Shown: in pieces, positions 1 through 64,000 of the stretch
How positions within the stretch are numbered: position 1 is the first letter of the stretch
How the letters are laid out: the number at the start of each line of letters is the position of its first letter
Assembly (NCBI RefSeq): GCF_016903815.1
Contig: NZ_CP069973.1
Source of the DNA: Escherichia coli
Lineage (GTDB): Bacteria; Pseudomonadota; Gammaproteobacteria; Enterobacterales; Enterobacteriaceae
Direction: 5' to 3' (one strand)
DNA: 64,000 bases
Program-made: the position numbers and the translations under genes
The notes under the pieces: generated by a model
What the model was told of the DNA's origin: nothing
Databases searched by the model: none
The model's input: the letters and a program-made list of their open reading frames with translations, nothing else

Positions 1-11454: not shown

Positions 11455-12507
11455 ATGCAAGCGTCGCAATTTTCAGCCCAGGTTCTGGACTGGTACGATA
11501 AATACGGGCGAAAAACTCTGCCCTGGCAAATTGACAAGACGCCCTACAAAGTATGGCTCTCAGAAGTGATGTTGCAACAAACTCAGGTTGCGACCGTTAT
11601 CCCCTATTTTGAACGCTTTATGGCGCGCTTCCCGACGGTGACCGATCTCGCCAATGCGCCGCTCGACGAAGTTCTCCACTTGTGGACCGGGCTTGGCTAT
11701 TACGCCCGCGCGCGCAATCTGCATAAAGCGGCACAACAAGTGGCGACCTTACACGGCGGTAAATTCCCGGAAACCTTTGAGGAAGTTGCAGCACTGCCGG
11801 GCGTCGGGCGTTCCACCGCAGGCGCGATTCTCTCGCTTTCTCTGGGTAAGCACTTTCCGATTCTCGACGGTAACGTCAAACGGGTGCTGGCGCGCTGCTA
11901 TGCTGTAAGCGGCTGGCCAGGGAAAAAAGAGGTCGAGAATAAATTATGGAGTTTGAGCGAGCAGGTGACGCCCGCGGTTGGCGTGGAACGGTTTAATCAG
12001 GCGATGATGGATTTGGGTGCGATGATTTGTACGCGCTCGAAACCGAAATGTTCGCTCTGTCCGCTACAAAACGGATGTATTGCCGCCGCCAACAATAGCT
12101 GGGCGCTTTATCCGGGCAAAAAACCGAAACAGACGCTGCCGGAGCGCACCGGCTACTTTTTGCTATTACAGCACGAAGATGAAGTATTGCTGGCGCAGCG
12201 TCCGCCGAGCGGATTGTGGGGCGGTTTATACTGTTTCCCGCAGTTTGCCGACGAAGAAAGTTTGCGGCAGTGGCTGGCGCAACGGCAGATTGCTGCCGAT
12301 AACCTGACGCAACTGACCGCGTTTCGGCATACCTTCAGCCATTTCCACTTAGATATTGTGCCTATGTGGCTTCCCGTGTCGTCATTCACCGGCTGCATGG
12401 ATGAAGGCAATGCGCTCTGGTATAACTTAGCGCAACCGCCGTCAGTTGGCCTGGCGGCTCCCGTGGAGCGTTTGTTACAGCAGTTACGCACTGGCGCGCC
12501 GGTTTAG
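11455..12507 (+). CDS. mutY: adenine DNA glycosylase
   Basis: Start at [20 protein letters not shown]; 4-Cys cluster C-x6-C-x2-C-x5-C present. Confidence 0.9.
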
Positions 12508-12531
12508 CGCGTGAGTCGATAAAGAGGATGA

Positions 12532-12810
<279 letters not shown>

Positions 12811-12847
12811 AAACAGTGCCGGAGCACGCCTCCGGCAACTTGCATAA

Positions 12848-13954
<1,107 letters not shown>

Positions 13955-14155
13955 TTCCATTAACCGCCCCTGACGATGCTCAGGGGCAAAAATGTTATCC
14001 ACATCACAATTTCGTTTTGCAAATTGGGAATGTTTGCAATTATTTGCCACAGGTAACAAAAAACCAGTCCGCGAAGTTGATAGAATCGCATCATCTCGCA
14101 CGGTCAAATGTGCTTTTTCAAACACTCATCCGCATCACGATGTGAGGAAATTAAC

Positions 14156-15412
14156 ATGAATCTTAAGCTGCAGCTGAAAATCCTCTCTTTTCTGCAGTTC
14201 TGTCTGTGGGGAAGTTGGCTGACGACCCTCGGCTCCTATATGTTTGTTACCCTGAAGTTTGACGGTGCTTCTATTGGCGCAGTTTATAGCTCACTGGGTA
14301 TCGCAGCGGTCTTTATGCCTGCGCTGCTGGGGATTGTGGCCGACAAATGGTTAAGTGCGAAATGGGTATATGCCATTTGCCACACCATTGGCGCTATCAC
14401 GCTGTTCATGGCGGCACAGGTCACGACACCGGAAGCGATGTTCCTTGTGATATTGATTAACTCGTTTGCTTATATGCCAACGCTTGGGTTAATCAACACC
14501 ATCTCTTACTATCGCCTGCAAAATGCCGGGATGGATATCGTTACTGACTTCCCGCCAATCCGTATCTGGGGCACCATCGGCTTTATCATGGCAATGTGGG
14601 TGGTGAGCCTGTCTGGCTTCGAATTAAGCCACATGCAGCTGTATATTGGCGCAGCACTTTCCGCCATTCTGGTTCTGTTTACCCTGACTCTGCCGCATAT
14701 TCCGGTTGCTAAACAGCAAGCGAATCAGAGCTGGACAACCCTGCTGGGCCTCGATGCATTCGCGCTGTTTAAAAACAAGCGTATGGCAATCTTCTTCATC
14801 TTCTCAATGCTGCTGGGCGCGGAACTGCAGATTACCAACATGTTCGGTAACACCTTCCTGCACAGCTTCGACAAAGATCCGATGTTTGCCAGCAGCTTCA
14901 TCGTGCAGCATGCGTCAATCATCATGTCGATTTCGCAGATCTCTGAAACCCTGTTCATTCTGACCATCCCGTTCTTCTTAAGCCGCTACGGCATTAAGAA
15001 CGTAATGATGATCAGTATCGTGGCGTGGATCCTGCGTTTTGCGCTGTTTGCTTACGGTGACCCGACTCCGTTCGGCACCGTACTGCTGGTTCTGTCGATG
15101 ATTGTTTACGGCTGCGCATTCGACTTCTTCAACATCTCTGGTTCGGTGTTTGTCGAAAAAGAAGTTAGCCCGGCAATTCGCGCCAGTGCGCAGGGGATGT
15201 TCCTGATGATGACTAACGGCTTCGGCTGTATCCTCGGCGGCATCGTGAGCGGTAAAGTGGTTGAGATGTACACCCAAAACGGCATTACCGACTGGCAGAC
15301 CGTATGGCTGATTTTCGCAGGTTACTCCGTGGTTCTGGCCTTCGCATTCATGGCGATGTTCAAATATAAACACGTTCGTGTCCCGACAGGCACACAGACG
15401 GTTAGCCACTAA
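14156..15412 (+). CDS. nupG: nucleoside:H+ symporter
   Basis: Multi-TM ORF starting MNLKLQLKILSFLQF. Confidence 0.9.
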   Translation: MNLKLQLKILSFLQFCLWGSWLTTLGSYMFVTLKFDGASIGAVYSSLGIAAVFMPALLGIVADKWLSAKWVYAICHTIGAITLFMAAQVTTPEAMFLVILINSFAYMPTLGLINTISYYRLQNAGMDIVTDFPPIRIWGTIGFIMAMWVVSLSGFELSHMQLYIGAALSAILVLFTLTLPHIPVAKQQANQSWTTLLGLDAFALFKNKRMAIFFIFSMLLGAELQITNMFGNTFLHSFDKDPMFASSFIVQHASIIMSISQISETLFILTIPFFLSRYGIKNVMMISIVAWILRFALFAYGDPTPFGTVLLVLSMIVYGCAFDFFNISGSVFVEKEVSPAIRASAQGMFLMMTNGFGCILGGIVSGKVVEMYTQNGITDWQTVWLIFAGYSVVLAFAFMAMFKYKHVRVPTGTQTVSH

Positions 15413-15422
15413 TTACGCAAAG

Positions 15423-15457
15423 AAAAACGGGTCGCCAGAAGGTGACCCGTTTTTTTA
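15423..15457. terminator. bidirectional rho-independent terminator between nupG and speC
   Basis: aaaaacgggtcgccagaaggtgacccgttttttt: hairpin flanked by A-run and T-run. Confidence 0.6.
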
Positions 15458-15460
15458 TTC

Positions 15461-17596
15461 TTACTTCAACACATACCCGTACAACCGTTTCATGCCATCT
15501 GCATCGGTTTCGCTATAGACACCTTGCAGCTCCGGCGAAAATCCCGGCAACAAATTCACCCCTTCTTCCAGCGCAAGGAAATAACGTTGAACCGCCCCAC
15601 CCCAGACTTCTCCGGGTACCACGCAAAGCACGCCTGGTGGATAAGGCAACGCCCCTTCTGCCGCAATTCGCCCTTCGGCATCACGAATCCGCACCAACTC
15701 CACTTCACCGCGAATATAAGCGCTATGCGCATCCTGGGGATTCATCACCACTGACGGGAAACTCTGCTGGCGGAACATCGCTTTTTGTAGGTCTTTGACG
15801 TCGAAACTGACATACAAATCGTGCATCTCCTGACACAACTGGCGCAGGGTGTAGTCGCGATAGCGCACCGGATATTTGTTATAAACGCTCGGCAACACCT
15901 CAGCCAGCGGCGAGTCATCCTCAATATGCTGTTCAAACTGCGCCAGCATCGCCACCAGTTGTGCCAGCTTCTCGTGGCTTTCCGCCGGAGTTAATAAGAA
16001 CAGAATGGAGTTGAGATCGCACTTCTCCGGCACAATGCCGTTCTCACGCAGGTAGTGCGCCAGAATCGTCGCCGGAACGCCAAAGTCGCTATATTCGCCG
16101 GTTTCGGCATTGATACCTGGTGTAGTGAGTAACAGCTTGCACGGATCAACAAAATACTGATCCGCGGCATATCCTTCAAAGCCGTGCCACTTCGCCCCCG
16201 GCTCAAAACTGAAAAAACGACGGTCACTGGCTAACACTGATGTCGGATAATCCTGCCACAATTTGCCATCAACAACAGGCGGGATAAACGGGCGGAACAG
16301 CTTACAGCGCGCAAGAATCGCCTTCCGGGCTTCAATCCCCAACGCAACGCACTCCGCCCACAGCCGACGCCCACTCTCCCCTTCATGAATTTTGGCGTTA
16401 ACGTCCAGCGCGGCAAACAGCGGATAGAACGGGCTGGTAGAAGCATGGAGCATAAAGGCATTATTTAACCGCTTATGCGGGCAAAAACGCGCCTGCCCGC
16501 GAATATGGTTATCTTTTTTATGGATCTGCGATGTCTGCGAGAAGCCCGCCTGCTGTTTGTGCACCGACTGGGTCACAAAGATCCCCGGATCGTTTTCGTT
16601 AAGTTCTAACAGCAGCGGCGAGCTATCCGCCATCATCGGGATAAACTGTTCGTAACCGACCCACGCGGAATCAAACAGAATGTAATCACACAGATGCCCA
16701 ACGGTATCGATCACCTGACGGGCGTTATAGACAGTGCCGTCATAGGTTCCCAGCTGAATAATCGCCAGGCGAAACGGGCGCGGCAGGTCGGCTTTTTCTG
16801 GCGCAACGTCGCGAATTTGCTGGCGCAGATACTCTTCATTAAAACAGTGCGCATCAATACCGCCAATGAAACCAAACGGGTTACGTGAAGCTTCCAGATA
16901 GACCGGCGTCGCCCCCGCCTGAATCAGCGCGCCGTGATGATTCGACTTATGGTTGTTACGGTCGAAGAGCACCAGATCGCCACGCGTTAACAGCGCATTC
17001 GTCACCACTTTATTCGCTGCCGATGTGCCGTTCAGTACAAAATAGGTTTTATCGGCATGAAAGACTTTGGCTGCGAATTTCTGCGCATCCTTCGCCGATC
17101 CTTCATGAATAAGCAGATCGCCCAATTTTACGTCAGCGTTACACATATCGGCGCGAAAGATGTTCTCGCCAAAGAAATCGTAAAAATGGCGTCCGGCAGG
17201 ATGCTTTTTAAAGAACGCACCATGTTGATGTCCAGGGCAAGCAAAGGTGCTGTTGCCCATCTCAACGTACTGCGTCAGCGTGTCATAAAACGGTGGCAGC
17301 AAATTCTCTTCATACTGACAGGCTGCGGATTCCAGCTCCAGCCACTGCTGCTCGTTGCCGTTGATTACCGCCGTAACGCCCGCAGGTAATTCAACAGCAT
17401 GTTCGGAATACAAAAACACCGGTAGATGAAAACCGGTGCGCTTAAGCAACGCAAGAATGCCACTGCGACTATCCGCAGCGGTAATGACGACTGCCGCGAC
17501 GTCCGTAAAATCAGTATCTCCCAACGCCACCACGCGGCGATGAGTAGAAAGTCGGGATACCAGTTCACTACTGGCGGCAATATTCATTGATTTCAT
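15461..17596 (-). CDS. speC: constitutive ornithine decarboxylase
   Basis: Start taken at MKSMNIAASSELVSRL (711 aa), PLP-dependent decarboxylase. Confidence 0.95.
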   Translation of the reverse strand: MKSMNIAASSELVSRLSTHRRVVALGDTDFTDVAAVVITAADSRSGILALLKRTGFHLPVFLYSEHAVELPAGVTAVINGNEQQWLELESAACQYEENLLPPFYDTLTQYVEMGNSTFACPGHQHGAFFKKHPAGRHFYDFFGENIFRADMCNADVKLGDLLIHEGSAKDAQKFAAKVFHADKTYFVLNGTSAANKVVTNALLTRGDLVLFDRNNHKSNHHGALIQAGATPVYLEASRNPFGFIGGIDAHCFNEEYLRQQIRDVAPEKADLPRPFRLAIIQLGTYDGTVYNARQVIDTVGHLCDYILFDSAWVGYEQFIPMMADSSPLLLELNENDPGIFVTQSVHKQQAGFSQTSQIHKKDNHIRGQARFCPHKRLNNAFMLHASTSPFYPLFAALDVNAKIHEGESGRRLWAECVALGIEARKAILARCKLFRPFIPPVVDGKLWQDYPTSVLASDRRFFSFEPGAKWHGFEGYAADQYFVDPCKLLLTTPGINAETGEYSDFGVPATILAHYLRENGIVPEKCDLNSILFLLTPAESHEKLAQLVAMLAQFEQHIEDDSPLAEVLPSVYNKYPVRYRDYTLRQLCQEMHDLYVSFDVKDLQKAMFRQQSFPSVVMNPQDAHSAYIRGEVELVRIRDAEGRIAAEGALPYPPGVLCVVPGEVWGGAVQRYFLALEEGVNLLPGFSPELQGVYSETDADGMKRLYGYVLK

Positions 17597-17967
17597 AAGC
17601 GCAAAACCCGTTTCGGGGAAGTAAGAATACCGGACAAGGTGAAAAACCCTGCCCCACGAGATATGGGTCAAACTGGTCACCAGCTCCGACCGCCAGACAT
17701 CAGTAAAAGCAGAAACGCTCTGATTTTACTGTTGTCCTGCAGTGAGCGTGCGTTAACCTCACCGCATGAGCAGAAAAAGGGAGGAGTTTCGCGCGAAACG
17801 GCGATAAGCGAGAGAATGTAAGGAGGTGGCGTGCATCGGGCAAACTCCGTACAGAGAGGAGAAAATTCGCGCAATCATGGCACCTTTCGCCAGAGCGTGC
17901 AAGCCAGGACTTTGCGAACAAACAAGCCATCGAAGGAGCCAAACGGTCATAATAAGAAAATCAGACA

Positions 17968-18696
17968 ATGCAGCTAACAGGAACTCTTGTGGTCATCGGT
18001 CCTTTTATCAACGCAAGTGCAGTATTACTGGGTGGCGTTCTCGGTGCACTCCTTAGTCAACGCTTACCGGAACGTATCCGCGTCTCCATGACATCAATTT
18101 TTGGTCTGGCATCGCTGGGGATTGGTATTTTACTGGTGGTGAAATGCGCCAACCTTCCGGCGATGGTTTTAACAACCTTACTCGGGGCATTAATCGGCGA
18201 AATTTGTCTGCTGGAAAAAGGCGTCAATACCGCGGTCACCAAAGCACAAAATCTGTTTCGCCACTCACGTAAGAAGCCAGCGCATGAATCTTTTATTCAG
18301 AATTATGTCGCGATTATTGTCCTGTTTTGCGCCAGCGGCACCGGGATCTTCGGGGCGATGAACGAAGGGATGACCGGCGATCCGAGTATTTTAATCGCCA
18401 AGTCATTTCTCGATTTCTTTACGGCGATGATCTTCGCCTGCTCGTTGGGTATTGCGGTGTCGGTGATTAGCATTCCATTACTGATCATCCAGTTAACGCT
18501 GGCGTGGGCTGCCGCGCTGATATTACCGCTGACCACACCGTCGATGATGGCAGACTTCAGCGCTGTAGGCGGTTTATTGCTGCTGGCAACCGGATTACGC
18601 ATCTGTGGCATTAAAATGTTCCCGGTGGTCAACATGCTTCCAGCACTCCTTCTGGCAATGCCGCTTTCCGCCGCCTGGACCGCCTGGTTTGCCTGA
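17968..18696 (+). CDS. yqgA: DUF554 inner membrane protein YqgA
   Basis: 242-aa hydrophobic ORF directly upstream of the tRNA-Phe gene. Confidence 0.85.
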   Translation: MQLTGTLVVIGPFINASAVLLGGVLGALLSQRLPERIRVSMTSIFGLASLGIGILLVVKCANLPAMVLTTLLGALIGEICLLEKGVNTAVTKAQNLFRHSRKKPAHESFIQNYVAIIVLFCASGTGIFGAMNEGMTGDPSILIAKSFLDFFTAMIFACSLGIAVSVISIPLLIIQLTLAWAAALILPLTTPSMMADFSAVGGLLLLATGLRICGIKMFPVVNMLPALLLAMPLSAAWTAWFA

Positions 18697-18801
18697 CAAT
18701 GCGTGCAATAGCGGCAAAGTGATGATAGATTGTGCAGTCTGCCCTAAATTGAAGAAATTTGATTGACGAGACGAGGCGAATCAGGTTTAATGCGCCCCGT
18801 T

Positions 18802-18877
18802 GCCCGGATAGCTCAGTCGGTAGAGCAGGGGATTGAAAATCCCCGTGTCCTTGGTTCGATTCCGAGTCCGGGCACCA
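18802..18877 (+). tRNA. pheV: tRNA-Phe (GAA anticodon)
   Basis: 76-nt cloverleaf gcccggatagctcagtcggtagagcaggggattgaaaatccccgtgtccttggttcgattccgagtccgggcacca; position after yqgA. Confidence 0.95.
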
Positions 18878-18888
18878 AATTCATATAA

Positions 18889-18915
18889 ACGGACCTCCAC
18901 GGAGGTCCGTTTTTC
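18889..18915 (+). terminator. tRNA terminator
   Basis: acggacctccacggaggtccgtttttcg hairpin plus T-run. Confidence 0.6.
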
Positions 18916-19074
18916 GTTTCAGAACACCATGATTTAAGTGTTCTTCCTCCAAATCAATTCTACCGAACTCAACCAAATTCTCCCCACATCAACCTCATTG
19001 TGTGGGTATAATTGCGGGTATACCCCAGTTCGACAGAATTTGTACCCTCTTTAACGCATTCAGAAGGCTGAACT

Positions 19075-20337
19075 ATGGCACTGACTGACGCAAAAATCCG
19101 GGCTGCAAAGCCCACTGACAAGGCTTATAAACTTACTGACGGGGCCGGCATGTTCCTGCTGGTTCATCCTAATGGTTCCCGTTACTGGCGTCTCCGTTAT
19201 CGTATTCTGGGTAAGGAGAAGACTCTGGCACTTGGTGTGTATCCAGAAGTTTCTCTCTCCGAAGCTCGTACAAAACGGGATGAGGCCCGAAAACTGATTT
19301 CGGAGGGGGTTGACCCTTGCGAACAGAAAAGAGCTAAAAAAGTTGTCCCTGATTTACAGCTCTCTTTTGAACATATTGCACGACGCTGGCATGCCAGTAA
19401 TAAACAATGGGCACAATCACACAGCGATAAAGTACTCAAAAGCCTCGAGACACACGTTTTCCCCTTTATCGGCAACCGGGATATCACAACACTCAATACC
19501 CCGGACCTGCTTATCCCTGTTCGTGCTGCAGAAGCTAAACAAATTTATGAAATCGCCAGTCGTCTGCAGCAAAGAATATCTGCTGTAATGCGTTATGCCG
19601 TACAGTCTGGCATCATCAGATATAACCCGGCTCTGGATATGGCTGGTGCATTGACCACGGTAAAACGCCAGCATCGCCCTGCTCTGGATCTTTCACGCCT
19701 GCCTGAACTTCTGTCGCGTATTGACGGTTATAAAGGCCAGCCTGTCACCCGACTGGCAGTTATGCTGAATTTACTGGTTTTTATTCGTTCCAGTGAACTC
19801 AGATATGCCCGCTGGTCTGAAATTGATATTGACAATGCCATGTGGACTATTCCAGCCGAACGCGAACCTCTGCCGGGCGTAAAATACTCACACCGGGGCT
19901 CCAAGATGCGAACACCACATCTTGTGCCACTCAGCCAACAGGCTGTAGCCATACTGACAGAACTTCAGACATGGGCAGGTGAAAATGGTCTGATATTTAC
20001 GGGTGCACATGACCCGCGTAAACCAATCAGTGAAAATACTGTAAATAAAGCCCTCAGGGTGATGGGGTATGACACAACCCGGGAAGTCTGTGGCCATGGA
20101 TTCCGGGCGATGGCGTGCAGTGCATTGATTGAATCAGGTTTGTGGTCCCGCGATGCTGTGGAACGTCAGATGAGCCATCAGGAGCGTAATGGTGTACGTG
20201 CTGCGTATATCCATAAAGCAGAACATCTGGAAGAACGTCGACTGATGCTACAGTGGTGGGCAGATTTTCTGGATGCGAACAGAGAACAATGTATCAGCCC
20301 GTTTGAATATGCAAAGATTAACAATCCATTAAAATAG
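19075..20337 (+). CDS. P4-type tyrosine integrase
   Basis: 420-aa ORF, N-terminus MALTDAKIRAAKPTDKAYKLTDGAGMFLLVHPNGSRYWRLRYR typical of P4/CP4 integrases, adjacent to tRNA. Confidence 0.9.
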   Translation: MALTDAKIRAAKPTDKAYKLTDGAGMFLLVHPNGSRYWRLRYRILGKEKTLALGVYPEVSLSEARTKRDEARKLISEGVDPCEQKRAKKVVPDLQLSFEHIARRWHASNKQWAQSHSDKVLKSLETHVFPFIGNRDITTLNTPDLLIPVRAAEAKQIYEIASRLQQRISAVMRYAVQSGIIRYNPALDMAGALTTVKRQHRPALDLSRLPELLSRIDGYKGQPVTRLAVMLNLLVFIRSSELRYARWSEIDIDNAMWTIPAEREPLPGVKYSHRGSKMRTPHLVPLSQQAVAILTELQTWAGENGLIFTGAHDPRKPISENTVNKALRVMGYDTTREVCGHGFRAMACSALIESGLWSRDAVERQMSHQERNGVRAAYIHKAEHLEERRLMLQWWADFLDANREQCISPFEYAKINNPLK

Positions 20338-20433
20338 TAATCATCCCGGGCTGCCAGCCCGGGAATTGTTTTATGAATATTTTTCTTTGTGAGTAACCGG
20401 AAAAAAGATAGCGAAATAAATTACTTTAATGAA

Positions 20434-22038
20434 TTACTCCAGGGTTTCATTAAAGTTCTTTCGTAATACTTTGTAGTCAAACACGTTATGACTGGCATCA
20501 AAAACCACGGATTTCCCCTGCCAGCGGGTAATCACCTCCTCCGGCGTTTTCGGTTGAGCCGGTCTGGTTACGCCCATCCATGCATTAATCAGATAATCAT
20601 TATACGCAGTGGAAAAAACGCTGTTCACCGTCTGGCGATCGACATGCTCTCCCAGTGTCGGGCTGTACCAGATAAACATCGGAACATGATAAGCCTGCTG
20701 ACTGGGTTTTATTCCACCATGAAAATAGGCATGTTCTTTTGTCGGGTCATACTCCAGACCGTGATCTGAAAAATACATGACTGATGCCCGACGCGTTTCC
20801 AGCATGGCGAAAATCTGTCCCAACAAACTGTCGGTATAATGAATGGAATTATCGTAGCAGACTTCTTCTGTATCCAGCGGTTTAAACACGGCTTTATCTC
20901 TGGGCCAGTTACTGCAGACTGGCTCATGACTGCCCGTCAAATGCAGAACAATCAGTTTCCTGCCTCCCGGATTACTGTTCAGTGCTTCAGCCAGGTGTGG
21001 GAGCAGTAACTCATCATAGCCTCTGACATAAATTCTGTTTCTGGCCCGCATGGCGATACTGGCCACAGCCGTTCCGTTCTGTCGGAAAGCGGACTGCGCA
21101 CTGAGCCACCAGGTATCGAACCCCGCCTGATTCGCCATGTTGATAATGTTATCAGGGTAATTACGGATATCATGATGCAGTACACTATCGGCAGATAACG
21201 CCAGTGGAACAGCCAGCGCGGTGTAAGGTGCGCCACTGATTGCCTGAGTGAACAGTTTCAGTCGTGATTTCTGTTTCTGAAGCTCTGGTGTGGTAGGGCG
21301 CGAATACCCGTAAATGGACATGTTATCAGTCCTTGCAGATTCACCAATCACCAGAACAAATACGTCAGTGTTGTTATCCGTAATCACCAGATCGTAGTGA
21401 GGTATGGTATCAGCAATCGTCATTAATCTCTGATGCTCCTTTGCGGCCAGTGCAAAATAGTTCAGATTAAAGAAAGGGGTATATGTGGCAAACCGGGAAG
21501 CGACTATGTAAGGATCAACTTCATTTATTTGATACTGTTTCTTCAACGCAAACTGGAAGGAAGAATATAACGTTACTGTAATTAACAATAAAAATGTAAT
21601 TACCGTGACCTTTTCCGATGGCAATGAGGACGTTTTATTTATTGCTGAACAGAAGAACAATAAAAAGAGGATAATAAATGCGATAACATAAACAACATAC
21701 ATCCTGAACATTCTTATTGCTTCATCAGGATCTGTCTGTAGGATACTGATTGCAAAACCATCATTGAATGTGGTGTCAAATGTACACCATGAATACAGGC
21801 TGATACTGATATCTGCCGCGGTCAGTAATGTGAACGGAAAGGCCAGAATAAAACGCAGCGTAAGCGATTTCATCGCCTTAATAATAAGAATTGCCAGGAT
21901 AAAGAATAACACCCGGTAGATCAGATGTGCTCCTGAGGATACCAGGAGATTAGAAAGAGTAAAGACACCCACAGATAACACGAGGCACTTATCATTGCAA
22001 ATCCGCGGCCAGTGTATGAACGGAAGATTAATTTTCAT
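20434..22038 (-). CDS. sulfatase-family phosphoethanolamine transferase-like inner membrane protein
   Basis: N-terminal multi-TM region plus VLVIGESARTDNMSIYGY motif typical of PEtN transferases; start (MKINLPF) uncertain. Confidence 0.7.
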   Translation of the reverse strand: MKINLPFIHWPRICNDKCLVLSVGVFTLSNLLVSSGAHLIYRVLFFILAILIIKAMKSLTLRFILAFPFTLLTAADISISLYSWCTFDTTFNDGFAISILQTDPDEAIRMFRMYVVYVIAFIILFLLFFCSAINKTSSLPSEKVTVITFLLLITVTLYSSFQFALKKQYQINEVDPYIVASRFATYTPFFNLNYFALAAKEHQRLMTIADTIPHYDLVITDNNTDVFVLVIGESARTDNMSIYGYSRPTTPELQKQKSRLKLFTQAISGAPYTALAVPLALSADSVLHHDIRNYPDNIINMANQAGFDTWWLSAQSAFRQNGTAVASIAMRARNRIYVRGYDELLLPHLAEALNSNPGGRKLIVLHLTGSHEPVCSNWPRDKAVFKPLDTEEVCYDNSIHYTDSLLGQIFAMLETRRASVMYFSDHGLEYDPTKEHAYFHGGIKPSQQAYHVPMFIWYSPTLGEHVDRQTVNSVFSTAYNDYLINAWMGVTRPAQPKTPEEVITRWQGKSVVFDASHNVFDYKVLRKNFNETLE

Positions 22039-22159
22039 AATAATTGTGTAAAAGCGATATTTCTGTCCGGCACTGGTCGCTGAACATGCCGTGACAGGTG
22101 AATTCATTATTTTGAATAATCATAAAGCCGCCACAAATGTAGCGGCGTAAACAGGAGCG

Positions 22160-22444
22160 TCATGATGTTTTCTTTCGTGACAGAAGAGAACGGCACATAC
22201 CGCCCGCAATCATTATCATCAGGAATAACATCCCCAGGCCAACGATTACTCTTAATGCCGGATGAACCCGATCGGCGAGAAAAAATAACTCCATCCCGAA
22301 ACCAATAACAAGCCAGACCAGCGCCATTCCGACGAGCCCTTTTAACAGCAATCTCACGATCCTCTCCTTCTGCGTTCTTAACGAAAATGCCTTACAATAA
22401 CAGCAGCCGGAGAAAGCAACGCTGGCTGCTGAACGGAATGACAT
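22160..22444 (-). CDS. small hydrophobic protein (hypothetical)
   Basis: 94-aa ORF with TM-like stretch LVGMALVWLVIGFGMELFFL; last gene of the WYL cassette string. Confidence 0.35.
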   Translation of the reverse strand: MSFRSAASVAFSGCCYCKAFSLRTQKERIVRLLLKGLVGMALVWLVIGFGMELFFLADRVHPALRVIVGLGMLFLMIMIAGGMCRSLLSRKKTS

Positions 22445-22496
22445 TTTACTGTTTTATGTTCTCTCAGTTTCTATCCTGACGCCGCCATTAATGGCA

Positions 22497-22763
22497 TTAC
22501 AGTTTATTCAGAATAAGGCAGGCGGCCCGGTTTAATGCAATAAACTCCTGCCAGCTGTACTGAGACTGATAATTCAGTAAATACTGGTCTTCAACCCGGC
22601 AAATCTGTGGGCGTTTATCATAAATTGCACACAAATGAGAATCAGTCTGATAGTGACGGCAAATACCGTCACCACGATCCAGACATTGCGTTTCACCCGC
22701 CCTGTTGACATGACGACAACAGGCCCCACACTGGTTACAGGGAAATGGAGGGTGTAATTTCAT
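22497..22763 (-). CDS. YkgJ-family Cys-cluster (zinc/iron-chelating) protein
   Basis: CNQCGACC ... C-x-C motifs in 88-aa ORF; 4-nt overlap with upstream gene. Confidence 0.7.
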   Translation of the reverse strand: MKLHPPFPCNQCGACCRHVNRAGETQCLDRGDGICRHYQTDSHLCAIYDKRPQICRVEDQYLLNYQSQYSWQEFIALNRAACLILNKL

Positions 22764-24331
22764 CGCTTATTTAACCAGTCACGAACAGAAGCCACATTTC
22801 CTGACTCAAACGGCAACGCAATCCCTCGTCGGCTGACTTCTTCTCTCAGCAGAAGTCCGCGCTCTATCTCACTGTTTACGCTATCCAGATGAAGTGAAAA
22901 ATGATTTAACGCGGCAGCATCAACAGAAAATTCCAGTGCAGTAAGTTCCACAAGATAGCGATCAAGTTCAGCATTGACTGCCTGAAAGTATTCCAGTGAC
23001 CGCTGGAATTTGTCCTTAAATTTGTCCAGAAATGCCCATACCCGCTGCATAACCTCGCTATATTCGAGATAATAATTCATCACCAGCCCGAGAATACCTG
23101 TCGTCAGCGCACCACAAAAGGCAGCAAGCTCTGAACCAAATGGAAAAATAAGGATCTGCGCCATCGCCTCATTTATCATCACCCCACCGGCAACAGCCAC
23201 ACCTGCTGCTATCAGTTTAGTGACCGCTTTGGCTAACTGCCCCGGCGATAATCCCTCCGGGTTAAATACCAGGACTTTAAAGGCCTGAACGAGGTTGTTC
23301 CACATTTCCCTGATAAGCCGGACAATCATTCTTTCCGTCGTCAGGAATATATTTAACAGCGTTGTGGTAATACCTGACAGTATCCCTCCGATGACACCAT
23401 CTTTAAAGGCAATTAAAAAAGAACTGAATTTTTCCTGTACTCGTTCCTGGCAGGCACGTAATGCTGACGTTATTTCGGACAGGCATTTGCCGGCGCAGAA
23501 TGAGTTCCGTTGCTGTCTGATAATATGCGGGATTCGTTCCCTCAGTTCGAACCAGATCTCGGCAAGAATAAGCCCCAGCATCTGTCGCGTCCCCATACGA
23601 AAACCGGAATTAAGTGAAGCACTGGCGACAGCAGTAGCAAACTTACTACTCAGGTAATAGCTCTGATTAATCGTGGTCTCGTATTTTTCCCGGGCATATT
23701 TATCAGCCCTTTCCATACGCTCAGTATCTGCATCAGCTTTTTTTCTCAGACTTATCAGACGTTTCTTTTCTTTTTCTGTCAGTGTTGCCTGAGATTCAAG
23801 CTCTGCTATCTGCCTTAACGTATCTTCTCTGTTTTTCTGCAGCGTGCAAATAAACGCATCCATTGAGTCTGCTTTCTTTGATTTATTGAGCGACTCATGA
23901 GTGAATGCCAGATTTGAAGCGTCATTTGCCAGTTCTGCACCATCCCGTTCAGCAAGAATTCTCCCCGGATCATCATGAATTTCTTTAGCGGAAATAATAT
24001 GATCCAGATTTTTTTTATCGTCTGAAGCAAACACTTCGCCTGTATATGCATCAGTAAGAGTCCCTGACTGATGTGCACGCTTTCCTTTCCGGTTCGTCGC
24101 GATGTAGTTCTCATGGCTGTGGTAATGATGAGAATCATAGTCGCCACGACCTTCATACCGCTGTCGCTCAGCCTCCGTGGCATAAATGCCATTACGCACA
24201 TTATGGATAGTGTCAACATCACCACCCTTACGATCATTTAGCAACAGAAAATCCAGCCCGAATGATGCAACCAGGCTCTTCACCATGGTCTGATGTAACT
24301 CTTCTGCCCAGTCAAATTTTTCCACATTCAT
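22760..24331 (-). CDS. hypothetical 523-aa protein, soluble His/Asp-rich N-domain plus C-terminal multi-TM region
   Basis: ORF translation; N-terminal motifs GGDVDTIHNV, DHIISAKEIHDDPGR; hydrophobic helices in C-terminal half. Confidence 0.6.
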   Translation of the reverse strand: MNVEKFDWAEELHQTMVKSLVASFGLDFLLLNDRKGGDVDTIHNVRNGIYATEAERQRYEGRGDYDSHHYHSHENYIATNRKGKRAHQSGTLTDAYTGEVFASDDKKNLDHIISAKEIHDDPGRILAERDGAELANDASNLAFTHESLNKSKKADSMDAFICTLQKNREDTLRQIAELESQATLTEKEKKRLISLRKKADADTERMERADKYAREKYETTINQSYYLSSKFATAVASASLNSGFRMGTRQMLGLILAEIWFELRERIPHIIRQQRNSFCAGKCLSEITSALRACQERVQEKFSSFLIAFKDGVIGGILSGITTTLLNIFLTTERMIVRLIREMWNNLVQAFKVLVFNPEGLSPGQLAKAVTKLIAAGVAVAGGVMINEAMAQILIFPFGSELAAFCGALTTGILGLVMNYYLEYSEVMQRVWAFLDKFKDKFQRSLEYFQAVNAELDRYLVELTALEFSVDAAALNHFSLHLDSVNSEIERGLLLREEVSRRGIALPFESGNVASVRDWLNKR

Positions 24332-24377
24332 GTTATTTCACTTCTTGTAAAGCCGGGCTTTAACGCCCGGTAAATCA

Positions 24378-25457
24378 TTAACTCCGGGATGAAAAATCAT
24401 CAAATTTCACAACCGAACTGGCCAGTACATCATCCAGCTCTTCCTTATTAATAACATTCATTCCATTATCATCCTTTTCCATTTCAATAACGTTATCTTT
24501 TATCACAGCCTCACCATTTTCCTGTTTCCGCGGTTTAAACAGTGGCGTTGTAATAATATCCGTCATAATAGCGGCCAGTGAATATCCATGGTCAATAAGC
24601 ATAATGATTTCATCTGATACATTGATATCCTGTTGTTCTGTAATAACAGAATGCATGGATTTAAGCGGCTCAAAATAGTGTTTAATAAATACAGCATGCA
24701 TTCTGTTCAGCGCAGCGAGAATTTCATCAACGTATTGATTAACTTTTGCAAAATGCTCCCGGGCCAGATTCATTTTCTTAACTGCCCGTTCAACTTTGCA
24801 GGCACACTGATGGGCATTTTCAAGAGCTTTCGTCGCGTGTCTGTCGTAAGCCCAGCCCGCAATGGCAATCAACGGTGCAGCCACTGCGGTGCCTAATACC
24901 ATTGCGCCGCCGGCCATTCCCATGCCCCCTGCCGCGAGAGAGCCCCCTCCAATTGCCGCCATCGTCGCGTTATAAGCCGCGGCACCAGAAAGCGCTGCAA
25001 TGGGTGTACCTGTGGAAGCCGCAGCAAATGCCATCACTCCGCTATACACAGCAAAACCCGCAGCAGCCCCGGAAACTCCGGCAGCTACGACCGTACTGAG
25101 ATATTCTGTTGCTGAAATGGCCAGGTTATGAATCTTATTGATGTTATGTTGCGGGACACTCAGTTTCAGGTCTTTATTGCCCTCTTTTTCCAGACGCGCC
25201 AGGAGCTCAGCAGCAATCCTGTCGAACTCACTGAAATCTTTACCAATCTCAAGCTCTTTATTTCCGAGCGTTGTTAATTTTGATGATGTCTGAGCTTCAG
25301 CCTGCTCAAATTTTCCTTTATGCTCCTCGTAACGCTCTTTTGCTTTTTCGAGCACATCCTCTGCTTCTGACTTTTTTTGATATCCATCGTAAGCTTTTTT
25401 TCCGCCGAATGCCGCAGCGCCGGCAGCCACACCCAAAATAATGAAAGGTAACGCCAT
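24378..25457 (-). CDS. hypothetical membrane protein with Gly/Ala-rich glycine-zipper-like TM segment
   Basis: N-terminal TM MALPFIILGVAAGAAAF, coiled-coil-like charged region, Gly/Ala-rich stretch; AGGAGG RBS. Confidence 0.6.
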   Translation of the reverse strand: MALPFIILGVAAGAAAFGGKKAYDGYQKKSEAEDVLEKAKERYEEHKGKFEQAEAQTSSKLTTLGNKELEIGKDFSEFDRIAAELLARLEKEGNKDLKLSVPQHNINKIHNLAISATEYLSTVVAAGVSGAAAGFAVYSGVMAFAAASTGTPIAALSGAAAYNATMAAIGGGSLAAGGMGMAGGAMVLGTAVAAPLIAIAGWAYDRHATKALENAHQCACKVERAVKKMNLAREHFAKVNQYVDEILAALNRMHAVFIKHYFEPLKSMHSVITEQQDINVSDEIIMLIDHGYSLAAIMTDIITTPLFKPRKQENGEAVIKDNVIEMEKDDNGMNVINKEELDDVLASSVVKFDDFSSRS

Positions 25458-25495
25458 TCTTTTCCTCCTGTACAGGTTGCTTTATCATCAGTCAA

Positions 25496-25509
25496 CTGAA
25501 ATATTTCAG
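25496..25509. promoter_or_regulatory. 14-bp perfect palindrome CTGAAATATTTCAG between regulator and downstream gene
   Basis: Seen directly; overlaps regulator stop codon, about 40 bp upstream of next start. Confidence 0.3.
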
Positions 25510-26402
25510 GAAACATTCTCAGCGGTGAGGTATTTTCCTAACATTGTTAACACGGCTTCTTTCAACCATACTGGTTCAATAATTTCAACATTCGGTAGCC
25601 AGTATAAAATCAACGGGATAATTTGATTTTTATGTGCAGCCTTGCATGACAGCGTAATGCCATTATCATGTCTGTGTAGCAATTGCTGGTAAGGAAGTAA
25701 GTCCCGTCGCAAAAAATAATGGGCGATATTACTGTGAATGAACAACACTACATCAAATGTTTTGTCGCTCACCCACGGGTCACATGACTCACTTATCAGT
25801 GACTGTATTTCCTCACTCTTTGCAAACTTTTCTTTTTTTATATCCAGCCATTTTATTTTAGCTAATGAAAACGACTTTAACTTGTTCTCTTCAGTAGCCA
25901 GCAAATACCATATACTTCTCTGATTAGTTAATTTATAGGGATGAACGATTCTGGTCTTACCGGCATATGCAATCTGACAAATATTACTGTTGCGGATCGC
26001 TTTTTCAAGAACATCAAGATATTTTCTTAAATCATCCCTGATAGTGTGCTCAGGGTTATGAAACTGAACACGAATATGCTTTTCGGTTGCCCTGTTTTCT
26101 AATTTCTGCCAGAAACCTTCATCCCGTTCAGGAAAAATCGCATCAGTATCCAGTAACCTGGCCAGAGATTTGTGCAGTGATCCTTTGCTCTGGTTTCCTG
26201 CTCTTGCTGAAATAAGCCGGTATTTTCCATCGCCACAGGCTTCAATAAAGGGAGAAAGCATATTCAGATCACGATATGCTGTTCGCTCAGTGATGTTGTA
26301 TTTTTTCATCAAATTATGACGACTGACCACGCCATAATTCTGTAATTCAACAAGGATATCAATCAAACGCTCCGCTGAGCGATTTCTCGTTGAGTCAGCC
26401 AT
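25506..26402 (-). CDS. WYL-domain transcriptional regulator (HTH-WYL-WCX type)
   Basis: N-terminal HTH-like segment, WYL signature RSIWYLLATEENKLKSFSLAKI. Confidence 0.75.
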   Translation of the reverse strand: MADSTRNRSAERLIDILVELQNYGVVSRHNLMKKYNITERTAYRDLNMLSPFIEACGDGKYRLISARAGNQSKGSLHKSLARLLDTDAIFPERDEGFWQKLENRATEKHIRVQFHNPEHTIRDDLRKYLDVLEKAIRNSNICQIAYAGKTRIVHPYKLTNQRSIWYLLATEENKLKSFSLAKIKWLDIKKEKFAKSEEIQSLISESCDPWVSDKTFDVVLFIHSNIAHYFLRRDLLPYQQLLHRHDNGITLSCKAAHKNQIIPLILYWLPNVEIIEPVWLKEAVLTMLGKYLTAENVS

Positions 26403-26455
26403 AAATCACTGCACCTGTAGTATTACTCTTGTGTAAGTGAATTATATAAATACTC

Positions 26456-26472
26456 CTGACATCATTTGTCAG
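26456..26472. promoter_or_regulatory. inverted repeat CTGACAtcattTGTCAG upstream of WYL regulator
   Basis: Seen directly, about 55 bp upstream of regulator start; half-site resembles the 25496 palindrome. Confidence 0.3.
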
Positions 26473-26821
26473 TTCCACAAAACTACGCCCTCCGGCAACA
26501 GATTTTTATTTGATTATGTTCAAACTTTAAACCAGATGTCCGGGAGCCTCCTTCGTAATACGGTTTATTGTTTCCGGAAGGGCTGATATGACAAAAAACA
26601 ACGTGTCCCAACAACAGTCCTTTTTCATTTAACAGACTGACAACCATACTGCGCGCTACCTGCCCCCTGTAAAAAATCAACGAGAGTAATATTTTTGCTC
26701 TATTTATATTTCATTCATCTGAAATTATTAGTTGCCAGAGGGAGAATATCATCAGGATATCTGTTATTGATTTGTCATACCTGCACTTTACTGTGCTCCA
26801 AAGCGCAGGCAGAAATGGCCA

Positions 26822-27559
26822 TCAGAAGTTATATGTTGCACCTAACATAAACTCATTACTTCTGACATCAACAGAGGATTTATATTTAGCGCCATCCTCA
26901 TCTTTATAAGTCAGAGTGGAATCCCCTGCATCCAGATACCGGTAACTGAGGTCAAGGCTGAAATCCTGCGTCACATCGTATTTAACACCGACACCAAGGC
27001 TCCATGCCAGGTTATTTTCGTATTTTGACGCTGAAGCTGAATATACTTCACTGCCTGCCGGACTGTTATCGGTATATATGTACGAAGTTTTATGATGAAC
27101 CCGAGCATAACCCAGACCAGCAGATATCCATGGCGTGAATGCACTGCTGTTTCTGAAATCATAATACGCATTCAGCATCAGCGTGTTTACACTGAGCTTG
27201 TTCTGTGCATCATCAAACTCGGCACCACCGACACTTTCCCAATAACTCAGACGATATTTTGATTCAGCGTTACCGCGGCCATAAAACTCCACTTCAGTAC
27301 GCACCGGCACATTGTAGTGCTGATAAAAATCGTATCCCACCGCAAGGCCTGCGCCAAAAACCGTATCACTTTTGTCACCGCCTTTATATTTATCCGCCCA
27401 TGCCCCTTCACCATCAACGAAACGTTGCTCTGAAAGTGACATAACAGAAGCACCTGCTTTACCGGTCACATAAAAGCCTGTTTTGCTCTCATCAGCCAGA
27501 GTCTGGGCCGAAAACATGCCTGCCATTGCAAGCGCTGAAACCGCAATAACCTTTTTCAT
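26822..27559 (-). CDS. outer membrane beta-barrel protein (Tia/Hek/Hra-like adhesin-invasin family)
   Basis: Signal peptide MKKVIAVSALAMAGMFSAQTLA, alternating aromatic beta-strand pattern, C-terminal ...LGATYNF. Confidence 0.7.
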   Translation of the reverse strand: MKKVIAVSALAMAGMFSAQTLADESKTGFYVTGKAGASVMSLSEQRFVDGEGAWADKYKGGDKSDTVFGAGLAVGYDFYQHYNVPVRTEVEFYGRGNAESKYRLSYWESVGGAEFDDAQNKLSVNTLMLNAYYDFRNSSAFTPWISAGLGYARVHHKTSYIYTDNSPAGSEVYSASASKYENNLAWSLGVGVKYDVTQDFSLDLSYRYLDAGDSTLTYKDEDGAKYKSSVDVRSNEFMLGATYNF

Positions 27560-27877
27560 TTCAATCATCTCCGTTGGTTCTTGCCCTACCCGACAAAGAG
27601 GGTTGCCTATTTTAAAACCATGCAAAAGACAGGGTAAAATGGTTACAACCGATCGATGTGATCATATCGATCGGTAAAATCGATCGATATTGGTGAGGGT
27701 TTTCGTTTCGAATCAACAAAATGGTAATGATGGGGCCCGGACTGAAATGCTGTGTCCCAGAAGCCCGGAAGGTTTGCATTACAACTGCACCACAGTACAA
27801 AATGTCAGACACAGTAAAAAAGACTGGGTAATCAACCCACCAGAGAAAACACGTTTATTGCAAAAGAGAGGGGAATT

Positions 27878-28351
27878 ATGTGCAAACTGACTAAAGAAGA
27901 AGAATACAGCATCATCAGTCGGACAATGACGAATATTCGTTCACTACGCACGTATGTACGCGAACTTGATTTTGAGCAATTACTCGACATGCAGGAAAAG
28001 CTCAACACTGTTATTGAAGAACGCCGTGAAGATGCTGAACGAAAAGCGGCTGAACGTAAGGAACTGGAAACTAAATGTCAACAGGTATTTGAGTACATCG
28101 TTTCTGTGGGGCTTGACCCGGAAGAATGGCAGGGTCCAGTTTCTGCTATTGCAGGGACAACGGAAACCAAACGAAAACCCAAAGGCGGTGTGAGAAAAGC
28201 GAAATATATCTTTGAGGATGAGAACGGCGAAACCAGGACGTGGTCTGGTAACGGTAAAATGCCACTTGCTTTGCGGAAACAGGTTAATGGAGATTGTACC
28301 CTGGAAACTTTCCTCATTGAAAAACCCAATCAACATGAACAAAGTGAATAA
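27878..28351 (+). CDS. H-NS family nucleoid protein paralog
   Basis: Translation aligns by eye with H-NS (NIRSLRTYVRELDFEQLLDM...; AKYIFEDENGETRTWSGNGKMP). Confidence 0.8.
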   Translation: MCKLTKEEEYSIISRTMTNIRSLRTYVRELDFEQLLDMQEKLNTVIEERREDAERKAAERKELETKCQQVFEYIVSVGLDPEEWQGPVSAIAGTTETKRKPKGGVRKAKYIFEDENGETRTWSGNGKMPLALRKQVNGDCTLETFLIEKPNQHEQSE

Positions 28352-28902
28352 AGTTTTCATGTAGCAAAGGTAGCCAACTCAAATTACGGCACAATGATTA
28401 CAGTTCTGTTCCCCCTGCCAGAACTATTACTTTCAGGGAGATTTACCTTCGATAGATGAGCGACTCCTGTCGTCAGATATTATCATTCAGTCCGAAAACC
28501 CGCAGCCGGGCATGAGAAAACTGACGACAGGAAATGAGCCAGAGCAGCAACCACGCGGGCTGACAGCGGGTCAGAACTTGAATCAATCCGGAGCCATTTC
28601 CGGGACAGGATTTCATCACCTGCCACCAATCCCGTGTCAGTAATTCGCAGCCAGCGGCCAGACGCGATCACCCGACTCAGTACTTCAGAGCCAGCCTTCG
28701 GTACCTAGCAGGCGATTGCCCCTGCGCAACAAAATAAATCAACCATCGTCAAACTGCGATCGTTCGTATGCACCATTCGTAACACCGGGGGCTGATACGC
28801 CCGAAAAATGCGTCAATATGAGTTCATCAGAACGATACAATTGTCGTGGGAAAGACTGATCATTTGTCACCTAATACTCAGCTACATAAGATAATTAATA
28901 AA

Positions 28903-29910
28903 TTATCTATAGCGTTTTTGTAAACTGGCAGGAAGATAACGCTGTAATGGGGATGGCGTTTCACCTTCAATCAGTTGCGAAATAAGCTCAAAGCAGTGAA
29001 AAGCAAGTTGGCGATTATCCTGTTGTATTGTGTCGATTCTTACCGAAAGTGAATCATACAAATAATGATCATCAAAACTCGCCAGGTGGATTGTACTGTC
29101 GAGTAAATTATATTGGCTCATATAGCGCAGAACGCCTTCCAGTAATCCACAAGCGGCAGTGAATAAGGCTTTAGGAGGACGTCCTAAACGAGCGCATAGC
29201 GCGGCAAACATTTCATAGCCTGAGCTCGGATGATAATTACCGTGAATAATCCATTCAGGTTGTAGCGTTACTCCGGCTTGCTGCAAGCCTTGTGTAAATC
29301 CTTCCAGTCGATCGCGAGTCGGTGACAAACGGGGTTGTCCCCCCAGAAAATAGAATTCATCCGGGTGACTCCGTGCAATATCTGCCACCAGAGCGGCGGT
29401 GGGAGAAACAGAGTCAGTAATGACCAATGGCAATGTGCTGCCGTTCATGTGGCGATCGAACAACACAACAGGTAATTGCTCGCTAAGTTTTTGATAGTCA
29501 TTATCATGCAGCATACTGGATGCGACGATTAACCCATCAACCTGGCGGGCAATCATATTGTTCACCACCATTGTTTCCTGTGAAGGATTTTCATCAGTAC
29601 AGGATATGAGGAGTTGGACGCCCGCTTCCCGACACAATGTTTCCAGTTCATGGGAAAATACTGCAAATCCGTAGTTAGTGATTTCAGGAACGACGAGACC
29701 AATGGTATGACTGCGGTTGTCCCGTAATGAGCGGGCATGAATGCTGGGCTGATAATGCTGCTGTTGGGCAATACTCAGCACACGCTCACGCGTTTCCTGC
29801 GCAACACGTAACTCTTTGCCACGACCATTGAGAACCAGACTGGCGGTTGCTTTCGACACTCCCGCCAGTTCAGCAATGTCTTTAATAGTAACGCGTTTGG
29901 TTTTTCTCAC
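28903..29910 (-). CDS. scrR: LacI-family sucrose operon repressor
   Basis: N-terminal [26 protein letters not shown]; sugar-binding domain; position after scrB. Confidence 0.85.
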
Positions 29911-29935
29911 GACGAGGATCCGTAATTCAAAACCC

Positions 29936-31345
29936 TCATTCTACCATGCAGGCGCGTAGCGACCAGTAGCGTAACGTGACGTCAGACTCACCCTGTAATA
30001 TCAGCGAAGCTGGATGATGGGGAAAATAACGATTACTCATTACACCTTCACCATTATTGATGAATATCTCTACGCTGGAACTGTCACAGAGAATCTTCAG
30101 TGACGTTACGCTTCCTCGCCAGTAACGAGTTAGTTTCTCTTGCCCTGCAAGGCTTCTCCTCTGTAGTTGAATACCATCGTCATTAAGATGCAGTGCCAGC
30201 GCATTGCCAAAATTCAGATACAGCTCACCCGACGGAATGATGTCCATTTCCAGGCGTTCAATTTCGACATGCGGCGCATGATCCGCTTTTCCTTGCCAGA
30301 AGTGTTCAGCTTCACGCAGTTGCGCGAGTTCCCTGATTGGCATCTGAAACAATTTTCCCTTCTGGAATGAGAGTTCGCGAAAACAGGTCATTTGATGCTG
30401 CCAATGATGCTTTCTGGTTGGCTGCAACATCTCTTCGCCATCAGGAACCCCCATCCAGCCGACCAGCAATCGTCGCCCGTCCGGGGCTTCCATCGTCTGT
30501 GGTGCATAGAATTCAAATCCCGCATCCAGCTCTGAGAAAGCGCCATGCGTAAATTTGCCTGTCTCGTAATCAAACTGTCCATGTAGCCAGGCGCAGGGAT
30601 AAGTATTCAGATAGCGCTCATGTTCGCGCACCATTCCCTGGGGGCAACAGAGGAGAATGTATTCACCATCAAGGGCGAAAAGATCAGGACATTCCCACAT
30701 GTATCCTGCGTTATCTATTTCATTCAGACCGTTACCAGCAATTTCTCCATGAAAAGACCAGGTATTCAGATCGACAGAGGAATACAGCAGCACTTTCCCC
30801 CGTTTCTCTTTATCTTGCGCGCCAAGCACCATGTACCATTGGCTGTTGTGCTTCCAGACTTTTGGATCACGAACATGTCCGGTGTAACCATCAGGTAACG
30901 ATATGACAGGGCCTAGTTTATCAAACCCGCCCTGGTTATTTTCGGTGGCCAGACATTGCCATGCCGTTCTGCTGCCATCATCAAACTTAACATTACCGGT
31001 ATAGCAAAGTGTGAGAACGCCCTGATTATTAACCGCGCTTCCTGAGTAACAACCATTACGGTCGTACTCTTTATCGGGCATTAGCGCTAATGGTTCATGC
31101 TGCCAGTGCAATAAATCCGTCGAACTCCAGTGCCCCCAACATTTGTACTTATGATCACAAGCCAGTGGATTCCACTGATAAAACAGATGATAGCGGCCTC
31201 CAGACCAGCAAAAGCCATTTGGATCGTTCATTAGTCCGGTGACGGGAGCGAGATGCCAACAAGGATAGTGGGCATCTGCCAGTGCTTTGGACTGACCTTT
31301 CATCACTGCCTGTAAAATCGCGGGCATTTGTGAAGGCATCGACAT
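29936..31345 (-). CDS. scrB: sucrose-6-phosphate hydrolase (GH32)
   Basis: GH32 motifs [15 protein letters not shown] and WECPD. Confidence 0.85.
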
Positions 31346-32715
31346 TACTCCTCGTCCGTTTTGTATTTGAATAATAAAGAGAGGCTAAAAGCGACAGCGA
31401 AAGCAATCACCATTCCAATAATATAATTAACCAACGATGTTGGCTGAACGATTGCCATGCCGGGTATTGCGGTCAGACCAACGGCAGTCATATAAACGTG
31501 AACAGAGACAACCCAGGCACCGCCGGCAGCGCCACCAATTAAGGCCGCAATAAAAGGTTTAACAAAACGAAGGTTGATACCAAAAATAGCGGCTTCAGTA
31601 ATCCCTAACATTGCGGAAAAGGCCGAGGGTAGGGTGATTGCTTTAATTTTTGTATCTTTGGTTTTAAACCATACCGCCAGACATGCACCGCCTTGCGCAA
31701 CGTTTGCCATTGCCCAAATAGGCAGCAGGAAATTAACACCGATTGCAGGGTTACCTAAAAGTCCTGCTTCAATTGCGTGGAAGCTATGATGAATACCCGT
31801 AATAACAATCGCTGAATATAGCCCGCCGAATAACAACCCTGCTAACCAGCCTGCGTGTGCAATCAGCGTGCTGAGAACGAAAGAGATACCGTCACCTAAC
31901 GCTCGTCCTGCCGGACCAATAATCAAAAGAGCGATAAAGCCAGAAATGACGACAGTCAGAAATGGCGTCAGAATGAGATCCAGAGCATCAGGGATAAACC
32001 TGCGTAACTGTTTTTCCACTATGCTCATAAACCATACTGCCAGAAGCACGGGGAAAACCGTTCCCTGATAGCCAATCATGGCGATTTCAAAACCGAAGAA
32101 GTTCATTGTCTGAAATCCCGCAGCAACGCCCCAGGCATTTGTGAGTGCCGGGTGAGTCAGAATCCCTCCTAATGTCGCGCCAAGATAAGGATTTCCACCA
32201 AATTCACGAGCAGCAGTAAAGCCAATAAGGATGGGGAGAATAATAAATGCGGCTGAACTGCACATATCCAGCAGGATATAAATCGCATTATCGGTATTCA
32301 CCCAGCCATATGTTTTCACCATTCCCAGAAGCCCCATTAATAAACCAGAAGCAACAATGGCTGGAATGATGGGGACAAAAATATTAGAAAGTAGCCGTGC
32401 TATTCGCTGAAAAGGATTGAGTTTTTGAGCGGCGAGTCGAGCGATATCTGCTTTACTGGATTCGCTAATACCTGCAACCTGAATAAAGGCAGCATAGACT
32501 TTATTAACCACGCCGGTGCCAAAGATAATTTGCATTTGCCCTGAATTACGAAAACAACCTTTCACTCCATCAATCTGGCCAATGGCATGTTGATCGGCAA
32601 GTGTGTCGTCAACCAGTACCAGCCGTAGGCGAGTGGCGCAATGTGCTGCACTGGCGATGTTCTCCTTACCACCTAATAAAGGAAGCAACGATTGGGCGAT
32701 TTTATCGAAATCCAT
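31345..32715 (-). CDS. scrA: PTS sucrose-specific EIIBC component
   Basis: EIIB motif AHCATRLRL then multi-TM EIIC. Confidence 0.85.
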   Translation of the reverse strand: MDFDKIAQSLLPLLGGKENIASAAHCATRLRLVLVDDTLADQHAIGQIDGVKGCFRNSGQMQIIFGTGVVNKVYAAFIQVAGISESSKADIARLAAQKLNPFQRIARLLSNIFVPIIPAIVASGLLMGLLGMVKTYGWVNTDNAIYILLDMCSSAAFIILPILIGFTAAREFGGNPYLGATLGGILTHPALTNAWGVAAGFQTMNFFGFEIAMIGYQGTVFPVLLAVWFMSIVEKQLRRFIPDALDLILTPFLTVVISGFIALLIIGPAGRALGDGISFVLSTLIAHAGWLAGLLFGGLYSAIVITGIHHSFHAIEAGLLGNPAIGVNFLLPIWAMANVAQGGACLAVWFKTKDTKIKAITLPSAFSAMLGITEAAIFGINLRFVKPFIAALIGGAAGGAWVVSVHVYMTAVGLTAIPGMAIVQPTSLVNYIIGMVIAFAVAFSLSLLFKYKTDEE

Positions 32716-32775
32716 ATAACCCTCTAATTCATTGTTATTTCAGTAAAAACTTCACATCTGTGAGGTTGTCTGGTA

Positions 32776-34317
<1,542 letters not shown>

Positions 34318-34460
34318 TTATAAAAATTGCTAAAATGCTAAACCGGTTTAGGTGTTGATAATAAAGCTGACTTTTTAGCCAAAGCAATTATTTTCGCTAA
34401 ACCGATTTAGTAAATGTGACAGGCACGACAAATCGGGTTACAGATACAACAGCAGGATCA

Positions 34461-35381
34461 CTATTGTGAAGGGAGATCGTGTTGTCGGGGTAAGGCGGTC
34501 ATCGCGCCTTTAGCCGTGGTCGCCAGAGCACCACAAATCTGAGCTTGTACAATGATTCGTTCAAGCTGTCTGGTATTTGTTGGTATTCCAGAATCAGCCA
34601 GACCGGCAAGTAATCCAGCGACAAAAGCATCTCCTGCCCCGGTCGTATCGACGACAGAAACAGGTTTGGCGGGATAGTGGATAAACTGCCCCTGAAAATA
34701 CACAAGTACGCCATTTTTTCCTTGTGTGATAAGCAATAAAGTCAACGAATAACGTTGTACTAATGAATATGCGCCTTGCTGAACCTGGCTTTCGCCACTG
34801 ATGAATAGCAACTCTTCTTCGGACAATTTAGCGATATTCGCCAGCGAAAGTGCGCGATCAAGGTATTTCCTTAATAGCGCTTCACTCTGCCAGAGATCGC
34901 TGCGGATATTGGGATCAAAACTGATGTTTCCGCCAGCCTGACGTATTTTCTCCATAGCCAGAAATGCGGTACTTCGGGAAGGTTCTGCACTGAGCGCAAT
35001 GGAACAAAGATGGAGCCATTCACCCGGCCCAAATGCAGGAAGGCCATCAGGTTGTAAAAAAAGATCGGCACTTGGGCGTACCATAAAGGTAAAGTTTCTT
35101 TCTCCTTGCTCATCAAGTCCTACAGCCACAATTGAGGTGCGATGTTGAGGATCAAGAGACATATAACGTGTATCAACATTTTCTGTACTCAGTGTCTGAT
35201 ACATAAAGCGACCGAAAGGATCATCGCCAACTTTGCCAATAAAGGCACTTTTCCCCCCCAGCCTTGCGATACCGACTGCAACATTAGCAGGCGCCCCGCC
35301 AGGACACTGTAGTAGTCTCCCCTGGCTTTCGGGTAATAAATCAACAACCGCATCACCAAGTACCCATACTCTTGTGCTCAT
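34461..35381 (-). CDS. scrK: fructokinase (PfkB family)
   Basis: PfkB motifs GGAPANVAVG and DTTGAGDAFVAGLL. Confidence 0.85.
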   Translation of the reverse strand: MSTRVWVLGDAVVDLLPESQGRLLQCPGGAPANVAVGIARLGGKSAFIGKVGDDPFGRFMYQTLSTENVDTRYMSLDPQHRTSIVAVGLDEQGERNFTFMVRPSADLFLQPDGLPAFGPGEWLHLCSIALSAEPSRSTAFLAMEKIRQAGGNISFDPNIRSDLWQSEALLRKYLDRALSLANIAKLSEEELLFISGESQVQQGAYSLVQRYSLTLLLITQGKNGVLVYFQGQFIHYPAKPVSVVDTTGAGDAFVAGLLAGLADSGIPTNTRQLERIIVQAQICGALATTAKGAMTALPRQHDLPSQ

Positions 35382-35940
35382 AAAGGCTCCAATATACTAA
35401 TTGCTAAACTAATTAAATCGATTTAGCAATTAAAGCATAAACGCTGCTCAGGAGAGAACAATATTCATCAATAGTTACGTGGTATTTTGTTGTGAGAATA
35501 TGTCGGAAATATGGTAAGTGATGAGATAGTCTTCCCCCACCTTCACGACCGCTTTCAATTGCGCCATAGCGAATAAATTTTAACCACAAAAGTAAGAGAA
35601 AGGCCATGATTGAACAGAAAATTACCGACATCGCTCAGGCTAAAACGAACTTTTATCTTTTCAGTATCAATGCTCGTGGCAATCACGCGGGAAAGATCAA
35701 ACTTTCTCACAACCAACTGCTTAACTGGCTGGTATAACAGCCAAAATGACCGTTGCGATGAAGGCTTGCGGGACATCCCATCACTGCCCACAGGAAATAA
35801 GGGAACTCAACTATGATGTAATATTGCATCCAGCACAACATGTTAAATCTTATCAATGGCGTCAGAAAAATGATTATAACAACGCACAGCAATAGCTGAA
35901 ACCTATCAATATAGAACTATACGACTGGTACCAATAAAAA

Positions 35941-35972
35941 GTCTGGACCTACAGAACGTCCAGGCTTTTTTG
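35941..35972. terminator. bidirectional hairpin terminator
   Basis: aaaagtctggacctacagaacgtccaggcttttttg; plausibly the original terminator of the gene now interrupted by IS3. Confidence 0.45.
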
Positions 35973-36214
35973 AAAATGCATCGGTTGATCTCGATGGAAG
36001 GACACAACTGATAGATCATGTTCTTGGACTTCTTACTGAATACGGCATTGTGTTCAGTAAAAGCGCAACAGAATTACGCCCCAAATTACCGGCATTACTT
36101 GAGGATGCGGCGATGCTGTACCTGCGGATTGGTACATGCCGTCTGAACAATATGGCTCCAGAAAAATGGCTGTGAACCGCCCCGGGTTTCCTGGAGAGTG
36201 TTTTATCTGTGAAC

Positions 36215-37105
36215 TCAGGCTGCCAGATCATCGTTTCCGATGGAAGCATAATAAGCTTTTTCTGCTTCTGCCGGAGGAGTATGGCCCAGCCTTCCCAGCA
36301 ATCGTCGATTGTTATACCAGTCCACCCACGTTAGTGTGGCCAGTTCCACTTCTGCACGGTTTTTCCAGCTCTTACGGTGTATTACCTCCGCTTTGTAAAG
36401 ACCATTGATGCTCTCAGCCATCGCGTTGTCATACGAGTCGCCTGTACTCCCTGTTGATGCCAGTAATCCGGCTTCTTTTAGTCGCTCCGTATAGGCCAGT
36501 GACACATACTGAGAGCCTTTATCGCTGTGATGGATGGTGCCAGACGGACGACGGGCCCACAACGCCTGCTCCAGCGCATCCAGCACGAATGTCGTTTCCA
36601 TAGACGATGAGACCCGCCACCCCACGATGTATCCGGCAAACACATCAATGATAAACGCCACATAGACGAAGCCCTGCCATGTGCTGACGTAAGTAAAATC
36701 AGCCACCCACAGCTGGTCAGGTCGTTCTGCCACGAACTGACGGTTTACGCGGTCGCCTGCGGCAACGGCTTTCCGGCTGATGGTCGTACGGACCTTTTTA
36801 CCCCGGAGAACACCGGCAAGTCCCATAACCGCCATGAGACGTGCCACTGTACATCTGGCCACCCTGATTCCTTCCCGTAACAACTGACGCCAGACTTTAC
36901 GCACACCGTACACCTGATGATTTTCATCGTATACGCGCTGTATCTCTCTCTTCAGCCAGTCGTCGTGCTGCGCACGGGCACTGCGTTTATCCGGATGATG
37001 TCGCTGTTGCTGACAATGGTAATACGTTGACGGGGCAATATGCAGTTCGCTGCATACCGGTCCGACCCCGTACTGCTCACGCAGCTTATCCAGCAGTGGC
37101 ATCAT
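36215..37105 (-). CDS. insF: IS3 transposase OrfB (DDE integrase domain)
   Basis: 296-aa translation recognised as IS3 InsF. Confidence 0.85.
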
Positions 37106-37428
37106 TTTTTCCAGAGGCGGTCGAACTCCGCCTTCGCAAAATAAGCGGAAGCCTGGCGAAGGATATCGTTACTGCGGCGCAGTTCACGATTTTCACGTTC
37201 CAGCTCTTTCAGACGCTGACGTTCAGCGCTGGTGAGCCCACCATCACCGCCCCCGGTATCCCGCTCATGCTGGCGAACCCAGACACGCAGAGTCTCCGGC
37301 GTACAGCCAATCTTTGGAGCAATGGAACAAATTGCCGCCCACTGTGAGTCATATTCATCCTGACTTTCCAGAACCATACGAATCGCCCGCTGACGGACTT
37401 CGGGGGAAAAACGAGTATTTTTAGTCAT
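37102..37428 (-). CDS. insE: IS3 transposase OrfA (HTH)
   Basis: 108-aa translation [20 protein letters not shown]... recognised as IS3 InsE. Confidence 0.85.
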
Positions 37429-37453
37429 CCTGTTTACCTCTTTCTCAGGGAGT

Positions 37454-40400
37454 TTAGTCTCCAGGATTTCCGGGGCGGTTCAGCTGTTCATTAAAACGTT
37501 GTCCAGGCTGATCATAAAGTGCGCGTAATGTCTCCGCGGATGGCCGCGGTTGCATTTGCTGCATGCAGGGTTTCTGGTGGTAATCAAAATACTGTGGCAG
37601 ATGCTGGATCTCTGCTTTGTTTTCAATTACCCGTTGAAGGGCTCTTTGACGCAACTCTCTTGATGATTTGTCACGGATCGATTCCAATTGTAGCTGGCTG
37701 CCGCTACTAATTCGCTTACGAGCAGCATCAAAATCAAAGCGAATAGCCAATAGACTCGGCGTAGTCTCACTTAGCTGCAATTCCCCTAATTGCACTGATT
37801 CACGCTTATCTTTAATATAAACAATGATCTTATCATCAAGTTCAAAGCTGAGGTCAGCACCGGATTCCGTAGTATATGGGTAGAGTAAGCAACCACTCGG
37901 TGATTCCTGAAAGTCAGTAGAGTCGATGTTGACTATATCTCGTAGGTCTACTTCTGTATCAGATAATGCCTGCCATAACTCAATTGGGCTTGACTCACTA
38001 CTATCGAAGTCATCTTCATCCATCTCTTGATTAGGATTAGCTCGCTCAATGATGGCATCAATTACTGGCTCGAGGTTAAACAGTAGTTCAATAAAAGTAT
38101 TACGCTGATTAAGTGAGCCACGTTGTAATGAAAGTTGAGTATTAATTTTAGCCTGGGAATATTTACCAGCCTTTATACTTTCTTCGATCGATAATCCTTT
38201 TTCATACACTATTCTATTAATAGTGCGATTATCAGGATCTAAGTCTATCAATAGCCGCTCTCCTAGGCCAGTGATGTAACAACGCAATTCATGCGCAAAG
38301 CGTGGGTTAGATGACCAGTTACATTGAAAATAATAGATCCCATCATTTTGTTCTAGAAGCTTCACTTCTTGCGGCCAATCATCTGTGCCCCAGCAAACAG
38401 GAATTACCTTATCCTGTGACTCAGACGCCACAACTTGATTAATCTCAGCTTGTTCCGGTGCTCGAATTGACTGCAGCAAAGGATCGAGCGCGATAGGTAT
38501 ACCGTCAACGGTTTGTTTTGCGCGTTCTAGCTCAGCCTGCACCAGTACTGGCATATCTTCACTAAATAGCTCCTCCACCATACGATATACTGCAAAGCAA
38601 TCTCGCCCAAAAGCATCAGTACTTTCGGGATTCTCTGGCTGGTAGCGATTATCTGCAGTTAATTCATCACTGAATTCAAGCAATCCAATCAGAGTAATTA
38701 CTGTCTGCTCCCCGACTTGTACCAGCAGTTTCTCTGGGCAAAGATCTCCATGAGGTAACTGCTTTTCATGAAAAGCATGAATGGTGTTGATCAACTTTTC
38801 CGCAATTGTAAAACGTTGGGATTGTACTAACACGTTCTCAGCAATAAACTGTGACCACGGTAGGCCATCCACATACTCGCTCACTACATACAAGCCGCCT
38901 TGTCCTAATAGTCCATAGGACTGCACCTTAGGAGTTGGCAGATTTATATGCGTAAGCTTATCGATCCGTTGCTTAAAAGCGTGGATACGGCGGTTAACAC
39001 CAGGTTGTTGAGGGGTCAAAATAACACCATCCCACAATTTTACCTGCAGAGCTTTCCCACCTTGTTCACAGTGATAACTGATGCTGCCAGTCGTAGCAAT
39101 AGCAGCAAGAGCAGAGTAAACCATAGACAACTGTTCAGGAAGTGGAGGAAACTCAATTAACACACCAACGCTGTTCATCCCTTCGCGAAAGAATTTGTTT
39201 TGCTTTAATTCTTGATAAATCTGGTTAGCTTCATCAAATTCTTGGCTATGTTCCTTAGTAGCTGCATTAAACTCATTGAGCATTATGTCCGCACGTGGAA
39301 AGCGTTTACTTGGCTCAAGGTTAAGAGCTTGCTCAAACCAGCTATTTAGAATACCGCTAAAAGGATCAGTTAATGGAGCTCTCCATTCAGGCATCTGTCC
39401 AGGAGTCAGTAATGATTCACCTGCAAAACAAATACGATAAGCAATTACAGCCAACATGAATACATCTAGGCGATAGGGCTCAACTGCTTCTTCAAAAGCA
39501 TCTTCGGGCAAAATATATGGAGCACTTTGCAATGTCGGACGCAATGACTCTAGGCTATTATGTCCCTCCAGTGAGGCTGCGCCAAAGCCAGTAACGACAA
39601 TGCTCTTCTGATCCCCTGCGTACCATAGATTGTGCGGGTCAATATCACAATGACTGATACCCAAGCTATGTAATTCCGAGAATGGAGCTAATAATGCACG
39701 AACGCGATCAATACGCTCAGATTTACTCCATCCGTCAGCTTCGCTATCTAGAATCTCATCTAATCGGCTAAAACTACGGCGTAACTCATACAGCTCACGG
39801 GCATCATCAGTTATATCCTCCTCGGATAGTTCCCTTACAGCACGCAACATATAATCCTGCATAGTTGCGCTGCCATGACGAACTAGGCGACCGACTCGAG
39901 TCTCACGCAGAGCTATCTCAGCCCACAATGTTTGCATTGCGTTTGCTACACCCAAGGCATCAAAGTTCCACTGCCGTAGCAGACCTCTGTGTTGACTATT
40001 GTCTTTGTGGGTAGCCCTGAATTCGTTGTAGACCATGTGAGGGTGACTAAAGAATGGCTTATCGTTCGCAAGATAACCGCTTTCTTTTAGTGGCAAAGGC
40101 CTGACTTTTGGTCCTTCAAAGAAGGACTTAATTATAGGTAATGCCTCATCAGAATTTGGTCGAGGCTTTCCCCCTTCAAAAAGATGAAAAAAGTTAGTGT
40201 GTTGCACCAGCTTTTCGTAATTTTTTGGGTTACCTATAGTCAAGAATTCATCACGGGTATGAACATAGCGCCTCTCACTTAATGGCAAGTTTTCAGGACC
40301 AGCTGTGCCACACAGCACTACATGAGCCTCAACATGCAAAAAGTAACCCAGCTTACGAGATAACTCTTCCTGCAACAAATCTTTTAGTCGCAGTGCATGC

Positions 40401-40678
40401 TCACGCTTGATCTGATAGGGACTTTTGCCTCGTGACTTACCATTTTGCAGCCACTTCCCCCCTTCAAATGTGATGTTACCATTCCACTCTTTAAGCTCGA
40501 CTAATAGCAGACGGTCAGCAGTAATAATTAGCATATCGATTTCCATCGACCCTTGGCTATCAGTAACAACTAAGCCAGCATAGCCAAACCAACTATCTGG
40601 TAACTGCTTAACCATCATATCAACTGTTTTGGTTTCGCTGCGGTGCAGGCCAGCACCACCTACTATCTGATACTTCAC
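37454..40678 (-). CDS. 1074-aa protein with N-terminal NERD-like nuclease domain and two protein-kinase-like regions; 3' end runs into IS3
   Basis: NERD-like motif [21 protein letters not shown]; kinase catalytic-loop-like motifs [10 protein letters not shown] and [10 protein letters not shown]; last about 9 codons and stop lie inside the IS3 inverted repeat. Confidence 0.7.
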
Positions 40679-40885
40679 GTTTTCTCCTGCACCACTAAAT
40701 TTTTGTTGGTGGTAGTCCAGTAAAAATGGATGTAGTTATCTAAGACAGCGCATAGATTGTGCCTGCCTAACCCTAAAAAGTGTAATTATGAAAAGTAACG
40801 CTAGAAATTCTATACCGTTCGCAAAGAGAACACTTTTCAAAGATATATCATCATCTTGAACATGTCACTATAATGGTGAATCCAT

Positions 40886-41042
40886 AAGATGCGAACACCA
40901 CATCTTGTGCCACTCAGCAAACAGGCTGTAGCCATACTGATAAAACTTCAGACATGGGCAGTTGAAAATGGTCTGGTCTTTACGGGAGCACATGACCCGC
41001 GTAAACCAATCAGCGAAAACACCGTAAATAAGGCCCTTAGGT
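40886..41042 (+). pseudogene. integrase gene fragment (about 157 bp copy of 19903-20060)
   Basis: Near-identical by eye to the internal segment of the integrase at 19075-20337. Confidence 0.7.
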
Positions 41043-41145
41043 GCCCTTGAACCACTATATCCAGACAGCCGTTGAGCTTAAGTTAACGTTACCGAGTGAC
41101 GTTGATATTCCCTCGGTGAGAGATAACCAAGGCACCATGAGGATG

Positions 41146-41773
41146 CTATTCGTTATAGTGTTCGAACGCCTCCGCAAGGTTTTTTACTGCCGTTAACACG
41201 TCCGGTTTAGGTATGATACTGATGTAATCGCTCTTCATCGTTTTCACGAACCGTTCTCTCATTCCATTACTCTGAGGGCTACTGACTGCCGTCGTGCAGA
41301 GCTCCAGATTCAACTCTCTGGCGAACTGCCGTGTTTCATGAGTTGTATAAGCCGAACCGTTATCGGTCAGCCACTGGATGGGCCATCCCGGTCTATCGCC
41401 AAAGCGTTTTTCTATCGCTCCTGACATGACATCCTGCACCGTTGCTTTGCCATAACCTCCCGTGCTTGCGGCCCAGTCTATGGATTCAAGATCGCAACAG
41501 TCCAGTGCGAACGTGACACGCAGTTTTTCGTCATCATCACAACCGAACTCAAAGCCATCGGCACACCAGCGCGGGTCGCTTTCCTTCACCGATATTCGGG
41601 CCTTTATGTTCCCTCTGCGGTCGTGAAGGTTTGTCATGTAATAACAACAGGTTATTCTCGCTCATTATTCGATAAACGCGATTTGCATTCACGAACTGCA
41701 GTCCTTCGTTAAGACTGCCGTCTGAGAATAGCCCGGACACGACGATAGCCATCGAATCGCTGAACAGCGTCAT
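41146..41773 (-). pseudogene. IS2-like (IS3 family) transposase OrfB remnant, frameshifted
   Basis: Translation resembles IS2 InsD ([32 protein letters not shown]...AEAFEHYNE); split over two frames. Confidence 0.6.
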
Positions 41774-41879
41774 TCGGCAGGCGATAAAGAAGGTGTCGTT
41801 ACGGGGAAGTCATCTTCACAGAGATTTTCAGTCAGTTAGCATTACCGACATTCATTCACCAACTTACCGGAGATAATCA

Positions 41880-42209
41880 ATGTCAAAACCCCGATGGACC
41901 ATTGAACAGAAAAGGCAGCACGTTGCTGCCTGGCGCGCCAGTGGTCTTACACGTCAGCAATACTGTGAACTCAACGATATTCCCTTCACATCACTTCGCG
42001 AATGGCCGCAGGATGTCGCAAAAGCTGAACGCCGGGCAAATGAACCGACCGTTCTTCCCGTTCATATTGCGCCACCACTGCATGCTGATGTACCACAGCC
42101 CGTCACGAATGAGCCAGTCACGCTCTTCCTTCCCGGCGGAGTACGGATGTGCTGTCAGCCGTCACAACTTACCGATGTCTTCAGGGCGCTCAAATATGCT
42201 CAGTCCTGA
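41880..42209 (+). CDS. IS66-family accessory protein Orf1 (TnpA)
   Basis: Small HTH-like ORF preceding the IS66 Orf2-like gene. Confidence 0.55.
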   Translation: MSKPRWTIEQKRQHVAAWRASGLTRQQYCELNDIPFTSLREWPQDVAKAERRANEPTVLPVHIAPPLHADVPQPVTNEPVTLFLPGGVRMCCQPSQLTDVFRALKYAQS

Positions 42210-42588
42210 TAATGTCTTCATCGCGATTAAACCTGTTGACATGCGCCGGGGCATCGACACACTGACGCAGTATATACAGGATGAACTCCGGTCGACATGG
42301 CATGAGGGAGCCGCCTTCGTCTTTGTTAACAAAGTCCGTTCGCGTATCAAAGTTCTCCGGTGGGATAAACACGGGGTGTGGTTGTGTACCCGCCGTCTGC
42401 ACAAAGGCAGCTTCCGCTGGCCACGTGCAAATGATGCTGCCTGGCACCTAACTCCCGACGAGTTTAACTGGCTGATTGCCGGTGTTGACTGGCAGCAGGT
42501 TAAGGGACATGACCTGACGAAATGGGGCTGGCAGAATGAACCTGAACTGCGCCCTGAAAACACGCAAAATACACTGCTAACTCAGTGA
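42196..42588 (+). CDS. IS66-family Orf2 (TnpB)
   Basis: Translation MLSPDNVFIAIKPVDMRRGIDTL...RLHKGSFRWP typical of IS66 Orf2. Confidence 0.7.
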   Translation: MLSPDNVFIAIKPVDMRRGIDTLTQYIQDELRSTWHEGAAFVFVNKVRSRIKVLRWDKHGVWLCTRRLHKGSFRWPRANDAAWHLTPDEFNWLIAGVDWQQVKGHDLTKWGWQNEPELRPENTQNTLLTQ

Positions 42589-42594
42589 AAAATA

Positions 42595-43480
42595 ATGAAT
42601 ATCCGTATCTGGAGTGGTATACTCCCCTGTATGGATATCTCCGCTCTCAACACCACGAATGACATCGAAAAACTGCGTGCTATGGCACTTACCATGGTAC
42701 AAAAAGTCATGTCGGAGAATGCCGAAAAAGAGCGGGAATTACTGGAGAAAAGCCGGCGCATCCAGCTTCTGGAAGAAATGCTGAAACTGGTTCGTCAACA
42801 GCGCTTCGGTAAAAAATGTGAAACGCTGGCTGGTATGCAACGCTCCCTGTTCGAAGAGGATGTTGATGTCGATATCGCCGCGCTTACCGCACATCTGGAT
42901 AAACTGCTCCCGCAATCCCCTGAAGAAGACGAAAAAGCGTCCCGTTCACGCCCGATACGCAAACCCTTACCGGCTCATCTTCCACGGGTGGAAAAAATTA
43001 TCCAGCCGGACACTGACCATTGCCCTGAATGTGACGAGCCGCTGCACTATATCCGTGATGCGGTGAGTGAAAAGCTGGAGTATATTCCCGTTCACTTCGT
43101 GGTGAACCGTTATGTCCGTCCGCAATACAGTTGTTCCTGTTGCCAGAAGGTGTTCAGCGGTGAAATGCCGGCACATATCCTCCCGAAAAGTGCCGTTGAG
43201 CCATCAGTCATCGCACAGGTGATCATCAATAAATACGGTGACCACCTGCCTCTGTATCGCCAGCAACAGGTCTTTGCCCGTTCAGTGTCGGGCTGCCCGT
43301 CAGTTCGATGGCTGACATGGTTGGCGCGGCGGGTGCCGCATTATCTCCCCTGGCGGCGTTACTCCATCGCGAGTTGATAAACCGTCCGGTGGTGCATGCA
43401 GATGAGACTACCCTGAAGATCCTGAACACTAAGAAAGGCGGTAAATCCTGCTCCGGTTATCTGTGGGCAACCAGCCTTCC
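42595..43480 (+). pseudogene. IS66-family transposase (TnpC), frameshifted and 3'-truncated
   Basis: Zn-ribbon CPECDEPL ... CSCCQKV, then HADETTLKILN in another frame; homology ends near 43480. Confidence 0.65.
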
Positions 43481-44274
43481 GCCTCGTCCGGATCCGCTGT
43501 TTCCAGTGTCATCAGGAGCCGGCTGCATGCTTCCCCTGCCGTTTTACCCAGCGTGGCCCGCTGCGAAAGACGGATGCGGTTTCCGGCACCCAGCCCACTG
43601 CGGTTATCGATATGGACCTTAACCGGATCGGGTTCGGTGATAAGTGCGCGGGTATCCGGTGCCAGCAGACTCACCAGAGCCCGGATGCCTTCAGCATTGC
43701 GGGTGGGTAATCGCATGGCACCCAGTAAGGCCAGGAAACGGGAAACCGGCGTTGCCACCTGTTCAGCGGTGCCGGGTATACCGAGTCCGACCAGTCCCAG
43801 CAGACACTGCGATGTGGCATCGCGCCCCCCCTCCTCGAAAGTGGCCGGATACGCATATTTTCGCCAGATCCGGTAGTACTGGGTGGTGATGCGGTGGCTG
43901 AAAATATCCAGAAATGAGGTGAGCGCCTCATGTCCTTCACGGCGCTGCGCAATATCATCCAGCCAGGACGTCGGCAGAGGTGAGTCCACCCCATACATTC
44001 CGAGAAATGTCGTGCGGATCGTTGGGGGTAATGTCGGACGGTCTTCGTCGATCTCCACCGCTTTCAGGGTGCTGACCGGGAATCCCATCCCGGGCCAGGG
44101 CCTGAATCGCACCGGGTCATCGCCCGGATGGCTGGTCGTGCCCAGTTTTGGCCCGTCCGGATTTTCCAGCTCCAGCAGCTGGCAGAAACGATAAAAACTG
44201 GCCCGCCAGATATCGTTGTTAAGGGCCAGGGCCTGCGTCAGCCCGGTACGTGCTGGCTGTGATTCTCTTTTCAT
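43429..44274 (-). CDS. tssG: type VI secretion baseplate protein TssG, C-terminally truncated
   Basis: N-terminal FYRFCQLLELE...DPVRFRPWPGMGFPVS pattern of TssG; abuts IS66 remnant. Confidence 0.6.
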   Translation of the reverse strand: MKRESQPARTGLTQALALNNDIWRASFYRFCQLLELENPDGPKLGTTSHPGDDPVRFRPWPGMGFPVSTLKAVEIDEDRPTLPPTIRTTFLGMYGVDSPLPTSWLDDIAQRREGHEALTSFLDIFSHRITTQYYRIWRKYAYPATFEEGGRDATSQCLLGLVGLGIPGTAEQVATPVSRFLALLGAMRLPTRNAEGIRALVSLLAPDTRALITEPDPVKVHIDNRSGLGAGNRIRLSQRATLGKTAGEACSRLLMTLETADPDEAEGWLPTDNRSRIYRLS

Positions 44275-45929
44275 CTCAGTCGTTTCCCTGTGGGTTGCAG
44301 TACCAGTGTGAGCTGGTTGAAAAGGTGAACATCAGCATAGAGCGCAAAGAAACGGTGCAGCATCTCCCCGAAGAGATTCACATCGCCCTCGCCGGCAAAA
44401 TTATCCATATTCAGCGTGACCTCAATGTCCACGCCACGGAGCATAAAGCCCTTTTCAAAACGGCGGATCAGGGTGTGCTTCACAGCAACGATGGCTTCAA
44501 GCCGGCGGCGGTTCATTTCATCGTCGGTCCAGTCATAGAGCGCCAGCGTCCCCCGCAGCACCTCCGGATTGTCCATCATGCTGAGAAAGTTTGATCCGAG
44601 GTGACTCATCACCCGCCAGTGAAACCGGTCATTTGCCGGGGGATACAGTGGCATCGTCGGTGCGGTCAGGTTCAGGACTCTGACGGGGACTTTGCCGGTT
44701 TTGACCACCCTGTCCAGGAGCGTACTTTCCAGCGCCCTGCGCGGAAGCTGCCCGTTGGTCGCGGTGATTCGCATCGAGAGGGACTCCGGTTTATCGGACA
44801 ACTGCTCCAGCTCGAACGAACGCCCCCCGAGAACTAACCATGTGTCATACAGGCCGGAGGGTCCCCGTTTCACACGGGTGTGGTAATAACGTTCAGGAGC
44901 ATCGTGGCGCATCATACCGCCCCGGTGCCGGAAGCTGGTGAACGGGACATAAGGGTGTCTGCCGTTCTTCACCGAGCCGTGAATGTTATCGACGCTGTAA
45001 ATTTCGGTGTGACCATCCTGAAGACGCAGCGGCCTGAGCAGGTACTCGTTATCCAGCGGGTTAAGGATCAGCGGGTCGGCTTCCAGGGTAAAGAGATTGA
45101 TAACCGGCGCACAGTGCAGGCGGAAGTTTTCTGTCTCAAAAGGCAAACCGGATGACCAGGCTTCACTGAGCACAATGTCGATTTCAAACCAGGTACTGGC
45201 CGCAGTGAGCCCAATGGTGTCGAGGCCGCGCAGTTCAACAAACATAAACTTCGGACGGAAGCTGAAATACTCCAGCAGCAACTGGTAACCACTGAAGGCT
45301 GTATCAGCTTTCTTCCACAGGCAGTCATTGTCGTCAAAGCCCATGGGTCTGCACCAGCCGTCAAACTGACGACGTCCGGTATATGTCCCGGCATGACGCG
45401 CATACATGGCATGTACACGCCGGGTCATTGCCAGATGTAGCGCAGCACTTACCGGCGCCTCTGCGTTAAGAAAAATGGCGACTTTGTCGATCCCGGCTTT
45501 ACTCCAGTCCACTTTTTCAGGGCATTCGAAGCGCAGACGGATAGCAGAGCGGCCATCGGATTCAGTATGGAGACGGGCATCTGCAAGGTGCAGCGGTTGT
45601 AGCAACACATCGCGGGTCGCCCGGTACTGGCAGGCGGTTTTATGCGGCCCGACAGGACGGGACAGAACGGAAAAGCCTTCAGCCAGTATTTCGGCCTGAC
45701 GCAGACTACGCCAGTCAGGCGAGAACTCAACGATGGCCAGCGACGGGATAGTCCGCATATAGTGCGGCCACAGCAGACTCACCAGACCTTCGGTGAGCTC
45801 CGGCAGGTCATCATCCAGCTTTTCACGCAAACGTCCCATCAGGAAGGCAAAGCCTTCAAACAGACGTTCCACACTGGGATCGCAGGCACCAGGCTTATCC
45901 AGATTCAGCATTGCTGACGTAATCCACAT
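44271..45929 (-). CDS. tssF: type VI secretion baseplate protein TssF (N-terminus possibly frameshifted)
   Basis: VERLFEGFAFLMGRLREKLDDDLPELTEGLVSLLWPHYMRTIPSLAIVEF pattern of TssF; upstream 73-aa ORF is in a different frame. Confidence 0.6.
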   Translation of the reverse strand: MWITSAMLNLDKPGACDPSVERLFEGFAFLMGRLREKLDDDLPELTEGLVSLLWPHYMRTIPSLAIVEFSPDWRSLRQAEILAEGFSVLSRPVGPHKTACQYRATRDVLLQPLHLADARLHTESDGRSAIRLRFECPEKVDWSKAGIDKVAIFLNAEAPVSAALHLAMTRRVHAMYARHAGTYTGRRQFDGWCRPMGFDDNDCLWKKADTAFSGYQLLLEYFSFRPKFMFVELRGLDTIGLTAASTWFEIDIVLSEAWSSGLPFETENFRLHCAPVINLFTLEADPLILNPLDNEYLLRPLRLQDGHTEIYSVDNIHGSVKNGRHPYVPFTSFRHRGGMMRHDAPERYYHTRVKRGPSGLYDTWLVLGGRSFELEQLSDKPESLSMRITATNGQLPRRALESTLLDRVVKTGKVPVRVLNLTAPTMPLYPPANDRFHWRVMSHLGSNFLSMMDNPEVLRGTLALYDWTDDEMNRRRLEAIVAVKHTLIRRFEKGFMLRGVDIEVTLNMDNFAGEGDVNLFGEMLHRFFALYADVHLFNQLTLVLQPTGKRLR

Positions 45930-46168
45930 TCAACAGTGCAATACGCAACCGTTCTTCCGGCCCTGCCTCTGTCTGCCGGCACTCATCCAGGACATCCTGC
46001 CATTGCCGGCGAAGACGGGGCGATTCATTCAGTTCTGTAAAACAGTATTTATCCGCCAGATAATCAATTCGTGTACGCATACTGAAAAGAATTCCGTATA
46101 AAGATTCAGCAGACAAAACTTTATCAGTCTGTAAAAATTAACGGAAGAGTCGATATTTCTCCCGGTCA

Positions 46169-46711
46169 TCACCGGATGATTGTTGCAATAACCAGTGGCA
46201 TCAGAGACTGAACAGCCGTTTTTAACGCAACGTATTGCTCTGATGTATCAGGCCGGGTAACCCGAAAACACCTTTCCACCCGACATTGTCCGCCCGTATC
46301 CATCCCCCGCCAGGTCTGCTGCAGTAAATCCACCACTTGCGAACATTGTTCATCAACTGTGACACTGGCTCGCGGGTGACAAATACTCGTCTGGCTGAGC
46401 AGCAACAGGCATCGCATTGTTGCTCCTCCATGTTGTTCCCGCAACCAGCGTAATACCACCGGCGATGATGGACTGGTCGTGTGATTACGCTCAGTAATAC
46501 GTTCATAAAAGGAAGTACAGAATGCATGAATCTGTTGCCCGTTGATGTTTCCTTCTGCCGAATGGAGCGTGAAGTGAAATGCCAGCAGACGCGGCCAGTG
46601 GTCCACCCCCTGCTGAACAAAACGCCGGATTTCCCCCGGCGCTGAAAGTAAGGCTTCGGTTATTTGCACTATTTTACCCCTGTGAATTTTGTTAAGCCGG
46701 TGCAGACACAC
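46169..46711 (-). CDS. hypothetical protein
   Basis: 180-aa ORF only; no recognisable motif. Confidence 0.3.
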   Translation of the reverse strand: MCLHRLNKIHRGKIVQITEALLSAPGEIRRFVQQGVDHWPRLLAFHFTLHSAEGNINGQQIHAFCTSFYERITERNHTTSPSSPVVLRWLREQHGGATMRCLLLLSQTSICHPRASVTVDEQCSQVVDLLQQTWRGMDTGGQCRVERCFRVTRPDTSEQYVALKTAVQSLMPLVIATIIR

Positions 46712-46936
46712 GGAAAACGCACATCAACACCAGCACAGTACGATACAAACACCAGTGACTGACGGGACGAAAGGAATAACGAATCAGTCAGGAAAGAGCT
46801 ACAACCTGCTGGCTGACCGGAGAGGGTCAGCAGGAAAATGAACGGTAATGTCGCCAGCACCAGGGACAGAGCTGATTTCCGCAATACCAGCGCCGGCATT
46901 TTGCACATTGCCAGCGTACCGGCATCACAACTCGTT

Positions 46937-47170
46937 TCATGCTGCTCCTCGTGATTCCTCAATTCGCTGCTGCATCCACTGCTCTACTTCACTTTTGTAC
47001 CAGCGGCTGCTGCGCCCCAGTTTGATGGGTTTAGGGAAATGGCCTTCACTGATCAGCTTGTAAAACCATTTGTCGGTCATACCAGTGAAGCTGGTGATGT
47101 AGTTCATGTCGATCAGGGGATCGTCGGCACGCAGCAATACGCTGTCGTGACCTGTCATTGAGGTCAACAT
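46937..47170 (-). CDS. alpA: AlpA-family phage transcriptional regulator
   Basis: ISEGHFPKPIKLGRSSRWYKSEVEQWM matches AlpA HTH pattern; start may be internal. Confidence 0.75.
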   Translation of the reverse strand: MLTSMTGHDSVLLRADDPLIDMNYITSFTGMTDKWFYKLISEGHFPKPIKLGRSSRWYKSEVEQWMQQRIEESRGAA

Positions 47171-47238
47171 GGTCAGAATGTCCTCTGTGAGATTTATGAA
47201 TGTTGGGCAAATGCGGGTGAATCTGCTGAGCTGAGCTT

Positions 47239-47841
47239 TCAGAGCTGGCCTGCTACGGGATACCAGGGATTACCGGCGAGGTAACGGGCTTCCGGATCGC
47301 GCACACCACGACGATCGCGGGCGAAATCACTGAACGCCCATATCAGCTCTTTGAGTCTCTCTTCGCAGTCCGGTGAACAACTGTCCAGCACCACATCCCG
47401 GGTGATCTGCTTCTGGTACGGTGCTGCTTCACCCGGTGATGCGAAGCCCAGTACGTTGCTCCAGGCATCCAGAATCAGCCGATCCAGTTCAGGGCCGTCG
47501 AAATACTCCTGTCTGACGCACAGCACCACGTGGTATTCCGGTTTTTCAGGATGACGTGTCAGGAGCCAGCAGAGGTCACGTCCGGGTGTTGCATTCATCA
47601 GCGCACTGACGGTTTCGATAAAGGCCATACCGAACCAGGTTTTTCTGTCGCTGAAGATGTTGCCATGTTCCCCCGGCAGACGAAGCAGGATCCGCCGTAT
47701 TCGGGAGCAGGACTGCTCGCGCAACACACGGTTGAGAACGCCGATGATTTTGTTCTGATAAGATGGCCAGAAGGGGGCCAGGCTATAGTCGAAATAAGGG
47801 ATAGCATTCATAAGATATGCTCCGTTATGCGCAGCCCACAA
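47239..47841 (-). CDS. inovirus Gp2-like (YagK/YfjJ family) protein
   Basis: Shares YHVVL..R motif pattern with the paralogs at 48069 and 51308. Confidence 0.55.
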   Translation of the reverse strand: MWAAHNGAYLMNAIPYFDYSLAPFWPSYQNKIIGVLNRVLREQSCSRIRRILLRLPGEHGNIFSDRKTWFGMAFIETVSALMNATPGRDLCWLLTRHPEKPEYHVVLCVRQEYFDGPELDRLILDAWSNVLGFASPGEAAPYQKQITRDVVLDSCSPDCEERLKELIWAFSDFARDRRGVRDPEARYLAGNPWYPVAGQL

Positions 47842-48068
47842 TGCGTCCTGCCCGTGAATAAGCTGACGTGTTATGGTTTGCGGATGGGGTTGATGGAATA
47901 AGTGAAGAACCGGGGCAGAACGGGAAGATCAGGTCACCGACAAGGGACAGAACACCGGATGTGGTTCAGAGTGAATGATCTCCGTTGACTTCAGTTCACA
48001 TCATTAAGCAAGGCGGTAAGGTTTTACCGACGGAATGTTTCCAGGACAGGAAGCTCAGGATTTAAGCT

Positions 48069-48635
48069 TCAGAAGTGAGGCTTACGAGGACGCCCTGCAG
48101 CAGGTCGTTCAGGAACTTCACTGCAACCGTATGCGCACAGTCCGTCTTTTTGCTCTTCTTTCGCCAGATAATGCAGGACACCGCGAATATTATCGATGCT
48201 CCCGGGATCGTTATGACGCACGGGAATGTTGATGTTGTATGTATAATGCGGCTGATATGTACAGCGGTGTGCCGAACCGCTGTTATGCGTAATAGACTGC
48301 CAGCATTCCGTAATCCGCTCCGCAAAGGGATATATTTTTTTAACCCTCTGACGATCGAGCCAGAAAACCGCATGCGCATGAAAACCATGATCAGCCGTCC
48401 ATTCAATCACCCAGAAGAAACCAACGATATTTTCAAATTGTTCCACCTGCTCCAGCAGCATACGCAACTGCAATTCAAGCCAGCGATGATCAGGTTGTAA
48501 GAAATCAGGCGTATCTTTCCTGTAGAAGAAATCCATGCGTAAGGCCCGCAGGCGGGAATAGCGTGCGACCAACTGATTGATGTGATTGTCAAGTAAAGCG
48601 GTAAAAAACCAGTTTGGTGTGTAAGATTTAGGCAT
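48069..48635 (-). CDS. inovirus Gp2-like (YagK/YfjJ family) protein
   Basis: LRALRMDFFYRKD ... FHAHAVFWLDRQ motifs. Confidence 0.65.
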   Translation of the reverse strand: MPKSYTPNWFFTALLDNHINQLVARYSRLRALRMDFFYRKDTPDFLQPDHRWLELQLRMLLEQVEQFENIVGFFWVIEWTADHGFHAHAVFWLDRQRVKKIYPFAERITECWQSITHNSGSAHRCTYQPHYTYNINIPVRHNDPGSIDNIRGVLHYLAKEEQKDGLCAYGCSEVPERPAAGRPRKPHF

Positions 48636-50179
48636 GCTGATGACTCCTGAAAGTTAATGACGTTTTAAGTGCTGTAAACGAATTAATGCTTTCGCTCATA
48701 ATCAGATCTAAAACGGTAATAACTTACAGACGGTATTTATCAGGCATGCTGTAACAGAATGGATACGTCGGTTATTAACGACACACAGCGTTGTGCTGAA
48801 GGGTATGAGTTATCTGATGGCATTGTCTATAGAGATGAGATAAACGAGGTGCGAAGAAAATACAGATTCAATACAACACAGTGAAATACAGAAAAATACG
48901 AACTGTAATCCCGCTGCCAGGCGGTTAGGAAACATATTACAACTATAAGCTCATGGTTTGTAAATTTGCTCTCAGTGAGTCTGAAAAAACGTTTATAAGG
49001 TCACCACAATAAACTCACACGCGCTTATTCAATCTGTTCTCCAGGATATGAACGTTAACGACACACGATAGCATAAGACAACATACAATGGATGAATAAT
49101 TTTCACCCAGTACCTTAAACAATACAACCGGCAACAAATATAATCAGAAATTCACTCTGTTAATTCTGTTGTTTATCCTGCGCTGTTAAACATGACGGAA
49201 CCATGGATACCTTATCAAAGAGTAAGCATTCAGTTAATCAGTAATGACAGAGAAATTGATGTTCACCAGAATAGTTAAAACACTTCAGATAAACAATCAT
49301 TGTTAAGCAAATACGGTTCATAATGGATAAATTAGAATCAATTACTGTTTTACTGAAGATGAGAATAGATGAATATCAACAATAGCGTAGTAGAGAATAA
49401 CTTACCTGAACATCATATGAGTTACAGTAGTTATGATTGAGGGATGGAGTGAATACGATAACAAGAGTAATACTAATGGAATGTGTAAAGATTGAGAGTG
49501 AGTGAAGACAGGAAGTAAATAACAATAGAGATTGTATGAAAAAGGGAGTGAATAAAGAATATATAAAGAATAAATATAATTATAGTAATAAACCTAAATT
49601 AAAATCATCCTTGTTTGATGAGTAAAAATAATTCTAGAAAATGAATCTGTCTGAAAACTCTTTCTCAGAGATTAACCGATCAGATGCTCAACGGACTCAA
49701 TAAATTGGCTGAGTCAGGTTACCTCATCCACACTCTATTTGTTTCTAGAAGGATCTACCATTTTGTTCATCTACCGGAACACATCAATTTAGTAACTCGA
49801 TAATATCGGTTATGTAGATATTTATCGTTGCTACCAATGCCTAGATTATTATTCTCCAAGTATTTTCTTGACTTACAGGCTAATTTTGAAACAAATGTCA
49901 TGCTATTTTAGGAAAAGAACCTATGCAAAAGTCTGCTATGAGCGAGGAGCAGATATTCATCTGGTATACAAAGACAATATCGCTTAAGTCATCAGTGCTG
50001 CCACTTTAACCACTAGCTCTGCTCTTTTTGGACTTTTGAGCTAAAAATTAAATCTGACAGTGTGATAAGGTGCAAGTTTCTGAAAATACGCCAGTTGTTT
50101 TACACTCAAAAGCCCCCATTACTATCTGATGTTAATGGCGCAGCAGTTATCTTTCAGATTATTAAGGGGAAACAAGAGT

Positions 50180-50884
50180 ATGGCAAGATGTACAGCTCCT
50201 GTACGTGGACATAGCTCAGCAGCAGCTGCTGCTGCCTGTCCCGCATGTCGTAATCGCAGTGGTTATCGCCGCAGTAGCTACAGTTATGATAGTTACCCTT
50301 CTTACTCATCAGGCTCTAGCGGTGGCGGAAGTTATGGAGGCAGTAGCGGTGGTTCCAGCAGCAGCGCGAAGCCACGTTGGTCAAAATCAGGGTCTTCCGT
50401 TTCTTACACAACAGCCCAAGTACAATCACTCACACCAATTCGACAAGCGGTAGAGAAACTTGCCATTGAGCAACCTGATCTGCGTGATGTCTTTCTTTGC
50501 CATGCTTGGGATGACCGACAAGGTATTGCCAAAGAGTTACACGATTTGCTCGAAGCGGCAGGTGTCAAAGTATGGTTCAGCGAAAAGGATCTTGCCCTTG
50601 GTGTTCCGATGATGCGTGCCATTGATAAAGGATTAGCAAACTCTCGAATCGGCTTGGTTTTAGTGACACCTGCATTGTTAAACCGTCTTCCTAAAGAAGG
50701 CGTTGCTGATAAAGAACTTTCCGCCTTACTGGCAGGCAACCAACTCGTTCCCATCGTGCATAACACGACGTATGAAGCTCTCCGTAATGTCAGTCCTTTG
50801 CTTGCATCCCGAAGCGGCCTCGACACGGGAGAAGATACATTGGCAGTTGTTGCAACAAAAATTGCAGAGCTGATCACTGTTTAG
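50180..50884 (+). CDS. TIR-domain protein with Ser/Gly/Tyr-rich low-complexity N-terminus
   Basis: RBS aagggga then ATG; TIR-like motifs DVFLCHAWDD, VWFSEKDLALG, SRIGLVLVTPALL. Confidence 0.7.
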   Translation: MARCTAPVRGHSSAAAAAACPACRNRSGYRRSSYSYDSYPSYSSGSSGGGSYGGSSGGSSSSAKPRWSKSGSSVSYTTAQVQSLTPIRQAVEKLAIEQPDLRDVFLCHAWDDRQGIAKELHDLLEAAGVKVWFSEKDLALGVPMMRAIDKGLANSRIGLVLVTPALLNRLPKEGVADKELSALLAGNQLVPIVHNTTYEALRNVSPLLASRSGLDTGEDTLAVVATKIAELITV

Positions 50885-51307
50885 TTTATCCAAGCCACCG
50901 TTAAATATTTCCAGCTCATGAATCTGGTCTGCTATTGCAGGCCAGATATCAGTCAATACTGAAAGGTTTGACCTGCTCCCCGTTGATTAACATAGACTGA
51001 TATAGCAACTTCCGCTTTTGGCACAAAGCAGACCATGAGAAGATAGACGCTATAACATTTGAGTCCTACCAATCGATCTGTTCATTTCCATAAATGGCAG
51101 TAAATGCAAATAACCAGAACAGCCAGGCGCTTTTCGACTTATGGTCGATGTTGCAAAGAGTGAGGAGTGGAAAGCAAGCGTGCGAACGAAAGTAGATGGC
51201 AATCCATTGCATTACTTCAGGACGACTTTTCAGAAAGCGAGCTAAGGGCGTCAGCCAACGCCCTTACCGTGGCATAAGCTCAGGCACCGGATGCCGTTTT
51301 ACAGGGC

Positions 51308-52039
51308 TCACCTGCCATCCAGTAAACGCCCCGGCCCACGACTGCAACCATAATTACGTTGACCAGAACCGTCATGCTGCTTCGTCTCATACTTCACGAG
51401 ATAACAGGCTCTCTCCATGGCTTTCTGCATCGCTTCCACATCACCACGCTTGACCCAGAGCACAGCGGATCCACCAGATTTTTTGTCAGAAGCTTTCCGG
51501 GTATCAGAACATCCACCCGACAAAGGCGTATCATCGGAAGAAGGGCGAGCATCAGATGATGCCGGTTTACGGAAAGGCGTCCGCCTGGAAAAATGAACCA
51601 GTCCATTACCCTGCCAGGGTTCAAGATGCAGAGCGCTACACCATGCCAGCTTGATCAGCGTCGCCAGCGAAGAAGGAACGGTGAAATCCCCTAGCGAGCA
51701 CCAGGTATCTTTGTTGAGCAGTAATATCACGTGATAATGTTTCCTGCCTTTTTCCTTGCCAAACTCCCGACACCAGAAATAACGCAGAGTGGTTGCACGC
51801 ACACGCTTGTTGGCACGTCGTTTATGTCGCTGGTAAGCCTGAATTTTTGCTTTCAGGGATTCGAAAAAACGAGAAATCACCGCTGAATCCGAATCGGGAT
51901 CCATGATGGTGACAGGCATATACTCAGGGAAACGTAAATCCATCCGGATTAACGAGACGACACGGTGTTGCGCCAGGGCACTGTTGAGAATACTTTCAAA
52001 ACGGGATAACCAGTAAGCATTGTGTATTGGTTGATTCAT
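51308..52039 (-). CDS. inovirus Gp2-like (YagK/YfjJ family) protein
   Basis: VSLIRMDLRFPEY ... HYHVILLLNKD motifs. Confidence 0.65.
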   Translation of the reverse strand: MNQPIHNAYWLSRFESILNSALAQHRVVSLIRMDLRFPEYMPVTIMDPDSDSAVISRFFESLKAKIQAYQRHKRRANKRVRATTLRYFWCREFGKEKGRKHYHVILLLNKDTWCSLGDFTVPSSLATLIKLAWCSALHLEPWQGNGLVHFSRRTPFRKPASSDARPSSDDTPLSGGCSDTRKASDKKSGGSAVLWVKRGDVEAMQKAMERACYLVKYETKQHDGSGQRNYGCSRGPGRLLDGR

Positions 52040-52883
52040 GATGAGAGATCTCCGTTGATTTGGATTGACTTCACATCATTAATCACCGCGGTAAAACTTT
52101 ACGGCATCCCGCCATTGAGCAACGCCAATGGCTCCTGATTAAAACAGAATGAATCCCCCACGAAGAAAAAATAAACCTACACGCAGAGTAAAACACACAA
52201 CAACGGCATAAATGGTTTTTAAAAACTACAAAGCCTGAAGGGAAACGGATCCACAGAACGTGCAAACAAAACACCAAAAACGCAATCAGAACGCTTTCTG
52301 CTGCTGTGAATCAACAACAATACCAAAACCTACAGCTTAACCACAAAACTCAATCACAGAGCCGAATAGCGTGTTTAAAACCTGTTTACAGATAACCCTG
52401 CCACAAGAACAAAGTTCACCAATATCAGAATCGATTTTCTCATCCTGAAAATGTTACGTTTCACTACACAGCATAAAAACGATTAACTATTGATAACGTA
52501 AACCTCATCTGAATCAAAACACCAGAACCAATCATCACGCTTTTCCTGAAAAGAGCCTTGCGCTGAGAAAAAACACCAGGGTCAGTTAATCATCTCATCA
52601 ATCTCATCGTTACAAAAACATCCATAAAACCATTTAACAAAATCATCGTAAGCACACAGTAAATCACGCCAGGTTATCTCAGCCAAATTTTCGTTTTACA
52701 TAAAGACACTTGTCTCAGGTTAACGACTAAAAACACAAAAACTCAGAAAAGGTTAAACGTAACTTCAGAAAAATAGAATATCATATTGATTGCTTAAACA
52801 GGAAAGATTGTTTTGTAGTAGCATTAAGCTGATTTTAGTTAACGTAAAAACAGGACTGACAGGTTTACTAAACTGGATGTGTA

Positions 52884-53100
52884 TCAGACAAAGCAATGTG
52901 TATAACAATACTTAATGAAAACACTTGTAGAATTGTTTATGAAAATACGTGTATGTCTGGTAAAACACTTAGTAGAAAATACGTGTATAACACTTACTGA
53001 AATGCTTAGTAAAAATACTTAGTAAAATATGTGTAGAATTATCTATTTAAAAAGATATGTATATAACACTTAATAAAAACATGTGTATATAGTATCATAC
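52884..53100. repeat. iteron-like array of degenerate direct repeats in AT-rich intergenic DNA
   Basis: Recurring GTGTATAACA(A/C)T..A.TGAAAA and TGTAGAATT.T.TAT..AAAA units, 2-3 copies each. Confidence 0.4.
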
Positions 53101-53730
53101 CGACATTCTCAACATCTTCAGACTTCCATACATACTGGGTGTTGATTTCTCACTTTTACAGCCAGCATGGAGTTTTCTGTCCTAAAAACAGAGCAGATTT
53201 ACTCTGGAATTATTTTTCTACCCCCGTATTTCAGGCCCCAGAAAAGACAATCCGAAGCAAACCGTTTGTCAGCCTCCATATCATCTTTTACCCCCGGAAA
53301 GTGATCGCGTTTACAACCAGAATGACAGCCATACTGATTATGTCGTCTCCCGGCCCCCTTCACATATAACATGCATGTCTGTCATTGCTTACTGCTCCAC
53401 ATGACCGGATTTCACATACAGGATGCACATTCAGTGTTTTTATCGCTACTATAACAGACAGATTACTGTCGTCTTTACTCTTCAGATTGTTAATCTGACC
53501 ACAAGAACAGCCGAACGGCAAAACGCCCTCCACAAGGGGCACATGAACCATAGTTGATAGCATGTTTTTCCTAATCAAGGAATAGTTCAGGAATATTTTA
53601 TTGCATTAATAACTGGCGAATAATCGTTCTGTGAACACAAAATGCTTTTATTTGTAAATTTTATTGCATTGCACTCGTTTTATTGATATGGGGTTTAATA
53701 ACAGATAACCCGGAAAGAAGGAGAAAACAG

Positions 53731-54522
53731 ATGACATTACGGATTAACGATCAGGGGCGAGATAAACAGAATCAATTTTTATCGAAAAATGGAGAAAATC
53801 TGAATTCGTTAAAATCGCGTCATGTGCAGGATAGGCATTTACCTGAATGGCTTAAGGATAAAGTTGCAGCATTCTGGTTTTGTCTGGTGATAAAGGATAT
53901 GAAAGTGTCAGGGAGCAGTTACTATGAACTTACCATGCAACTTCCCACTTCTGAAGAATCTGTTTGCATCAGTAAGCTGTCATCCTCAACCCATGAGATT
54001 CGGCTGGAGATCATCAGGCGATGGATTGATAGTGTAGCGCAGATAGAAACGGAAGCTTTTACTAAAAATCTCGTTGATGCCATCTATAAAAACTGGAAGG
54101 AAATCGGGAACAAAAACCAGGCCACATGGCTTAAAAAAAATCCGGAACAACTCGAGTGGGCATGGAAATATATTAACATTCGTATTCCCGAGTCACATTT
54201 AACCTGGTTTTGCCCCGTCAATAACGAAGAGAAACGCATTGCCATCTTAGCATTGCTTAAAATACTGTATCCCGGAGATATACCATGCCAGTACAACGAC
54301 AAAGAGTTTCATGTCGGGATCTGCGCTGAAGAACATTTTTACAGAAGAATGCACGACGCTTTCAGAAAACAGTTTATCGACGGGAAAAAAGATAAACGGG
54401 TACAAATTAACGTAAAGATATCACCGTCCGCAAAAAGCGCTCTGGACAGACTGACCAGAGCGAGGAAAACAACACAGCAGGCTATTCTGGAACAACTGAT
54501 TCTGAACGGTAGACTGGATTAA
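53731..54522 (+). CDS. hypothetical protein with C-terminal RHH/HTH-like tail
   Basis: RBS aaggag then ATG; tail ...SAKSALDRLTRARKTTQQAILEQLIL; contains an A8 homopolymer at 54133-54140. Confidence 0.5.
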   Translation: MTLRINDQGRDKQNQFLSKNGENLNSLKSRHVQDRHLPEWLKDKVAAFWFCLVIKDMKVSGSSYYELTMQLPTSEESVCISKLSSSTHEIRLEIIRRWIDSVAQIETEAFTKNLVDAIYKNWKEIGNKNQATWLKKNPEQLEWAWKYINIRIPESHLTWFCPVNNEEKRIAILALLKILYPGDIPCQYNDKEFHVGICAEEHFYRRMHDAFRKQFIDGKKDKRVQINVKISPSAKSALDRLTRARKTTQQAILEQLILNGRLD

Positions 54523-55505
54523 CTTTCACTACTTCCACTCCTGGCAGTTTTCCTCTTTTTGTAGTGTCTCCCGGCTGCAGGCATCAGGTACTTTTCCGTC
54601 ATTTCGTTGCAGAACTCTTCAATGTAGTTAATCAGCTTCTGGTGTGCTTTCACCTTTTCTTCCCCGGGGGACGCTTTCAGATAAATGTCCTCCTTTTCCA
54701 CAAGTGTATTTATAAACTCTCCCGGACATCCCTGGTTATAAAGCAACGTGAAAAACAACACATTCCCCAGTCTCTCCAGTAACTGCGATTTAACCCTGTA
54801 TTGTTGTTTGCTGAGGATTGATTGTTTTATAAAGCTTAGTCTTGTTAAAAGTTGTTCAAATCCCGGTTCCAGTTTAAAAACAGATTTTAATACCAGGGAC
54901 TGATACTCCTGATAAAAAAGTTCAAACGTCGGGGATGCAGACTGACGAACAGATTTGGCTACAACCCATGGACTAAATCCCATGATTGGGATTTCCTTCG
55001 CTCCCTCCAGCGCACTCAGAGGTAGTCCAGCAATCCATGCGTCCAGCTTAGCCGAATCAATATCCCCGCTCAAAACCTCATACAAACTGCCCGTGAACGG
55101 TTGAGTCGGTTTTTTTGTTGTTTTACCTTCTGATTGCCTGAATCCATCCACTTTTCTCCGGATATTACGCGGAATCAGCATAAAAGGCGGGACATTAAGT
55201 GATAAACGTTTACCCGTCATACGATACCAGTGGCCCACCTCAACCTTAATCCGTGTATCTGGCCTTGTATCTGGCCTTGTATCTGGCCTTAGCTCAAGTG
55301 CTATTATGTTAAGCAGGTACAGATAACGCACCGTATAACAGTCAAAATGTTTCTCCGGATCAAACGGCTCTGATCGTTCTCTGCACACAAGTCCGCTGCG
55401 CTTCAGTATTCGCTGGGTATCTTTCCAGGCCTTACTCTGAAGAATGGTGGTAACTCTGGCTTTATTAGCAATCTCACGCAGCGCATCACTTTGTTGTGCC
55501 GTCAT
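54519..55505 (-). CDS. hypothetical protein containing (RPDT)x3 tandem repeat
   Basis: ORF with RBS ggaggg before MTAQQSD; convergent with, and 4-nt overlapping, the previous gene. Confidence 0.5.
   Translation of the reverse strand: MTAQQSDALREIANKARVTTILQSKAWKDTQRILKRSGLVCRERSEPFDPEKHFDCYTVRYLYLLNIIALELRPDTRPDTRPDTRIKVEVGHWYRMTGKRLSLNVPPFMLIPRNIRRKVDGFRQSEGKTTKKPTQPFTGSLYEVLSGDIDSAKLDAWIAGLPLSALEGAKEIPIMGFSPWVVAKSVRQSASPTFELFYQEYQSLVLKSVFKLEPGFEQLLTRLSFIKQSILSKQQYRVKSQLLERLGNVLFFTLLYNQGCPGEFINTLVEKEDIYLKASPGEEKVKAHQKLINYIEEFCNEMTEKYLMPAAGRHYKKRKTARSGSSES
55253..55292. repeat. 12-bp in-frame tandem repeat (tggccttgtatc, about 3 units)
   Basis: Seen directly; encodes RPDTRPDTRPDT on the minus strand. 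Confidence 0.6.
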
Positions 55506-55611
55506 CTCTTCCCTCCACACTTTGTCACTCCAGATTTTTTCACGTCCATATTACCTGAATGATAAACCGGATTAGTGTGATCCGGTTCAGCGAAATCAAC
55601 AGGATACCGGT

Positions 55612-56496
55612 ATGTCATTCAGCCATTCTTCCCTCTCTGCACAAGTGAAATCATATCTGACGTTTCTTCCTGAAGAAATTCGCCAGAAAATCCTTGAACA
55701 TCTCCACGGTGTTATTCATTACGAGCCCGTGATTGGCATTATGGGTAAATCCGGCACAGGCAAAAGCAGCCTGTGTAATGCCATTTTTCAGTCCCGTATC
55801 TGCGCCACGCATCCCCTGAACGGCTGCACCCGCCAGGCTCATCGTCTTACCCTGCAGCTCGGTGAACGCAGAATGACGCTGGTCGATCTGCCCGGCATTG
55901 GTGAAACACCGCAGCATGATCAGGAATACCGGACACTTTATCGTCAGCTGCTACCGGAACTGGATCTGATTATCTGGATCCTACGGGCTGATGAACGTGC
56001 GTATGCTGCCGATATTGCCATGCATCAGTTTTTACTGAATGAAGGTGCAGATCCCTCGCGTTTTCTGTTTGTTCTCAGCCATGCCGATCGCGTGTTTCCT
56101 GCTGAAGAATGGAACGACACAGAAAAATGCCCGTCCCGTCAGCAGGCGCTCTCACTGGCGACGGTGACAGCCCGGGTGGCAACCCTGTTCCCTTCATCAT
56201 TTCCGGTACTCTCCGTTGCTGCACCTGTCGGCTGGAACCTTCCGGCGTTTGTGTCGCTGATGATCCACGCACTGCCACCACAGGCAACCAGCGCGGTGTA
56301 TTCACATATCCGGGGAGAAAACCGCTCTGAACAGGCCCAGAAACACGCACAACAGACTTTTGGTGACGCCATCGGGAAAAGCTTTGACGCTGCCGTTGTC
56401 CGGTTCAGTTTTCCGGCCTGGATGTTACAGCTTCTCCGTAAAGCCCGGGACCGCATTATCCACCTGCTGGTCACACTGTGGGATCGTCTGTTCTGA
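55612..56496 (+). CDS. YeeP/YkfA/YfjP-family GTPase
   Basis: P-loop GIMGKSGTGKSS; CP4-type backbone position. Confidence 0.8.
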   Translation: MSFSHSSLSAQVKSYLTFLPEEIRQKILEHLHGVIHYEPVIGIMGKSGTGKSSLCNAIFQSRICATHPLNGCTRQAHRLTLQLGERRMTLVDLPGIGETPQHDQEYRTLYRQLLPELDLIIWILRADERAYAADIAMHQFLLNEGADPSRFLFVLSHADRVFPAEEWNDTEKCPSRQQALSLATVTARVATLFPSSFPVLSVAAPVGWNLPAFVSLMIHALPPQATSAVYSHIRGENRSEQAQKHAQQTFGDAIGKSFDAAVVRFSFPAWMLQLLRKARDRIIHLLVTLWDRLF

Positions 56497-56614
56497 GCGC
56501 CCCGGAGTCCCCCGTGGCAACCGTATACCTTTACACGACAACGGATTACGGTAACCACTGCCGTATACCGTCTGTCATTATCAATAACACGCTCTTTAAT
56601 TTCAGAGGTCAGTC

Positions 56615-57292
56615 ATGAATACCAGAATTCTTTTTCCCCTGCTGTTCACTGTGGCATCCTTCTCCGCCTCCGCCGGCAACTGGGCTGTCAAAAACGGCTG
56701 GTGTCAGACCATGACGGAAGATGGTCAGGCACTGGTAATGCTGAAAAATGGCACGATTGGTATTACCGGCCTGATGCAGGAATGCCCGAATGGCGTACAG
56801 ACGCTCCTGGGCAGCCGTATCAGTATTAACGGTAACCTGATCCCCACATCACAAATGTGTAATCAGCAGACGGGATTCAGGGCTGTTGAGGTGGAAGTCG
56901 GACAGGCGCCGGAAATGGTCAAAAAAGCCGTTCACTCCATAGCAGAGCGTGATGTGTCCGTTTTACAGGCATTTGGTGTACGAATGGAATTCACCCGCGG
57001 TGATATGCTGAAGGTCTGTCCGAAATTTGTCACATCACTTGCCGGTTTTTCCCCGAAACAGACACCCGCCATTAATAAAGATTCCGTCCTGCAGGCTGCC
57101 CGGCAGGCATACGCCCGGGAATATGACGAGGAAACAACAGAAACCGCTGATTTTGGCTCTTACGAAGTAAAAGGCAATAAGGTTGAGTTTGAAGTGTTCA
57201 ATCCTGAAGACCGTGCGTACGACAAAGTGACCGTCACGGTTGGTGCTGACGGTAATGCCACCGGTGCCAGCGTTGAATTTATCGGAAAATAG
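56615..57292 (+). CDS. hypothetical secreted protein
   Basis: Signal peptide [20 protein letters not shown]. Confidence 0.55.
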
Positions 57293-57297
57293 CCGGT

Positions 57298-57531
57298 ATG
57301 TCGGACTGTCACCCTGTTTTATTGCCCGAAGGCCCTTTCTCACGCGAACAGGCGGTTGCCGTCACAACAGCTTACCGCAATGTGCTTATTGAAGATGACC
57401 AGGGAACGCATTTCCGGCTGGTTATCCGTAATGCTGAAGGTCAGTTGCGCTGGCGATACTGGAATTTTGAACCTGATGCCGGAAAACAGCTAAATCCGCA
57501 TCTCGCCAGTGAGGGAATTCTCAGGCAATAA
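57298..57531 (+). CDS. hypothetical small protein
   Basis: 77-aa ORF only. Confidence 0.4.
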
Positions 57532-57620
57532 ACGTCTTCATTTCATCCATCAGGCCGCGTCTTCTCCGGGAGACGCGGCCTTTTCATTTATACCGCTAAC
57601 TCATTCATAAGGAGCAAAGT

Positions 57621-58439
57621 ATGCAATTAGCCAGTCGTTTTGGTCATGTAAATCAGATCCGTCGGGAGCGCCCACTGACACGCGAAGAACTGATGTACCA
57701 CGTCCCGAGTATTTTTGGAGAAGACCGGCACACCTCCCGCAGTGAACGGTATGCGTACATTCCCACCATCACCGTCCTGGAAAATCTGCAGCGGGAAGGC
57801 TTTCAGCCGTTCTTCGCCTGCCAGACCCGTGTGCGCGACCAGAGCCGTCGGGAATATACCAAACACATGCTGCGTCTGCGGCGGAGCGGACAGATAACCG
57901 GCCAGCATGTGCCTGAAATTATTCTGCTCAACTCCCATGACGGTTCATCCAGCTACCAGATGTTACCCGGATATTTTCGTGCCATCTGCACCAATGGCCT
58001 GGTCTGCGGTCAGTCGCTGGGAGAAGTCCGGGTGCCACACCGGGGAAACGTGGTGGACAGGGTGATTGAAGGTGCTTACGAAGTGGTGGGCGTTTTTGAC
58101 CGGATTGAGGAAAAGCGTGATGCCATGCAGTCGCTGCTCTTACCGCCACCGGCACGTCAGGCACTGGCTCAGGCGGCACTGACTTACCGTTATGGTGACG
58201 AACATCAGCCCGTCACCACTGCCGACATTCTGACACCACGACGCCGGGAGGATTACGGTAAGGACCTGTGGAGTGCTTATCAGACCATCCAGGAGAATAT
58301 GCTGAAAGGCGGGATTTCCGGCCGCAGTGCAAAAGGAAAACGTATCCATACCCGGGCCATTCACAACATCGACACCGACATTAAGCTCAATCGCGCATTG
58401 TGGGTGATGGCGGAAACGCTGCTGGAGAACCTGCGCTGA
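57621..58439 (+). CDS. DUF932-family protein (YfjQ/YafZ-like)
   Basis: Translation and CP4-type backbone position. Confidence 0.65.
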   Translation: MQLASRFGHVNQIRRERPLTREELMYHVPSIFGEDRHTSRSERYAYIPTITVLENLQREGFQPFFACQTRVRDQSRREYTKHMLRLRRSGQITGQHVPEIILLNSHDGSSSYQMLPGYFRAICTNGLVCGQSLGEVRVPHRGNVVDRVIEGAYEVVGVFDRIEEKRDAMQSLLLPPPARQALAQAALTYRYGDEHQPVTTADILTPRRREDYGKDLWSAYQTIQENMLKGGISGRSAKGKRIHTRAIHNIDTDIKLNRALWVMAETLLENLR

Positions 58440-58515
58440 TGCCGTTTACCTGAATCACGTCTGTCCCTGCCCCCGAGCCTTCTTCATTCATTTGCTTTTT
58501 ATAAGGAATAATATC

Positions 58516-59001
58516 ATGACAACCTCTTCGCATAATTCCACCACACCTTCTGTTTCCGTAACTACTGCATCAGGGAATAACCAGTCTCAACTGGTTGCCA
58601 CTCCCGTCCCTGATGAACAGCGCATCAGCTTCTGGCCGCAGCACTTTGGCCTCATTCCACAGTGGGTGACCCTGGAGCCCCGCGTCTTCGGCTGGATGGA
58701 CCGTCTGTGCGAAGACTACTGCGGTGGTATCTGGAATCTGTACACCCTGAACAACGGCGGGGCATTTATGGCACCCGAACCGGATGACGATGATGACGAA
58801 ACATGGGTACTGTTCAATGCCATGAACGGTAACCGCGCTGAAATGAGCCCGGAAGCTGCCGGTATTGCCGCCTGTCTGATGACGTACAGTCATCATGCCT
58901 GTCGTACGGAGTGTTATGCCATGACGGTCCATTATTACCGGCTGCGGGATTACGCCCTGCAGCATCCGGAATGCAGCGCCATTATGCGCATCATCGACTG
59001 A
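58516..59001 (+). CDS. antirestriction protein (KlcA/ArdB family, YfjX/YafX-like)
   Basis: RBS aaggaa then MTTSSHNS...; acidic DDDDDE patch; backbone position. Confidence 0.75.
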   Translation: MTTSSHNSTTPSVSVTTASGNNQSQLVATPVPDEQRISFWPQHFGLIPQWVTLEPRVFGWMDRLCEDYCGGIWNLYTLNNGGAFMAPEPDDDDDETWVLFNAMNGNRAEMSPEAAGIAACLMTYSHHACRTECYAMTVHYYRLRDYALQHPECSAIMRIID

Positions 59002-59016
59002 ATGGAGGCAGGGACA

Positions 59017-59493
59017 ATGCAGCAGCTTTCCTTTCTGCCCGGAGAAATGACGCCCGGCGAGCGCAGTCTCATTCTGCGGGCTCTGAAAACCCTGGACCGC
59101 CATCTTCATGAACCCGGTGTGGCCTTCACCTCCACCCGTGCGGCACGGGAATGGCTGATTCTGAACATGGCGGGACTGGAGCGTGAAGAGTTCCGGGTGC
59201 TGTATCTGAATAACCAGAATCAGCTGATTGCCGGTGAAACCCTCTTCACCGGCACCATCAACCGCACGGAAGTCCATCCCCGGGAAGTGATTAAACGCGC
59301 CCTGTATCACAATGCCGCTGCCGTGGTGCTGGCACACAATCACCCGTCAGGTGAAGTCACACCCAGCAAGGCAGACCGCCTTATTACGGAACGTCTGGTA
59401 CAGGCACTGGCCCTGGTGGATATCCGGGTGCCGGACCATCTGATAATCGGTGGCAGCCAGGTTTTCTCCTTTGCGGAACACGGTCTGCTTTAA
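59017..59493 (+). CDS. RadC-like JAB-domain protein (YeeS/YfjY-like)
   Basis: JAMM-like motif HNHPSGEVTPSKAD. Confidence 0.8.
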   Translation: MQQLSFLPGEMTPGERSLILRALKTLDRHLHEPGVAFTSTRAAREWLILNMAGLEREEFRVLYLNNQNQLIAGETLFTGTINRTEVHPREVIKRALYHNAAAVVLAHNHPSGEVTPSKADRLITERLVQALALVDIRVPDHLIIGGSQVFSFAEHGLL

Positions 59494-59561
59494 CCCGTCA
59501 CCGTCACAACCACATCACACCTGTTTTCACTTTTATCTTCTGTCTTCAGAGGTATCACACT

Positions 59562-59783
59562 ATGAAAATCATCACCCGTGGTGAAGCCATGCGTATTCAC
59601 CGTCAGCATCCTGCATCCCGTCTTTTTCCGTTCTGTACCGGCAAATACCGCTGGCATGGTGGCACTGAAGCGTATACCGGTCGTGAAGTGCAGGATATTC
59701 CCGGTGTGCTGGCTGTATTTGCAGAACGCCGTAAGGACAGTTTTGGCCCGTATGTCCGGCTGATGAGTGTCACCCTGAACTGA
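59562..59783 (+). CDS. DUF987 protein (YeeT-like)
   Basis: 73-aa ORF in conserved position between radC-like and antitoxin genes. Confidence 0.7.
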   Translation: MKIITRGEAMRIHRQHPASRLFPFCTGKYRWHGGTEAYTGREVQDIPGVLAVFAERRKDSFGPYVRLMSVTLN

Positions 59784-59945
59784 TGTTCCGTCACCCGGGA
59801 AACGAGTACGACCAGATGACCTCAGACGCCGCTGTGGATGAGGCCATTCTCATCAACGAATACACCTTCACCGAAACCGGTCAGCGCGCCGGCTGACCTG
59901 TCATCATTAAACCATTCTTAACCACTTTTCAGAGAGGATTTTATC

Positions 59946-60314
59946 GTGTCAGACAAACTCTCCGGGATAACTCATCCCGACGACAATCACGACCGCCCCT
60001 GGTGGGGGCTTCCCTGCACAGTGAGGCCCTGTTTTGGCGCTCGTCTGGTGCAGGAGGGTAACCGCCTGCATTACCTTGCCGACCGCGCCGGTATCAGAGG
60101 CCGCTTCAGCGACGCAGATGCATACCATCTGGACCAGGCCTTTCCGCTGCTGATGAAACAACTGGAACTCATGCTCACCAGCGGTGAACTGAATCCCCGA
60201 CATCAGCATACCGTCACGCTGTATGCGAAAGGGCTGACCTGCGAAGCCGACACCCTCGGCTCCTGTGGTTACGTTTATCTGGCTGTTTATCCGACGCCCG
60301 AAACGAAAAAGTAA
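59946..60314 (+). CDS. cbeA: type IV antitoxin CbeA/YeeU family
   Basis: Translation DDNHDRPWWGLPCTV...LVQEGNRLHYLADRAGI matches YeeU/YfjZ family. Confidence 0.8.
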   Translation: MSDKLSGITHPDDNHDRPWWGLPCTVRPCFGARLVQEGNRLHYLADRAGIRGRFSDADAYHLDQAFPLLMKQLELMLTSGELNPRHQHTVTLYAKGLTCEADTLGSCGYVYLAVYPTPETKK

Positions 60315-60403
60315 ACCACCGGAATAACCTTCTGCTCCGGCCTGGTGCTTTCACCACGCCACTTTTCCATTTTTCATCTCTGCATATCAGGAAAACCTTC
60401 AGT

Positions 60404-60781
60404 ATGAAAACATTACCCGATACACACGTACGGGAGGCATCGAGCTGCCCGTCTCCCGTCACCATCTGGCAGACTCTGCTCTCCCGACTACTGGGCCAGC
60501 ATTACGGCCTTACACTGAATGACACACCGTTCGCCGATGAACGTGTGATTGAGCAGCATATTGAAGCTGGCATTTCACTGTGTGATGCGGTGAATTTTCT
60601 CGTGGAAAAATACGCGCTGGTGCGTACCGACCAGCCGGGATTCAGCACTTGTCCCCGCTCTCAGTTAATAAACAGTATTGATATCCTCCGGGCTCGCCGG
60701 GCGACCGGCCTGATGACCCGCGACAACTACAGAACGGTAAATAACATTACCCTGGGTAAACATCCGGGGGCGAAACAATGA
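60404..60781 (+). CDS. cbtA: type IV toxin CbtA/YeeV family (cytoskeleton-binding)
   Basis: Translation ...LLSRLLGQHYGLTLNDTPFADERVIEQHIEAGISLCDAVNFLVEKYALVR matches YeeV/YpjF. Confidence 0.8.
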   Translation: MKTLPDTHVREASSCPSPVTIWQTLLSRLLGQHYGLTLNDTPFADERVIEQHIEAGISLCDAVNFLVEKYALVRTDQPGFSTCPRSQLINSIDILRARRATGLMTRDNYRTVNNITLGKHPGAKQ

Positions 60782-61200
60782 AACTGGCCCTGACGCTGGA
60801 AGCCGACAGCATTAATGCGCAGGCGCTGAACATGGGGCGCATTGTCGTTGACGTCGATGGTATTAAGCTCGCTGAACTGATTAACAAAGTCGCTGAAAAC
60901 GGTTATTCACTCCGCGTGGTGGATGAACATGACGCTACCGAAACACCGGCGACTTCTGCCAGCCCTCATCAGTTGCCGGAAGACAATACAGTGATACAGA
61001 GCGTGATGCCATTAACCACTGAAACAGCGCTGGATATCCTCATTGCGTGGCTGCAGGACAATATTGACTGCGAATCGGAAATTATCTTTGACAACGATGA
61101 GGACAAAACGGATTCGGCAGCACTGTTGCCCTGTATTGAACAGGCCAGGGAGGATATCCGTACCCTGCGCCAACTGCAGCTTCTGTACCAGAACCGGTGA
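60778..61200 (+). CDS. YeeW-like protein
   Basis: 140-aa ORF overlapping the toxin stop; backbone position. Confidence 0.6.
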   Translation: MKLALTLEADSINAQALNMGRIVVDVDGIKLAELINKVAENGYSLRVVDEHDATETPATSASPHQLPEDNTVIQSVMPLTTETALDILIAWLQDNIDCESEIIFDNDEDKTDSAALLPCIEQAREDIRTLRQLQLLYQNR

Positions 61201-61284
61201 GTCTTACTCACCAGACTTCATTCCACTGACGCCAGCCTGAACAGGGCAGGCGTTTTCATTTATCTGCAAAAAGGAATATCGATT

Positions 61285-62127
61285 ATGTCTGAAATCACAG
61301 CCCCCCGTCCGGAAGTGGTCAACGGGCATACGGACGTTATCTGCTCAACCAGTATCCGCCACATTCTGGCTGTACGAAAGAGTACACTGCTGCAAATCGA
61401 CACACTTATCCGGCAACTGGCTGAAATATCAGCAATGACAGAAAGTATTGGCGGTAAAGCCGCCCCGGGCTGGGCCATGAAACAGGATTTTCGCTACGGC
61501 TGCTGGCTGATGGAGAAACCGGAAACCGCAATGAAAGCCATCACACGCAATCTCGATCGCGAAATCTGGCGTGACCTGATGCAACGTTCAGGGATGCTTT
61601 CCTTAATGGATGCACAGGCCCGTGATACATGGTACCGGTCACTGGAGTACGATAATTTTCCGGAAATCAGTGAAGCGAACATTCTGATCACATTTGAACA
61701 ACTACACCAGAATAAGGATGAGGTGTTTGAGCGAGGGGTGATCAACGTCTTCAGGGGACTGAGCTGGAATTACAAAACCAATTGCCCCTGCAAATTTGGC
61801 AGTAAAATTATCGTCAACAACCTGGTGAGGTGGGACCGGTGGGGGTTTCATCTTATCACCGGGCAACAGACTGACCGACTCGTCGACCTGGAAAGAATGC
61901 TACATCTGTTCAGCGGCAAACCGATCCCCGACAACCGGGAAAACATCACTATTCGTCTGGATGGTCACATCCAGTCCGTTCAGGGTAAAGAGCGCTATGA
62001 AGACGAGATGTTCATCATTAAATACTTTAAGAAGGGATCTGCACACATCACTTTCAAAAGGCTGGAACTGATTGACAGAATTAACGATATAATAGCCAAG
62101 TACTTTCCTTCTGTGCTCTCAGCCTGA
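61285..62127 (+). CDS. DUF4942-like protein
   Basis: 280-aa ORF at the distal end of the CP4-type backbone. Confidence 0.55.
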   Translation: MSEITAPRPEVVNGHTDVICSTSIRHILAVRKSTLLQIDTLIRQLAEISAMTESIGGKAAPGWAMKQDFRYGCWLMEKPETAMKAITRNLDREIWRDLMQRSGMLSLMDAQARDTWYRSLEYDNFPEISEANILITFEQLHQNKDEVFERGVINVFRGLSWNYKTNCPCKFGSKIIVNNLVRWDRWGFHLITGQQTDRLVDLERMLHLFSGKPIPDNRENITIRLDGHIQSVQGKERYEDEMFIIKYFKKGSAHITFKRLELIDRINDIIAKYFPSVLSA

Positions 62128-62237
62128 TCCCGAGTGTGATTCCCTTTCGATATCAAAAGGGACTGCGGGTATAATTGAGGGTACATTTTTAATCAAACCA
62201 AATAAATTATATTAATATCAATATGATAAAAGAAATT

Positions 62238-62260
62238 TTCGATTCCGAGTCCGGCACCAC
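62238..62260 (+). repeat. attR-like direct repeat: imperfect copy of tRNA-Phe 3' end
   Basis: ttcgattccgagtccgg-cacca versus tRNA ttcgattccgagtccgggcacca (one base missing). Confidence 0.65.
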
Positions 62261-62274
62261 TAATTCTTAAGAAC

Positions 62275-62295
62275 CCGCCCACAAGGCGGGTTTTT
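62275..62295 (+). terminator. hairpin terminator
   Basis: cccgcccacaaggcgggttttt. Confidence 0.4.
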
Positions 62296-62439
62296 GCTTT
62301 TGGATCTTTATATAAAATAAACTTGGGAGCATAACGCCATCAGGTCTTAAACACTCCCGAATCATCAATAAACATCCCCCGTTAACAAAACACAGTTCAG
62401 TTCACATAACATCCCTGTTATCCCACACATATCTGCTGG

Positions 62440-62640
62440 CCGAACGACGCCAGTGCGCGTACGGAGGCAAGAGCAGCCCTGCACATGGCAGCGCTTGTGG
62501 TAACCTGGTTTAATCCGGTGATAAAGGCGTTTTACATGCATCTGCCAGCAGCCGGAAAAACCAAAAAAGTGGCGCTGGTTGACTGTATGCGTAAATTGCT
62601 GACCATCCTGAACGCAATGCTCAGAAAAAACGAAGAGTGA
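62440..62640 (+). pseudogene. IS110-family transposase 3' fragment
   Basis: Translated tail ...WFNPVIKAFYMHLPAAGKTKKVALVDCMRKLLTILNAMLRKNEE* typical of IS110-family C-termini; no N-terminal part present. Confidence 0.45.
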
Positions 62641-63450
62641 AATGAATCGTAGCATCATGTTGCTCCATAATTTTTACGTTCAAGACAGTTGATTATCGGC
62701 GCATATGACTCAAAAAGAGCCTGATGATTGCCTCTTTTCCATAGGCTCTTTCTCTGAAGTGAAGGAAGGCCCGGAAGAAAGCACTCGCTGGCATACGTGA
62801 CTCCAGCTCAACCGGAGATAATCACCATTGTTATTTTTCTATTTAATAATAATCTCCTGAAAAATAGATATAGCAAAAATACAATCCGGCCAGATTTAAT
62901 TCCGCATTCATTACCAGAAATAATCAACACCACAACTATCATATCATTCAATAGTCACCGCTAAAATTTTATTATTTTCCTCTTCTTTACATGGAAATTG
63001 TCAACCTGTTTATTATGCCGCACTTAAATAGTTAATCACAAAACAACATCACCATTATTTGCGTGTTTTATTTATTAATAACATAGTCATACGTTCTTTT
63101 TTTACAAGGAAATAATCAATTGATAAATTGTTTTTGGTCTTAATAGTCAAGTAGGAAACATTTTAATAAATGATAAAAATCCTAAATTCCTTGTTCATAA
63201 TGTAGGGGTGTGTTAAATAGGTGGGCAAAATTTGGTTCCCCTTCTCGCCTGTAATATTGCAGCATCTTCGCACCTCCATGAGACATTGCGACTTAATAAG
63301 AAGGTGATAAGTCCTGCATATAAGCATGGACTGACCATGGTTTTATATTCATTAAAAATTTTGTTACAACCCATTGATTTAGCATAAATAAATTATAGTG
63401 GGTTCGGGTTAGTTGTGACTGTGGCATTATTTCCGTGCAAAGGAGCTGAT

Positions 63451-64000
63451 ATGTCTGAAAGACATTTACCTGATGACCAGAGCAGTACTATCGATCCATA
63501 TCTAATTACCTCTGTTCGCCAGACTCTGGCAGAACAAGGCGCAGCATTACAAAACTTGTCTAAACAACTGGATTCCGGGCAGTACCAGCGTGTCCTTAAT
63601 TTGATAATGAACTGTAAAGGTCACGTTATTCTTTCGGGAATGGGTAAATCAGGGCATGTCGGTCGTAAAATGTCAGCGACGCTGGCCTCTACGGGTACGC
63701 CTAGTTTCTTTATTCATCCTGCAGAAGCTTTCCATGGCGATCTGGGCATGATTACGCCTTACGATCTTCTGATCCTTATTTCTGCCAGCGGTGAAACGGA
63801 TGAAATCCTCAAGCTAGTTCCTTCACTGAAAAATTTCGGCAACCGAATTATCGCCATTACCAATAATGGAAATTCCACGCTGGCGAAAAATGCTGATGCC
63901 GTGCTGGAACTCCACATGGCGAATGAAACCTGCCCGAATAATCTTGCACCAACAACGTCTACCACGCTGACGATGGCGATCGGCGATGCGCTGGCGATTG
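63451..64000 (+). CDS. kpsF: arabinose-5-phosphate isomerase KpsF (5' part; continues beyond window)
   Basis: SIS-domain motifs GMGKSGHVGRKMSATLASTGTPSFF; RBS aggag; preceded by about 700 bp of AT-rich DNA. Confidence 0.85.
   Translation, partial: MSERHLPDDQSSTIDPYLITSVRQTLAEQGAALQNLSKQLDSGQYQRVLNLIMNCKGHVILSGMGKSGHVGRKMSATLASTGTPSFFIHPAEAFHGDLGMITPYDLLILISASGETDEILKLVPSLKNFGNRIIAITNNGNSTLAKNADAVLELHMANETCPNNLAPTTSTTLTMAIGDALAI

Follow-up and report, generated by a model that had tools for sequence, protein, structure and literature searches.

A probable composite island at pheV of Escherichia coli with the remnant of a second P4-type integrase

The 64,000-nucleotide stretch of E. coli DNA analysed here (contig NZ_CP069973.1, hereafter the window) carries a 43.4-kb island at positions 18878-62259. 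It belongs to the pheV genomic islands of E. coli (GI-pheV) and is probably composite: a T6SS/yee-type island and a second integrase-headed element would have been placed in series at pheV and subsequently eroded by IS elements. In the proposed course of events, a P4-type integrase would have inserted the island into the 3' end of pheV, leaving an intact tRNA at attL and a 22/23-nt copy at attR. The older unit would be the T6SS/yee-type island, now reduced to an integrase remnant, IS debris, a tssG/tssF remnant, an AlpA/YfjJ backbone, the yee module and attR. The second unit would consist of int, an eptA-like gene, an outer-membrane protein (OMP) and H-NS, together with scr, candidate defence genes and Mokosh cargo. 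The two units most likely came to lie in series through site-specific tandem accretion, after which deletions associated with IS2, IS66 and IS1203 would have taken away the internal repeat and the larger part of both the second integrase and the T6SS. Both the arrival of the two units by site-specific integration and the order of their arrival are what we infer from the compared sequences.

The limits of the island are precise. The tRNA-Phe(GAA) gene pheV lies at 18802-18877 (plus strand), where the initial annotation had placed it; it is recognised by ARAGORN and, in annotated relatives, by its place next to yqgA. The last 23 nt of the gene (18855-18877, plus strand) form the attL core. The distal attR is a 22-nt copy of this 3' end at 62238-62259 (plus strand), with the sequence TTCGATTCCGAGTCCGG-CACCA, and it differs from the tRNA end by a single deleted G. 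This copy had been noticed earlier and is indeed present, but its end had been set one base too far, at 62260 instead of 62259. The 17-nt core of the repeat occurs at two sites only in the window, pheV and attR, and none of 100 shuffled controls gave two matches. That attR is the distal boundary, as had been proposed, is proven by the empty site, for which a comparison with E. coli genomes lacking the island had been suggested. In 209 complete genomes, yqgA-pheV is joined exactly to the sequence following the repeat, an IS110 remnant and kpsF. All of these genomes align with the junction chimera as one uninterrupted match (99.1-99.4% identity among the matches listed), and their flanks are 98.8-99.6% identical to those of the window. 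A three-way junction alignment further identifies the terminator-like hairpin now found 3' of pheV (18887-18912, plus strand) as island-borne, while the native pheV terminator hairpin is now located beyond attR, at about 62270-62295. The latter belongs to the chromosomal flank outside the island (62260-64000, plus strand), which also holds the IS110 remnant (62458-62640) between attR and kpsF. The kps locus begins past the repeat, as the initial annotation stated: kpsF starts at 63451, 1.2 kb beyond attR and past the IS110 remnant.

The assignment to GI-pheV follows from the position 3' of pheV by yqgA, the adjacent intP4, the partial tRNA copy as attR and the precise empty site. Known examples are found in strains 042, 536, APEC O1, H10407 and 55989 (Nhu et al. 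2024, PLoS Genet, PMC11537424). According to the available text of that study, these islands share with the window the tRNA, an adjacent P4-type intP4, a mosaic of modules with IS elements in between, a distal yee module and, in some types, a T6SS; the identical imperfect attR is given in its Table 1. The island class, the exact attR and the modular mosaic have therefore been published already. The combination of cargo differs from the modules named in the available text, which do not include scr, a disrupted Mokosh, an orphan ThsB, the PDC candidates or the tssGF stub. The words 'sucrose', 'tandem' and 'second integrase' are not mentioned in that text, nor are internal integrase remnants and tandem arrays discussed there. 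For the most part, the finding bears out what is already textbook knowledge of genomic islands, at a much-studied hotspot beside the kps capsule locus, and the details of the island leave the current understanding unchanged.

Directly downstream of pheV, the resident int (19075-20337, plus strand) encodes an intact P4-type tyrosine integrase of 420 aa, in which Pfam detects the arm-binding (Arm-DNA-bind_3), central (Phage_int_M) and catalytic (Phage_integrase) domains. It shows 94-96% nucleotide identity to other pheV/pheU integrases. It is followed by an eptA/cptA-like phosphoethanolamine transferase gene (20434-22107, minus strand; Pfam Sulfatase), which matches the NCBIfam PEtN-transferase models with every score under the cut-off. 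A three-gene candidate defence cluster (22760-26402, minus strand) comprises PDC-M40B-like and PDC-M09A-like genes and a WYL/WCX regulator, as judged by PADLOC and Pfam. The beta-barrel OMP (26822-27559, minus strand) and an H-NS paralogue (27878-28351, plus strand) complete the left part.

An internal copy of the integrase gene, noticed in the initial annotation, is located at 40886-41041 (plus strand). It covers codons 277-328 of a second P4-type allele and aligns with positions 19903-20058 of the resident int over 156 nt at 92.3% identity, in the same orientation and in codon register; PGAP annotates it as an integrase pseudogene. The series of integrases in the window thus comprises one intact gene and 156 bp of a distinct allele, the other 88% or so of the second integrase being lost. 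An apparent shared breakpoint at window position 19903 (query position 1904) in many genomes was found to be an artefact, since the hit on the internal fragment had been joined to the main match.

It could be argued that the remnant or the tRNA-end repeat is an assembly artefact or a chance match. This is scarcely credible: the repeat was reproduced in none of the shuffles, the attR equals the published one, and the remnant recurs identically, junctions included, in 64-69 independent complete genomes, which also excludes the assembly error that had been named as a possible objection. If the resident integrase gene had been duplicated locally and the copy had then diverged, the shared orientation, the common reading register and the 92% identity would be explained, yet this is very improbable. 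The remnant is closer to the integrases of other strains (94.8-95.4% for the closest full-length genes) than to the resident gene and, judged from these alignments, it is therefore a separate allele. It is moreover invariant in 64 genomes from different hosts and lineages; the 12 differences in 156 bp, against none among the copies of the strains, are incompatible with recent decay in place. A search of 5,426 complete E. coli genomes gave no full-length integrase of this allele. In 100,044 species-representative genomes, exact matching of a 45-mer diagnostic of the remnant recovered only the same remnant in one Enterobacteriaceae MAG, and a search of 5.8 billion proteins with the 52-aa translation returned short fragments and no full-length donor.

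The sequence to the right of the remnant corresponds to another type of island. It begins with a frameshifted IS2 transposase remnant (41078-41750, minus strand; NCBIfam IS2 TnpB, E=2e-69; a pseudogene in RefSeq) and IS66-family tnpA, tnpB and a truncated transposase gene (41880-43496, plus strand). Next is a tssG/tssF remnant of a type VI secretion cluster (43465-45917, minus strand), recognised by its 98.2% nucleotide identity to the intact T6SS of the pheV island of STEC711; full-length TssF of other E. coli has 99% amino acid identity to it. Approximately 26 kb of the T6SS cluster has been deleted from the island. A CP4-like backbone follows (45904-55505), containing a DNA-binding gene fragment, a Gp2-like gene, an AlpA-family HTH gene (46937-47170, minus strand) and two YagK/YfjJ genes. 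A YfjP/YeeP-type GTPase gene and the yee module (55612-62127, plus strand), with DUF932, an antirestriction protein, RadC, DUF987, the YeeU/CbtA toxin-antitoxin pair, DUF957 and DUF4942, extend almost to attR. The whole right half, from the IS2/IS66 debris to attR, is collinear with T6SS-type pheV islands; compared with island 1 of STEC711, identity amounts to 98% in tssGF and 90-96% in the backbone and yee. The remnant heads a block that matches the distal part of such islands.

A 3.1-kb insert in the backbone (48055-51183) carries a ThsB-like TIR protein (50180-50884, plus strand) that matches the PADLOC ThsB profile over its full length (E=2.8e-128). In a scan of intact ORFs in its 1.5-kb flanks, those above 85 aa either overlapped thsB or belonged to the YagK/Gp2 family, and none of the neighbouring genes matched ThsA, the partner of ThsB in Thoeris defence systems. 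The cryptic CP4-type elements of E. coli K-12 (CP4-57, CP4-44 and CP4-6) have a comparable gene order, sharing with the window the AlpA-family regulator, YfjJ/YagK, the YfjP/YeeP GTPase, DUF932, the antirestriction protein, RadC and YeeU/CbtA. They differ in their tRNA site and in that the window has IS debris and a T6SS stub between the backbone and the integrase.

Both units can be found elsewhere. The right block recurs in 2017.04.02CC and as the distal portion of island 1 in STEC711. Int, the eptA-like gene, OMP and H-NS, which make up the left core, form a separate unit at pheU and are also present in STEC711, where the OMP and H-NS pair has counterparts with 70-78% nucleotide identity. 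In strain 042, an int-eptA-OMP unit is placed before a different internal integrase remnant, at a position equivalent to that in the window. STEC711 carries an intact, genuine tandem array at pheV, whose second unit has its own direct repeat and an intact integrase. Its first unit runs from pheV through int396, ter, ibr, Zorya, T6SS clusters and yee to the repeat TTTCATTCCGAGTCCGGGCACCA, and its second unit contains int420, an AAA protein, eptA, OMP and H-NS. It is useful as an intact example of tandem accretion at this locus. At the head of the T6SS island of STEC711 is another integrase, of 396 aa and with only 58% identity to the remnant; the remnant consequently does not represent that island's integrase type. 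This difference counts against the tandem model, as do the mere 156 bp left of the second integrase, the lack of an internal repeat in the window, the searches that yielded no full-length integrase of the remnant's allele, and the IS-bounded cargo.

Alternatively, there may have been one original island, into which a segment with the remnant was imported from the pheV/pheU island of another strain by homologous or IS-mediated recombination. Modules of GI-pheV are known to come and go by recombination (PMC11537424). IS debris adjoins the remnant on one side, and on the other the sequence changes abruptly to the mkoA upstream region. Furthermore, the full-length alleles nearest to that of the remnant are located at pheU as well as at pheV, and a search for the pheV 3' end (17-mer, up to 3 mismatches) found no copy in the window between attL and attR. 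However, the remnant is oriented as a tandem unit would be, and it lies precisely at the proximal limit of a block which elsewhere forms the distal part of a complete island. Real tandem arrays of such unit types exist at pheV. Import of a module is accordingly considered unlikely, although less so than the two explanations above. The suggestion in the initial annotation that at least two elements were integrated in tandem is thus strongly backed by the orientation of the remnant, the collinear T6SS-type block and the arrangements in STEC711, at pheU and in 042, and tandem accretion is retained as the probable, though indirect, explanation.

Composite islands formed by tandem accretion have been described before (Pavlovic et al. 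2004, as cited in PMC4891358), with groups III and XI of the K. pneumoniae asn-tDNA islands as examples. These islands likewise have two integrase-headed units in series at one tRNA site, and the two integrases are not each other's nearest relatives. By contrast, the window has lost the internal att repeat together with some 88% of the second integrase, so that we infer accretion solely by comparison.

The cargo from H-NS to the integrase fragment has IS elements at its limits and might be a separate addition; scr, the restriction-modification genes and Mokosh, which are placed between the two units, may have reached the island in some other way. The sucrose PTS regulon scrR-scrB-scrA-scrY-scrK (28903-35381, minus strand) was identified from the RefSeq annotation of strain 5283, with 99.9% DNA identity. 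CTnscr94 integrates in pheV or pheU. This sucrose conjugative transposon (Hochhut et al. 1997, cited in PMC11251922) also carries an scr regulon on an element at a tRNA-Phe gene, a likeness by description that serves only as a lead. It differs from the island of the window, in which no conjugation genes are annotated anywhere.

The IS2 and IS66 remnants are real debris, as had been claimed for the IS elements in general, but the IS3-family element is not: IS1203 (36173-37482, minus strand) is intact, with 25-nt inverted ends. It is flanked by GCTG on both sides, which would fit a simple insertion. This was rejected because both parental copies had GCTG targets, so that the IS1203 of the window is a recombinant of two copies. 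Its flanks, compared with strains 2779 and JNEC-KY178, mark a deletion of at least 8 kb.

IS1203 also cuts MkoA of type I Mokosh (37454-40678, minus strand; PADLOC MkoA, E=2e-188, profile positions 2-1030 of 1607) at residue 1074. Of its 1652 residues 1074 are left, with the NERD and kinase part kept and the helicase part lost. Type I Mokosh requires MkoA with kinase and helicase plus the PLD nuclease MkoB (bioRxiv 10.1101/2022.05.11.491447); mkoB is absent from the island of the window, in which the type I system is disrupted. Both proteins are intact in JNEC-KY178. Among complete genomes, mkoA was in no case found without the integrase fragment.

The remnant has served as a substrate of homologous recombination, and it can still recombine with the intact integrase gene and so delete half of the island. 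In a single genome, 2017.04.02CC, pheV is followed by an int truncated at nucleotide 984 and then by the IS2 remnant. The first 7 diagnostic SNPs of this integrase are of the resident type and the last 5 of the fragment type, and the 3 kb after it are 100% identical to the window. This is the product predicted for homologous recombination between the resident int and the remnant. The left module is missing and only the truncated, chimeric integrase is left, so that a single recombination event both deleted at least 21 kb and disabled the integrase. The reading of this genome as the ancestral single island was rejected, as the switch from resident-type to fragment-type SNPs falls within the 156-bp homology and an ancestral state would need seven extra substitutions in the invariant fragment. 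The right block alone at pheV is thus a derived state in this strain. It is tentatively proposed that integrase remnants from tandem accretion might act as built-in deletion handles, by which the proximal unit is lost in one step and the truncated chimera locks the rest; at present this is more doubtful than probable. If true and recurrent, a cycle of accretion and integrase-integrase recombination could explain the mosaic intP4 alleles, as well as module swapping and the integrase-less, 'anchored' pheV islands of E. coli.

The mosaic structure with IS elements at the module junctions, as described in the initial annotation, was borne out in six strains (2779, 5283, JNEC-KY178, Ecol_517, 042 and STEC711), each of which differs from the window in entire modules delimited by IS elements. 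The differences in 2779, 5283 and JNEC-KY178 are deletions with ends at IS1203 or IS66. JNEC-KY178, 2779, the window, 5283 and 2017.04.02CC form a natural series of stepwise, IS- and homology-driven erosion that covers both defence and metabolic cargo.

The only tRNA gene detected in the window by ARAGORN is a tRNA-Phe(GAA) gene, pheV (18802-18877), the last 23 nt of which read TTCGATTCCGAGTCCGGGCACCA. An imperfect copy of this 3' end, TTCGATTCCGAGTCCGGCACCA, had been proposed in the initial annotation as the distal boundary of an island, ending at 62260. The copy is real, but with one G deleted it counts 22 nt (62238-62259), which places the proposed end one base too far. Its 17-nt core occurs at only two sites in the window with up to 3 mismatches allowed, and two core matches were found in 0 of 100 shuffles. 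The repeat corresponds exactly to the published attR of the GI-pheV islands, TTCGATTCCGAGTCCGG-CACCA, which is present in 042, 536, APEC O1, S88, ED1a, H10407, 55989 and others (PMC11537424).

The suggested comparison with genomes lacking the island did reveal an empty site. A chimera of the sequence ending with the tRNA and the sequence following the repeat was searched against 5,426 complete E. coli genomes and was matched in one piece in 209 (99.1-99.4% identity among the matches listed). The gene order in the island-free strain 20 is yqgA, pheV, IS110 remnant, kpsF and kpsE. In a three-way alignment the junctions fall exactly at the tRNA end and the repeat end; identity is 98.8% and 99.6% in the flanks, with no relationship between the sequences on the island side. 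The island is therefore 43.4 kb long (18878-62259). It contributes a new hairpin at 18887-18912, and the terminator native to pheV now lies behind attR. The kps capsule locus indeed lies beyond the repeat, with kpsF starting at 63451. Between attR and kpsF an IS110-family transposase remnant is found (62458-62640); as it also occurs in island-free genomes, it belongs to the chromosomal or kps flank and not to the island. At the other side, the core genome upstream of pheV carries palindromic repeats of the REP/BIME type (TGCCGGATGCGGCGTGAAC...) at 2404-2501, 6851-6948 and 10137-10171.

For the anatomy of the island, profile searches were combined with the RefSeq annotation of strains 5283 and 2779, whose corresponding DNA is 99.9-100% identical. 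From pheV outward, an intact 420-aa P4-type integrase (19075-20337) is followed by an eptA/cptA-like phosphoethanolamine transferase gene, a candidate defence trio (22760-26402), the genes for an outer-membrane beta-barrel protein and an H-NS paralogue, and the sucrose regulon scrRBAYK. The trio, co-oriented between the eptA-like and outer-membrane protein genes, consists of a PDC-M40B-like gene, a PDC-M09A-like gene and a WYL/WCX regulator; the PDC-M40B-like gene is labelled cobalamin adenosyltransferase in RefSeq, yet has zero Pfam matches. Next come an intact IS1203, a truncated type I Mokosh mkoA (37454-40678) without a subsequent mkoB, an integrase fragment, IS2 and IS66 remnants and a 2.45-kb tssG/tssF stub. 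The distal part is formed by a CP4-like backbone (an AlpA-family regulator, two YagK/YfjJ genes and a 3.1-kb insert), a YfjP-type GTPase gene, the yee module with DUF4942 as its last gene, and attR. The GC content changes stepwise between these blocks: the left modules have 41-48%, IS66 and the T6SS stub 55-58%, the surroundings of thsB 37-40% and the yee module 51-55%.

The MkoA ORF (1074 aa) is cut by IS1203, so that the NERD and kinase part is kept and the helicase is lost, and mkoB has disappeared from the island. An intact MkoA (1652 aa) with MkoB (515 aa) is found in relatives (locus L003, 12871-19376), and the intact pair was confirmed by PADLOC in JNEC-KY178 and Ecol_517; the type I Mokosh architecture is that of Millman et al. 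(bioRxiv 10.1101/2022.05.11.491447). In the 3.1-kb insert (48055-51183), which is missing from the backbone of STEC711, a ThsB-like TIR protein (PADLOC, E=2.8e-128) is encoded alongside a YagK/YfjJ gene. No ThsA was found near thsB, and in its AT-rich 1.5-kb flanks ORFs above 85 aa are confined to those overlapping thsB and to the neighbouring YagK/Gp2-family genes.

JNEC-KY178 and Ecol_517 have more complete versions of the island, in which a NotI-family restriction-modification pair and a block for sugar utilisation are also present. IS1203 occurs three times in strain 2779, and the segment of about 8 kb enclosed by the two outer copies is absent from the window; in strain 5283 the whole stretch from IS1203 to IS66 is lost. 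The window's IS1203 has on its left the flank of the scrK-side copy and on its right that of the mkoA copy, and is thus a recombinant of the two. It is bordered on both sides by GCTG (36169-36172 and 37483-37486), as a true target duplication would be. Both parental insertions used GCTG targets, so that this resemblance is coincidental. In strain 2779, 3 nt are missing at the right junction of IS1203.

The internal integrase copy had been described as 157 bp at 40886-41042. Repeat finder and local alignment agree on a direct copy of 156 nt, in which 40886-41041 matches 19903-20058 with 92.3% identity; it keeps the reading frame of codons 277-328, and 5 of the 52 amino acids are changed. Complete genomes that have the fragment with its mkoA-side junction number 64-69 and come from humans, dogs, poultry and water; the fragment's sequence is identical in every copy examined. 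Its best full-length relatives, at pheU (MINF_1D) and pheV (10R), are only 94.8-95.4% identical, which is still closer than the resident integrase. The fragment is therefore a separate intP4-family allele and not a duplicate of the resident gene.

The initial annotation took this remnant as a sign of at least two elements in tandem, the second with a decayed integrase, and comparison with other islands supports that reading. The tssGF stub shares only ~71% identity with the chromosomal T6SS genes of most E. coli, in which no close intact counterpart was found. Some E. coli do have a full-length TssF of 99% amino acid identity, Enterobacter and Klebsiella one of 95%, and STEC711 carries an intact T6SS cluster (98.2% nucleotide identity to the stub) in its pheV island. 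The order there is pheV, a 396-aa integrase, ter, ibr (ibrAB) and type II Zorya clusters with the complete T6SS, the backbone and yee module as in the window (90-96% identity), ParDE, and an internal 23-nt repeat TTTCATTCCGAGTCCGGGCACCA (about 10610 of locus L016). It is followed by a second integrase (420 aa, 95% identical to the window's resident one when compared from the repeat onward), an AAA protein, the eptA-like gene, OMP and H-NS. Both integrases are intact and of different families (56% nucleotide identity). The pheV locus of STEC711 is a real tandem array that contains the two unit types of the window in opposite order. In strain 042, pheV, int, eptA and OMP are directly followed by another integrase remnant (a 3' end of 79% identity; L017 5104-5305). 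Beyond the remnant comes a helicase-ibr-T6SS-backbone island, the remnant lying in front of a TerB-N/ATPase/DEAD-helicase trio. An island at pheU likewise begins with the int-eptA-OMP unit. In the window, a search for the 17-nt core with 3 mismatches allowed gave no internal tRNA-3'-end repeat between units. Taken together, the fragment allele, the STEC711 array, the 042 remnant and the pheU unit make tandem accretion the best explanation, the tandem step being inferred from strong comparative evidence. Another proximal unit swap is seen in Ecol_517 (L008 5821-14746): the place next to pheV is taken by a different integrase (394 aa) together with a raffinose operon (alpha-galactosidase, MFS transporter, GH32 hydrolase, porin), and the window-type eptA-scr block follows.

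The class of island is well known; this particular member is undescribed. In the E. coli survey of GI-pheV (Nhu et al. 2024, PMC11537424), intP4 is reported as the only conserved gene, modules (including yee and flu) are set apart by IS elements, and T6SS occurs in intP4.5-type islands; the terms "tandem" and "second integrase" do not appear in its text. Tandem accretion itself is established, with Pavlovic et al. 2004 cited for the asn-tDNA islands of K. pneumoniae (PMC4891358).

The one modestly new point is a natural recombinant between integrase and remnant. The junction predicted for a recombination between the resident integrase and the fragment was searched in complete genomes and was matched end to end in exactly one, 2017.04.02CC (99.5%). 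In this genome the integrase behind pheV is truncated at nt 984 and gives way to the IS2 remnant; IS66, the tssGF stub and the remainder of the right half come next, and the entire left module is absent. The chimeric integrase and IS2 remnant are joined at 19203-20918 of L018 (NZ_AP027788.1). Within the 156-bp homology, diagnostic sites 1-7 are resident-type and the last five fragment-type, which locates the crossover in the equivalent of 20004-20030, and the 3 kb beyond are identical to the window. The first 420 nt of the chimeric integrase represent a third, slightly different allele. The fragment is invariant elsewhere and differs from the chimera at seven sites, so that 2017.04.02CC is a derived deletion product rather than an ancestor. 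The deletion removed at least 21 kb and left no intact integrase.

Follow-up and report, generated by a model that had tools for sequence, protein, structure and literature searches.

On the lipopolysaccharide (LPS) of Escherichia coli K-12, the phosphoethanolamine (PEtN) positions are filled by EptA, EptB, and EptC, and YhbX is not known to contribute. PEtN transferases that target proteins also exist, such as Campylobacter EptC, which acts on FlgG, and Neisseria PptA, which acts on pilin. For YhbX itself, no function has been established (PMC4013655), and our search of the literature on yhbX and yjgX function found no functional data. Members of the family are also carried by genomic islands. 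Specifically, the tia island (at selC), LAA module I (at pheV), and PAI II-536 (at leuX) have the same order of tRNA gene, integrase, (TPR/SisA), PEtN-transferase gene, and adhesin gene (tia, hes, or hek) (PMC5539235). Plasmid-expressed Hes alone was assayed for adherence in E. coli HB101 (PMC5539235), and a hes-sisA deletion described in 2026 removed the PEtN gene as well, so that its phenotypes are confounded (PMC13340028). The gene for the YjgX type of enzyme (K-12 pseudogene yjgX, “peaX” of O157:H7 NADC 6564, and the PEtN genes of both LAA module I and PAI II-536) occupies a slot beside a tRNA gene in which it converges with a P4-type integrase and has an Hra-family adhesin gene immediately upstream (PMC6174562, PMC6408774). 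A peaX carrier was colistin-sensitive, with an MIC of 0.66 versus 0.41 ug/mL, a difference that was not significant between strains that were not isogenic (PMC6408774).

We analyzed a gene of this family in a 64,000-nucleotide stretch of E. coli DNA (contig NZ_CP069973.1; hereafter, the window). Our results suggest that it is probably an intact, selectively maintained island paralogue of yhbX that encodes a predicted envelope PEtN transferase, forms a two-gene unit, and belongs to a recurrent island backbone from which the neighboring WYL cassette is separate. The features of the locus are collected in Table 1. The attachment site, pheV, is flanked by nupG-speC-yqgA in the annotation of strain 222. 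The window equals strain 222 over positions 300-37486, after which an IS1203-bounded difference of ~10 kb follows. The integrase is 68% identical to K-12 IntB, and its stop codon lies 96 bp from the PEtN gene, tail to tail. Within the window, we found no direct repeat of the tRNA 3′ end that would mark the end of the island. The PEtN gene has a GC content of 44.5%, compared with 51.6% for the core flank, and ~467 of 5426 complete E. coli genomes (~9%) carry an allele at a nucleotide identity of at least 90%, annotated as “phosphoethanolamine transferase”. Altogether, the pheV island, the GC content, and the patchy presence bear out the horizontal acquisition assumed in the original prediction. 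No close phage copy of the gene was found, and plasmid carriage is essentially nil, bar one 62-kb non-mobilizable circular record (CP057032.1).

Table 1. Features of the pheV island around the PEtN-transferase-family gene (positions in the window)
Feature	Position	Strand	Evidence
tRNA-Phe (pheV), island attachment site	18802-18877	+	ARAGORN
P4-type tyrosine integrase, convergent with the PEtN gene	19075-20337	+	Pfam Arm-DNA-bind_3, Phage_int_M, Phage_integrase
GC-rich terminator-like hairpin, 9 pairs, between the two converging stops	20344-20364		terminator scan, direct sequence reading
YhbX-type PEtN-transferase-family gene	20434-22038 (alternative start 22107)	-	Pfam, NCBIfam, phmmer, structure model, dN/dS
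Terminator-like hairpin separating the small ORF from the PEtN gene; 8 pairs, 6 of them GC, followed by TTTATGATTATT	22127-22146	-	terminator scan
65-aa ORF, GTG start preceded by AAGGAGAGG, two hydrophobic helices	22160-22357	-	PGAP CDS
WYL cassette: CxxCxxCC protein, 523-aa and 359-aa proteins, WYL/WCX regulator	22497-26402	-	Pfam, PADLOC
Hra-family outer-membrane adhesin gene	26822-27559	-	identity to Tia 69%, Hes 67%, Hek 62%

The ORF listing of the window gives a single ORF at this place, on the minus strand from 20434 to 22107 (557 aa), and PGAP also sets the start at 22107. An internal ATG at 22038, the end coordinate of the original prediction, gives a 534-aa form (MKINLPF...) whose start aligns with the annotated N-terminus of K-12 YhbX. 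Since no clear Shine-Dalgarno sequence was found at either candidate start, and the 23-codon N-terminal extension is open in all eight alleles compared, we keep both candidates. A consensus scan found no convincing promoter between the upstream hairpin and either start codon. The ORF is a real gene and not a chance ORF, as it matches Pfam Sulfatase (PF00884, E = 1.5e-50, residues 250-497 of the 557-aa form), phmmer aligns its product with structures of EptC (5zzu), NmEptA (5fgn, over residues 45-471), and MCR-1, and seven alleles from pheV, pheU, and selC islands show purifying selection (dN/dS 0.11-0.20, dS at most 0.23, no indels, and no stops). As such, the proposal of a PEtN-transferase-like gene at this place is confirmed.

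The 65-aa ORF upstream travels with the PEtN gene and has a dN/dS of ~0.3; together, the two make up a two-gene unit. The hairpin between them is kept in all eight alleles, with G-U wobbles as the sole changes. We found no homologue of the small ORF in front of core yhbX, nor any in Leminorella or Hafnia, and it is an orphan confined to E. coli.

The predicted protein has five hydrophobic segments within residues 18-165, which are predicted to form N-terminal transmembrane (TM) helices. Its AlphaFold model (pLDDT 92.9, pTM 0.91) places long helices at residues 16-171. The best Foldseek matches of the model are EcEptC, full-length NmEptA (5fgn, TM 0.64), and MCR-1 (9nww, TM 0.63), and the catalytic domain matches the same three enzymes with E values of 1e-20 to 1e-14 and TMt of 0.70-0.77; LtaS-type proteins are matched as well, at ~1e-10. 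In the numbering of the 534-aa form, the predicted active site consists of E233, T273, H371, D425, H426, and H440, which align with E240, T280, H383, D452, H453, and H465 of NmEptA. All 50 representatives of the subfamily that were compared have E233, H371, D425, and H426, and conservation reaches at least 90% for T273 and H440. The protein thereby combines the features of the PEtN-transferase family, namely a five-TM N-terminal domain, a sulfatase-fold domain, and a Thr nucleophile with metal ligands. Fold, catalytic residues, and architecture agree with the earlier assignment to the sulfatase-fold PEtN transferases.

By analogy with EptA and MCR-1, the product would be an enzyme anchored in the inner membrane by five N-terminal TM helices, with its sulfatase-fold domain on the periplasmic side. 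Thr273 would most likely take phosphoethanolamine from phosphatidylethanolamine at a zinc site formed by E233, D425, and H426, together with H371 and H440, and would then hand it on to an acceptor in the envelope. Our best candidate for this putative acceptor, at about even odds, is a glycan or glycolipid that is exposed to the periplasm and distinct from the classical lipid A 1/4′-phosphate site. The superfamily also takes in phosphoglycerol transferases and the non-catalytic PbgA/YejM. Since other chemistries occur in it, we infer the transferred group from the closest folds only.

Within the family, the island protein is 64% identical to K-12 YhbX over 523 aa, compared with 23-28% to EptA, EptB, EptC, OpgE, and the YjgX-type enzyme, so that its full-length similarity to YhbX exceeds that to every other E. 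coli paralogue. Likewise, among 50%-identity cluster representatives, a YhbX-like protein matches it best (65% identity, E = 4.5e-230). The gene is found not at the orthologous position, argG-yhbX-leuU, but in the pheV island, where the integrase and the cassette flank it. Judged by its identity of 64% and its different locus, the gene is a paralogue or xenologue of yhbX and not its orthologue. The original prediction had named clear orthology to a housekeeping family member with no envelope phenotype as the result that would count against it. This result was nearly reached, as yhbX is a housekeeping gene for which no envelope phenotype is established (PMC4013655), but the relationship is one of paralogy. 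With the YjgX type (“PEAX”), the gene has the genomic slot alone in common, as the sequence falls outside that type. The possibility that it is the intact version of the K-12 pseudogene yjgX (leuX-intB-yjgX) was rejected, as the identity is only 30%. LAA-type islands hold a 69-aa C-terminal remnant of the YhbX type (a 3′ remnant) beside their YjgX-type gene.

The neighborhood shows a modular organization. In seven of seven loci that were chosen only by adhesin similarity, and in most other contexts too, a co-directional PEtN-transferase gene lies downstream of the adhesin gene. This order holds across adhesin alleles that are 60-100% identical and across two PEtN subfamilies that are ~27% identical. 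We conclude that integrase, (TPR/SisA), PEtN transferase, and Hra-family adhesin form a recurrent tRNA-proximal backbone in pheV, pheU, selC, and leuX islands, and that defense cassettes insert between its parts, between the adhesin gene and the PEtN unit. The possibility that the island pair is a copy of core ompX-opgE was rejected, because no significant similarity links the adhesin to OmpX and the genes are oriented differently. Outside E. coli, a scan of genome contigs gave context for nine loci only. Neither the Leminorella (62%) nor the Hafnia (49%) homologue has an integrase, adhesin, or tRNA gene nearby, and more distant members of the YhbX subfamily lie in unrelated neighborhoods or on short contigs. 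No clue to the substrate was found in these neighborhoods, and no operon partner that would name a substrate was found in the context of the gene.

This organization bears on two explanations that tie the gene to its neighbors. The original prediction placed it co-directional with, and ~120 bp from, the WYL cassette, possibly in the same unit; it could then be the terminal gene of that cassette and might, under the WYL regulator, act as effector or accessory in a candidate anti-phage system. The geometry holds, as the nearest co-directional upstream ORF ends at 22160, 121 bp from 22038. In addition, two cassette genes match PADLOC candidate-defense models (PDC-M40B, 1.8e-42; PDC-M09A, 1.7e-22), the regulator matches WYL models, and 333 genomes hold at least 80% of the 9-kb block from tRNA-Phe/integrase to the adhesin gene (18700-27700), so that cassette and PEtN gene usually occur together in this allele group. 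Membership in the same unit is nevertheless contradicted by the exchange of the cassette: in tia islands, LeoABC stands in for it upstream of the same gene and 65-aa ORF, and homology with these Leo-linked alleles stops exactly at the GTG of the ORF, at 22357, a sharp breakpoint which indicates that the cassette is exchanged as a whole. In other islands, this position is free of any cassette, and on CP057032.1, where the 65-aa ORF and the PEtN gene also occur as a pair, the 12 kb displayed contain no annotated WYL-cassette gene. Moreover, the terminator-like hairpin intervenes, and PADLOC gives no match for the PEtN gene, which falls outside both the WYL-regulated candidate defense cassette and known defense systems. 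The idea of a terminal cassette gene is thus largely refuted and highly improbable. The WYL cassette is instead an exchangeable insert in its own right, which occupies the variable gap that separates the adhesin gene from the PEtN unit. It is distinctly unlikely, if less so, that the gene is a functional partner of the co-inherited adhesin, decorating it or the surrounding LPS and thereby tuning adhesion or autoaggregation, or masking the adhesin as a phage receptor. The order kept in all seven adhesin-chosen loci, across adhesin alleles and both PEtN subfamilies, would fit such a partnership, as would the existence of protein-targeting enzymes (Campylobacter EptC on FlgG, Neisseria PptA on pilin). 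On the other hand, the linkage may just mirror a shared backbone beside the integrase, cassettes of 4-5.5 kb part the two genes here and in tia islands, two of the seven loci combine a frameshifted PEtN gene with an intact adhesin gene, and the pairing was not seen at the loci examined outside E. coli. The published experiments point both ways, as the phenotypes of the hes-sisA deletion are confounded by the loss of the PEtN gene (PMC13340028), while Hes was assayed for adherence when expressed alone from a plasmid in HB101 (PMC5539235).

Two further explanations concern what the enzyme does, if anything. The first is in effect that of the original prediction, in which the gene could alter surface charge and possibly susceptibility to cationic peptides. 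An activity on lipid A or the LPS core, with a less negative surface charge, tolerance of polymyxin and cationic peptides, and an MCR-like intrinsic function, would agree with a fold and active site that are the same as those of EptA, MCR-1, and EptC, and with the best NCBIfam matches, which are to the generic lipid A PEtN-transferase domain and to CptA. Every one of these matches, however, lies far under its curated cut-off: 161 bits versus 500 for the generic domain model, 138 versus 561 and 95 versus 660 for the EptA models, 118 versus 493 for EptB, 148 versus 404 and 132 versus 900 for the CptA models, and 36-73 versus 1075-1250 for MCR-1 to MCR-13. With the cut-offs missed 3- to 30-fold, the protein lies outside EptA/MCR and EptB/EptC (CptA), and on these scores it is not an EptA, EptB, EptC, or MCR orthologue. 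Its identity to EptA, EptB, and EptC is also low, at 23-28%, and the PEtN positions of K-12 LPS are already covered by these three enzymes. The peaX-carrying strain, furthermore, stayed colistin-sensitive (PMC6408774). Altogether, we regard a lipid A or LPS-core enzyme as unlikely. Very unlikely, in our view, is a functionless passenger, that is, a duplicated yhbX carried with the integrase and slowly decaying. Island PEtN genes are indeed truncated or frameshifted in K-12 (yjgX), RM13322, SHP24, and 97-3250, which means that the slot is not always under selection; LAA-type islands keep, of the YhbX type, the 69-aa C-terminal remnant alone, and the gene here is AT-rich. Against decay stand the low dN/dS over a dS of up to 0.23, with no indels or stops in the seven alleles, the intact catalytic residues, and the ~467 genomes with alleles of at least 90% nucleotide identity. 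Therefore, an intact YhbX paralogue under selection remains our preferred explanation.

These results have practical consequences. The gene is already annotated and frequent in the backbone of islands of this kind, and its interest is ordinary and modest, arising from its context. If the enzyme is active, carrier strains gain a sixth PEtN-transferase paralogue, with a bearing on envelope charge, adhesin function, and phage adsorption in the islands of ExPEC, ETEC, and STEC. It would be a mistake to treat the gene as a determinant of colistin resistance. Studies that delete the hes, sisA, tia, or hek regions must control for the PEtN gene between or beside them, and the WYL cassette should be analyzed as its own unit, with its boundary at 22357/22358. 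It is an unlikely extension that the order kept across four tRNA sites, many adhesin alleles, and two unrelated PEtN subfamilies reflects a functional pair of adhesin and transferase, the latter here with its 65-aa partner, and that the gap is a previously undescribed landing pad for defense cassettes. If the pair were functional, the published hek, tia, and hes phenotypes would partly depend on the transferase.

Compared with described enzymes, the island protein is closest to K-12 YhbX (b3173; a putative hydrolase or PEtN-transferase family protein), with which it shares length, N-terminus, and catalytic residues. Both genes are AT-rich (43.1% GC for yhbX and 44.5% for the island gene), but yhbX belongs to the core genome, lying between argG and leuU with a match in 5233 of 5426 genomes, whereas the island gene is found in ~467 and has the 65-aa upstream ORF that is absent at core yhbX. 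The YjgX-type enzymes, which share the slot, are 499-500 aa long, only 26-27% identical to the island protein, and closest to OpgE (30-31% over full length); their gene is without the small upstream ORF, and the type is far commoner, with a match in 3151 genomes. OpgE has the same family and architecture, but its identity to the island protein is 27% over 312 aa, short of close full-length similarity, and opgE is a core locus (ompX-opgE), unlike the island gene. Because OpgE acts on an acceptor that is a non-LPS glycan, it offers a plausible guide to the possible role of an orphan paralogue. EptA/PmrC, MCR-1 to MCR-13, EptB, and EptC/CptA share with the island protein the five-TM and sulfatase fold, the Thr nucleophile, and the zinc site, and they are its best structural matches, yet identity to EptA, EptB, and EptC remains low, and the island gene has no PmrAB-linked context. 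Finally, at the level of the island, the tia-island allele is 95% identical to the gene described here. The gap between adhesin and PEtN genes holds the WYL cassette in this window, compared with LeoABC or nothing in the tia, LAA, and PAI II-536 islands, and the TPR/SisA gene of their backbone is absent from this window.

The original prediction of a phosphoethanolamine (PEtN)-transferase-like gene after the integrase was borne out: the gene is real and consists of one long minus-strand ORF, convergent with the integrase and separated from it by 96 bp, with a GC-rich 9-bp hairpin between the two stop codons. The end predicted for it, 22038, is an internal ATG that would give a 534-aa protein; the PGAP annotation has the 557-aa form. 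The N-terminus of K-12 YhbX aligns with the 22038 start, the 23-codon N-terminal extension is open in 8/8 alleles compared, and neither start (22038 or 22107) has a clear ribosome-binding site. The GC content of the gene is 44.5%, versus 51.6% in the core flank. The window is E. coli chromosomal DNA and matches strain 222 (NZ_CP020516.1) at 100% identity over 300-37486; it diverges from that strain by ~10 kb at an IS1203 copy.

Features of the pheV island in the window and recurrent relics in compared islands (L numbers denote compared loci, with coordinates of those loci)
Feature	Position	Strand	Remark
nupG-speC-yqgA			precede tRNA-Phe
tRNA-Phe (pheV)	18802-18877		
P4-type integrase	19075-20337	+	follows tRNA-Phe
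PEtN gene	20434-22107	-	557 aa
Terminator-like hairpin	22146-22127		between small ORF and PEtN gene
Small ORF	22160-22357	-	65 aa, GTG start
WYL cassette	22497-26402	-	
Hra-family outer-membrane adhesin gene	26822-27559	-	beyond WYL cassette
H-NS-family paralogue	27878-28351	+	divergent from adhesin gene
Sucrose (scr-type) utilisation operon			after H-NS-family paralogue
IS1203 copy	36172-37486		truncates large AAA-domain gene
Internal integrase fragment	40886-41041		90% identical to aa 277-328 of pheV integrase
Integrase 3' fragment	L004 9880-10059; L020 7410-7601; L024 6971-7138; L025 6953-7144; L026 6999-7136; L039 7997-8178; L041 8610-8794		just past adhesin gene
Antisense "hypothetical protein" (PGAP)	L003 7083-7312; L004 7029-7259; L041 5098-5325		over YhbX-type remnant

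The predicted enzyme family is also correct. The protein has a Pfam Sulfatase domain (E=1.5e-50) and five transmembrane-like segments by hydropathy (residues 18-165), and a PDB sequence search matched E. coli EptC, MCR-1 and full-length N. meningitidis EptA, the last over residues 45-471 of the query. An AlphaFold model computed from 50 subfamily sequences is confident (pLDDT 92.9, pTM 0.91); in the PDB it most resembles the catalytic domain of EptC, full-length EptA (TM 0.64) and MCR-1 (TM 0.63), followed more weakly by LtaS-type enzymes, PbgA/YejM and true sulfatases. The active-site residues E240/T280/H383/D452/H453/H465 of EptA correspond to E233/T273/H371/D425/H426/H440, each of which is either invariant across the subfamily alignment or conserved there in 90% or more of the sequences. 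In addition, seven alleles from pheV, pheU and selC islands contain no indels or stops and give a dN/dS of 0.11-0.20, with dS up to 0.23. Because of this fold, active-site conservation and dN/dS, the product is a maintained enzyme that is probably active. By homology, a phospho-Thr273 intermediate would form from phosphatidylethanolamine at a periplasmic zinc site, and the PEtN would then be passed from Thr273 to an envelope acceptor.

Within the family, the closest K-12 relative is YhbX (64% pairwise identity over 523 aa); identities are 27% to EptA, 23% to EptB, 28% to EptC, 27% to OpgE and 26-27% to the YjgX-type island enzyme. Likewise, a YhbX-like protein (65%) was the top hit among the representatives of a library clustered at 50% identity, and only 106 representatives reached E<=1e-30; more distant subfamily members lie in unrelated gene neighbourhoods. 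The core yhbX gene, located between argG and leuU, was matched in 5233 of 5426 genomes at ~68-69% nucleotide identity, and alleles of the island gene (at least 90% identity) in ~467 of the 5426. Therefore, the PEtN gene is an extra yhbX paralogue that is carried horizontally. It is in this sense ordinary: common, already labelled "phosphoethanolamine transferase" in RefSeq (WP_001389181.1), and paralogous to a housekeeping gene with no established function (PMC4013655), for which our literature search also found none. Core PEtN-transferase genes, too, adjoin tRNA or small beta-barrel genes (core loci L015, K-12 3319988-3322158, L017 and L019): yhbX (43% GC) lies beside leuU, eptB beside proK, and opgE is convergent with ompX. 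The ompX-opgE adjacency is probably a coincidence, since OmpX and the island adhesin are not significantly similar.

The likeness to MCR-1 raises the alternative of a lipid A or MCR-like role. The NCBIfam models for EptA, EptB, CptA/EptC and MCR-1 to MCR-13 all match the protein, yet far under their curated cut-offs (generic model, 161 vs 500 bits; CptA, 148 vs 404; MCR models, 36-73 vs 1075-1250). Given these scores, such a role appears unlikely. An O157 strain with the other island type (peaX) stayed colistin-sensitive (PMC6408774), which is weak evidence in the same direction because the enzyme is different and the strains were not isogenic.

It had also been proposed that the gene may form one unit with the WYL cassette. 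Moving upstream along its strand, one meets first the small ORF, then a CxxCxxCC protein, 523-aa and 359-aa proteins and finally a WYL/WCX regulator. PADLOC matched the 523-aa protein to PDC-M40B (1.8e-42) and the 359-aa protein to PDC-M09A (1.7e-22), and gave no match for the PEtN protein. The CxxCxxCC protein is YkgJ-like, the 359-aa protein is a Gly/Ala-rich membrane protein, and the 523-aa protein has, by eye, an HNH-like N-terminus and a hydrophobic C-terminus; its PGAP name, "ATP--cob(I)alamin adenosyltransferase", looks like a misannotation. The shared strand agrees with the proposal, but membership does not hold: nucleotide homology to the tia island runs from the PEtN gene to 22357, the start of the small ORF (also called by PGAP), and ends there, and in tia islands the same gap is filled by LeoABC, all three of which PADLOC classes as defence proteins. 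Specifically, the selC tia islands of EcPF7 and AF46 carry a 95%-identical PEtN allele downstream of leoA, with the entire leoC-leoB-leoA block and tia upstream in EcPF7.

The small ORF, a membrane ORF and an orphan limited to E. coli, is nearly always 65 aa long and encodes two hydrophobic helices. It has its own good Shine-Dalgarno sequence in both the WYL-linked and the Leo-linked context, and a dN/dS of ~0.3; its dS between the two contexts (0.33-0.39) is ~2x that of the adjoining PEtN gene. The hairpin downstream is kept in 8/8 alleles, with G-U wobble changes only. The YhbX-type island gene is always accompanied by this ORF, the pair recurs on a 62-kb circular record, and no counterpart lies upstream of core yhbX. 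On the comparative sequence evidence of the homology break, the LeoABC swap and this co-occurrence, the small ORF and the PEtN gene together form the conserved unit, and the WYL cassette is an exchangeable upstream block. The PEtN gene is neither an MCR-like resistance gene nor a WYL-cassette component. The two-gene unit with its membrane ORF and the exact cassette boundary, 22357/22358, are newly noted, if modest, points.

Defence genes cluster around the integrase/PEtN/adhesin module. In UPEC 536 PAI II (compared locus L023), the gene separating integrase and PEtN gene encodes an "AAA domain-containing protein" (703-4218) that matches PADLOC MkoC (Mokosh) over its full length, and therefore this gap also takes defence genes. 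Several compared islands have Druantia or type I restriction-modification genes on the far side of the adhesin gene, and the O157 island of PMC6408774 also carries dnd/dpt genes. A P4-type integrase 3' fragment (~aa 358-420), oriented as the full integrase and followed by variable defence cargo, recurs past the adhesin gene in compared loci and is absent there in the window; this recurrence suggests a mini-island, integrase-PEtN-adhesin, that became joined in tandem to an older one.

The adhesin shares 69% identity with Tia, 67% with Hes and 62% with Hek. Homology among its alleles ends exactly at the stop codon and reaches ~100 bp upstream of the start; M23 in the longest ORF is the probable true start (signal peptide MKKVIAVSALAMAGMFSAQTLA). 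In seven loci sampled purely by similarity to the adhesin gene (67-79% nucleotide identity), including UPEC 536 PAI II (hek), a tia island, and pheU, selC and leuX islands, a same-strand PEtN-transferase gene follows in 7/7. This synteny, the sole support for a functional link between transferase and adhesin, suggests that the two may act together; against it, two of the seven loci have a frameshifted PEtN gene beside an intact adhesin gene, and adherence was assayed with plasmid-encoded Hes alone in E. coli HB101 (PMC5539235). A 2026 study assigned virulence, biofilm and adhesion phenotypes on the basis of a 5,485-bp hes-sisA deletion in STEC UC4224, which also took out part of atoS and a PEtN-transferase gene of the YjgX type (PMC13340028). 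Since the PEtN gene was lost too, the phenotypes cannot be credited solely to hes and sisA, and the deletion cannot separate adhesin from PEtN contributions.

Altogether, we describe, as a modest new point, a recurrent backbone in which a PEtN-transferase gene follows an adhesin gene and defence cassettes are inserted between the two. In most sampled loci a YjgX-type enzyme (499-500 aa) directly follows the adhesin gene, and in the tia island a YhbX-type enzyme lies behind LeoABC; the YjgX type has a match in 3151 genomes and the adhesin family in 1814. LAA-type islands keep a 69-aa C-terminal YhbX-type remnant beside the YjgX-type gene, which shows past replacement at the PEtN slot. The remnant in LAA-type and selC islands is 54% identical to aa 465-533 of the PEtN protein, and the "hypothetical protein" antisense to it is probably a false gene call on top of a relic. 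In LEE-negative STEC, LAA module I has the order pheV, integrase, sisA, PEtN transferase, hes (also PMC5539235), and K-12 carries a decayed version comprising leuX, then intB, an IS2 insertion and the pseudogene yjgX.

Follow-up and report, generated by a model that had tools for sequence, protein, structure and literature searches.

Kiwa and Zorya are multi-subunit systems that combine an inner-membrane component with a cytoplasmic, DNA-directed component. SNIPE (PD-lambda-1), a nuclease bound to the membrane, cleaves phage DNA as it is injected; one polypeptide carries its N-terminal transmembrane (TM) segment, DUF4041 domain and GIY-YIG nuclease (bioRxiv 10.1101/2025.11.03.685801). The candidates PDC-M40, comprising three genes, and PDC-M09, comprising two, were predicted by guilt-by-embedding (Payne et al., 2024; bioRxiv 10.1101/2024.01.29.577857). 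Here we compare with these systems a cassette on the minus strand of an Escherichia coli pheV (tRNA-Phe) island, which we tentatively propose, at somewhat less than an even chance, to encode a WYL-regulated three-component inner-membrane system (A + B + C) that protects the cell from phages, plasmids and other DNA entering from outside. The computational support comes from gene order, conservation, invariant motifs, a conserved putative operator, and mobile-element and defence-island contexts.

The window analysed is the whole 64,000 nt stretch of E. coli DNA within which the cassette lies. The five ORFs listed in a preliminary description of this DNA are all present on the minus strand (Table 1), and the position given there for the cassette, directly after the island integrase and a PEtN-transferase gene, is borne out. 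The start of C overlaps the stop of B by 4 nt, and the remaining gaps are 48 nt (W–A), 46 nt (A–B) and 52 nt (C–small ORF). G+C content is 0.42–0.46 in the 21–27 kb bins, as against 0.50–0.55 in most upstream core genes. Because W, A, B and C each have hundreds of full-length homologues, they are real genes rather than chance ORFs. An Rfam search of positions 21900–27000 found no RNA elements.

Table 1. Features of the cassette and its surroundings (positions in the window).
Feature	Position	Strand	Remarks
tRNA-Phe	18802–18877		Ahead of the cassette
P4-type integrase	19075–20337		Between tRNA-Phe and the PEtN transferase
PEtN transferase	20434–22107		Next to the cassette
Terminator-like hairpin	22127–22146	-	GCCGCTACATTTGTGGCGGC then TTTATGATT; 8-pair stem, 6 G-C pairs
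Small ORF	22160–22444	-	94 aa; two hydrophobic helices (2-TM)
C	22497–22763	-	88 aa; YkgJ-type CxxCxxCC cysteine-cluster protein
B	22760–24331	-	523 aa; HNH/His-Me-finger-like N-domain, hydrophobic helices
A	24378–25457	-	359 aa; glycine-zipper membrane protein
W (WYL regulator)	25506–26402	-	298 aa; contains QRSIWYLLATEE
-10-like hexamer TATAAT	26441–26446	-	Candidate promoter, read from sequence; 9 nt downstream of the palindrome
Putative WYL operator	26456–26472	-	Perfect palindrome CTGACA-N5-TGTCAG

Conservation was assessed in the best 80 of 174 matching species genomes. In this sample A adjoins B in 79 of the 80 loci and C adjoins B in 76, while a WYL gene lies next to the module in 46. 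The conserved core is therefore A-B-C, and the cassette described earlier is a true, tightly conserved co-directional module. Since the three genes are adjacent in about 76–79 of the 80 species-level loci, from at least five phyla, the objection that their homologues are not co-localised fails. The range takes in Proteobacteria, Bacillota, Spirochaetes, Desulfovibrio and Fibrobacter, with the gene order permuted.

The PADLOC models matched by the cassette cargo are candidate families, and the matches are to A and B only: B matches PDC-M40B (1.8e-42) and A matches PDC-M09A (1.7e-22 and 6e-15). The statement in the preliminary description that the cargo matches nothing recognisable thus does not hold for A and B. 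No described system was found. PDC-M40 is a three-gene cassette with a B-like gene in second place, yet W, A, C and the small ORF gave no PADLOC match to PDC-M40A or PDC-M40C at E ≤ 0.1, and PDC-M09B has no PADLOC match in the cassette; one subunit of each candidate is matched, and neither gene set is complete. The same pair of matches, PDC-M40B and PDC-M09A, recurs in homologues from Pseudomonas, Vibrio, Dorea, Veillonella and Treponema. Judged by their scores, B and A belong to sister families of PDC-M40B and PDC-M09A and not to those families themselves. The cargo also lacks any match to a transporter or envelope-stress family in Pfam or NCBIfam, and NCBIfam and PHROGs yielded no informative family for any of the three cargo proteins. 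Searches of the literature on PDC-M09 and PDC-M40, on YkgJ proteins with defence, and on WYL factors with HNH and glycine-zipper proteins turned up no account of the system, and papers on pheV islands and E. coli defence islands do not mention the module.

The names under which these proteins stand in databases would suggest a quite different function. RefSeq and GenBank product names give ‘cobalamin adenosyltransferase’ for B and ‘chemotaxis protein’ for A; if correct, B would be an ATP:cob(I)alamin adenosyltransferase and A a component of chemotaxis. B, however, has no adenosyltransferase family match in Pfam or NCBIfam, A lacks an MCP signalling domain (of 37 homologues a single one gives a match as good as E 4e-3, and this falls on coiled coil), and cobalamin or chemotaxis genes are linked to the module in none of the loci examined. 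We consider that these names are almost certainly wrong. C, for its part, is left unannotated in RefSeq in many E. coli genomes and annotated in others, and Klebsiella and some E. coli copies carry the label ‘YkgJ family’. The module is easily overlooked because A and B bear misleading RefSeq names, C is often unannotated, and PADLOC finds one subunit per candidate.

B consists of an HNH/His-Me-finger-like N-domain, a coiled coil, about three hydrophobic helices (312–331, 366–396 and 393–420) and a helical C-terminal domain, so that the His/Asp-rich N-domain and the hydrophobic helices behind it, noted earlier, are both seen in the sequence. All 32 sequences compared have D110-H111, N140 and N149 (DH...N...N), and the AF2 model places strands at 107–111 and 141–145 and a helix at 146–152, with pLDDT above 90. 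The catalytic-residue pattern of HNH/His-Me nucleases, a beta-beta-alpha element with Asp-His and Asn, is thus found in the N-domain by alignment and in the AF2 model. From this pattern we infer that B is a putative HNH-like, membrane-anchored nuclease. Its family comprises about 1100 clusters at 50% identity. Comparable proteins are the GmrSD/BrxU-type DUF1524 HNH nucleases, whose DH(I)...NL...N..K motif has a spacing similar to that in B; B, however, lacks their DUF262/ParB-like NTPase domain. The best Pfam match of the N-domain is GmrSD_C, a weak one (E 0.2), and hhalign against a DUF1524 profile gave 0.9% probability, with the NL...N half-motif alone aligned; that profile was built from a GmrSD-like DUF262 protein of a Klebsiella plasmid, the homologues of which are too alike. 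PDB searches with profiles of B and of its N-domain gave no significant match. SNIPE offers an analogy only: its nuclease is tethered to the inner membrane and distinguishes self from non-self by location, as we propose here, but B is HNH-like, carries the nuclease N-terminally and the hydrophobic helices C-terminally, and has two partner proteins. The cassette yields no PADLOC PD-Lambda-1 match and no Pfam DUF4041 or GIY-YIG match. Kiwa and Zorya, which are membrane-embedded defence complexes, resemble the proposed system in having several subunits, yet PADLOC found no KwaA, KwaB or Zor matches.

A has an N-terminal hydrophobic helix (residues 1–20) and Gly/Ala-rich hydrophobic segments at about 119–146 and 179–204; these segments and the alignments agree with the N-terminal TM and glycine-zipper region reported before. 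The zipper is near-invariant in alignments (ASTGTxIxxLSGxAAxNAxxAAxGGGSxAxGGxGxAxG). In an AF2 model (pTM 0.71), whose confidence is low at the Gly-rich tip, helices span residues 15–91, 103–126, 206–274 and 281–302, and A is accordingly modelled as an N-terminal TM helix joined to a long helical hairpin and a glycine zipper. A PDB search with the A profile gave no significant match. A common origin of the membrane parts of A and B was considered and rejected (hhalign probability 2.8%).

The helical stalk and Gly-rich membrane segment of A match the C-terminal region of the PADLOC LeoBC model (about positions 375–600) at E 0.0058, and at 7e-7 in a Pseudomonas homologue, which recalls the Eleos system (LeoA, LeoBC). 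A small plasmid encodes a distant, 873 aa B-like protein with an 819 aa Dynamin_N protein directly after it, in place of A and C. Both observations would suit a module that is not immune at all, being instead induced by DNA damage or envelope stress, related to bacterial dynamin-like systems, and devoted to membrane remodelling or DNA processing. Examples of such roles are the resolution or removal of DNA caught at the membrane or septum, and the repair of membrane lesions. The similarity to LeoBC is weak, however, and lies on a low-complexity region of biased Gly/Ala composition; neither A nor B matches Dynamin_N or a GTPase; and the dynamin-like LeoA/LeoBC is itself among the PADLOC defence systems. 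We return to this alternative, which we judge unlikely, below.

The identity of C as a YkgJ-type CxxCxxCC protein is confirmed by a match to Pfam CxxCxxCC (PF03692, 8.1e-4) and by its cysteines. The pattern FpCxxCGxCC...LDrGDGxC...CxIYxxRPxiCrV...C is kept across 75 homologues, in which C9, C12, C15, C16, C35, C45, C54 and a C-terminal Cys are conserved; seven or eight cysteines are thus kept. NCBIfam YcgN models reach it at 7e-4 at best, far below their cut-offs, and a PDB search with single sequences of C gave no significant match.

W is an HTH-WYL-WCX transcription factor, a class A WYL regulator by its domain matches: Pfam WYL (1.5e-8, residues 128–184), WCX (2.2e-7, residues 216–291) and, weakly but in the correct place, an N-terminal HTH at residues 12–50 (HTH_11, E 0.0019; HTH_DeoR, E 0.013). 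PADLOC WYL models match it at 9e-23, and there is a weak match (E 0.003) to the solved proteins 7u02/7tzv, entries for an unnamed ‘WYL domain-containing protein’. W has this architecture in common with BrxR, CapW, DriD, PafBC and DdaA, and like them heads its operon with a palindrome over its own promoter. The preliminary description had called it a WYL factor and pointed to regulators of the BrxR/CapW type as established switches of phage-defence islands; the WYL assignment stands, whereas membership of BrxR/CapW was rejected, as W matches neither WHD_BrxR (PF26109) nor BrxR_CTD (PF26107), domains that are present in the true BrxR genes of loci L006 and L096, and shares only 20% identity with the BrxR of L006 (E 7e-4).

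The palindrome upstream of W ends 54 nt before the start codon and is unique within the window. In ten Enterobacterales loci and one Acinetobacter locus the region ahead of W has a TGAC(A/G)-N5-(C/T)GTCA site in the corresponding place, for which the chance expectation is about 0.013 per region. As to the -10-like hexamer, the block TATATAATTC is kept in the Citrobacter and Pectobacterium regions upstream of W. The palindrome is a putative operator, presumably bound by W. Its core, GACA-N5-TGTC, resembles the DdaA motif CGWCA-N5-TGWCG, and the WYL factors DriD, PafBC and DdaA also run DNA-damage regulons; both points would fit the stress-induced, non-immune module considered above, as would the presence of many loci among housekeeping genes.

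Distribution speaks for a different role. The module occurs in 6.9% of E. coli (complete genomes) and is carried by Klebsiella plasmids, by islands and apparent ICEs of Vibrio and Morganellaceae, and by Haemophilus influenzae lineages. In several lineages it adjoins, or lies directly between, known defence systems, namely Kiwa (as in locus L096), Hachiman, BREX, Wadjet or restriction systems, although neighbours were sampled as the 30 largest flanking ORFs, without a matched control, and are indicative. Such patchy, mobile spread, together with repeated placement within defence islands whose neighbours change, is typical of accessory conflict systems and not of housekeeping repair, and argues against the non-immune alternative.

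The same mobility could mean that the module serves the elements that carry it. It would then be a weapon between mobile elements, acting in entry or superinfection exclusion and destroying the DNA of competing plasmids, ICEs or phages as it comes in, to the benefit of the carrier. Consistent with this, the module is found beside Tra genes for conjugative transfer on what appears to be an ICE, the carriers include 69 plasmid records, 23 of them conjugative, integrase-bearing islands with ArdA carry the module, and Aeromonas jumbo phages carry the A-B pair alone. Many copies, however, are chromosomal and without an obvious mobile element. This explanation, which we hold to be improbable, differs from cellular defence in its beneficiary alone, and sequence data cannot separate the two.

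If the module is an inner-membrane defence system, it may work as follows. By analogy with other HTH-WYL-WCX factors, W would bind CTGACA-N5-TGTCAG over its own promoter and would switch the W-A-B-C transcript on a nucleic-acid signal, for example ssDNA. A would be anchored in the inner membrane by its N-terminal helix and by the glycine-zipper hairpin, leaving the long helical stalk in the cytoplasm, and B would insert through its three hydrophobic helices; their strict co-occurrence suggests that the two would form a hetero-oligomeric membrane complex. The HNH/His-Me-type nuclease head of B would sit on the cytoplasmic side of the membrane, where it would cut DNA in a manner functionally like that of SNIPE. 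Because the DNA cleaved would be that entering through, or lying at, the membrane, location and not sequence would tell foreign from self. C would be coupled to B in translation and, as a cysteine-cluster protein of the cytoplasm with Zn or Fe-S, would serve the nuclease as a cofactor or as a switch subunit.

The same components could also act by abortive infection, the glycine zipper of A, once activated, oligomerising into a pore or otherwise collapsing the membrane potential and the B nuclease destroying DNA as the cell dies, with W repressing the toxic genes until infection; we think this rather unlikely. A bolder form of the defence proposal, which we regard as doubtful, is that A-B-C is a widespread, unnamed tripartite inner-membrane immune complex, in which A, a dynamin-paddle-like glycine-zipper protein, places the HNH nuclease at the membrane and C, a cysteine-cluster metalloprotein, switches it. 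Were this so, DNA would be cut on entry, with self and non-self told apart by place and not by sequence or modification; jumbo phages would have captured the A-B pair for superinfection exclusion; and a whole superfamily of membrane nucleases would be marked by the related B-like nucleases whose partners are true dynamins or Gly-zipper-TerB proteins.

If the module is immune, the few defences known to act at the envelope (SNIPE, Zorya and Kiwa) would be joined by a nuclease that is embedded in the membrane and built of several subunits, and a function would be given to three families that have none, the HNH-membrane proteins, the glycine-zipper proteins mislabelled ‘chemotaxis’ and the YkgJ-type cysteine-cluster proteins. 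As the module is present in pathogens (E. coli, Klebsiella, Vibrio and Haemophilus influenzae), it could affect phage therapy and the spread of plasmids.

The small hydrophobic ORF, counted earlier as a cassette member, was rejected as part of the module. It is not conserved with the other genes, being present in the E. coli locus (L010) alone among the 80 loci. A consensus scan predicted no terminator-like site between C and this ORF, and the hairpin beyond it is the probable end of the transcript. The small ORF is probably co-transcribed with the module, outside the conserved set. In RefSeq it is a 65 aa version (22160–22357) with its own AGGAG-GTG start, and in some E. coli genomes it stands alone at other sites (H80/H81).

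We scanned one genome per species, across 100,044 species, with conserved peptides of B (the 523-aa HNH-like membrane protein), and obtained 174 genomes with a B relative; the best 80 of these loci were analysed with HMMs of B, A (the 359-aa glycine-zipper membrane protein), C (the 88-aa YkgJ-type cysteine-cluster protein) and W (the WYL regulator). A adjoined B in 79 of the 80 loci, the sole exception being cut by a contig end, and C was adjacent in 76, targeted re-search included; of the four loci without it, two are cut by sequence ends. Gamma-, Beta- and Alphaproteobacteria and Veillonella share the arrangement (W)-A-B-C, and 17 loci, those of Ruminococcus, Lachnospiraceae, Dorea, Ligilactobacillus, Saccharibacillus, Treponema, Desulfovibrio, Fibrobacter and a few further taxa, are arranged B-C-A or B-A-C. 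That the linkage survives this permutation across phyla argues strongly for a functional module of three genes. In 46 loci a WYL gene was adjacent (co-directional in 41; divergent only in 5 more), and Vibrio, Moraxella and Mesocricetibacter carry a TerB-like 130-aa gene between W and A. We are all but certain that A-B-C is a conserved module, frequently headed by a WYL gene. Acinetobacter pecorum (locus L056, 2296-4261) has an additional WYL gene 2.6 kb upstream of A-B-C, with a diverged A-like gene (E = 4e-50) after it; the two may represent a second or partial system.

In the window, a segment of the E. coli chromosome, the cassette is located in the pheV island, following speC, yqgA, tRNA-Phe, a P4-type integrase gene and a phosphoethanolamine transferase gene, in a region (21-27 kb) where bins have a G+C content of 0.42-0.46, compared with 0.50-0.55 for most upstream core genes. 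Every element named in the preliminary description is present, as five minus-strand ORFs separated, where they do not overlap, by 48, 46 and 52 nt. No terminator-like site was predicted between C and the small fifth ORF. Among the 80 loci this ORF was found in E. coli only, and together with its terminator (22127-22451) it also occurs alone at unrelated E. coli chromosomal sites (e.g. NZ_CP060928.1, NZ_CP195934.1); it is therefore extraneous to the module, although it had been counted as part of the cassette. The OmpX/opacity-type gene, the H-NS paralogue and the sucrose PTS operon on the upstream side of W gave no PADLOC match.

Features of the cassette and its surroundings (window coordinates)
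Feature	Position	Strand	Remarks
tRNA-Phe	18802-18877		pheV island
P4-type integrase	19075-20337		
Phosphoethanolamine transferase	20434-22107	minus	
Terminator-like hairpin	22127-22146		beyond the end of the small ORF
Small 2-TM ORF	22160-22444	minus	94 aa; RefSeq version 65 aa with its own AGGAG-GTG start
C	22497-22763	minus	88 aa; start overlaps B stop by 4 nt
B	22760-24331	minus	523 aa
A	24378-25457	minus	359 aa
W	25506-26402	minus	298 aa
Palindrome	26456-26472		perfect, CTGACA-N5-TGTCAG
OmpX/opacity-type beta-barrel outer membrane protein	26822-27625	minus	directly upstream of W
H-NS-family paralogue	27878-28351	plus	
Sucrose PTS operon	28903-35381		
Mokosh MkoA ORF	37454-40678	minus	1074 aa

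The N-terminal domain of B is modelled with pLDDT > 90 over residues ~70-220, and D110-H111, N140 and N149 are invariant among 32 diverse sequences. In the model these residues fall on strand 107-111, strand 141-145 and helix 146-152, and reproduce the DH...NL...N..K pattern of DUF1524/HNH nucleases. This putative assignment has thin statistical support: Pfam GmrSD_C gave E = 0.2, the best Foldseek match was Cas9 (E = 0.28), hhalign against a small GmrSD-like profile returned a probability of 0.9%, and a PDB sequence search with B found no relative. Hydrophobic helices (312-331, 366-396 and 393-420) lie beyond a coiled coil, and a helical domain forms the C-terminus. The family is large, with 1101 clusters at 50% identity (E <= 1e-3; 492 at E <= 1e-30) among 1.84 billion proteins. 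The widely propagated RefSeq name of B, 'ATP--cob(I)alamin adenosyltransferase', is unsupported by Pfam or NCBIfam, as is the 'chemotaxis protein' name, also widespread, given in RefSeq to A homologues of other genomes.

A, which is not homologous to B and has no Pfam match, begins with a hydrophobic helix, and its AF2 model (pTM 0.71) contains long helices at 15-91, 103-126, 206-274 and 281-302, between which lies a Gly/Ala-rich hydrophobic hairpin modelled with low confidence. The hairpin motif, ASTGTxIxxLSGxAAxNAxxAAxGGGSxAxGGxGxAxG, is at least 90% conserved in alignments, even across Proteobacteria, Bacillota and Spirochaetes. C matches Pfam CxxCxxCC (8.1e-4) and retains seven or eight cysteines among 75 homologues; a search of solved structures found no relative of it. 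Although intact and conserved, C is unannotated in many RefSeq E. coli genomes (e.g. strain 222) and annotated in a few others, and it is also uncalled in V. cholerae and most V. parahaemolyticus records.

We suggest that A and B would associate within the inner membrane by way of the glycine zipper of A and the hydrophobic helices of B, and that the helical stalks of both, the nuclease head of B and the cysteine-rich C would be cytoplasmic, since A, B and C have no signal peptide and a thiolate metal cluster requires a reducing compartment. B would then cleave DNA at the membrane, with C acting as a metal-binding cofactor or switch. We propose this specific mechanism tentatively, as a possibility somewhat short of probable. 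Functionally it most resembles SNIPE (PD-lambda-1), in which one protein (TM-DUF4041-GIY-YIG) cleaves phage DNA at injection and membrane confinement prevents self-cleavage (bioRxiv 10.1101/2025.11.03.685801), although SNIPE is not homologous to B. The hyper-conserved zipper of A makes pore formation, or an abortive mechanism, a serious rival. Seven Aeromonas jumbo-phage records (LAh10, D3, D6, D9; genomes ~260 kb) carry an A-B pair (B at ~30% identity), with the catalytic residues of B intact and neither C nor W present. Retention of A-B by these phages is easier to reconcile with superinfection exclusion than with host suicide, and at 34 of the 80 loci no repressor-type gene is adjacent; for both reasons, direct cleavage of entering DNA is favoured over abortive infection. 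In LAh10 (NC_070956.1, 3979-6575), the gene next to A-B is annotated as PagP-like.

Distant relatives point to a further alternative. A weakly matches the C-terminal part of the dynamin-like LeoBC model in PADLOC (0.0058; 7e-7 for a Pseudomonas homologue). A small Rep3/ParA/Mob plasmid assembled from sequencing runs (Logan; loci L100/L101, 4882-9979) encodes an 873-aa B-like protein; immediately after it, in place of A and C, come an 819-aa Dynamin_N protein and then a 169-aa TM protein. At another locus (L102, 5337-7650), a B-like protein is extended by ~90 extra residues at its N-terminus, and the gene before it encodes a 217-aa protein with a Gly-rich TM segment and a TerB-like ADGEIS...E motif; this neighbour may be the partner type represented by other PDC subunits (those of the PADLOC phage defence candidates). 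Together these similarities tie the superfamily to dynamin-like membrane machinery, and on that account the module may instead have a membrane-remodelling or stress role.

W has an HTH-WYL-WCX architecture (Pfam WYL 1.5e-8, WCX 2.2e-7, HTH_11 0.0019). It had been likened to BrxR/CapW, an assignment we reject: the BrxR-specific Pfam domains, present in true BrxR genes of the fetched loci, are absent from W, which is 20% identical to one such BrxR. Its only PDB relatives (E = 0.003) are 7u02 and 7tzv, both named 'WYL domain-containing protein', which we take to be DriD fragments. The palindrome ends 54 nt upstream of the W start, with TATAAT 9 nt downstream of it, and TGAC(A/G)-N5-(C/T)GTCA occupies the equivalent position in 10 Enterobacterales loci and one Acinetobacter locus, against a chance expectation of ~0.013 per region; the Pseudomonas and Vibrio W clades are without the site. 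The palindrome core, GACA-N5-TGTC, resembles the DdaA motif CGWCA-N5-TGWCG (quoted in PMC12392091). W may bind the palindrome and, by analogy with other WYL factors, respond to ssDNA; it would control a W-A-B-C transcript from this promoter.

At least 80% of the cassette is present, always on the chromosome, in 373 of 5426 complete E. coli genomes (6.9%), and many carry it 100% identical; others have only fragments, often just part of the WYL gene, or IS insertions. In some strains the interrupting element is ISVsa5, with 'cobalamin adenosyltransferase' annotated twice, or an IS3-family element, with the regulator annotated twice (NZ_CP189959.1, NZ_CP054556.1). B occurs in 69 PLSDB plasmid records (39 Klebsiella; 23 conjugative), an IncFIB example having W-A-B-C with W truncated beside an IS3 transposase gene. 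In V. parahaemolyticus the cassette adjoins conjugative transfer (Tra) genes, apparently on an ICE. In Haemophilus influenzae, genes of 813, 1185, 1494 and 270 bp (32,591-36,468) correspond to W-A-B-C; the NTHi pangenome study lists them, without comment, as an accessory cluster (WYL, two hypothetical genes and a YkgJ-family gene) that distinguishes cluster C1 and marks an emerging septic-arthritis lineage (PMC11932112).

In V. cholerae the same block, with the TerB-like gene, neighbours BREX in one strain, and in others Wadjet. Morganellaceae carry one identical cassette, with integrase and ArdA nearby, in three different settings: Kiwa and BrxR together with type I RM and GmrSD; type I RM plus a PvuRts1I-like enzyme; and Hachiman. 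A STAND-type NTPase abuts the cassette in a Pseudomonas strain. An uncontrolled sample took, for each of 30 species, the largest ORF lying within 6 kb. Defence matches were strong for five (two type III restriction enzymes, Azaca ZacB, a GmrSD-like protein and a GajB-like helicase) and weak for two, and one ORF was a Tn7-type TnsB, which suggests defence-gene enrichment; at many loci the neighbours are housekeeping genes only.

PADLOC matched A to PDC-M09A (1.7e-22) and B to PDC-M40B (1.8e-42), from a two-gene and a three-gene cassette, respectively, among 145 'phage defence candidates' predicted from embedding in BREX, DISARM or type I RM systems (Payne et al., bioRxiv 10.1101/2024.01.29.577857). 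Neither gene set is complete in A-B-C; a single subunit of each matched, with similarly moderate scores in every lineage tested, so we regard A-B-C as a sister family of these candidates. The cargo, earlier said to match nothing recognisable, thus has distant relatives already listed as candidates, and none of the papers in the library searched describes an A-B-C system. We consider a conflict or defence function reasonably probable, and the proposal of a candidate undescribed defence module is supported in substance with its core reduced to A-B-C.

The MkoA ORF, 11 kb from the cassette and within the same pheV island, matches profile positions 2-1030 of 1607 (~two-thirds; PADLOC E = 2e-188) and appears to be a Mokosh type I gene that an IS has cut short; an IS3 transposase ORF adjoins it (36215-37105, minus). 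Isolated genes for the type VI secretion baseplate proteins TssG and TssF lie beside IS66 fragments (43429-45929, minus; 41902-43377, plus), and the near-identical strain 222 has them annotated as partial pseudogenes.

Follow-up and report, generated by a model that had tools for sequence, protein, structure and literature searches.

A short GC-rich stem-loop separates genes A and B of a WYL-regulated operon in Escherichia coli, and it is probably a functional intercistronic RNA element that works by leaky termination, by blocking 3' decay or by both, and keeps the output of A above that of B and C. The stem-loop recurs behind gene A in related operons through extensive turnover of its sequence, carries the marks of an RNA on the sense strand, leaves no room for a promoter ahead of B and stands between a gene with a strong Shine–Dalgarno (SD) sequence and a gene with a weaker one. 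How it would alter transcript levels, and which of the two routes would dominate, we infer from sequence features.

The operon is on the minus strand of the 64,000-nucleotide window that we analyzed, in an E. coli chromosomal island that adjoins tRNA-Phe and an integrase gene. Its first gene (25506..26402) encodes an HTH-WYL-WCX regulator, identified by Pfam (WYL, 6.8e-09; WCX, 1.1e-07; HTH, 3e-04) and PADLOC (WYL, 9.2e-23) matches. Gene A (24378..25457, 359 aa) follows, with the strong SD AGGAGG at 25464..25469 and a TAA stop at 24380..24378. After the 46-nt A-B intercistronic spacer (24332..24377) come gene B (22760..24331, 523 aa; ATG at 24331..24329) and gene C (22497..22763, corresponding to 8098-8364 of locus L001), which encodes an 88-aa CxxCxxCC protein (PF03692, E 1.5e-05) and whose start overlaps the B stop by 4 nt. 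The transcription unit probably ends at a terminator-like hairpin (22127..22146, minus strand) that follows a small ORF at 22160-22444.

This ORF (minus strand) is very hydrophobic, its longest version having 94 aa and the RefSeq version 65 aa; it follows C solely in E. coli, and the other loci have no homologue of it. RefSeq annotates no CDS for gene C in strain 222; the gene is kept after B in nearly all of the 76 loci described below. Of 5426 complete E. coli genomes, 487 carry the cassette, on the chromosome every time, and the median copy number of its 901-bp region is 1 per genome. In strain c1-17 (NZ_CP189959.1 / NZ_AP040898.1) an IS4-like ISVsa5 transposase divides the cassette match in two, and the name 'cobalamin adenosyltransferase' appears twice; an IS element thus appears to interrupt gene B in that strain. 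The island neighbors of the cassette (20434-22107, 26822-27625 and 27878-28351) are a phosphoethanolamine transferase gene (Sulfatase domain), an outer-membrane protein gene and an H-NS family gene, and sucrose-utilization genes come next in the same island.

The original prediction had placed a GC hairpin in the 46-bp spacer at 24332-24377, and its sequence and coordinates proved correct. The coding-strand (minus) sequence of the spacer is UGAUUUA-CCGGGC-GUUAAA-GCCCGG-CUUUACAAGAAGUGAAAUAAC, which places the 18-nt hairpin (24353..24370; CCGGGC/GUUAAA/GCCCGG) 7 nt past the TAA of A and 21 nt ahead of the ATG of B, the latter stretch containing the weak SD-like AAGAAG/GAAGUG. The stem is a perfect 6 bp, with G-C pairs throughout, and closes a 6-nt loop. 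Folding energies agree with this picture: the stop codon plus spacer (49 nt) reached −15.4 kcal/mol (z −3.45), a value that none of 200 shuffles equalled, and the hairpin with 3-nt flanks reached −13.7 kcal/mol. A wider stretch of 81 nt folded non-significantly (z −1.47). Furthermore, the 64-kb window holds 24 hits to hairpins of this class, at 18 places, compared with 8.6 hits expected. One such hairpin in 64 kb is therefore unremarkable, and it is the related operons that decide whether we are looking at a functionless chance palindrome, as the abundance of the class and the non-significant 81-nt fold would allow.

Several familiar element types were considered for the E. coli hairpin. Rfam covariance models gave no match at E ≤ 1 over 20000-28000. 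A REP/BIME repeat was rejected, as the element is single-copy in the window and 18 nt long, compared with the ~35-nt multi-copy consensus. A stimulator of recoding (read-through or frameshift) was also rejected; an in-frame TGA follows the TAA, and spacer lengths of 38-120 nt fall in all frames. The island integrase gene has a terminator-like hairpin of its own at 20344-20364 (plus strand; TCCCGGGC-TGCCA-GCCCGGGA followed by a T-rich tail), whose stem core, CCGGGC/GCCCGG, is the same as that of the A-B hairpin, probably by coincidence between GC-rich stems.

For the comparison with related operons, homologues of gene B were aligned, and 76 loci were fetched from contigs representing one genome per species. 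The loci come from gamma-, beta- and alpha-proteobacteria, with B identities of 39-100%. More than 70 species have the A-B-C trio; the three genes lie side by side on one strand in almost all of the 76 loci, and at least 70 loci keep the adjacency and orientation of A and B. We extracted the A-B spacers (38-120 nt, with gene starts inferred) and scanned them for bulge-free hairpins with loops of up to 12 nt at a threshold of −8 kcal/mol or better. A stem-loop at or below −8 kcal/mol was present in 65 of 71 A-B spacers (median −14), and 64 of the 71 beat their own shuffles (p ≤ 0.05). As a control, we took the remaining same-strand spacers of these loci that measure 35-120 nt, of which only 12 of 79 (15%) reached −8 kcal/mol; the difference is highly significant (Fisher p = 9e-23), with the proviso that the loci are phylogenetically related and the counts overstate the number of independent events. 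Such a contrast with the control spacers, together with the covariation described below, makes the chance palindrome barely credible.

The scan had missed the hairpins of two loci, L058 and L075, which raises the count to 67 of 72 spacers. In L058 (Aeromonas eucrenophila), an apparent A-B fusion turned out to be an artefact of ORF extension, and a TAA stop and a hairpin are present there. The remaining 5 of 72 spacers have no hairpin, so the element is not strictly required.

Across the loci, the hairpin has a median stem of 8 bp with a median GC content of 78%, and its position is tied to gene A. It begins a median of 8 nt past the A stop (within 5-9 nt in 41 of 65 loci) and ends 11-53 nt (median 22) ahead of the B start, which in 58 of 65 loci is the more distant of the two codons. 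Two Firmicutes loci (L077 and L073) have the module in the order B-(x)-C-A rather than A-B-C. In the Caloramator MAG among them (L077, 5902-9250; order B-x-C-A), the junctions measure 2-16 nt and have no hairpins, and a canonical terminator, AATCAGGCA...TGCCTGATT then TTTTATTTT, lies 11 nt past the A stop. The hairpin follows A despite the altered order, which suggests, from this single example, that it goes with the 3' end of A.

Could the hairpin instead serve the genes downstream of it? As a translational insulator, the stem-loop would stop ribosomes that finish A from sliding on and re-initiating at B. Alternatively, RNase E would cut upstream of it (GA|UUU) and leave a 5' hairpin that stabilizes the B-C mRNA as in papBA, in which case B-C and not A would be favored. 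The hairpin does lie between a stop codon and a weak ribosome-binding site, a second weak hairpin is predicted by folding over the SD-like AAGAAG, and the coupling between B and C is tight, whereas a gap divides A from B in every locus. By inspection, motifs of the RNase E type (RN|WUU, as quoted in PMC5927463) occur 4 nt upstream of the stem (GA|UUU) and just past it (GC|UUU). On the other hand, this motif is highly degenerate, the hairpin tracks the stop of A and not the start of B, it follows A in the B-x-C-A arrangement, and a modest enrichment of U past the stem suits a 3'-end element. We consider a role for the hairpin in insulating B or in protecting the 5' end of the B-C message doubtful, and favor an element that belongs to the 3' end of A.

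The sequence of the stem has changed freely between clades. Its arm reads CCGGGC in the enteric group, GCGGGGCC in Pseudomonas, AAGGTGGC in Photobacterium, TAAGATGC in Moraxella and GTAGCAGT in Providencia, and the loci hold 43 distinct inner stem arms (21 clusters). In the Pseudomonas-type group, a sequence-based MAFFT alignment showed compensatory double changes at 5 of 8 pairs, a result that none of 500 shuffles reached. In Enterobacterales, the stem is invariant and covariation is nil; there, the stem is the best-conserved part of the spacer and the sole structure returned by RNAalifold. In five E. coli alleles (1-3% divergent over 901 bp), the SNPs of the spacer affect the loop and the sequence 5' of the stem, never the stem itself. 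These observations leave room for a sequence-specific role within Enterobacterales, where the stem never varies. Many of the Pseudomonas-type spacers (L015-L027 and related) share another feature, a conserved cATGGAcgcc ~10 nt upstream of the B start; since the annotated proteins start at a downstream ATG, it may be a ribosome-binding region.

The invariant enteric stem raises the question of whether the element acts as DNA. CCGGGC-N6-GCCCGG is a perfect palindrome, and the E. coli hairpin folds equally stably on either strand, as would be expected of a protein-binding site such as an extra WYL operator. However, other clades keep the structure with a wholly different sequence, and the exact palindrome occurs once in the 64-kb window and is absent upstream of the WYL gene. 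The strand-specific signals across the loci also point to an RNA structure on the operon transcript. The more stable fold was that of the sense strand in 42 loci and of the antisense strand in 16 (binomial p = 0.0009), G-U pairs being among the RNA-like features. Read in the sense direction, 11 of the 32 four-nt loops were of the GNRA, UNCG or CUUG classes, compared with 1 in the antisense direction and 1.6 expected. T made up 42% of the sequence past the stem compared with 30% in the remaining spacer, whereas A ahead of the stem was unenriched (28%). A DNA operator is very improbable in this light. The idea of a hairpin on the coding strand between A and B is thus upheld well beyond E. coli, as a conserved sense-strand RNA structure (65 of 71 loci, covariation, tetraloop polarity).

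The translation signals on the two sides of the spacer are unequal. The stronger SD belonged to A in 53 loci and to B in 8 (Wilcoxon p = 1.4e-9); in E. coli, the duplex energies with the anti-SD are −10.3 kcal/mol for A (AGGAGG) and −1.9 kcal/mol for B. The B starts used agree with annotated Pseudomonas proteins. An overlap was estimated at the B-C junction in 57 of 68 loci, with 33 nt as the largest gap, whereas A and B were separated in every case. By their junctions, B and C are predicted to be translationally coupled and A and B uncoupled. It had been proposed that the hairpin sets the stoichiometry of the two proteins: the operon design (SD 53 versus 8 loci, B-C coupled, A-B uncoupled) does favor unequal output, and the contribution of the hairpin to it would come through one or both of the routes considered below.

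As an intrinsic terminator, the E. coli hairpin is half complete. A GC-rich stem-loop past the stop codon is present (6 G-C pairs, 7 nt after the TAA), and a U-rich tract 3' of the stem is not, the tail CUUUACAAG having 3 U in 8. Our consensus terminator scan, which demands at least 5 T in 8, did not call it. We also scored the tails with our own implementation, modeled on TransTermHP; the E. coli tail scored −2.72, a borderline value. A score of −2.5 was reached in 35 of 65 loci (compared with 20% of random 15-mers) and one of −3.5 in 7 of 65. Because strong U-tracts are this rare and the E. coli tail went uncalled, termination may be negligible. Some loci (Photobacterium, Oceanisphaera, Rheinheimera) do have canonical U-tracts. 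U-tails past A-B hairpins did not differ from those past C hairpins in the 14 loci compared. A strong hairpin within 120 nt past C was found in only 17 of 68 loci, and consequently the most conserved hairpin of the operon is an internal one.

RNase III substrates need stems longer than 6-10 bp. The stems here measure 6-10 bp (6 bp in E. coli), too short for an RNase III site, which is unlikely. The proposal of a partial terminator or RNA-processing site therefore survives in part: the stem is terminator-like and is followed by a modest rise in U, and processing of the RNase III type is unlikely for a 6-bp stem.

The position right after a stop codon, which is the usual one for a terminator, and the canonical U-tracts of some loci could also mean that a unit made up of A alone ends fully at the hairpin and that B-C have a promoter of their own, located within the last part of A or overlapping the hairpin. 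There is a promoter-like match within A, at 24582..24553. However, such matches occur at chance level in the region (20 compared with 20.1 expected), tails are weak in most loci, the adjacency and orientation of A and B are kept in at least 70 loci, and a promoter upstream of the hairpin would meet the same terminator. A promoter between the hairpin and B was rejected, as merely 11-53 nt are available there. An A-only unit is unlikely for these reasons, and with no room for a promoter downstream of the hairpin, B and C would rely on read-through. Geometry, sequence turnover and conservation are thus what disfavor the terminator of an A-only unit, the DNA palindrome and the chance palindrome.

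The hairpin has the structure expected of a protective 3' stem-loop (SRPS), being conserved, stable and directly 3' of one operon cistron, and the GC|UUU match to the degenerate RNase E motif just past the stem would be a possible endonuclease site. In E. coli, protective 3' structures, which are often conserved, influence the stoichiometry of operons (PMC5927463), and SRPS stem-loops and internal terminators set subunit ratios (PMC4423207, PMC9045158). We propose that the stem-loop, which closes cistron A in the sense RNA of the operon (regulator, A, hairpin, B/C), frees the output of A from that of the translationally coupled B-C pair behind it by either or both of two non-exclusive routes. 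In the first, intrinsic termination, leaky because the U-tail is weak, would yield more A than B-C mRNA. In the second, the B-C part would be cleaved and the hairpin would bar 3'-to-5' exonucleases, so that the A segment would be stabilized. With the stem just 7 nt past the A stop, a ribosome terminating on A should cover the 5' arm and would suppress termination during active translation of A. A precedent is tR2 in E. coli, where termination falls from ~90% to <10% when a stop codon 28 bp ahead of the terminator is brought to within 5 bp of it, as the ribosome hides the stem (PMC4824070). The short distance between stop and stem and the weak tail incline us to a decay-barrier role in E. coli.

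Could the same geometry serve to sense the translational state of the host? The spacing of 5-9 nt between stop and stem in 41 of 65 loci led us to consider a translation-gated attenuator in a candidate defense module. Ribosomes close behind the RNA polymerase would mask the 5' arm and allow read-through into B-C; when translation of A falters, for instance during a phage takeover, the hairpin would form and the output of B-C would change. The B-C pair, a membrane protein with an HNH-like motif and a Cys-cluster protein, is possibly toxic. We regard such an attenuator as distinctly improbable. If true, it would give a candidate defense module a built-in sensor of host translation.

The regulator is part of the candidate defense context. 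A WYL homologue was detected by tblastn in 28 of the 76 fetched loci, and an upstream ORF with Pfam WYL and/or WCX was found in 5 of 10 further loci sampled. HTH-WYL-WCX regulators control defense operons (PMC9122601, PMC9122588), and BrxR/CapW-type regulators (PMC9122601, PMC9122588, PMC11662680) have the same HTH-WYL-WCX architecture as the one that directly precedes candidate defense-family genes here. The likeness concerns the cassette context and not the hairpin, and the defense role here is a candidate one. A perfect inverted repeat, CTGACA-AATGA-TGTCAG (26456-26472, minus strand), lies 54 nt upstream of the WYL ATG and adjoins the AT-rich TATATAAT; the regulator gene may have its operator and promoter there.

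A matches the PADLOC family PDC-M09A (E 1.7e-22) and B matches PDC-M40B (E 1.8e-42), both unvalidated candidates, and neither protein has a Pfam family. The model of A shows a long helical hairpin around a Gly/Ala-rich hydrophobic segment, with a weak helical resemblance to alpha-pore-forming and Tc toxins (E ~0.02-0.1). AlphaFold models residues 40-225 of B confidently as an N-terminal domain, in which an HNH-like D-H...N...N motif lies, and the C-terminal half of the protein is helical and hydrophobic. Domain searches with B gave a weak GmrSD_C/HNH-like hint (E 0.11), and there was no hit by PDB sequence and no significant hit by fold. Both A and B had been described as membrane proteins, which is plausible: hydropathy backs some membrane segments in each (A, 1-19 and 179-204; B, 312-331 and 368-396). 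In RefSeq, B goes by 'ATP--cob(I)alamin adenosyltransferase' or 'cobalamin adenosyltransferase', and A is in some cases called 'chemotaxis protein'. Pfam and NCBIfam lend no support to these names, which look like propagated misnomers. Literature searches by PADLOC names, RefSeq accessions and domain terms found no papers on the cassette.

Several known intercistronic structures resemble the A-B hairpin. The REP hairpins of malE-malF and the genome-wide E. coli set of Dar and Sorek (2018; PMC5927463) likewise place a stable stem-loop, conserved between species, just 3' of the upstream cistron. For these structures, a block to 3' exonucleases that lets the upstream gene outlast the downstream ones was proposed, as we propose here. 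Unlike the malE-malF REP, the A-B hairpin is single-copy, has 18 nt and lacks the REP consensus, and whereas the structures of the Dar and Sorek set lie mostly inside the downstream ORF, the A-B hairpin is intergenic and known from sequence. The Clostridium cellulosome operon and ABC-transporter operons (PMC4423207, PMC9045158) also have an intercistronic GC-rich hairpin past the cistron expected to be more abundant, with read-through for the downstream genes; they belong to other organisms and gene families, and the E. coli A-B hairpin differs in its poor U-tract (3 U in 8). Compared with leaky terminators, the A-B stem, 7 nt past the stop, has the spacing at which ribosomes strongly repress termination (PMC4824070).

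The papBA and puf operons also carry hairpins between cistrons, and these decide the fate of processed mRNA segments, that is, which segment survives. The papBA hairpin guards the 5' end of the downstream message, whereas the A-B hairpin tracks the 3' end of A.

The hairpin is an element of a well-known kind, and its general significance is limited. Its interest lies in the module, which occurs in gamma-, beta- and alpha-proteobacteria, is often WYL-regulated and retains a stem-loop behind gene A although the sequence has turned over completely. This makes it a natural test case for leaky termination versus a decay barrier. Together, the stem-loop, the strong ribosome-binding site of A and the weak one of B predict that A is needed in excess of B-C, and such an excess would be a clue to how the module works, for example, as an abundant membrane partner with a scarce effector.

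Follow-up and report, generated by a model that had tools for sequence, protein, structure and literature searches.

Does the WYL regulator encoded on a genomic island of Escherichia coli control its own gene and the genes behind it through two separate operators, or through a single one? The question is raised by two related palindromes on either side of the regulator gene, which the original prediction took for the paired sites of an autoregulating repressor that also gates the downstream operon. They lie in the window analysed here, a stretch of 64,000 nucleotides from the E. coli chromosome (NZ_CP069973.1), in which a tyrosine integrase and a horizontally acquired island come after a tRNA-Phe gene (18802–18877). 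On the minus strand of the island, a gene for an outer-membrane protein, ORFs of 298, 359, 523 and 88 aa and a phosphoethanolamine transferase gene follow one another in this order (Table 1). The regulator family is present in 372 of 5426 complete E. coli genomes (about 7%) and in many other Enterobacterales. An Rfam scan of the whole window gave no match in 25300–26800.

Table 1. Window coordinates of the genes and sequence elements discussed
Feature	Position	Strand	Remarks
Outer-membrane protein gene	26822–27625	minus	5′ of the regulator gene
Inverted repeat CTGACA-N5-TGTCAG, CTGACAtcattTGTCAG	26456–26472	none	Conserved putative operator; core GAC-N7-GTC; 53 nt upstream of the regulator ATG
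-10-like hexamer TATAAT	26441–26446	minus	9 nt downstream of the putative operator; assigned by sequence only
HTH-WYL-WCX regulator gene, 298 aa	25506–26402	minus	ATG at 26402; TGA stop at 25506–25508; Pfam WYL and WCX
Perfect 14-bp palindrome, CTGAAATATTTCAG	25496–25509	none	Over the regulator TGA stop; E. coli lineage only
Regulator–cargo A gap, 48 nt	25458–25505	minus	Shine-Dalgarno AGGAGG at 25464–25469
Cargo gene A, 359 aa	24378–25457	minus	Glycine-rich N-terminal hydrophobic segment; resembles PADLOC candidate PDC-M09A (E = 1.7e-22)
Cargo gene B, 523 aa	22760–24331	minus	Resembles PADLOC candidate PDC-M40B (E = 1.8e-42)
Cargo gene C, 88 aa, CxxCxxCC cysteine-cluster protein	22497–22763	minus	PF03692, 26 bits against a cut-off of 23

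The 298-aa product is a wHTH-WYL-WCX transcription factor. Its Pfam matches to WYL (PF13280, 36 bits against a cut-off of 21.8, E = 6.8e-9) and WCX (PF25583, 32.5 bits against 23.9, E = 1.1e-7) were above threshold, while HTH_11 and HTH_DeoR matched residues 12–50 slightly under their cut-offs. The AF2 model (pLDDT 78) places three helices and a beta-hairpin in residues 2–63; its linker (residues 60–125), which is the region diagnostic of a DriD-like three-helix bundle, was modelled with low confidence.

The cargo genes behind the regulator are closely packed, with 46 nt between cargo A and cargo B and with the start of cargo C overlapping the stop of cargo B by 4 nt (ATGA). Cargo C is missing from the annotation of the RefSeq record NZ_CP182912.1, and it is kept behind cargo B at 48–77% identity in relatives. 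PDC-M09 and PDC-M40, which cargo A and cargo B match through PDC-M09A and PDC-M40B, are PADLOC phage-defence candidate families with no described function, and a literature search for the two found no paper; here the genes for the two proteins and for the 88-aa CxxCxxCC protein make up a single conserved unit of three. Synteny of the regulator with cargo A, B and C extends to Pectobacterium, Citrobacter, Serratia and Aeromonas, and the same cargo stands directly behind the regulator in 8 loci (one in Pectobacterium, four in Citrobacter and one each in Enterobacterales CwR94, Serratia and Leclercia UBA7405).

Relatives of the regulator, obtained by protein search, showed 43–64% identity across Enterobacterales and about 30% in Aeromonas. 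A scan of one genome per species yielded 57 loci with their flanks, and contig look-ups added 2 more; one of the loci, P0002, is a further E. coli copy. The repeat with a CTGA(C/A)A half-site that had been predicted about 55 bp before the regulator start is present (Table 1), and among 37 non-E. coli loci, whose proteins are 26–64% identical, CTGACA-N5-TGTCAG recurs with 0–1 mismatch in 33 (perfect in 25, one mismatch in 8), always upstream of the regulator gene. It is perfect in 17 of the 20 closer loci and carries one mismatch in 2 others, at -63 to -70 from the ATG; the 16 loci at 26–32% identity hold 7 perfect copies and 6 with one mismatch, at -95 to -259; and the relative at 43% identity has a perfect copy at -60. 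The repeat is the sole strongly conserved non-coding element upstream of these relatives, it is retained with a different cargo (a dynamin-like pair) as well as with no cargo, and no second copy with 0–1 mismatch was found within ±6 kb at any locus scanned.

An anchored alignment (21 distinct sequences) gave an information content per position of 1.88 and 1.91 bits for the two arms, 0.23 for the 5-nt spacer and 0.3–0.5 for the flanks. The spacer is always 5 nt long in the family; its sequence is random and the arms are invariant. Arms that do not vary, a spacer free in sequence and a strict spacing together mark the repeat as the binding site of a dimeric protein, not as an RNA hairpin, at which compensatory changes would be expected. 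The terminator scan did list the repeat, as a 6-bp stem with 3 G-C pairs followed by GAGTATTTAT, and it could in principle terminate transcription of the upstream outer-membrane-protein gene. This is extremely unlikely: the fold (-8.1 kcal/mol, z = -0.07) is no better than that of shuffled sequence, the arms lack compensatory changes, the tail is neither T-rich nor conserved in relatives, and the repeat accompanies the regulator gene in groups whose upstream gene is a different one. A LexA box, CTG-N10-CAG, was rejected for the repeat, which has the wrong spacing (CTG-N11-CAG).

Downstream of the repeat lies the -10-like hexamer of Table 1. No -35 hexamer was found at 16–18 nt from it, and the promoter scan reported no canonical -35/-10 pair here; the left arm CTGACA is 20 nt from the -10. 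Judged by its position, the repeat would cover the stretch from about -38 to -22 in the promoter of the regulator itself. In all groups of relatives a hexamer (TATAAT, CATAAT, GATAAT or TATCTT) stands at a fixed 9–10 nt from the right arm. It is exactly 9 nt downstream in the 21-sequence alignment, at about 1.0 bit per position (TATAAT, CATAAT, CATCAT), and 10 nt after the repeat in the distant group, where it is of the TATCTT type. The -10 is often weak in relatives (CATCAT, TATCTT), and the spacing is constant though the intervening bases have fully diverged. The PafBC RecA-NDp motif, which we take to be tTGTCRgtg-N8-TAnnnT, resembles TGTCAG-N9-TATAAT and offers a lead only. With its conservation and its core-promoter position, the upstream repeat very probably is the operator of the adjacent WYL regulator, and this part of the original prediction is borne out by the comparison of sequences.

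The second palindrome is where it had been placed, on the regulator stop codon about 40 bp before the cargo: CTGAAATATTTCAG is a perfect 14-bp palindrome with its near edge 38 nt from the cargo A ATG (25457). How surprising it is depends on what is counted. The pattern CTGAMA-N0-7-TKTCAG has 2 matches in the 64 kb against 0.17 expected, and was itself derived from those same two sites. Perfect 14-bp palindromes number 8 in the window, against 4.7 ± 2.0 in Markov simulations, which is about chance frequency. Perfect inverted repeats with an arm at most one mismatch from CTGACA and a spacing of 0–8 number 4, against about 0.75 expected; they start at 19386, 25496, 26456 and 46813, and those at 19386 (inside the integrase gene) and 46813 are plainly unrelated. 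In the model, a repeat of this kind falls within the 1.1 kb surrounding the gene with a probability of about 1.3%. The coincidence of palindrome and repeat is uncommon, not extraordinary. As statistics of this kind cannot decide the matter, a comparison with relatives is needed.

The region from -200 to +150 of the regulator stop was scanned for repeats with both arms at most one mismatch from CTGACA/TGTCAG and a spacer of 0–9. None was found in 34 non-E. coli loci, including the 8 with the same cargo; the lone exception was a non-palindromic near-match deep within the coding sequence of locus L006. The absence from homologous loci that the original prediction had named as counter-evidence is what we see for the stop-codon palindrome. 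In E. coli it sits in the C-terminal tail of the regulator, which is variable in length and sequence, and the junction alignment of relatives conserves the Shine-Dalgarno and the cargo start only. In Aeromonas only 4 nt separate the regulator stop from the start of the cargo, so there is no room for an intergenic site there. Six E. coli variants at 97–98.6% identity keep both palindromes, as common descent would lead one to expect at a divergence of 2–3%, which gives no statistical power. The geometry differs as well: half-site centres are 8 bp apart in the stop palindrome (2-nt spacer) and 11 bp, about one helical turn, in the upstream repeat, so that the half-sites are 3 bp closer, and an A replaces the family-invariant C in both arms. 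A LexA box was rejected here too (CTG-N8-CAG), as was an RNA hairpin or terminator, the fold of the region being no better than shuffles, with no stable structure (z = -0.26).

It is highly likely that the stop palindrome is not an operator, and, as far as the comparison of sequences goes, it would most likely have arisen by coincidence in this lineage, within the variable 3′ end of the gene; there is only a small chance that it has some function. A weak, E. coli-specific second site keeps part of that chance because a related palindrome this near the gene is expected in only about 1–5% of cases. The two-site arrangement, in which the regulator represses its own promoter through 26456–26472 and separately gates the cargo through 25496–25509, can draw on the five of six bases shared by the arms (CTGAAA and CTGACA), on the proximity of the palindrome to the cargo ATG, on a CTGAMA-type pattern that occurs only twice in 64 kb, on the retention in the six E. 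coli variants and on a precedent, since in pEFER a putative second BrxR box, R-BOX2, lies towards the 3′ end of brxR (PMC9122601). It is nevertheless improbable. The palindrome is missing from all 34 non-E. coli relatives, and conservation within E. coli is weightless at such divergence. The 5-nt spacer that it lacks is invariable in the family and also in the precedent, as R-BOX1 and R-BOX2 both have it (PMC9122601). The C missing from both its arms has an equivalent in the DriD site, where altering it (C4/G12) weakened binding from a Kd of 1.6 nM to one of 962 nM (PMC10853764). The scan placed no promoter between the palindrome and the cargo.

Even slighter is the chance that the palindrome is functional and unrelated to the WYL regulator, as the site of another protein or as a weak internal promoter giving basal cargo expression in E. 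coli only. Its place in AT-rich intergenic sequence, shortly before the ribosome-binding site of the cargo, would suit this, and weak hexamers can be read there (CTGAAA-17 nt-GATAAA or TTGACT-17 nt-TACAGG). Neither reading passes the promoter scan or is conserved; the palindrome fits neither the LexA box nor the other E. coli factor consensus sequences considered; and the number of palindromes this long is close to that expected by chance.

If the cargo has no operator of its own, how is it controlled? The 48-nt gap between regulator and cargo A showed no terminator, no promoter in the scan and no stable RNA fold. An internal cargo promoter was considered and rejected, as none appeared in the scan and the junction alignment conserves only the ribosome-binding site and the cargo start. 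From their arrangement, the regulator, cargo A, cargo B and the 88-aa cysteine-cluster gene most likely share one mRNA that starts at the regulated promoter. With such a single transcript, one operator is enough for both autoregulation and gating of the cassette. Of the autoregulator that gates a downstream operon, the prediction keeps its general sense, since a single upstream site in the core promoter can control both, and loses the separate operator at the stop codon.

For the sign of that control, there are known WYL regulators of both kinds to compare. DriD (Caulobacter crescentus) and DdaA (Moraxellaceae) are homodimeric wHTH-WYL-WCX activators that sense ssDNA, while BrxR (BREX; E. fergusonii pEFER and Acinetobacter) and CapW (CBASS), repressors with the same domain order, share with our regulator the place of leading gene in a defence-type cassette, a family habit of carrying interchangeable cargo, and a palindromic operator with a 5-bp spacer in the own promoter (PMC9122601). 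The closest solved relatives in the Foldseek and HMM searches were DriD and PafBC, with DriD the best match in structure and sequence. With the full-length AF2 model, Foldseek returned DriD at 9e-14, PafBC at 8e-12, CapW at 1.4e-9 and BrxR at 4e-9; the family profile against the PDB found DriD at 2e-4 and BrxR (7qfz) at 0.023, and did not find CapW. In BLASTP the regulator was 18% identical to BrxR-Efer (E = 0.15). The motif RWHVR characterises the WYL domain of the CapW/BrxR repressor clade (PMC11662680), and the family studied here has [IL]-W-Y-[LM] without flanking arginines, the IWYLLA of our regulator aligning to the RWHVRA of BrxR-Efer.

The DNA-binding side points the same way. The DriD site is ATACGAC-N7-GTCGTAT (PMC13004042) and the DdaA site CGWCA-N5-TGWCG (PMC12392091), both having the GAC-N7-GTC core of CTGACA-N5-TGTCAG in common. 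In the recognition helix of DriD, R37 and R41, placed i and i+4, read two guanines of each half-site (PMC10853764). Our regulator has two arginines in this arrangement, R40 and R44, which are invariant in 52 sequences and lie in a predicted helix (39–48); they would correspond to R37 and R41, although phmmer of the HTH domain alone against the PDB gave no usable residue-level alignment to DriD. The residues with which DriD contacts ssDNA (R176, R178, R189, Y192, R204 and W206) align to K149, R151, R162, Y166, K176 and F178 of the regulator, and R207 aligns to Ser/Ala in the family, so that 6 of the 7 aligned positions are conserved or similar (residue list from PMC10853764). DriD promoters also lack a -35 and keep the site at a fixed distance from the -10, as is the case here (PMC13004042). 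SiwR of Mycobacterium smegmatis, another homodimeric WYL activator, binds a 19-bp imperfect palindrome between the -35 and -10 of the neighbouring operon (PMC10693628), a position that matches that of the 17-bp repeat, the likeness being one of description only; unlike our regulator, SiwR is divergently transcribed from its target and controls DinB-like genes.

There are differences from both groups. DriD and DdaA are only about 20–23% identical to the regulator, the outer base of their half-site is C and not T, DriD has E40 at the place of our Y43, and the DdaA site is centred at about -50, compared with near -30 here. They are chromosomal master regulators of a DNA-damage regulon, DdaA also controlling defence systems (PMC12392091), whereas our regulator is a local one that heads a mobile cassette carried by a genomic island. 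The arms of the BrxR and CapW operators are 10–11 bp long and ours 6 bp; the operator lies over the -10 in CapW and downstream of it in BrxR, in promoters that possess a -35, and here it ends 9 nt upstream of the -10-like hexamer with no -35 at 16–18 nt; and the second box of pEFER BrxR has no conserved counterpart here.

We lean, by a little, towards activation rather than repression, because DriD and PafBC rank above CapW and BrxR in the Foldseek and HMM searches, because IWYL replaces the RWHVR of the repressor clade, because the core of the site equals those of DriD and DdaA, because R40 and R44 parallel R37 and R41 of DriD, because the ssDNA-contact positions of DriD are largely conserved, and because an often-weak -10 without a -35 follows at a fixed 9–10 nt, as in DriD and SiwR promoters. 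Repression by the regulator falls just short of an even chance. The similarity margins are moderate, at 20–23% identity with the activator clade and 12–16% with the repressor clade, and the WYL regulators so far characterised beside defence cassettes, BrxR and CapW, are repressors; both observations count against an activator, as does the low confidence of the modelled linker. Repressor sites, too, are classically found at -38 to -22.

The proposed model, with its one operator, one operon and DriD-like activator, is one that we hold with slightly more doubt than belief when taken as a whole. The single operator at 26456–26472 would gate the whole cassette from the regulator's own promoter. It would be bound by a homodimeric WYL activator like DriD, DdaA and SiwR, with the recognition-helix arginines R40 and R44 reading the G and C of each GAC half-site. 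With a ligand on the WYL domain, probably ssDNA arising from DNA damage or phage infection, the bound dimer would be able to recruit RNA polymerase, or to position it, at a promoter that has no -35, and the cassette would be switched on with positive feedback on the regulator.

The same single operator could instead serve an autorepressor of the BrxR/CapW style, whose dimer would block sigma-70 region 4 at the -35/spacer until ssDNA or another ligand releases it and the operon is de-repressed. This account is plausible if rather doubtful. It has the conservation of the upstream operator equally on its side, and the cassette resembles PADLOC defence candidates, as with the repressors BrxR and CapW (PMC9122601, PMC9122588, PMC11662680). 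The left arm CTGACA equals TTGACA at five of six positions and could be an occluded -35, and the orphan, apparently self-regulating copies in Enterobacter, Lelliottia and Leclercia are easier to picture for an autorepressor. What tells against it is the promoter: the 20 nt from CTGACA to the -10 are too far for an unaided sigma-70 promoter, and with no other -35 and a poor -10 in many relatives it would be nearly dead even when de-repressed. The protein also lacks RWHVR, and DriD and PafBC are better matches than BrxR-Efer.

WYL regulators are emerging as switches that hold costly anti-phage systems quiet until DNA damage or infection, and the findings at this locus stay conceptually inside the known range of WYL regulator biology. 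They supply a precisely defined candidate operator for an uncharacterised regulator family and remove a probably false second site that would otherwise complicate experiments. They also suggest that the regulator of this defence island may belong with the DriD/DdaA-type activators and not with the BrxR/CapW-type repressors. Taking the activator model further, we tentatively suggest, with rather less than even confidence, that these proteins form an undescribed family of DriD/DdaA-like ssDNA-sensing WYL activators in Enterobacterales and Aeromonas, in which CTGACA-N5-TGTCAG, 9–10 nt and a -10 with no -35 make up a transferable switch, turned on by damage or infection, for candidate defence cassettes that can be exchanged for one another (cargo A and B with the 88-aa cysteine-cluster gene, the dynamin-like pair, or none). 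If this is true, defence islands use WYL activators besides the known WYL repressors, and all family members in one cell would read the same DNA word, making cross-talk between islands possible.

The other contexts of the module are varied. In the 43% relative, the genes under the regulator's control would be a dynamin-like GTPase pair. An orphan regulator is found in Enterobacter, Lelliottia, Leclercia (for example Leclercia sp. 29361, NZ_CP049786.1) and Huaxiibacter; it keeps its operator and is followed by a GC-rich hairpin, beyond which a CstA/BtsT-like transporter gene has its promoter, with a CRP-consensus-like TGTGA-N6-TCACA. A GTGAT-N4-ATCAC near the stop in Enterobacter and Lelliottia was considered as a second WYL operator and rejected; it has the CRP consensus form, fronts the CstA/BtsT-like gene and was assigned to it. 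Two IS5-truncated copies (H17 and H18), considered as carriers of an alternative cargo, are merely truncations. In one Leclercia copy the regulator is a pseudogene, with its operator intact.

In the L069 locus (1648-4256), a regulator 43% identical to the WYL regulator carries a perfect CTGACAccagaTGTCAG at -60 and is followed by a gene for a dynamin-like GTPase (Dynamin_N) and one for a 494-aa protein, at which the cassette of cargo A, cargo B and the 88-aa cysteine-cluster ORF is replaced. Therefore, the regulator and its operator travel as a module with different cargo.

The regulator was also found without any cargo in L011-L015 and L017-L023, loci from Enterobacter, Lelliottia, Leclercia and Huaxiibacter (e.g. 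L014, 6886-9259), and the operator upstream of it is still conserved. After these orphan regulators comes a GC-rich hairpin and then a TGTGA-N6-TCACA repeat, which has the pattern of the CRP consensus and precedes a 716-aa CstA/BtsT-like gene and yjiX/yjiA-like genes. In some E. coli strains (L001 and L002, both 9000-9362), the regulator is cut by an IS5 element after about 120 codons, with the operator and the 5′ end of the regulator retained; beyond the IS5, other defence systems were identified, namely Zorya type II and a DEAD-box helicase with a methyltransferase.

The same operator word is kept in L025-L044, loci from Kosakonia, Cedecea, Silvania and Aeromonas at which the regulators are only 26-32% identical. 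There it sits far ahead of the regulator genes, at a distance of about 180-260 nt, and the leader implied by this is about 190 nt long. In these loci the operator is followed downstream by a conserved block, tttcc-N10-11-gccgtta, whereas in the Enterobacter group the block is found on the upstream side.

The 88-aa CxxCxxCC ORF has no annotation in the RefSeq record NZ_CP182912.1. In six other genera it likewise follows cargo B, conserved at 48-77% identity, and homologues were detected 5-6 kb downstream of the distant WYL regulators of L028, L038 and L044. This ORF is probably a real gene and the third of the cargo.

Two other perfect inverted repeats of the window, CTGGCATGCCAG and CTGACCggagagGGTCAG, both miss the 5-nt spacing and were treated as chance look-alikes of the operator. 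The sucrose cluster, which comes after the H-NS paralogue, encodes a LacI-type repressor, a sucrose-6-phosphate hydrolase, a PTS EIIBC component, a ScrY-like porin and a fructokinase. Of the two Rfam matches, the ALIL pseudoknot serves IS3-family transposases as their frameshift element.

Features located in the window
Feature	Position	Strand	Remark
naRNA4 (CssrE)	6906-6976	-	Rfam match
Inverted repeat CTGGCATGCCAG	19386-19397		Inside integrase gene; arms one mismatch from CTGACA
88-aa CxxCxxCC ORF	22497-22763	-	ATG overlaps cargo B stop
H-NS paralogue	27878-28351	+	Adjoins cassette
Sucrose utilisation cluster	28903-35381	-	
ALIL pseudoknot	37031-37147	-	Rfam match
Inverted repeat CTGACCggagagGGTCAG	46813-46830		Arms one mismatch from CTGACA

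Follow-up and report, generated by a model that had tools for sequence, protein, structure and literature searches.

The window analysed here, a stretch of 64,000 nucleotides of Escherichia coli DNA, carries a divergent gene pair that consists of a known gene, hra2, and a new member of a known clade of H-NS-like proteins, together with one new regulatory lead. Taken as a whole, and with moderate confidence, we read the locus as an Hra2 adhesin accompanied by a dispensable H-NS-like modulator of Sfx lineage, with hra2 more likely to be under a GATC operator of the OxyR/Dam type. Hra1, Hek, Hes, Tia and Hra2 contribute as accessory factors to colonisation and invasion by EAEC, ETEC, STEC, NMEC and APEC, and the regulation of their genes is, to our knowledge, largely undescribed. 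A candidate operator resembling that of agn43 at every family member examined leads to a concrete and cheaply testable prediction of phase variation which, if true, would affect how adhesion phenotypes, comparisons between mutants and vaccine-antigen candidates are read. Although it has been described as a plasmid-dedicated lineage, Sfx/HppX has a recurrent chromosomal foothold in the pheV islands of E. coli, and its NGK loop and recombining DNA-binding halves may offer a natural system for relating hook residues to target choice in xenogeneic silencers. Neither the switch lead nor the H-NS-like gene overturns current understanding.

The gene pair and its island

The pair lies in a pheV island with the following genes:

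18802-18877, tRNA-Phe (pheV), the tRNA gene at which the island lies
19075-20337, integrase in the pheV island
25506..26402, minus strand, HTH-WYL-WCX regulator gene downstream of hra2 (Pfam WYL, WCX and HTH_DeoR; PADLOC WYL)
26822..27559, minus strand, hra2 allele, 245 aa from the MKK start at 27559 (RefSeq start)
27878..28351, plus strand, gene for a 157-aa H-NS-family protein from the Sfx/HppX lineage of IncX plasmids; its DNA-contact loop is NGK

A sequence-only reading of this DNA had placed an H-NS-family gene and an outer membrane protein gene at 26822-28351, divergently arranged with a gap of about 320 bp and inside an island, and on each of these points it was borne out. The product of the longer hra2 ORF (26822..27625, minus strand) matches Pfam OMP_b-brl at 74 bits, and the 157-aa product matches Histone_HNS_N at 70 bits, Histone_HNS at 24 bits and an NCBIfam model, so that both ORFs can be taken as real genes rather than chance ORFs. 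Translation of hra2 likely starts either at MKK (27559) or at MIEMKK (27568), the start used in GenBank JF808724, which leaves a gap of 318 or 309 bp, respectively. The H-NS-like protein is identical to a RefSeq-annotated copy, WP_000335224.1 (locus L001). As for the island, the tRNA-Phe gene and the integrase are accompanied by a match of 97% identity between 15676-20390 of the window and the speC-yqgA-pheV-integrase region of strain 042, and GC content is 0.47 in the island versus 0.52 in the core.

In pheV-type islands of E. coli, the pair closes a conserved module on its right-hand side; the order of genes is integrase, phosphoethanolamine transferase, two candidate defence genes, WYL regulator, Hra-family gene and H-NS-like gene; beyond the last of these lies variable cargo, in this window the scr sucrose operon. 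The WYL regulator gene, named ‘deoR’ in JF808724, is syntenic in the island loci fetched, which cover many islands, but is missing in locus L003 and in strain 042. PADLOC matches were obtained for the neighbouring 523-aa and 359-aa proteins; the H-NS-like protein gave none and was on this ground rejected as part of a defence system. Of 5426 complete E. coli genomes, 119 have a 2-kb stretch containing the pair at a coverage of at least 80%; its annotation there reads ‘outer membrane protein | H-NS family histone-like protein’. An Rfam search (E<=1) of the intergenic region and its surroundings returned no structured RNA.

The outer membrane protein had been likened to the Tia/Hek/Hra family, and the resemblance can be narrowed further: by alignment, its gene is an allele of hra2 (heat-resistant agglutinin 2), a member of that family. 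Nucleotide identity to hra2 of EAEC 60A (JF808724.1) is about 96% over the whole gene, a figure that is approximate because the reference is a machine-read copy, printed in the supplement of PMC5539235, that contains errors including indels; identity to tia is about 80% and to hek about 78%. At the protein level, identity is 67% to the Tia-named P0104 and 66% to Hra1 of strain 042, each over 100% of the length, and 66-98% across Hra-family proteins. A better fit to OmpA-like porins, the competing assignment raised in the sequence-only reading, was checked as well: identity to the OmpA, OmpX and Ail barrels is at most about 20%, and an OmpA/OmpX/OmpW housekeeping barrel was rejected, the fold alone being held in common. 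Indeed, the PDB folds nearest the AlphaFold model (pLDDT 86) are those of OmpA-TM, NspA, Ail and OmpX. The model shows a signal-peptide helix at the N-terminus (MKKVIAVSALAMAGMFSAQTLA), then eight long strands spread across residues 29-244, and the chain ends in YNF. Hra2 would be exported by way of its signal peptide to the outer membrane, where its eight strands form a beta-barrel; from what has been published on Hra2, Hra1, Hek and Tia, the long surface loops of this barrel are predicted to mediate adherence.

Origin and fate of the H-NS-like gene

The H-NS-like protein is 69% identical to its IncX4 homolog, 55% to that of IncX1 and 44% to that of IncX3, whereas identity is only 41% to H-NS and 37% to StpA (both of MG1655) and 37% to Hfp (strain 536). 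Its closest relatives are found on plasmids with topB-hha-hns synteny, and homologs with the NGK loop are on IncX-type plasmids. Moreover, Q39 occupies the position of L30 in H-NS, and substitution at this position is reported as the signature of HppX (Fitzgerald et al., PMC7544231). By these features it is assigned to the Sfx/HppX clade of IncX plasmids as a full-length member of the H-NS family. The description of the gene as an H-NS paralog thus holds as far as full-length membership of the family is concerned, but not for the suggested kinship with Hfp or StpA: a paralog of that type, for which some 50-60% identity to H-NS and a canonical QGR were expected, was rejected at 37-41% identity. 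The HlpC clade of Fitzgerald et al. was set aside by its description, as it is said to keep QGR, and a truncated antagonist of the H-NST type, with an N-terminal domain only, was rejected in view of the full-length allele in the window.

In blastn comparisons with IncX loci, homology to the plasmids begins 1-4 nt before the ATG and stops either inside the ORF or where it ends. The window contains neither hha (tblastn with Hha) nor topB, and capture of a larger IncX segment that included hha was rejected, homology being limited to the ORF. It would appear that the H-NS-like ORF alone was captured from the Sfx/HppX lineage of IncX plasmids, without its topB and hha neighbours.

The N-terminal domain is readily recognized (PF22470, 69.9 bits against a cutoff of 24.5; PDB 3nr7 at 4e-11), while the C-terminal domain scores 24.1 bits with PF00816, just under the gathering cutoff of 25.6, and matches PDB C-terminal domains of H-NS and StpA at 1e-8 to 7e-6. 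The predicted structure follows the H-NS architecture, with three helices at residues 6-85 (the long one at 32-77), a disordered basic linker at 90-104, and a hairpin-loop-helix topology formed by a beta-hairpin at 110-122 and a helix at 130-137. The DNA-contact loop reads TWSGNGKMP, compared with TWTGQGRTP in H-NS; within the T-W-T-G-Q-G-R-x-P loop, the W, both G residues and the P do not vary in the H-NS-family alignment, and the residues NGK (125-127) stand in place of the canonical Q/RGR minor-groove motif. The DNA-binding motif that the sequence-only reading had called for is therefore present in its framework but lacks the canonical QGR/RGR. Since the Pfam score falls below the cutoff and both minor-groove residues, Q112 and R114 of H-NS, are substituted, DNA binding could be weak or altered. 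Homologs of 60-90% identity nonetheless keep the NGK loop. It is found in island, IncX4 and Salmonella-plasmid copies alike, and variants of the form x-G-K turn up again among distant H-NS C-terminal domains. We infer that the protein dimerises and oligomerises through its N-terminal helices, and that its C-terminal domain, whose minor-groove loop is NGK instead of QGR/RGR, probably binds AT-rich DNA. Heteromers with H-NS or StpA, as well as binding of Hha, are plausible because no sequence in the alignment deviates at the counterparts of H-NS R12, R15, L26 and K57.

Is such a protein still of use to its host? It may be argued that the gene is a decaying passenger from an IncX plasmid, no longer useful, and that its adjacency to hra2 is synteny without function. 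Multiple independent lesions in other islands fit this picture: pseudogenes are seen in loci L003 and L004, where the start region is lost and stop codons are present, and in L024-L027, with two separate 1-bp deletions and one of 16 bp. Frameshifted products are also common in the protein database; among them are P0077, P0084 and P0087, whose alleles would give N-terminal fragments of about 47 native residues but have several lesions and look like pseudogenes. Strain 042, for its part, retains hra1 and the operator with no H-NS-like gene beside them, and dN/dS reaches 0.77 between the two intact island NGK alleles. However, the ORF is intact here, 116 records of complete E. coli genomes carry it at an identity of 99% or more, and long-range dN/dS, measured against the IncX4 homolog, is 0.19. 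The changes between the two NGK alleles are clustered in codons 60-100, leaving the C-terminal domain 98% identical and the N-terminal region 86%, and mosaic island alleles, in which an NGK DNA-binding half is swapped for an RGR half at about codon 60, remain in frame. We regard the passenger explanation as rather unlikely; low long-range dN/dS, intact copies, the conserved NGK and the H-NS-type fold speak for a gene that is still maintained. A required role in hra expression is unlikely as well, since the island alleles are mosaic and several are pseudogenised; the frequency of pseudogenes likewise speaks against an indispensable part in silencing, the role suggested in the sequence-only reading. 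Most likely, the H-NS-like protein would modulate the H-NS-type silencing of horizontally acquired DNA in an accessory and dispensable capacity, rather than act on hra2 as a dedicated regulator.

A GATC-rich element upstream of hra2

The region between the two genes holds two promoter-like sites and a palindromic element:

27609..27638, minus strand, hra2 promoter-like site: -35 TTTACC, 18-nt spacer, -10 TAAAAT; 9/12 in a consensus scan (weak)
27611..27640, plus strand, overlapping promoter-like site towards the H-NS-like gene: TTTAAA/TTAAAA, 17-18 nt spacer, TAAAAT; 9/12 in a consensus scan (weak)
27639..27691, no strand assigned, GATC-rich palindromic element, candidate agn43-type OxyR/Dam operator, with GATC at 27651, 27660, 27669 and 27682

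In an alignment of five Hra-family genes, the hra2 promoter-like block is preserved upstream of each. The element, which lies 50-85 bp upstream of the predicted hra2 start site, is built around a palindrome (ACCGATCGATGTGA/TCATATCGATCGGT, then ATCGATCGAT), with its four GATC sites contained within 35 bp; this combination of repeats and GATC cluster is unique in the 64-kb window. Its core, TATCGATCG-N5-ATCGATCGATA, has 22 of 25 positions, as well as the spacing, in common with the agn43 operator of MG1655, and local alignment to that operator scores 49.5, compared with 19.1 +/- 3.2 for shuffled sequences. Two overlapping matches to the OxyR consensus (ATAGnTnnnAnCTAT-N7-ATAGnTnnnAnCTAT) reach a modest 13/20, against 14/20 for agn43. 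The element is present upstream of every Hra-family gene fetched, including hra1 of strain 042 and the gene in L003, and among these family members the flanking bases vary while the GATC tetramers are retained. A scan for the operator pattern, for which one genome per species was used and 13 Enterobacterales matches were inspected, placed it in other Enterobacterales upstream of genes for fimbriae, autotransporters and glycosyltransferases, and next to one for a TonB receptor; the many matches in cyanobacteria and other phyla are probably due to chance or to repeats of the GATCGATC type.

These features suggest that the element may act as an OxyR/Dam methylation-sensitive switch for phase variation, as at agn43, gtr and opvAB, and that hra2 expression would be governed more likely by this conserved operator than by the H-NS-like protein. 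As deduced from the element, expression of the adhesin is predicted to be phase-variable. In the searchable literature, the original Hra2 paper excluded, no report was found of Dam/OxyR control, OxyR binding or ON/OFF switching of hra, hek or tia.

Another regulator, such as the adjacent WYL/HTH protein, might instead recognize these palindromes, with GATC being incidental to a CGATCGAT recognition sequence. Indeed, the repeat consists of a perfect palindrome of 8 bp, as is typical for operators of dimeric HTH proteins, the WYL regulator is syntenic in many islands, and the OxyR consensus score is just 13/20. Yet the element is kept at hra1 of strain 042 and in L003, both of which lack the WYL gene, and the GATC tetramers persist where their flanks vary; the core, moreover, is nearly identical to the experimentally established OxyR/Dam operator of agn43, and the pattern recurs before surface-structure genes in other Enterobacterales. 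A non-OxyR operator is, on this evidence, distinctly improbable.

We consider it very unlikely that the H-NS-like protein serves as a dedicated local silencer or anti-silencer of the divergent hra2, in the manner of Ler on the LEE or Sfx on the R6K transfer genes. The divergent arrangement is kept across islands even though alleles of both genes reassort, and Sfx does have a target, dependent on its DNA-binding domain, that H-NS cannot repress (PMC11796372). On the other hand, loci in which the H-NS-like gene is disrupted or missing still have an intact hra gene preceded by the same promoter and operator, the conserved upstream block sits on the hra side, and at 43% GC the intergenic region is just mildly AT-rich. 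As to the opposite strand, the plus-strand -10 ends 10 nt before the first GATC, and we infer from this layout only a resemblance to the promoter-then-operator order of agn43. The least probable of the readings considered, to which we give only a slight chance, is that the 318-bp region forms a bidirectional OxyR/Dam switch, in which one operator would set both hra2 and, via the plus-strand promoter, the H-NS-like gene ON or OFF, so that a subpopulation would make the NGK-loop silencer variant and the phase of the adhesin would be coupled to heterogeneous silencing of island or chromosomal genes. The preferred reading remains that of an OxyR/Dam-type operator acting on hra2.

Comparison with known systems

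Hra2 was reportedly first described in EAEC strain 60A by Mancini et al. in 2011 (J Bacteriol 193:4813). That work is cited in PMC5539235 and PMC5863034. Hra2 of 60A (JF808724 / AEK70958) shares with the present allele the MIEMKK start and the downstream ‘deoR’ (WYL) gene and the two alleles are set apart by a few substitutions, including in the signal peptide; the island context and the H-NS-like neighbour have apparently not been described for it because JF808724 is a fragment of 1-2 kb. Tia of ETEC H10407 and Hra1/Hek/Hes likewise have a signal peptide, an eight-stranded barrel, a C-terminal YNF and the conserved upstream promoter/operator block, but their surface loops differ from those of Hra2, and in the alignment the members of the family are mosaics of loop cassettes. 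In PMC5539235, Hra2 is reported to give adherence alone, Tia invasion, and Hra1/Hek autoaggregation.

Like the protein described here, Sfx (from the IncX2 plasmid R6K) and the rest of the Sfx/HppX clade have an N-terminal extension of about nine residues, Gln at the position of H-NS L30 and a DNA-binding region that diverges from H-NS. Sfx binds H-NS, StpA and Hha, and its specificity is set by the DNA-binding domain (PMC11796372). Unlike the topB-(hha)-sfx plasmid backbone of that clade, however, the present gene resides in a chromosomal pheV island outside that operon context, and in contrast to Sfx on R6K there are no conjugation genes near it to repress. Most Sfx homologs carry RGR where NGK is found here; RGR is present in 25 of 31 IncX H-NS homologs (Wang et al.), and exceptions therefore exist. 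The linker prolines number three to five in RGR-type homologs, and four or five in the comparison with Sfx and its clade, against two here, where the counterpart of H-NS R93 is retained. Hfp (H-NSB) from the serU island of UPEC 536 (PMC2814080) offers another parallel as a full-length H-NS paralog in a tRNA-associated island of a pathogenic E. coli, yet it is 58% identical to H-NS, has the canonical QGR, belongs to another clade and another island family, and shares only 37% identity with the H-NS-like protein.

The agn43 (flu), gtr and opvAB operators belong to OxyR/Dam phase-variation systems (PMC3764049, PMC2909390 and PMC4856963). Both the agn43 operator and the hra2 element have a GATC cluster inside an OxyR-like site and an identical 13-bp spacing of the ATCGATCG repeats, with three GATC sites at agn43 and four at hra2. 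The agn43 operator lies downstream of the start site, whereas the hra2 element is upstream of the predicted hra2 promoter, so that the regulatory logic of agn43 is not simply transferable to hra2. In this respect the element is more like the gtr and opvAB operators of Salmonella, which are likewise situated upstream of the promoter.

The divergent gene pair and its island

The sequence-only reading had placed an H-NS paralogue and a Tia/Hek/Hra-like outer membrane protein gene in an acquired island, transcribed divergently across roughly 320 bp. The gap measures 318 bp (309 bp from the upstream of two possible starts of the outer membrane protein gene), and the surroundings are those of a genomic island: a tRNA gene is followed by an integrase gene, GC content is 0.47 against 0.52 in the core, and window positions 15676-20390 are 97% identical to the speC-yqgA-pheV-integrase region of EAEC 042. 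The island is highly mosaic, since IS3 and IS66 remnants are scattered among its genes. The 2-kb pair is found at a coverage of at least 80% in 119 of 5426 complete E. coli genomes.

Features of the gene pair and of the island
18802-18877: tRNA-Phe, with a tyrosine integrase next after it
26822-27625, minus: outer membrane protein ORF (803 nt)
27559 (MKK) or 27568 (MIEMKK), minus: probable start of that gene
27878-28351, plus: H-NS-like ORF (474 nt)
37454-40678, minus: 1074-aa NERD and protein-kinase-like protein
44271-45929, minus: lone T6SS TssF gene between IS fragments
50129-50884, plus: TIR-domain protein
57621-58439, plus: DUF932 protein
The last four belong to the rest of the island.

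The minus-strand ORF matches Pfam OMP_b-brl (74 bits). A database search returned proteins named Tia (67% identity over the full length) and a Salmonella 'heat resistant agglutinin 1' (51%), and the identity to Hra1 from strain 042 is 66%. At the DNA level the gene is about 96% identical to hra2, about 80% to tia and about 78% to hek, the hra2 reference being a machine-read copy of the EAEC 60A gene JF808724.1 that the LAA/Hes paper (PMC5539235) prints in its supplement. The GenBank title of that record names a 'deoR' regulator downstream of hra2, whose counterpart in the window is the HTH-WYL-WCX gene at 25506-26402. In the AlphaFold model (pLDDT 86), a signal-peptide helix precedes eight long strands. 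OmpA-like porins are no better match, because the closest solved barrels (the OmpA transmembrane domain, NspA, Ail and OmpX) are at most 20% identical. Judged by these similarities, the protein is Hra2, the product of a gene already known, and would, with high confidence, act as an adhesin barrel. Family members align as mosaics of loop cassettes. Strain CFSAN061769 (L001) carries a second, Tia-like paralogue (70% identical; 10247-10960) 10 kb away in the same island, with its own GATC operator copy at 11099 and without an H-NS-like neighbour.

In the stretch 22760-26402 (minus), the HTH-WYL-WCX regulator gene is followed downstream by genes for 523-aa and 359-aa proteins, which RefSeq mis-annotates as 'ATP--cob(I)alamin adenosyltransferase' and 'chemotaxis protein', and which match the PADLOC candidate defence families PDC-M40B (1.8e-42) and PDC-M09A (1.7e-22). 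All related islands keep these three genes in synteny, and together they are probably a WYL-controlled candidate anti-phage module.

An H-NS-like protein of the Sfx/HppX lineage

The plus-strand product matches Pfam Histone_HNS_N (70 bits), as expected of the proposed H-NS-family gene; Histone_HNS scores 24.1 bits, slightly below the cutoff of 25.6, and the NCBIfam H-NS (92 bits) and StpA (90 bits) models are both sub-threshold. Aligned with hns and stpA of MG1655 and hfp (ECP_1927) of UPEC 536, it is 41% identical to H-NS and 37% to both StpA and Hfp, which upholds its family but not close kinship with StpA or Hfp. Its next-best DNA matches in E. coli genomes are not chromosomes but plasmids of 33-50 kb; on these plasmids the homologue sits within a topB-hha-hns backbone, and they type as IncX4 (69% amino acid identity), IncX1 (55%) and IncX3 (44%). 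The homology to the plasmids starts 1-4 nt 5' of the ATG and stops either inside the ORF or where the ORF ends, and no hha was found in the 64-kb window.

This plasmid clade has been named Sfx by Wang, Cordova and Navarre (PMC11796372) and HppX by Fitzgerald et al. (PMC7544231), who report a non-Leu residue at H-NS position 30 as the HppX signature. Three features favour placing the window protein in this lineage: it has Q39 at that position, it keeps the counterparts of H-NS R12, R15, L26 and K57, and AlphaFold models it (pLDDT 75) with the H-NS layout, namely three helices at 6-85 (the long one at 32-77), a disordered basic linker (90-104), a beta-hairpin (110-122) and a helix (130-137). The clade is known, and this chromosomal member of it is new and uncharacterised; that Sfx homologues occur on chromosomes is mentioned in passing by Wang et al. 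(PMC11796372). Separately, an E. coli protein of 171 aa, P0054 (UniRef Q46969_ECOLX, 'Microcin DNA binding protein'), whose annotation places it among microcin genes, is RGR-type and Sfx-like with a frameshifted C-terminal domain, which suggests that the lineage has a further chromosomal or island copy beside such genes.

The DNA-binding motif was borne out in part: the contact loop is present, but as TWSGNGKMP instead of the canonical QGR form (TWTGQGRTP in H-NS, StpA and Hfp). Most Sfx homologues have WSGRGR. NGK is no private mutation, because IncX4 and Salmonella-plasmid homologues (60-69% identical) have it too, and profile-free searching across 1.8 billion representative proteins turned up x-G-K loops (VGK, TGK, HGK, QGK and NGK) in H-NS C-terminal domains that are only distantly related. 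At 41-45% identity, RGR-type Sfx and QGR-type H-NS domains are equally far from the C-terminal domain of the NGK group. The protein would plausibly bind DNA. Its specificity may differ, since the first hook residue by itself alters the target choice of Sfx and H-NS (PMC11796372); the text of that paper does not mention an NGK loop.

Allele reassortment and decay

Related contigs share a module consisting of a phosphoethanolamine transferase gene, 65-aa, 523-aa and 359-aa ORFs, the WYL regulator, an Hra-family gene and the divergent H-NS-like gene. To its right lies unrelated cargo: the scr operon in the window, and CRISPR-Cas I-E, Hachiman-like genes, an OLD nuclease, a type ISP R-M system or IS66 in other islands. 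This cargo hotspot directly adjoins the H-NS-like gene (28352 onward; fetched loci L007-L010 and L020-L027); inter-island homology stops between 28056 and 28838, the window cargo is scrKYABR for sucrose (28903-35381), and HamA/DEAD (Hachiman-like) genes, an OLD-family nuclease and PerC occur elsewhere.

Within the module the alleles reassort (Hra2 or Tia-like, each with NGK or RGR; Hra2 or an Hra1-like gene with frameshifted H-NS-like copies). A recombination junction lies inside the H-NS-like gene, because the island RGR allele is near-identical to the window gene over the first 60 codons (dS 0.055) and saturated beyond, with the break at 28056.

With moderate confidence, the protein is an accessory, dispensable homologue of Sfx-type silencers; it would be capable of joining H-NS or StpA in heteromers, of binding Hha, and of recognising AT-rich DNA with a changed specificity. 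Alternatively, the gene may be a decaying passenger. Its dN/dS is 0.19 against the IncX4 homologue and 0.77 between the two island NGK alleles, and in several lineages the gene is clearly dead, broken by multiple indels and by stop codons. A dedicated local regulator of hra2 would suit the divergent arrangement; strain 042, however, has hra1 and lacks the H-NS-like gene. Because of these ratios, the dead copies and the solitary hra1, the sequences indicate that some lineages maintain the H-NS-like gene while others can dispense with it, and that hra genes are independent of it.

A 1-bp deletion after codon 47 (GAAGAACGCC to GAAGACGCC) recurs (loci L024-L027 and L003/L004; proteins P0077, P0084 and P0087). 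The resulting 104-108-aa products keep the first dimerisation helices only and superficially resemble H-NST antagonists, but these alleles have additional lesions and are probably pseudogenes.

The candidate intergenic operator and known phase-variation switches

Between the two genes lies a 28-bp palindrome (ACCGATCGATGTGA/TCATATCGATCGGT) with ATCGATCGAT after it, and four GATC sites fall within 35 bp. The ATCGATCG octamer occurs five times in the 64-kb window, four times in this intergenic region. Against the OxyR/Dam operator of MG1655 agn43 it matches at 22 of 25 positions with the same spacing (TATCGATCGgtaAaATCGATCGATA versus TATCGATCGtttAtATCGATCGATA), a longer alignment brings the third agn43 GATC into register, and the alignment score is 49.5 versus 19.1 +/- 3.2 for shuffles. 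The block, with a promoter-like TTTACC-18-TAAAAT, is kept upstream of every Hra-family gene fetched, including hra1 of 042 and the second paralogue of CFSAN061769, which both lack an H-NS-like neighbour, and the GATC tetramers are retained where flanking bases differ. Two overlapping sites match the OxyR consensus at 13/20 each, which ranks within the 13 best positions of the window, and agn43 itself reaches 14/20. On the strength of the resemblance to agn43, the element is a candidate new member of a known switch class, and the odds are roughly even that OxyR and Dam, through this conserved element, make hra2 phase-variable. As a rival reading, the palindromes might serve a regulator other than OxyR. 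Control of hra, hek or tia by OxyR or Dam is not described in the searchable literature, which does not include the original Hra2 paper.

When one genome per species was scanned for the exact pattern, 58 matches resulted. The 13 in Enterobacterales precede a fimbrial operon, a pertactin-type autotransporter gene and family-2 glycosyltransferase genes, or adjoin a TonB-dependent receptor gene. Exact ATCGATCG-N5-ATCGATCGAT operators in an Enterobacter MAG, Yokenella and Trabulsiella (L051, L080, L084), Citrobacter braakii (L070) and Pragia fontium (L055) precede genes of the first three kinds, several with an extra GATC nearby, and are candidates, by pattern, for unreported OxyR/Dam phase-variable loci.

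Relative to the predicted hra2 start site, the GATC sites are about 50-83 bp upstream, a layout like that of gtr and opvAB of Salmonella and unlike that of agn43, where the operator is just downstream of the start site. An overlapping plus-strand promoter-like site would start transcription towards the H-NS-like gene, with the operator just downstream of that start, as in agn43.

Follow-up and report, generated by a model that had tools for sequence, protein, structure and literature searches.

A truncated mkoA gene beside IS1203 in an Escherichia coli pheV island is very probably the remnant of an IS-mediated deletion

Insertion sequences of the IS3 family do not always have matching duplications at their sites. 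Matching duplications, 3–4 bp long, were found at only 21 of 47 IS629 sites (PMC3271280), and accounts of IS629 in E. coli O157 and its relatives include both IS629/IS1203-associated deletions and IS629 copies without a duplication (Ooka 2009; Kusumoto 2011, as summarized in PMC9943667 and PMC3271280). Deletions next to IS629 range from a few nucleotides to >40 kb, and IEE is active in microhomology end-joining (PMC9943667; bioRxiv 10.1101/2023.06.07.543989). In the Lenski long-term lines, insertions of IS150, also of the IS3 family, were followed by growing adjacent deletions, with no duplications (PMC11708052). In the anti-phage system Mokosh, defence is abolished by mutants of the helicase ATP site and of the PLD (bioRxiv 10.1101/2022.05.11.491447). 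Here, we describe a locus at which such an element and a Mokosh gene meet, in a stretch of 64,000 nucleotides from E. coli (contig NZ_CP069973.1 of assembly GCF_016903815.1; hereafter, the window), and compare it with 5426 complete E. coli genomes.

The insertion sequence occupies positions 36173..37482 on the minus strand (1310 bp), exactly the span in which the original prediction had seen an IS3 with both of its inverted repeats. It is a complete IS3-family element, but its 100% full-length match to copies that many E. coli genomes and plasmids carry under the annotation 'IS3-like element IS1203 family transposase' identifies it as IS1203, an isoform of IS629, and not as IS3 itself. The window holds a single copy, which is 99.5% identical to an O157 Sakai copy annotated as IS629/IS1203; a near-full-length IS1203 copy is present in 3042 of the 5426 complete genomes. 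The element starts with TGAACCGCCCCGG and ends with CCGGGGCGGTTCA, and its termini are imperfect inverted repeats with 5'-TG...CA-3' ends that read TGAACCGCCCCGG... at both sides, with 13 terminal bp matched, the next 3 mismatched and 9 more matched (22/25), a correspondence far beyond chance. Since the transposase is encoded on the minus strand, the window-right repeat (37458..37482) is IRL and the window-left repeat (36173..36197) is IRR when the element is read in its own direction. As is typical of the IS3 family, orfA (37102..37428, minus strand; 108 aa) and orfB (36215..37105, minus strand; 296 aa from the first ATG, carrying the DDE/rve catalytic part by Pfam) overlap in -1 phase, with an A6 slippery run at about 37104-37110 and a frameshift-stimulating structure, the ALIL pseudoknot (37031..37147, minus strand; Rfam RF01497, 121.5 bits, E 4.5e-31). 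PGAP annotates an identical IS1203 copy as a 404-aa programmed-frameshift product, which is matched by Pfam HTH_Tnp_1 and rve.

A reading frame for a NERD-domain protein kinase (37454..40678, minus strand; 1074 aa), which we call mkoA', runs into the element and, as originally predicted, is ended by it. With the IS ends placed at 36173 and 37482, its TAA (37454..37456) lies 27 nt inside the IS and is not a native stop: residues 1-1065 (37483..40678) are native, and the last nine, LNRPGNPGD, are IS-encoded. The right flank of the IS is the interior of a 4959-bp gene (WP_000877066.1; 1652 aa), the window matching the corresponding locus of strain 222 (L002) at 100% over 37483..50086 (L002 12001..24604). 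Uninterrupted alleles, which the original prediction had proposed to seek in related isolates, are present in 70 of the 5426 complete genomes. Their 1652-aa product matches the PADLOC MkoA profile PDLC03921 with 1305 bits (residues 2-1642 on profile positions 2-1598 of 1607), a 515-aa protein encoded downstream matches PADLOC MkoB at 1e-61, and Pfam AAA_11 (1062-1382) and AAA_12 (1402-1609) are found in the intact protein only, with a Walker A motif at residue 1084. By these matches, the intact gene is assigned to MkoA of the type I Mokosh anti-phage system, composed of NERD, kinase and Upf1-like helicase parts and followed by mkoB. In the MkoB of the relatives, neither a Pfam domain (PLD included) nor an HxK motif was found.

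The native part of mkoA' is 100% identical to residues 1-1065 of intact MkoA and retains the NERD domain (residues 14-122), a Pkinase match at 317-418 (37.8 bits against a cut-off of 31.7) and a second, sub-threshold kinase-like region at about 585-670. It lacks 587 of the 1652 residues, including the entire Upf1-like helicase that characterizes type I Mokosh. A tblastn search of the window recovered MkoA residues 1-1065 only, and MkoB, which in type I Mokosh adjoins mkoA, was found nowhere in the window. Reduced to a NERD-kinase stump without helicase and without MkoB, the type I Mokosh system of this genome should be non-functional, as far as domain content and the published mutants of other Mokosh systems can indicate; the supposition that a defence gene had been inactivated would accordingly hold. 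The stump itself is 100% conserved, and at least 40 sequenced samples have short-read contigs encoding this 1074-aa product; carriers of the allele include SRR33769094, SRR32901199 and SRR33769049.

The tetramer GCTG is indeed common to both flanks of the element (36169..36172 and 37483..37486), but its reading as a target duplication made by transposition into this gene is contradicted by comparison with other genomes. The left GCTG follows the C-terminal remnant of an IS66-family transposase (approximately 35987..36172, plus strand; ..CRLNNMAPEKWL|RYVIEHI*, read from the empty-site translation in Ecol_517), the original target of IS1203, which we take to be IS66 TnpC from the IS66 C-terminal motif. 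This insertion site, whose two sides we denote A and B, lies beside the scr sucrose operon, just downstream of it, in the pheV island, and on the side of the IS66 remnant the window matches locus L004 (22995..25001) at 100%. Of the 5426 genomes, 44 have the empty site, A-GCTG-B with one GCTG, at 100% identity, and the occupied site, A-GCTG-IS-GCTG-B, is found in strains 2779, 222, 103, 98210 and 98224; the left GCTG of the window is one copy of this true 4-bp duplication. The right GCTG is what native mkoA has at the breakpoint (12001-12004 of L002 in strain 222), where the uninterrupted gene reads ..CCATTAGCT GCTG TTCATT.., and could also be a 4-nt microhomology joint. With the left GCTG assigned to A|B and the right one to native mkoA, the pair is not a target duplication in mkoA; by these alignments, it does not come from one target site and is not the trace that a simple insertion leaves.

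Unlike the inverted repeats, the shared GCTG is not beyond chance. GCTG is the fourth commonest tetramer in the window (0.72%), and if the deletion had ended at random within the relevant 13.4 kb, a 4-bp match would be expected in 0.5% of cases and some match of 3-5 bp in 2.6%, so that the identity of the two flanks needs a coincidence of 0.5-2.6% or a microhomology step, which we infer. In the available part of Rump et al., no IS629 target consensus is given that could account for GCTG. Direct insertion of an IS3 into the gene, with GCTG duplicated and the native C-terminus alone replaced, would produce an intact IS between identical tetramers, as expected of a family that makes 3-4-bp duplications (PMC3271280), but can be practically dismissed. 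The IS-less reconstruction, in which the flanks are joined with one GCTG, exists in none of the 5426 complete genomes (0/5426), nor does the A-IS-mkoA arrangement (0/5426), and the two flanks are neighbours in none of them; the IS66 remnant next to scr that forms the left flank has its own empty site in 44 genomes, and the native gene runs 587 codons further, all absent from the window. In-silico excision of the IS with removal of 0-5 bp of duplication was also tried; the resulting ORFs reached only 1089-1116 aa, and none has an equivalent in other genomes.

The sites that the window's IS joins lie 14.7-15.9 kb apart in its relatives. In strain Ecol_517, the position of the IS is occupied by 14,667 bp, and in strain 222 the A|B site and the mkoA breakpoint are about 15.9 kb apart; the total loss is about 14.7-15.9 kb, depending on which of the two serves as reference. 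It comprises genes for an HTH regulator, a sugar-phosphate isomerase, RidA and an MFS transporter, IS66/IS3-type elements, mkoB and the 3' 1.76 kb of mkoA. The native C-terminus had been correctly predicted to be lost, but the loss is far larger than a replaced end, extending from 587 of 1652 residues to mkoB and the intervening genes. Neither the missing 3' part of mkoA, nor mkoB, nor a second IS1203 was found elsewhere in the window. IS end 37482 abuts mkoA directly at codon 1065/1066; compared with Ecol_517, 222 and 2779, an intact IS terminus adjoins DNA that ancestrally lies kilobases off, and what stood between the two is missing.

Two other strains carry related arrangements. The complete genome of strain 5283, from the same clone, has the same left junction, with a right endpoint corresponding to window position 41840 and all of mkoA lost. 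In strain 2779, IS1203 is present twice in direct orientation, at A|B with GCTG on either side and again directly against mkoA; what the window lacks is the stretch that separates these two copies. The IS|mkoA junction of strain 2779 lies 3 nt from that of the window (IS|GTTCATT vs IS|GCTGTTCATT), so that sister strains carry two distinct junctions. Both forms are confirmed in independent reads: the window-type junction occurs independently in at least 40 short-read samples, and the 1073-aa form of strain 2779 was found again in Logan reads and in a further NCBI draft. An assembly error in strain 2779 was rejected on the latter grounds. As for the window, its arrangement has no exact counterpart among the 5426 complete genomes, and both junctions occur separately elsewhere; because no sampled complete genome shares the exact arrangement, both junctions on one IS copy are documented by the window's assembly alone. 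The true genome could then have had two IS1203 copies, as in strain 2779, with the intervening DNA dropped across the identical 1.3-kb repeat during assembly, as the uniqueness of the combination and the separate occurrence of each junction would allow. We consider such an artefact very unlikely: strain 5283 has a comparable, even larger deletion at the same IS, and the window shows no sign of collapse. Even if it were true, mkoA would be truncated at the same base, as in at least 40 samples.

Taken together, an IS1203-mediated deletion, whether an adjacent deletion or IS-IS recombination, and not a simple insertion, very probably left this Mokosh remnant, a judgement that applies to the IS-mediated deletion with its remnant and not to the sub-mechanism. 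First, IS1203 entered the IS66-transposase remnant downstream of scr and truly duplicated 4 bp (GCTG) there, as the empty and occupied sites document. In the window, the DNA past this IS copy is gone, and IS end 37482 is fused to mkoA. For the loss, we would put at roughly even chances a transposase-driven, one-sided adjacent deletion anchored on IS end 37482, either by aberrant strand transfer of the cleaved IS end into mkoA or by strand switching or end-joining into mkoA at the 4-nt GCTG microhomology. A somewhat less probable route involves two copies: a second IS1203, next to IS66 tnpA/tnpB, would have fused to mkoA with a deletion of about 9 kb, and RecA-type homologous recombination with the directly oriented A|B copy would have removed the remaining roughly 7-8 kb, one hybrid IS staying behind. 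Strain 2779 is nearly the required intermediate, with two direct IS1203 copies and intervening DNA equal to the window's loss, and if the mkoA junction had arisen only once, the 3-nt proximity of the breaks in two strains would be accounted for. The junction of strain 2779, however, is IS|GTTCATT and not the IS|GCTGTTCATT of the window, an intermediate combining the 12001 junction with the B region was not seen, and on this route the two flanks would share GCTG purely by chance (0.5%). The window as a literal descendant of strain 2779 by IS-IS recombination was rejected: because the two junctions differ by 3 nt and both are read-confirmed, the window is not derived from strain 2779 itself. Between adjacent deletion and the two-copy route, the IS1203 copies involved do not discriminate: they are all 100% identical, so that no hybrid signature is visible.

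At the mkoA side of the junction, the octamer GCTGTTCA (37483..37490) matches the abutting IS terminal octamer GCGGTTCA at 7 of 8 positions in the same orientation, and both known IS|mkoA junctions lie inside it. We think it improbable, though worth stating, that GCTGTTCA, in mimicking the IS tip GCGGTTCA, forms a sequence-directed hot spot for IS1203 end-joining, or that the stump has a helicase-independent activity; if the hot spot were real, the clone would lose Mokosh repeatedly and predictably. The octamer was also set against the usual rule that strand transfer takes place 3 nt outside the opposite end, but the geometry gave no clean fit, and the resemblance is recorded as an observation only.

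An IS-mediated deletion of this kind is a known type of event, and the case is one of ordinary genome decay that leaves the current understanding of IS biology and of Mokosh unchanged. For annotation, mkoA' is to be listed neither as a defence system nor as a novel NERD-kinase architecture: judged against the intact allele, the 1074-aa 'NERD domain-containing protein kinase' of the window and its counterpart in the RefSeq record of strain 2779 are best described as mkoA pseudogene remnants. For method, an IS between identical tetramers can sit on a deletion, and the duplication is to be checked against the empty site first. For genome dynamics, the compared arrangements suggest that a single IS copy is wearing down the pheV defence island by steps in a clinical E. 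coli clone, in an order of events that we infer.

The locus resembles the IS629 deletions of O157 and its relatives in having the same element (99.5-100%), an exactly kept IS end and a kilobase-scale adjacent loss, and more than half of the IS629 copies catalogued likewise have no matching duplication. It differs from them in its host, a non-O157 strain with an ExPEC-like pheV island, and in flanks that happen to share the same 4 nt and so mimic a duplication. As in the IS150 deletions, the IS has no true duplication, and its junction is fixed on one side with variable nested endpoints on the other (intact in 222, then the window and 5283); unlike the Lenski lines, these are natural isolates, in which the order of events is reconstructed and not observed over time. 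In comparison with type I Mokosh (Millman et al. 2022; PDLC03921, PDLC03923), the intact allele of the relatives encodes a full-length MkoA with kinase and Upf1-like helicase, followed by MkoB, but this MkoA has an N-terminal NERD domain as well and this MkoB has no Pfam PLD match and no HxK motif, whereas the copy in the window has neither helicase nor MkoB.

A complete IS1203/IS629 element of the IS3 family, exactly 1310 bp long and the single IS1203 copy in the window, occupies positions 36173..37482, as originally predicted. It starts with TGAACCGCCCCGG and finishes with CCGGGGCGGTTCA, and its terminal inverted repeats agree at 22 of 25 positions. On the minus strand, it carries orfA (37102..37428), orfB (36215..37105), and an ALIL frameshift pseudoknot (37031..37147; Rfam, 121.5 bits); an A6 slippery run is present. 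The predicted name, IS3, holds for the family but not for the element: among 5426 complete E. coli genomes, full-length copies with 100 per cent identity carry the annotation 'IS3-like element IS1203 family transposase'. Of these genomes, 3042 hold a near-full-length copy, and the window element shares 99.5 per cent identity with the copies of O157 Sakai, which are annotated IS629/IS1203. IS1203 is an isoform of IS629 (PMC3271280).

GCTG does flank the element on both sides (36169..36172 and 37483..37486), but the pair only resembles a target duplication in the NERD/kinase gene, which is mkoA of the type I Mokosh anti-phage system. A 1200-bp in silico join, from which the IS and one GCTG were removed, is absent from all 5426 complete genomes; its right half alone matches, at 100 per cent, within a gene annotated 'AAA domain-containing protein'. 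The native breakpoint in mkoA reads ..CCATTAGCT GCTG TTCATT.., and the right GCTG is therefore plain mkoA sequence. In strain 2779, an IS1203 copy with a left flank identical to that of the window is followed by GCTG and then by different DNA (GCTGCGTTACG..) toward an HTH regulator. A 1000-bp join of these flanks (A, the left flank, a single GCTG, and B, the DNA originally beyond the IS) is found at 100 per cent identity in 44 genomes; because this is the true empty site, GCTG is a genuine 4-bp duplication at A/B. The target there is the C-terminal end of an apparent transposase remnant (..CRLNNMAPEKWL/RYVIEHI, then the stop; window 35987..36172), which we take, from its C-terminal motif, to be of the IS66 family and which sits immediately downstream of the scr sucrose genes. 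The length of the duplication agrees with the 3–4 bp given for IS629 (PMC3271280). In unrelated genomes, many IS1203/IS629 copies align 6–17 nt into the left flank of the window, some also into GCTG, and these alignments suggest that IS66-family elements may be a recurrent target of IS1203/IS629 or may be co-mobilised with it.

On the right, the truncated ORF (1074 aa; 37454..40678, minus strand) ends at a TAA stop 27 nt inside the IS, so that MkoA residues 1–1065, at 100 per cent identity, are followed by the IS-derived LNRPGNPGD. In strain 222, the intact gene has 4959 bp (1652 aa, WP_000877066.1), and a gene for a 515-aa protein comes after it. Positions 12001..24604 of the strain 222 locus (L002) equal window 37483..50086 at 100 per cent, and megablast finds nothing in the window that corresponds to 8691..12000, which hold the rest of the large gene and the downstream gene; in tblastn of the window, the large protein matched at residues 1–1065 only and the 515-aa protein left no trace. 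Uninterrupted alleles, which the original prediction proposed to look for, were found: the gene runs across the breakpoint in 70 complete genomes. Both truncations are genuine: short-read contigs from at least 40 samples carry the 1074-aa product (one contig ends ..AATGAACAGC/TGAACCGCC..), and about five samples have a 1073-aa form, of the strain 2779 type.

In PADLOC, the full length of the intact 1652-aa protein aligns with the MkoA model (1305 bits), and its 515-aa neighbour (L002 8691..10238) with the MkoB model (1e-61). In intact MkoA, Pfam places a NERD domain (residues 14–122), a protein kinase (317–418), a second kinase-like stretch (about 585–670), and the Upf1-type SF1 helicase domains AAA_11 (1062–1382) and AAA_12 (1402–1609); the Walker A motif GPPGTGKT begins at residue 1084. 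Type I Mokosh comprises a helicase-plus-kinase protein and a separate PLD nuclease, and mutants of the helicase ATP site or of the nuclease lose defence (Millman et al., bioRxiv 10.1101/2022.05.11.491447). MkoB of strain 222 has no Pfam match and no HxK motif, leaving the expected PLD-nuclease assignment unconfirmed for this variant. Unlike in type I Mokosh, the window protein breaks off just ahead of the helicase and no MkoB is present, which makes the locus a Mokosh remnant; judging from domain content and the published mutants, it is probably non-functional. The native C-terminus was indeed replaced, as predicted, but the loss was understated, as it takes in the entire helicase as well as the partner gene.

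In Ecol_517, which is without either IS, 14,667 bp separate the A/B site from the mkoA breakpoint, and the 1310-bp IS takes the place of this entire segment in the window; measured on strain 222, the distance is 15,904 bp. On the mkoA side, the missing DNA takes in the 3'-terminal 1.76 kb of the large gene and the 515-aa gene; the rest codes for RidA, an MFS transporter, a sugar-phosphate isomerase, and an HTH regulator, and includes IS66 and IS3-type elements and, according to the relative, either a NotI-family restriction-modification pair or a group II intron. The original observation is thus confirmed and its interpretation partly supported: an IS3-family element does cut a defence gene and supply a foreign stop, not by simple insertion but with the deletion of some 15 kb. 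IS1203, IS-mediated deletions, and Mokosh were each known before, and the sister allele already has an annotation in RefSeq.

Relatives with otherwise identical backbones differ in the content of the defence island: between mkoB and the IS66 remnant lie, in Ecol_517, genes for a NotI-family restriction enzyme and a cytosine methyltransferase (L004 14003..15869) and, in strain 222, the group II intron in their place (L002 5579..7087). The right-hand 45 kb of the window are entirely pheV genomic island, running to kpsF; tRNA-Phe (18802..18877; pheV context, by yqgA and speC) is followed by genes for a tyrosine integrase and a phosphoethanolamine transferase (about 19075..22107). Decay extends to other parts of the island, since the type VI secretion baseplate genes tssG and tssF are pseudogene fragments split by an IS66 element (about 43465..45917 and 41880..42588). 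About 10 kb from the Mokosh remnant, a TIR-domain protein gene (about 50180..50884; WP_001389195.1 in strain 222) may be another defence gene of the same island, and beyond it lie a CbtA/YeeU toxin-antitoxin pair and an antirestriction gene. In the core-genome part, Rfam detects naRNA4, a REP-type nucleoid-associated RNA (6906..6976, minus strand; 60.9 bits against a gathering threshold of 59.5).

GCTG is the fourth most frequent tetramer in the window, and an endpoint placed at random in the 13.4 kb available would imitate a 4-bp duplication in 0.5 per cent of cases and one of 3–5 bp in 2.6 per cent. Alternatively, the shared GCTG may mark a joint made through 4 nt of microhomology, as has been proposed for deletions associated with IEE. 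The mkoA breakpoint octamer GCTGTTCA matches the now abutting IS tip GCGGTTCA at 7 of 8 positions, and just 15 plus-strand sites in the 13.4 kb, this one included, match so well; this likeness, with a second junction 3 nt away, hints at a breakpoint hot spot. The octamer does not fit cleanly into the known strand-transfer geometry.

The A-IS-mkoA arrangement occurs in none of the 5426 complete genomes, and the relatives compared, near-identical to the window (100 per cent in the flanks), form a series of states. Strains 222, 103, 98210, and 98224 have the IS at A/B with GCTG on both sides and intact mkoAB. Strain 5283 shares the left junction of the window, and the end of its IS (L003 8701..10010, equivalent to window 36173..37482) is joined to window position 41840, about 4.4 kb further on, with two nt (CA) shared; mkoA is entirely gone, and the integrase fragments are lost along with the mkoA remnant. 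We favour, at about an even chance, an adjacent deletion that would have started from the A/B copy, one-sided and anchored on the IS end. Strain 2779 carries both the A/B copy and a cluster of IS1203 pieces (L001 7688..10310): positions 1..978, then 1310..976 inverted, then a full copy fused to mkoA at GTTCATT, 3 nt past the window junction. Its two internal joints show a 3-bp GAA/TTC inverted duplication, and the nest has the look of an inversion in which two abutted IS ends attacked a copy of their own. Recombination between the A/B copy and a second IS1203 copy already fused to mkoA is a possible, if on balance somewhat improbable, route to the window arrangement; because all IS1203 copies are identical, the sequence does not separate the two deletion routes. 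Across these relatives, one IS junction stays constant and the endpoints opposite it vary and are nested, a pattern also described for the IS150 adjacent deletions of the Lenski lines (PMC11708052) and for deletions next to IS629 (PMC9943667; bioRxiv 10.1101/2023.06.07.543989).
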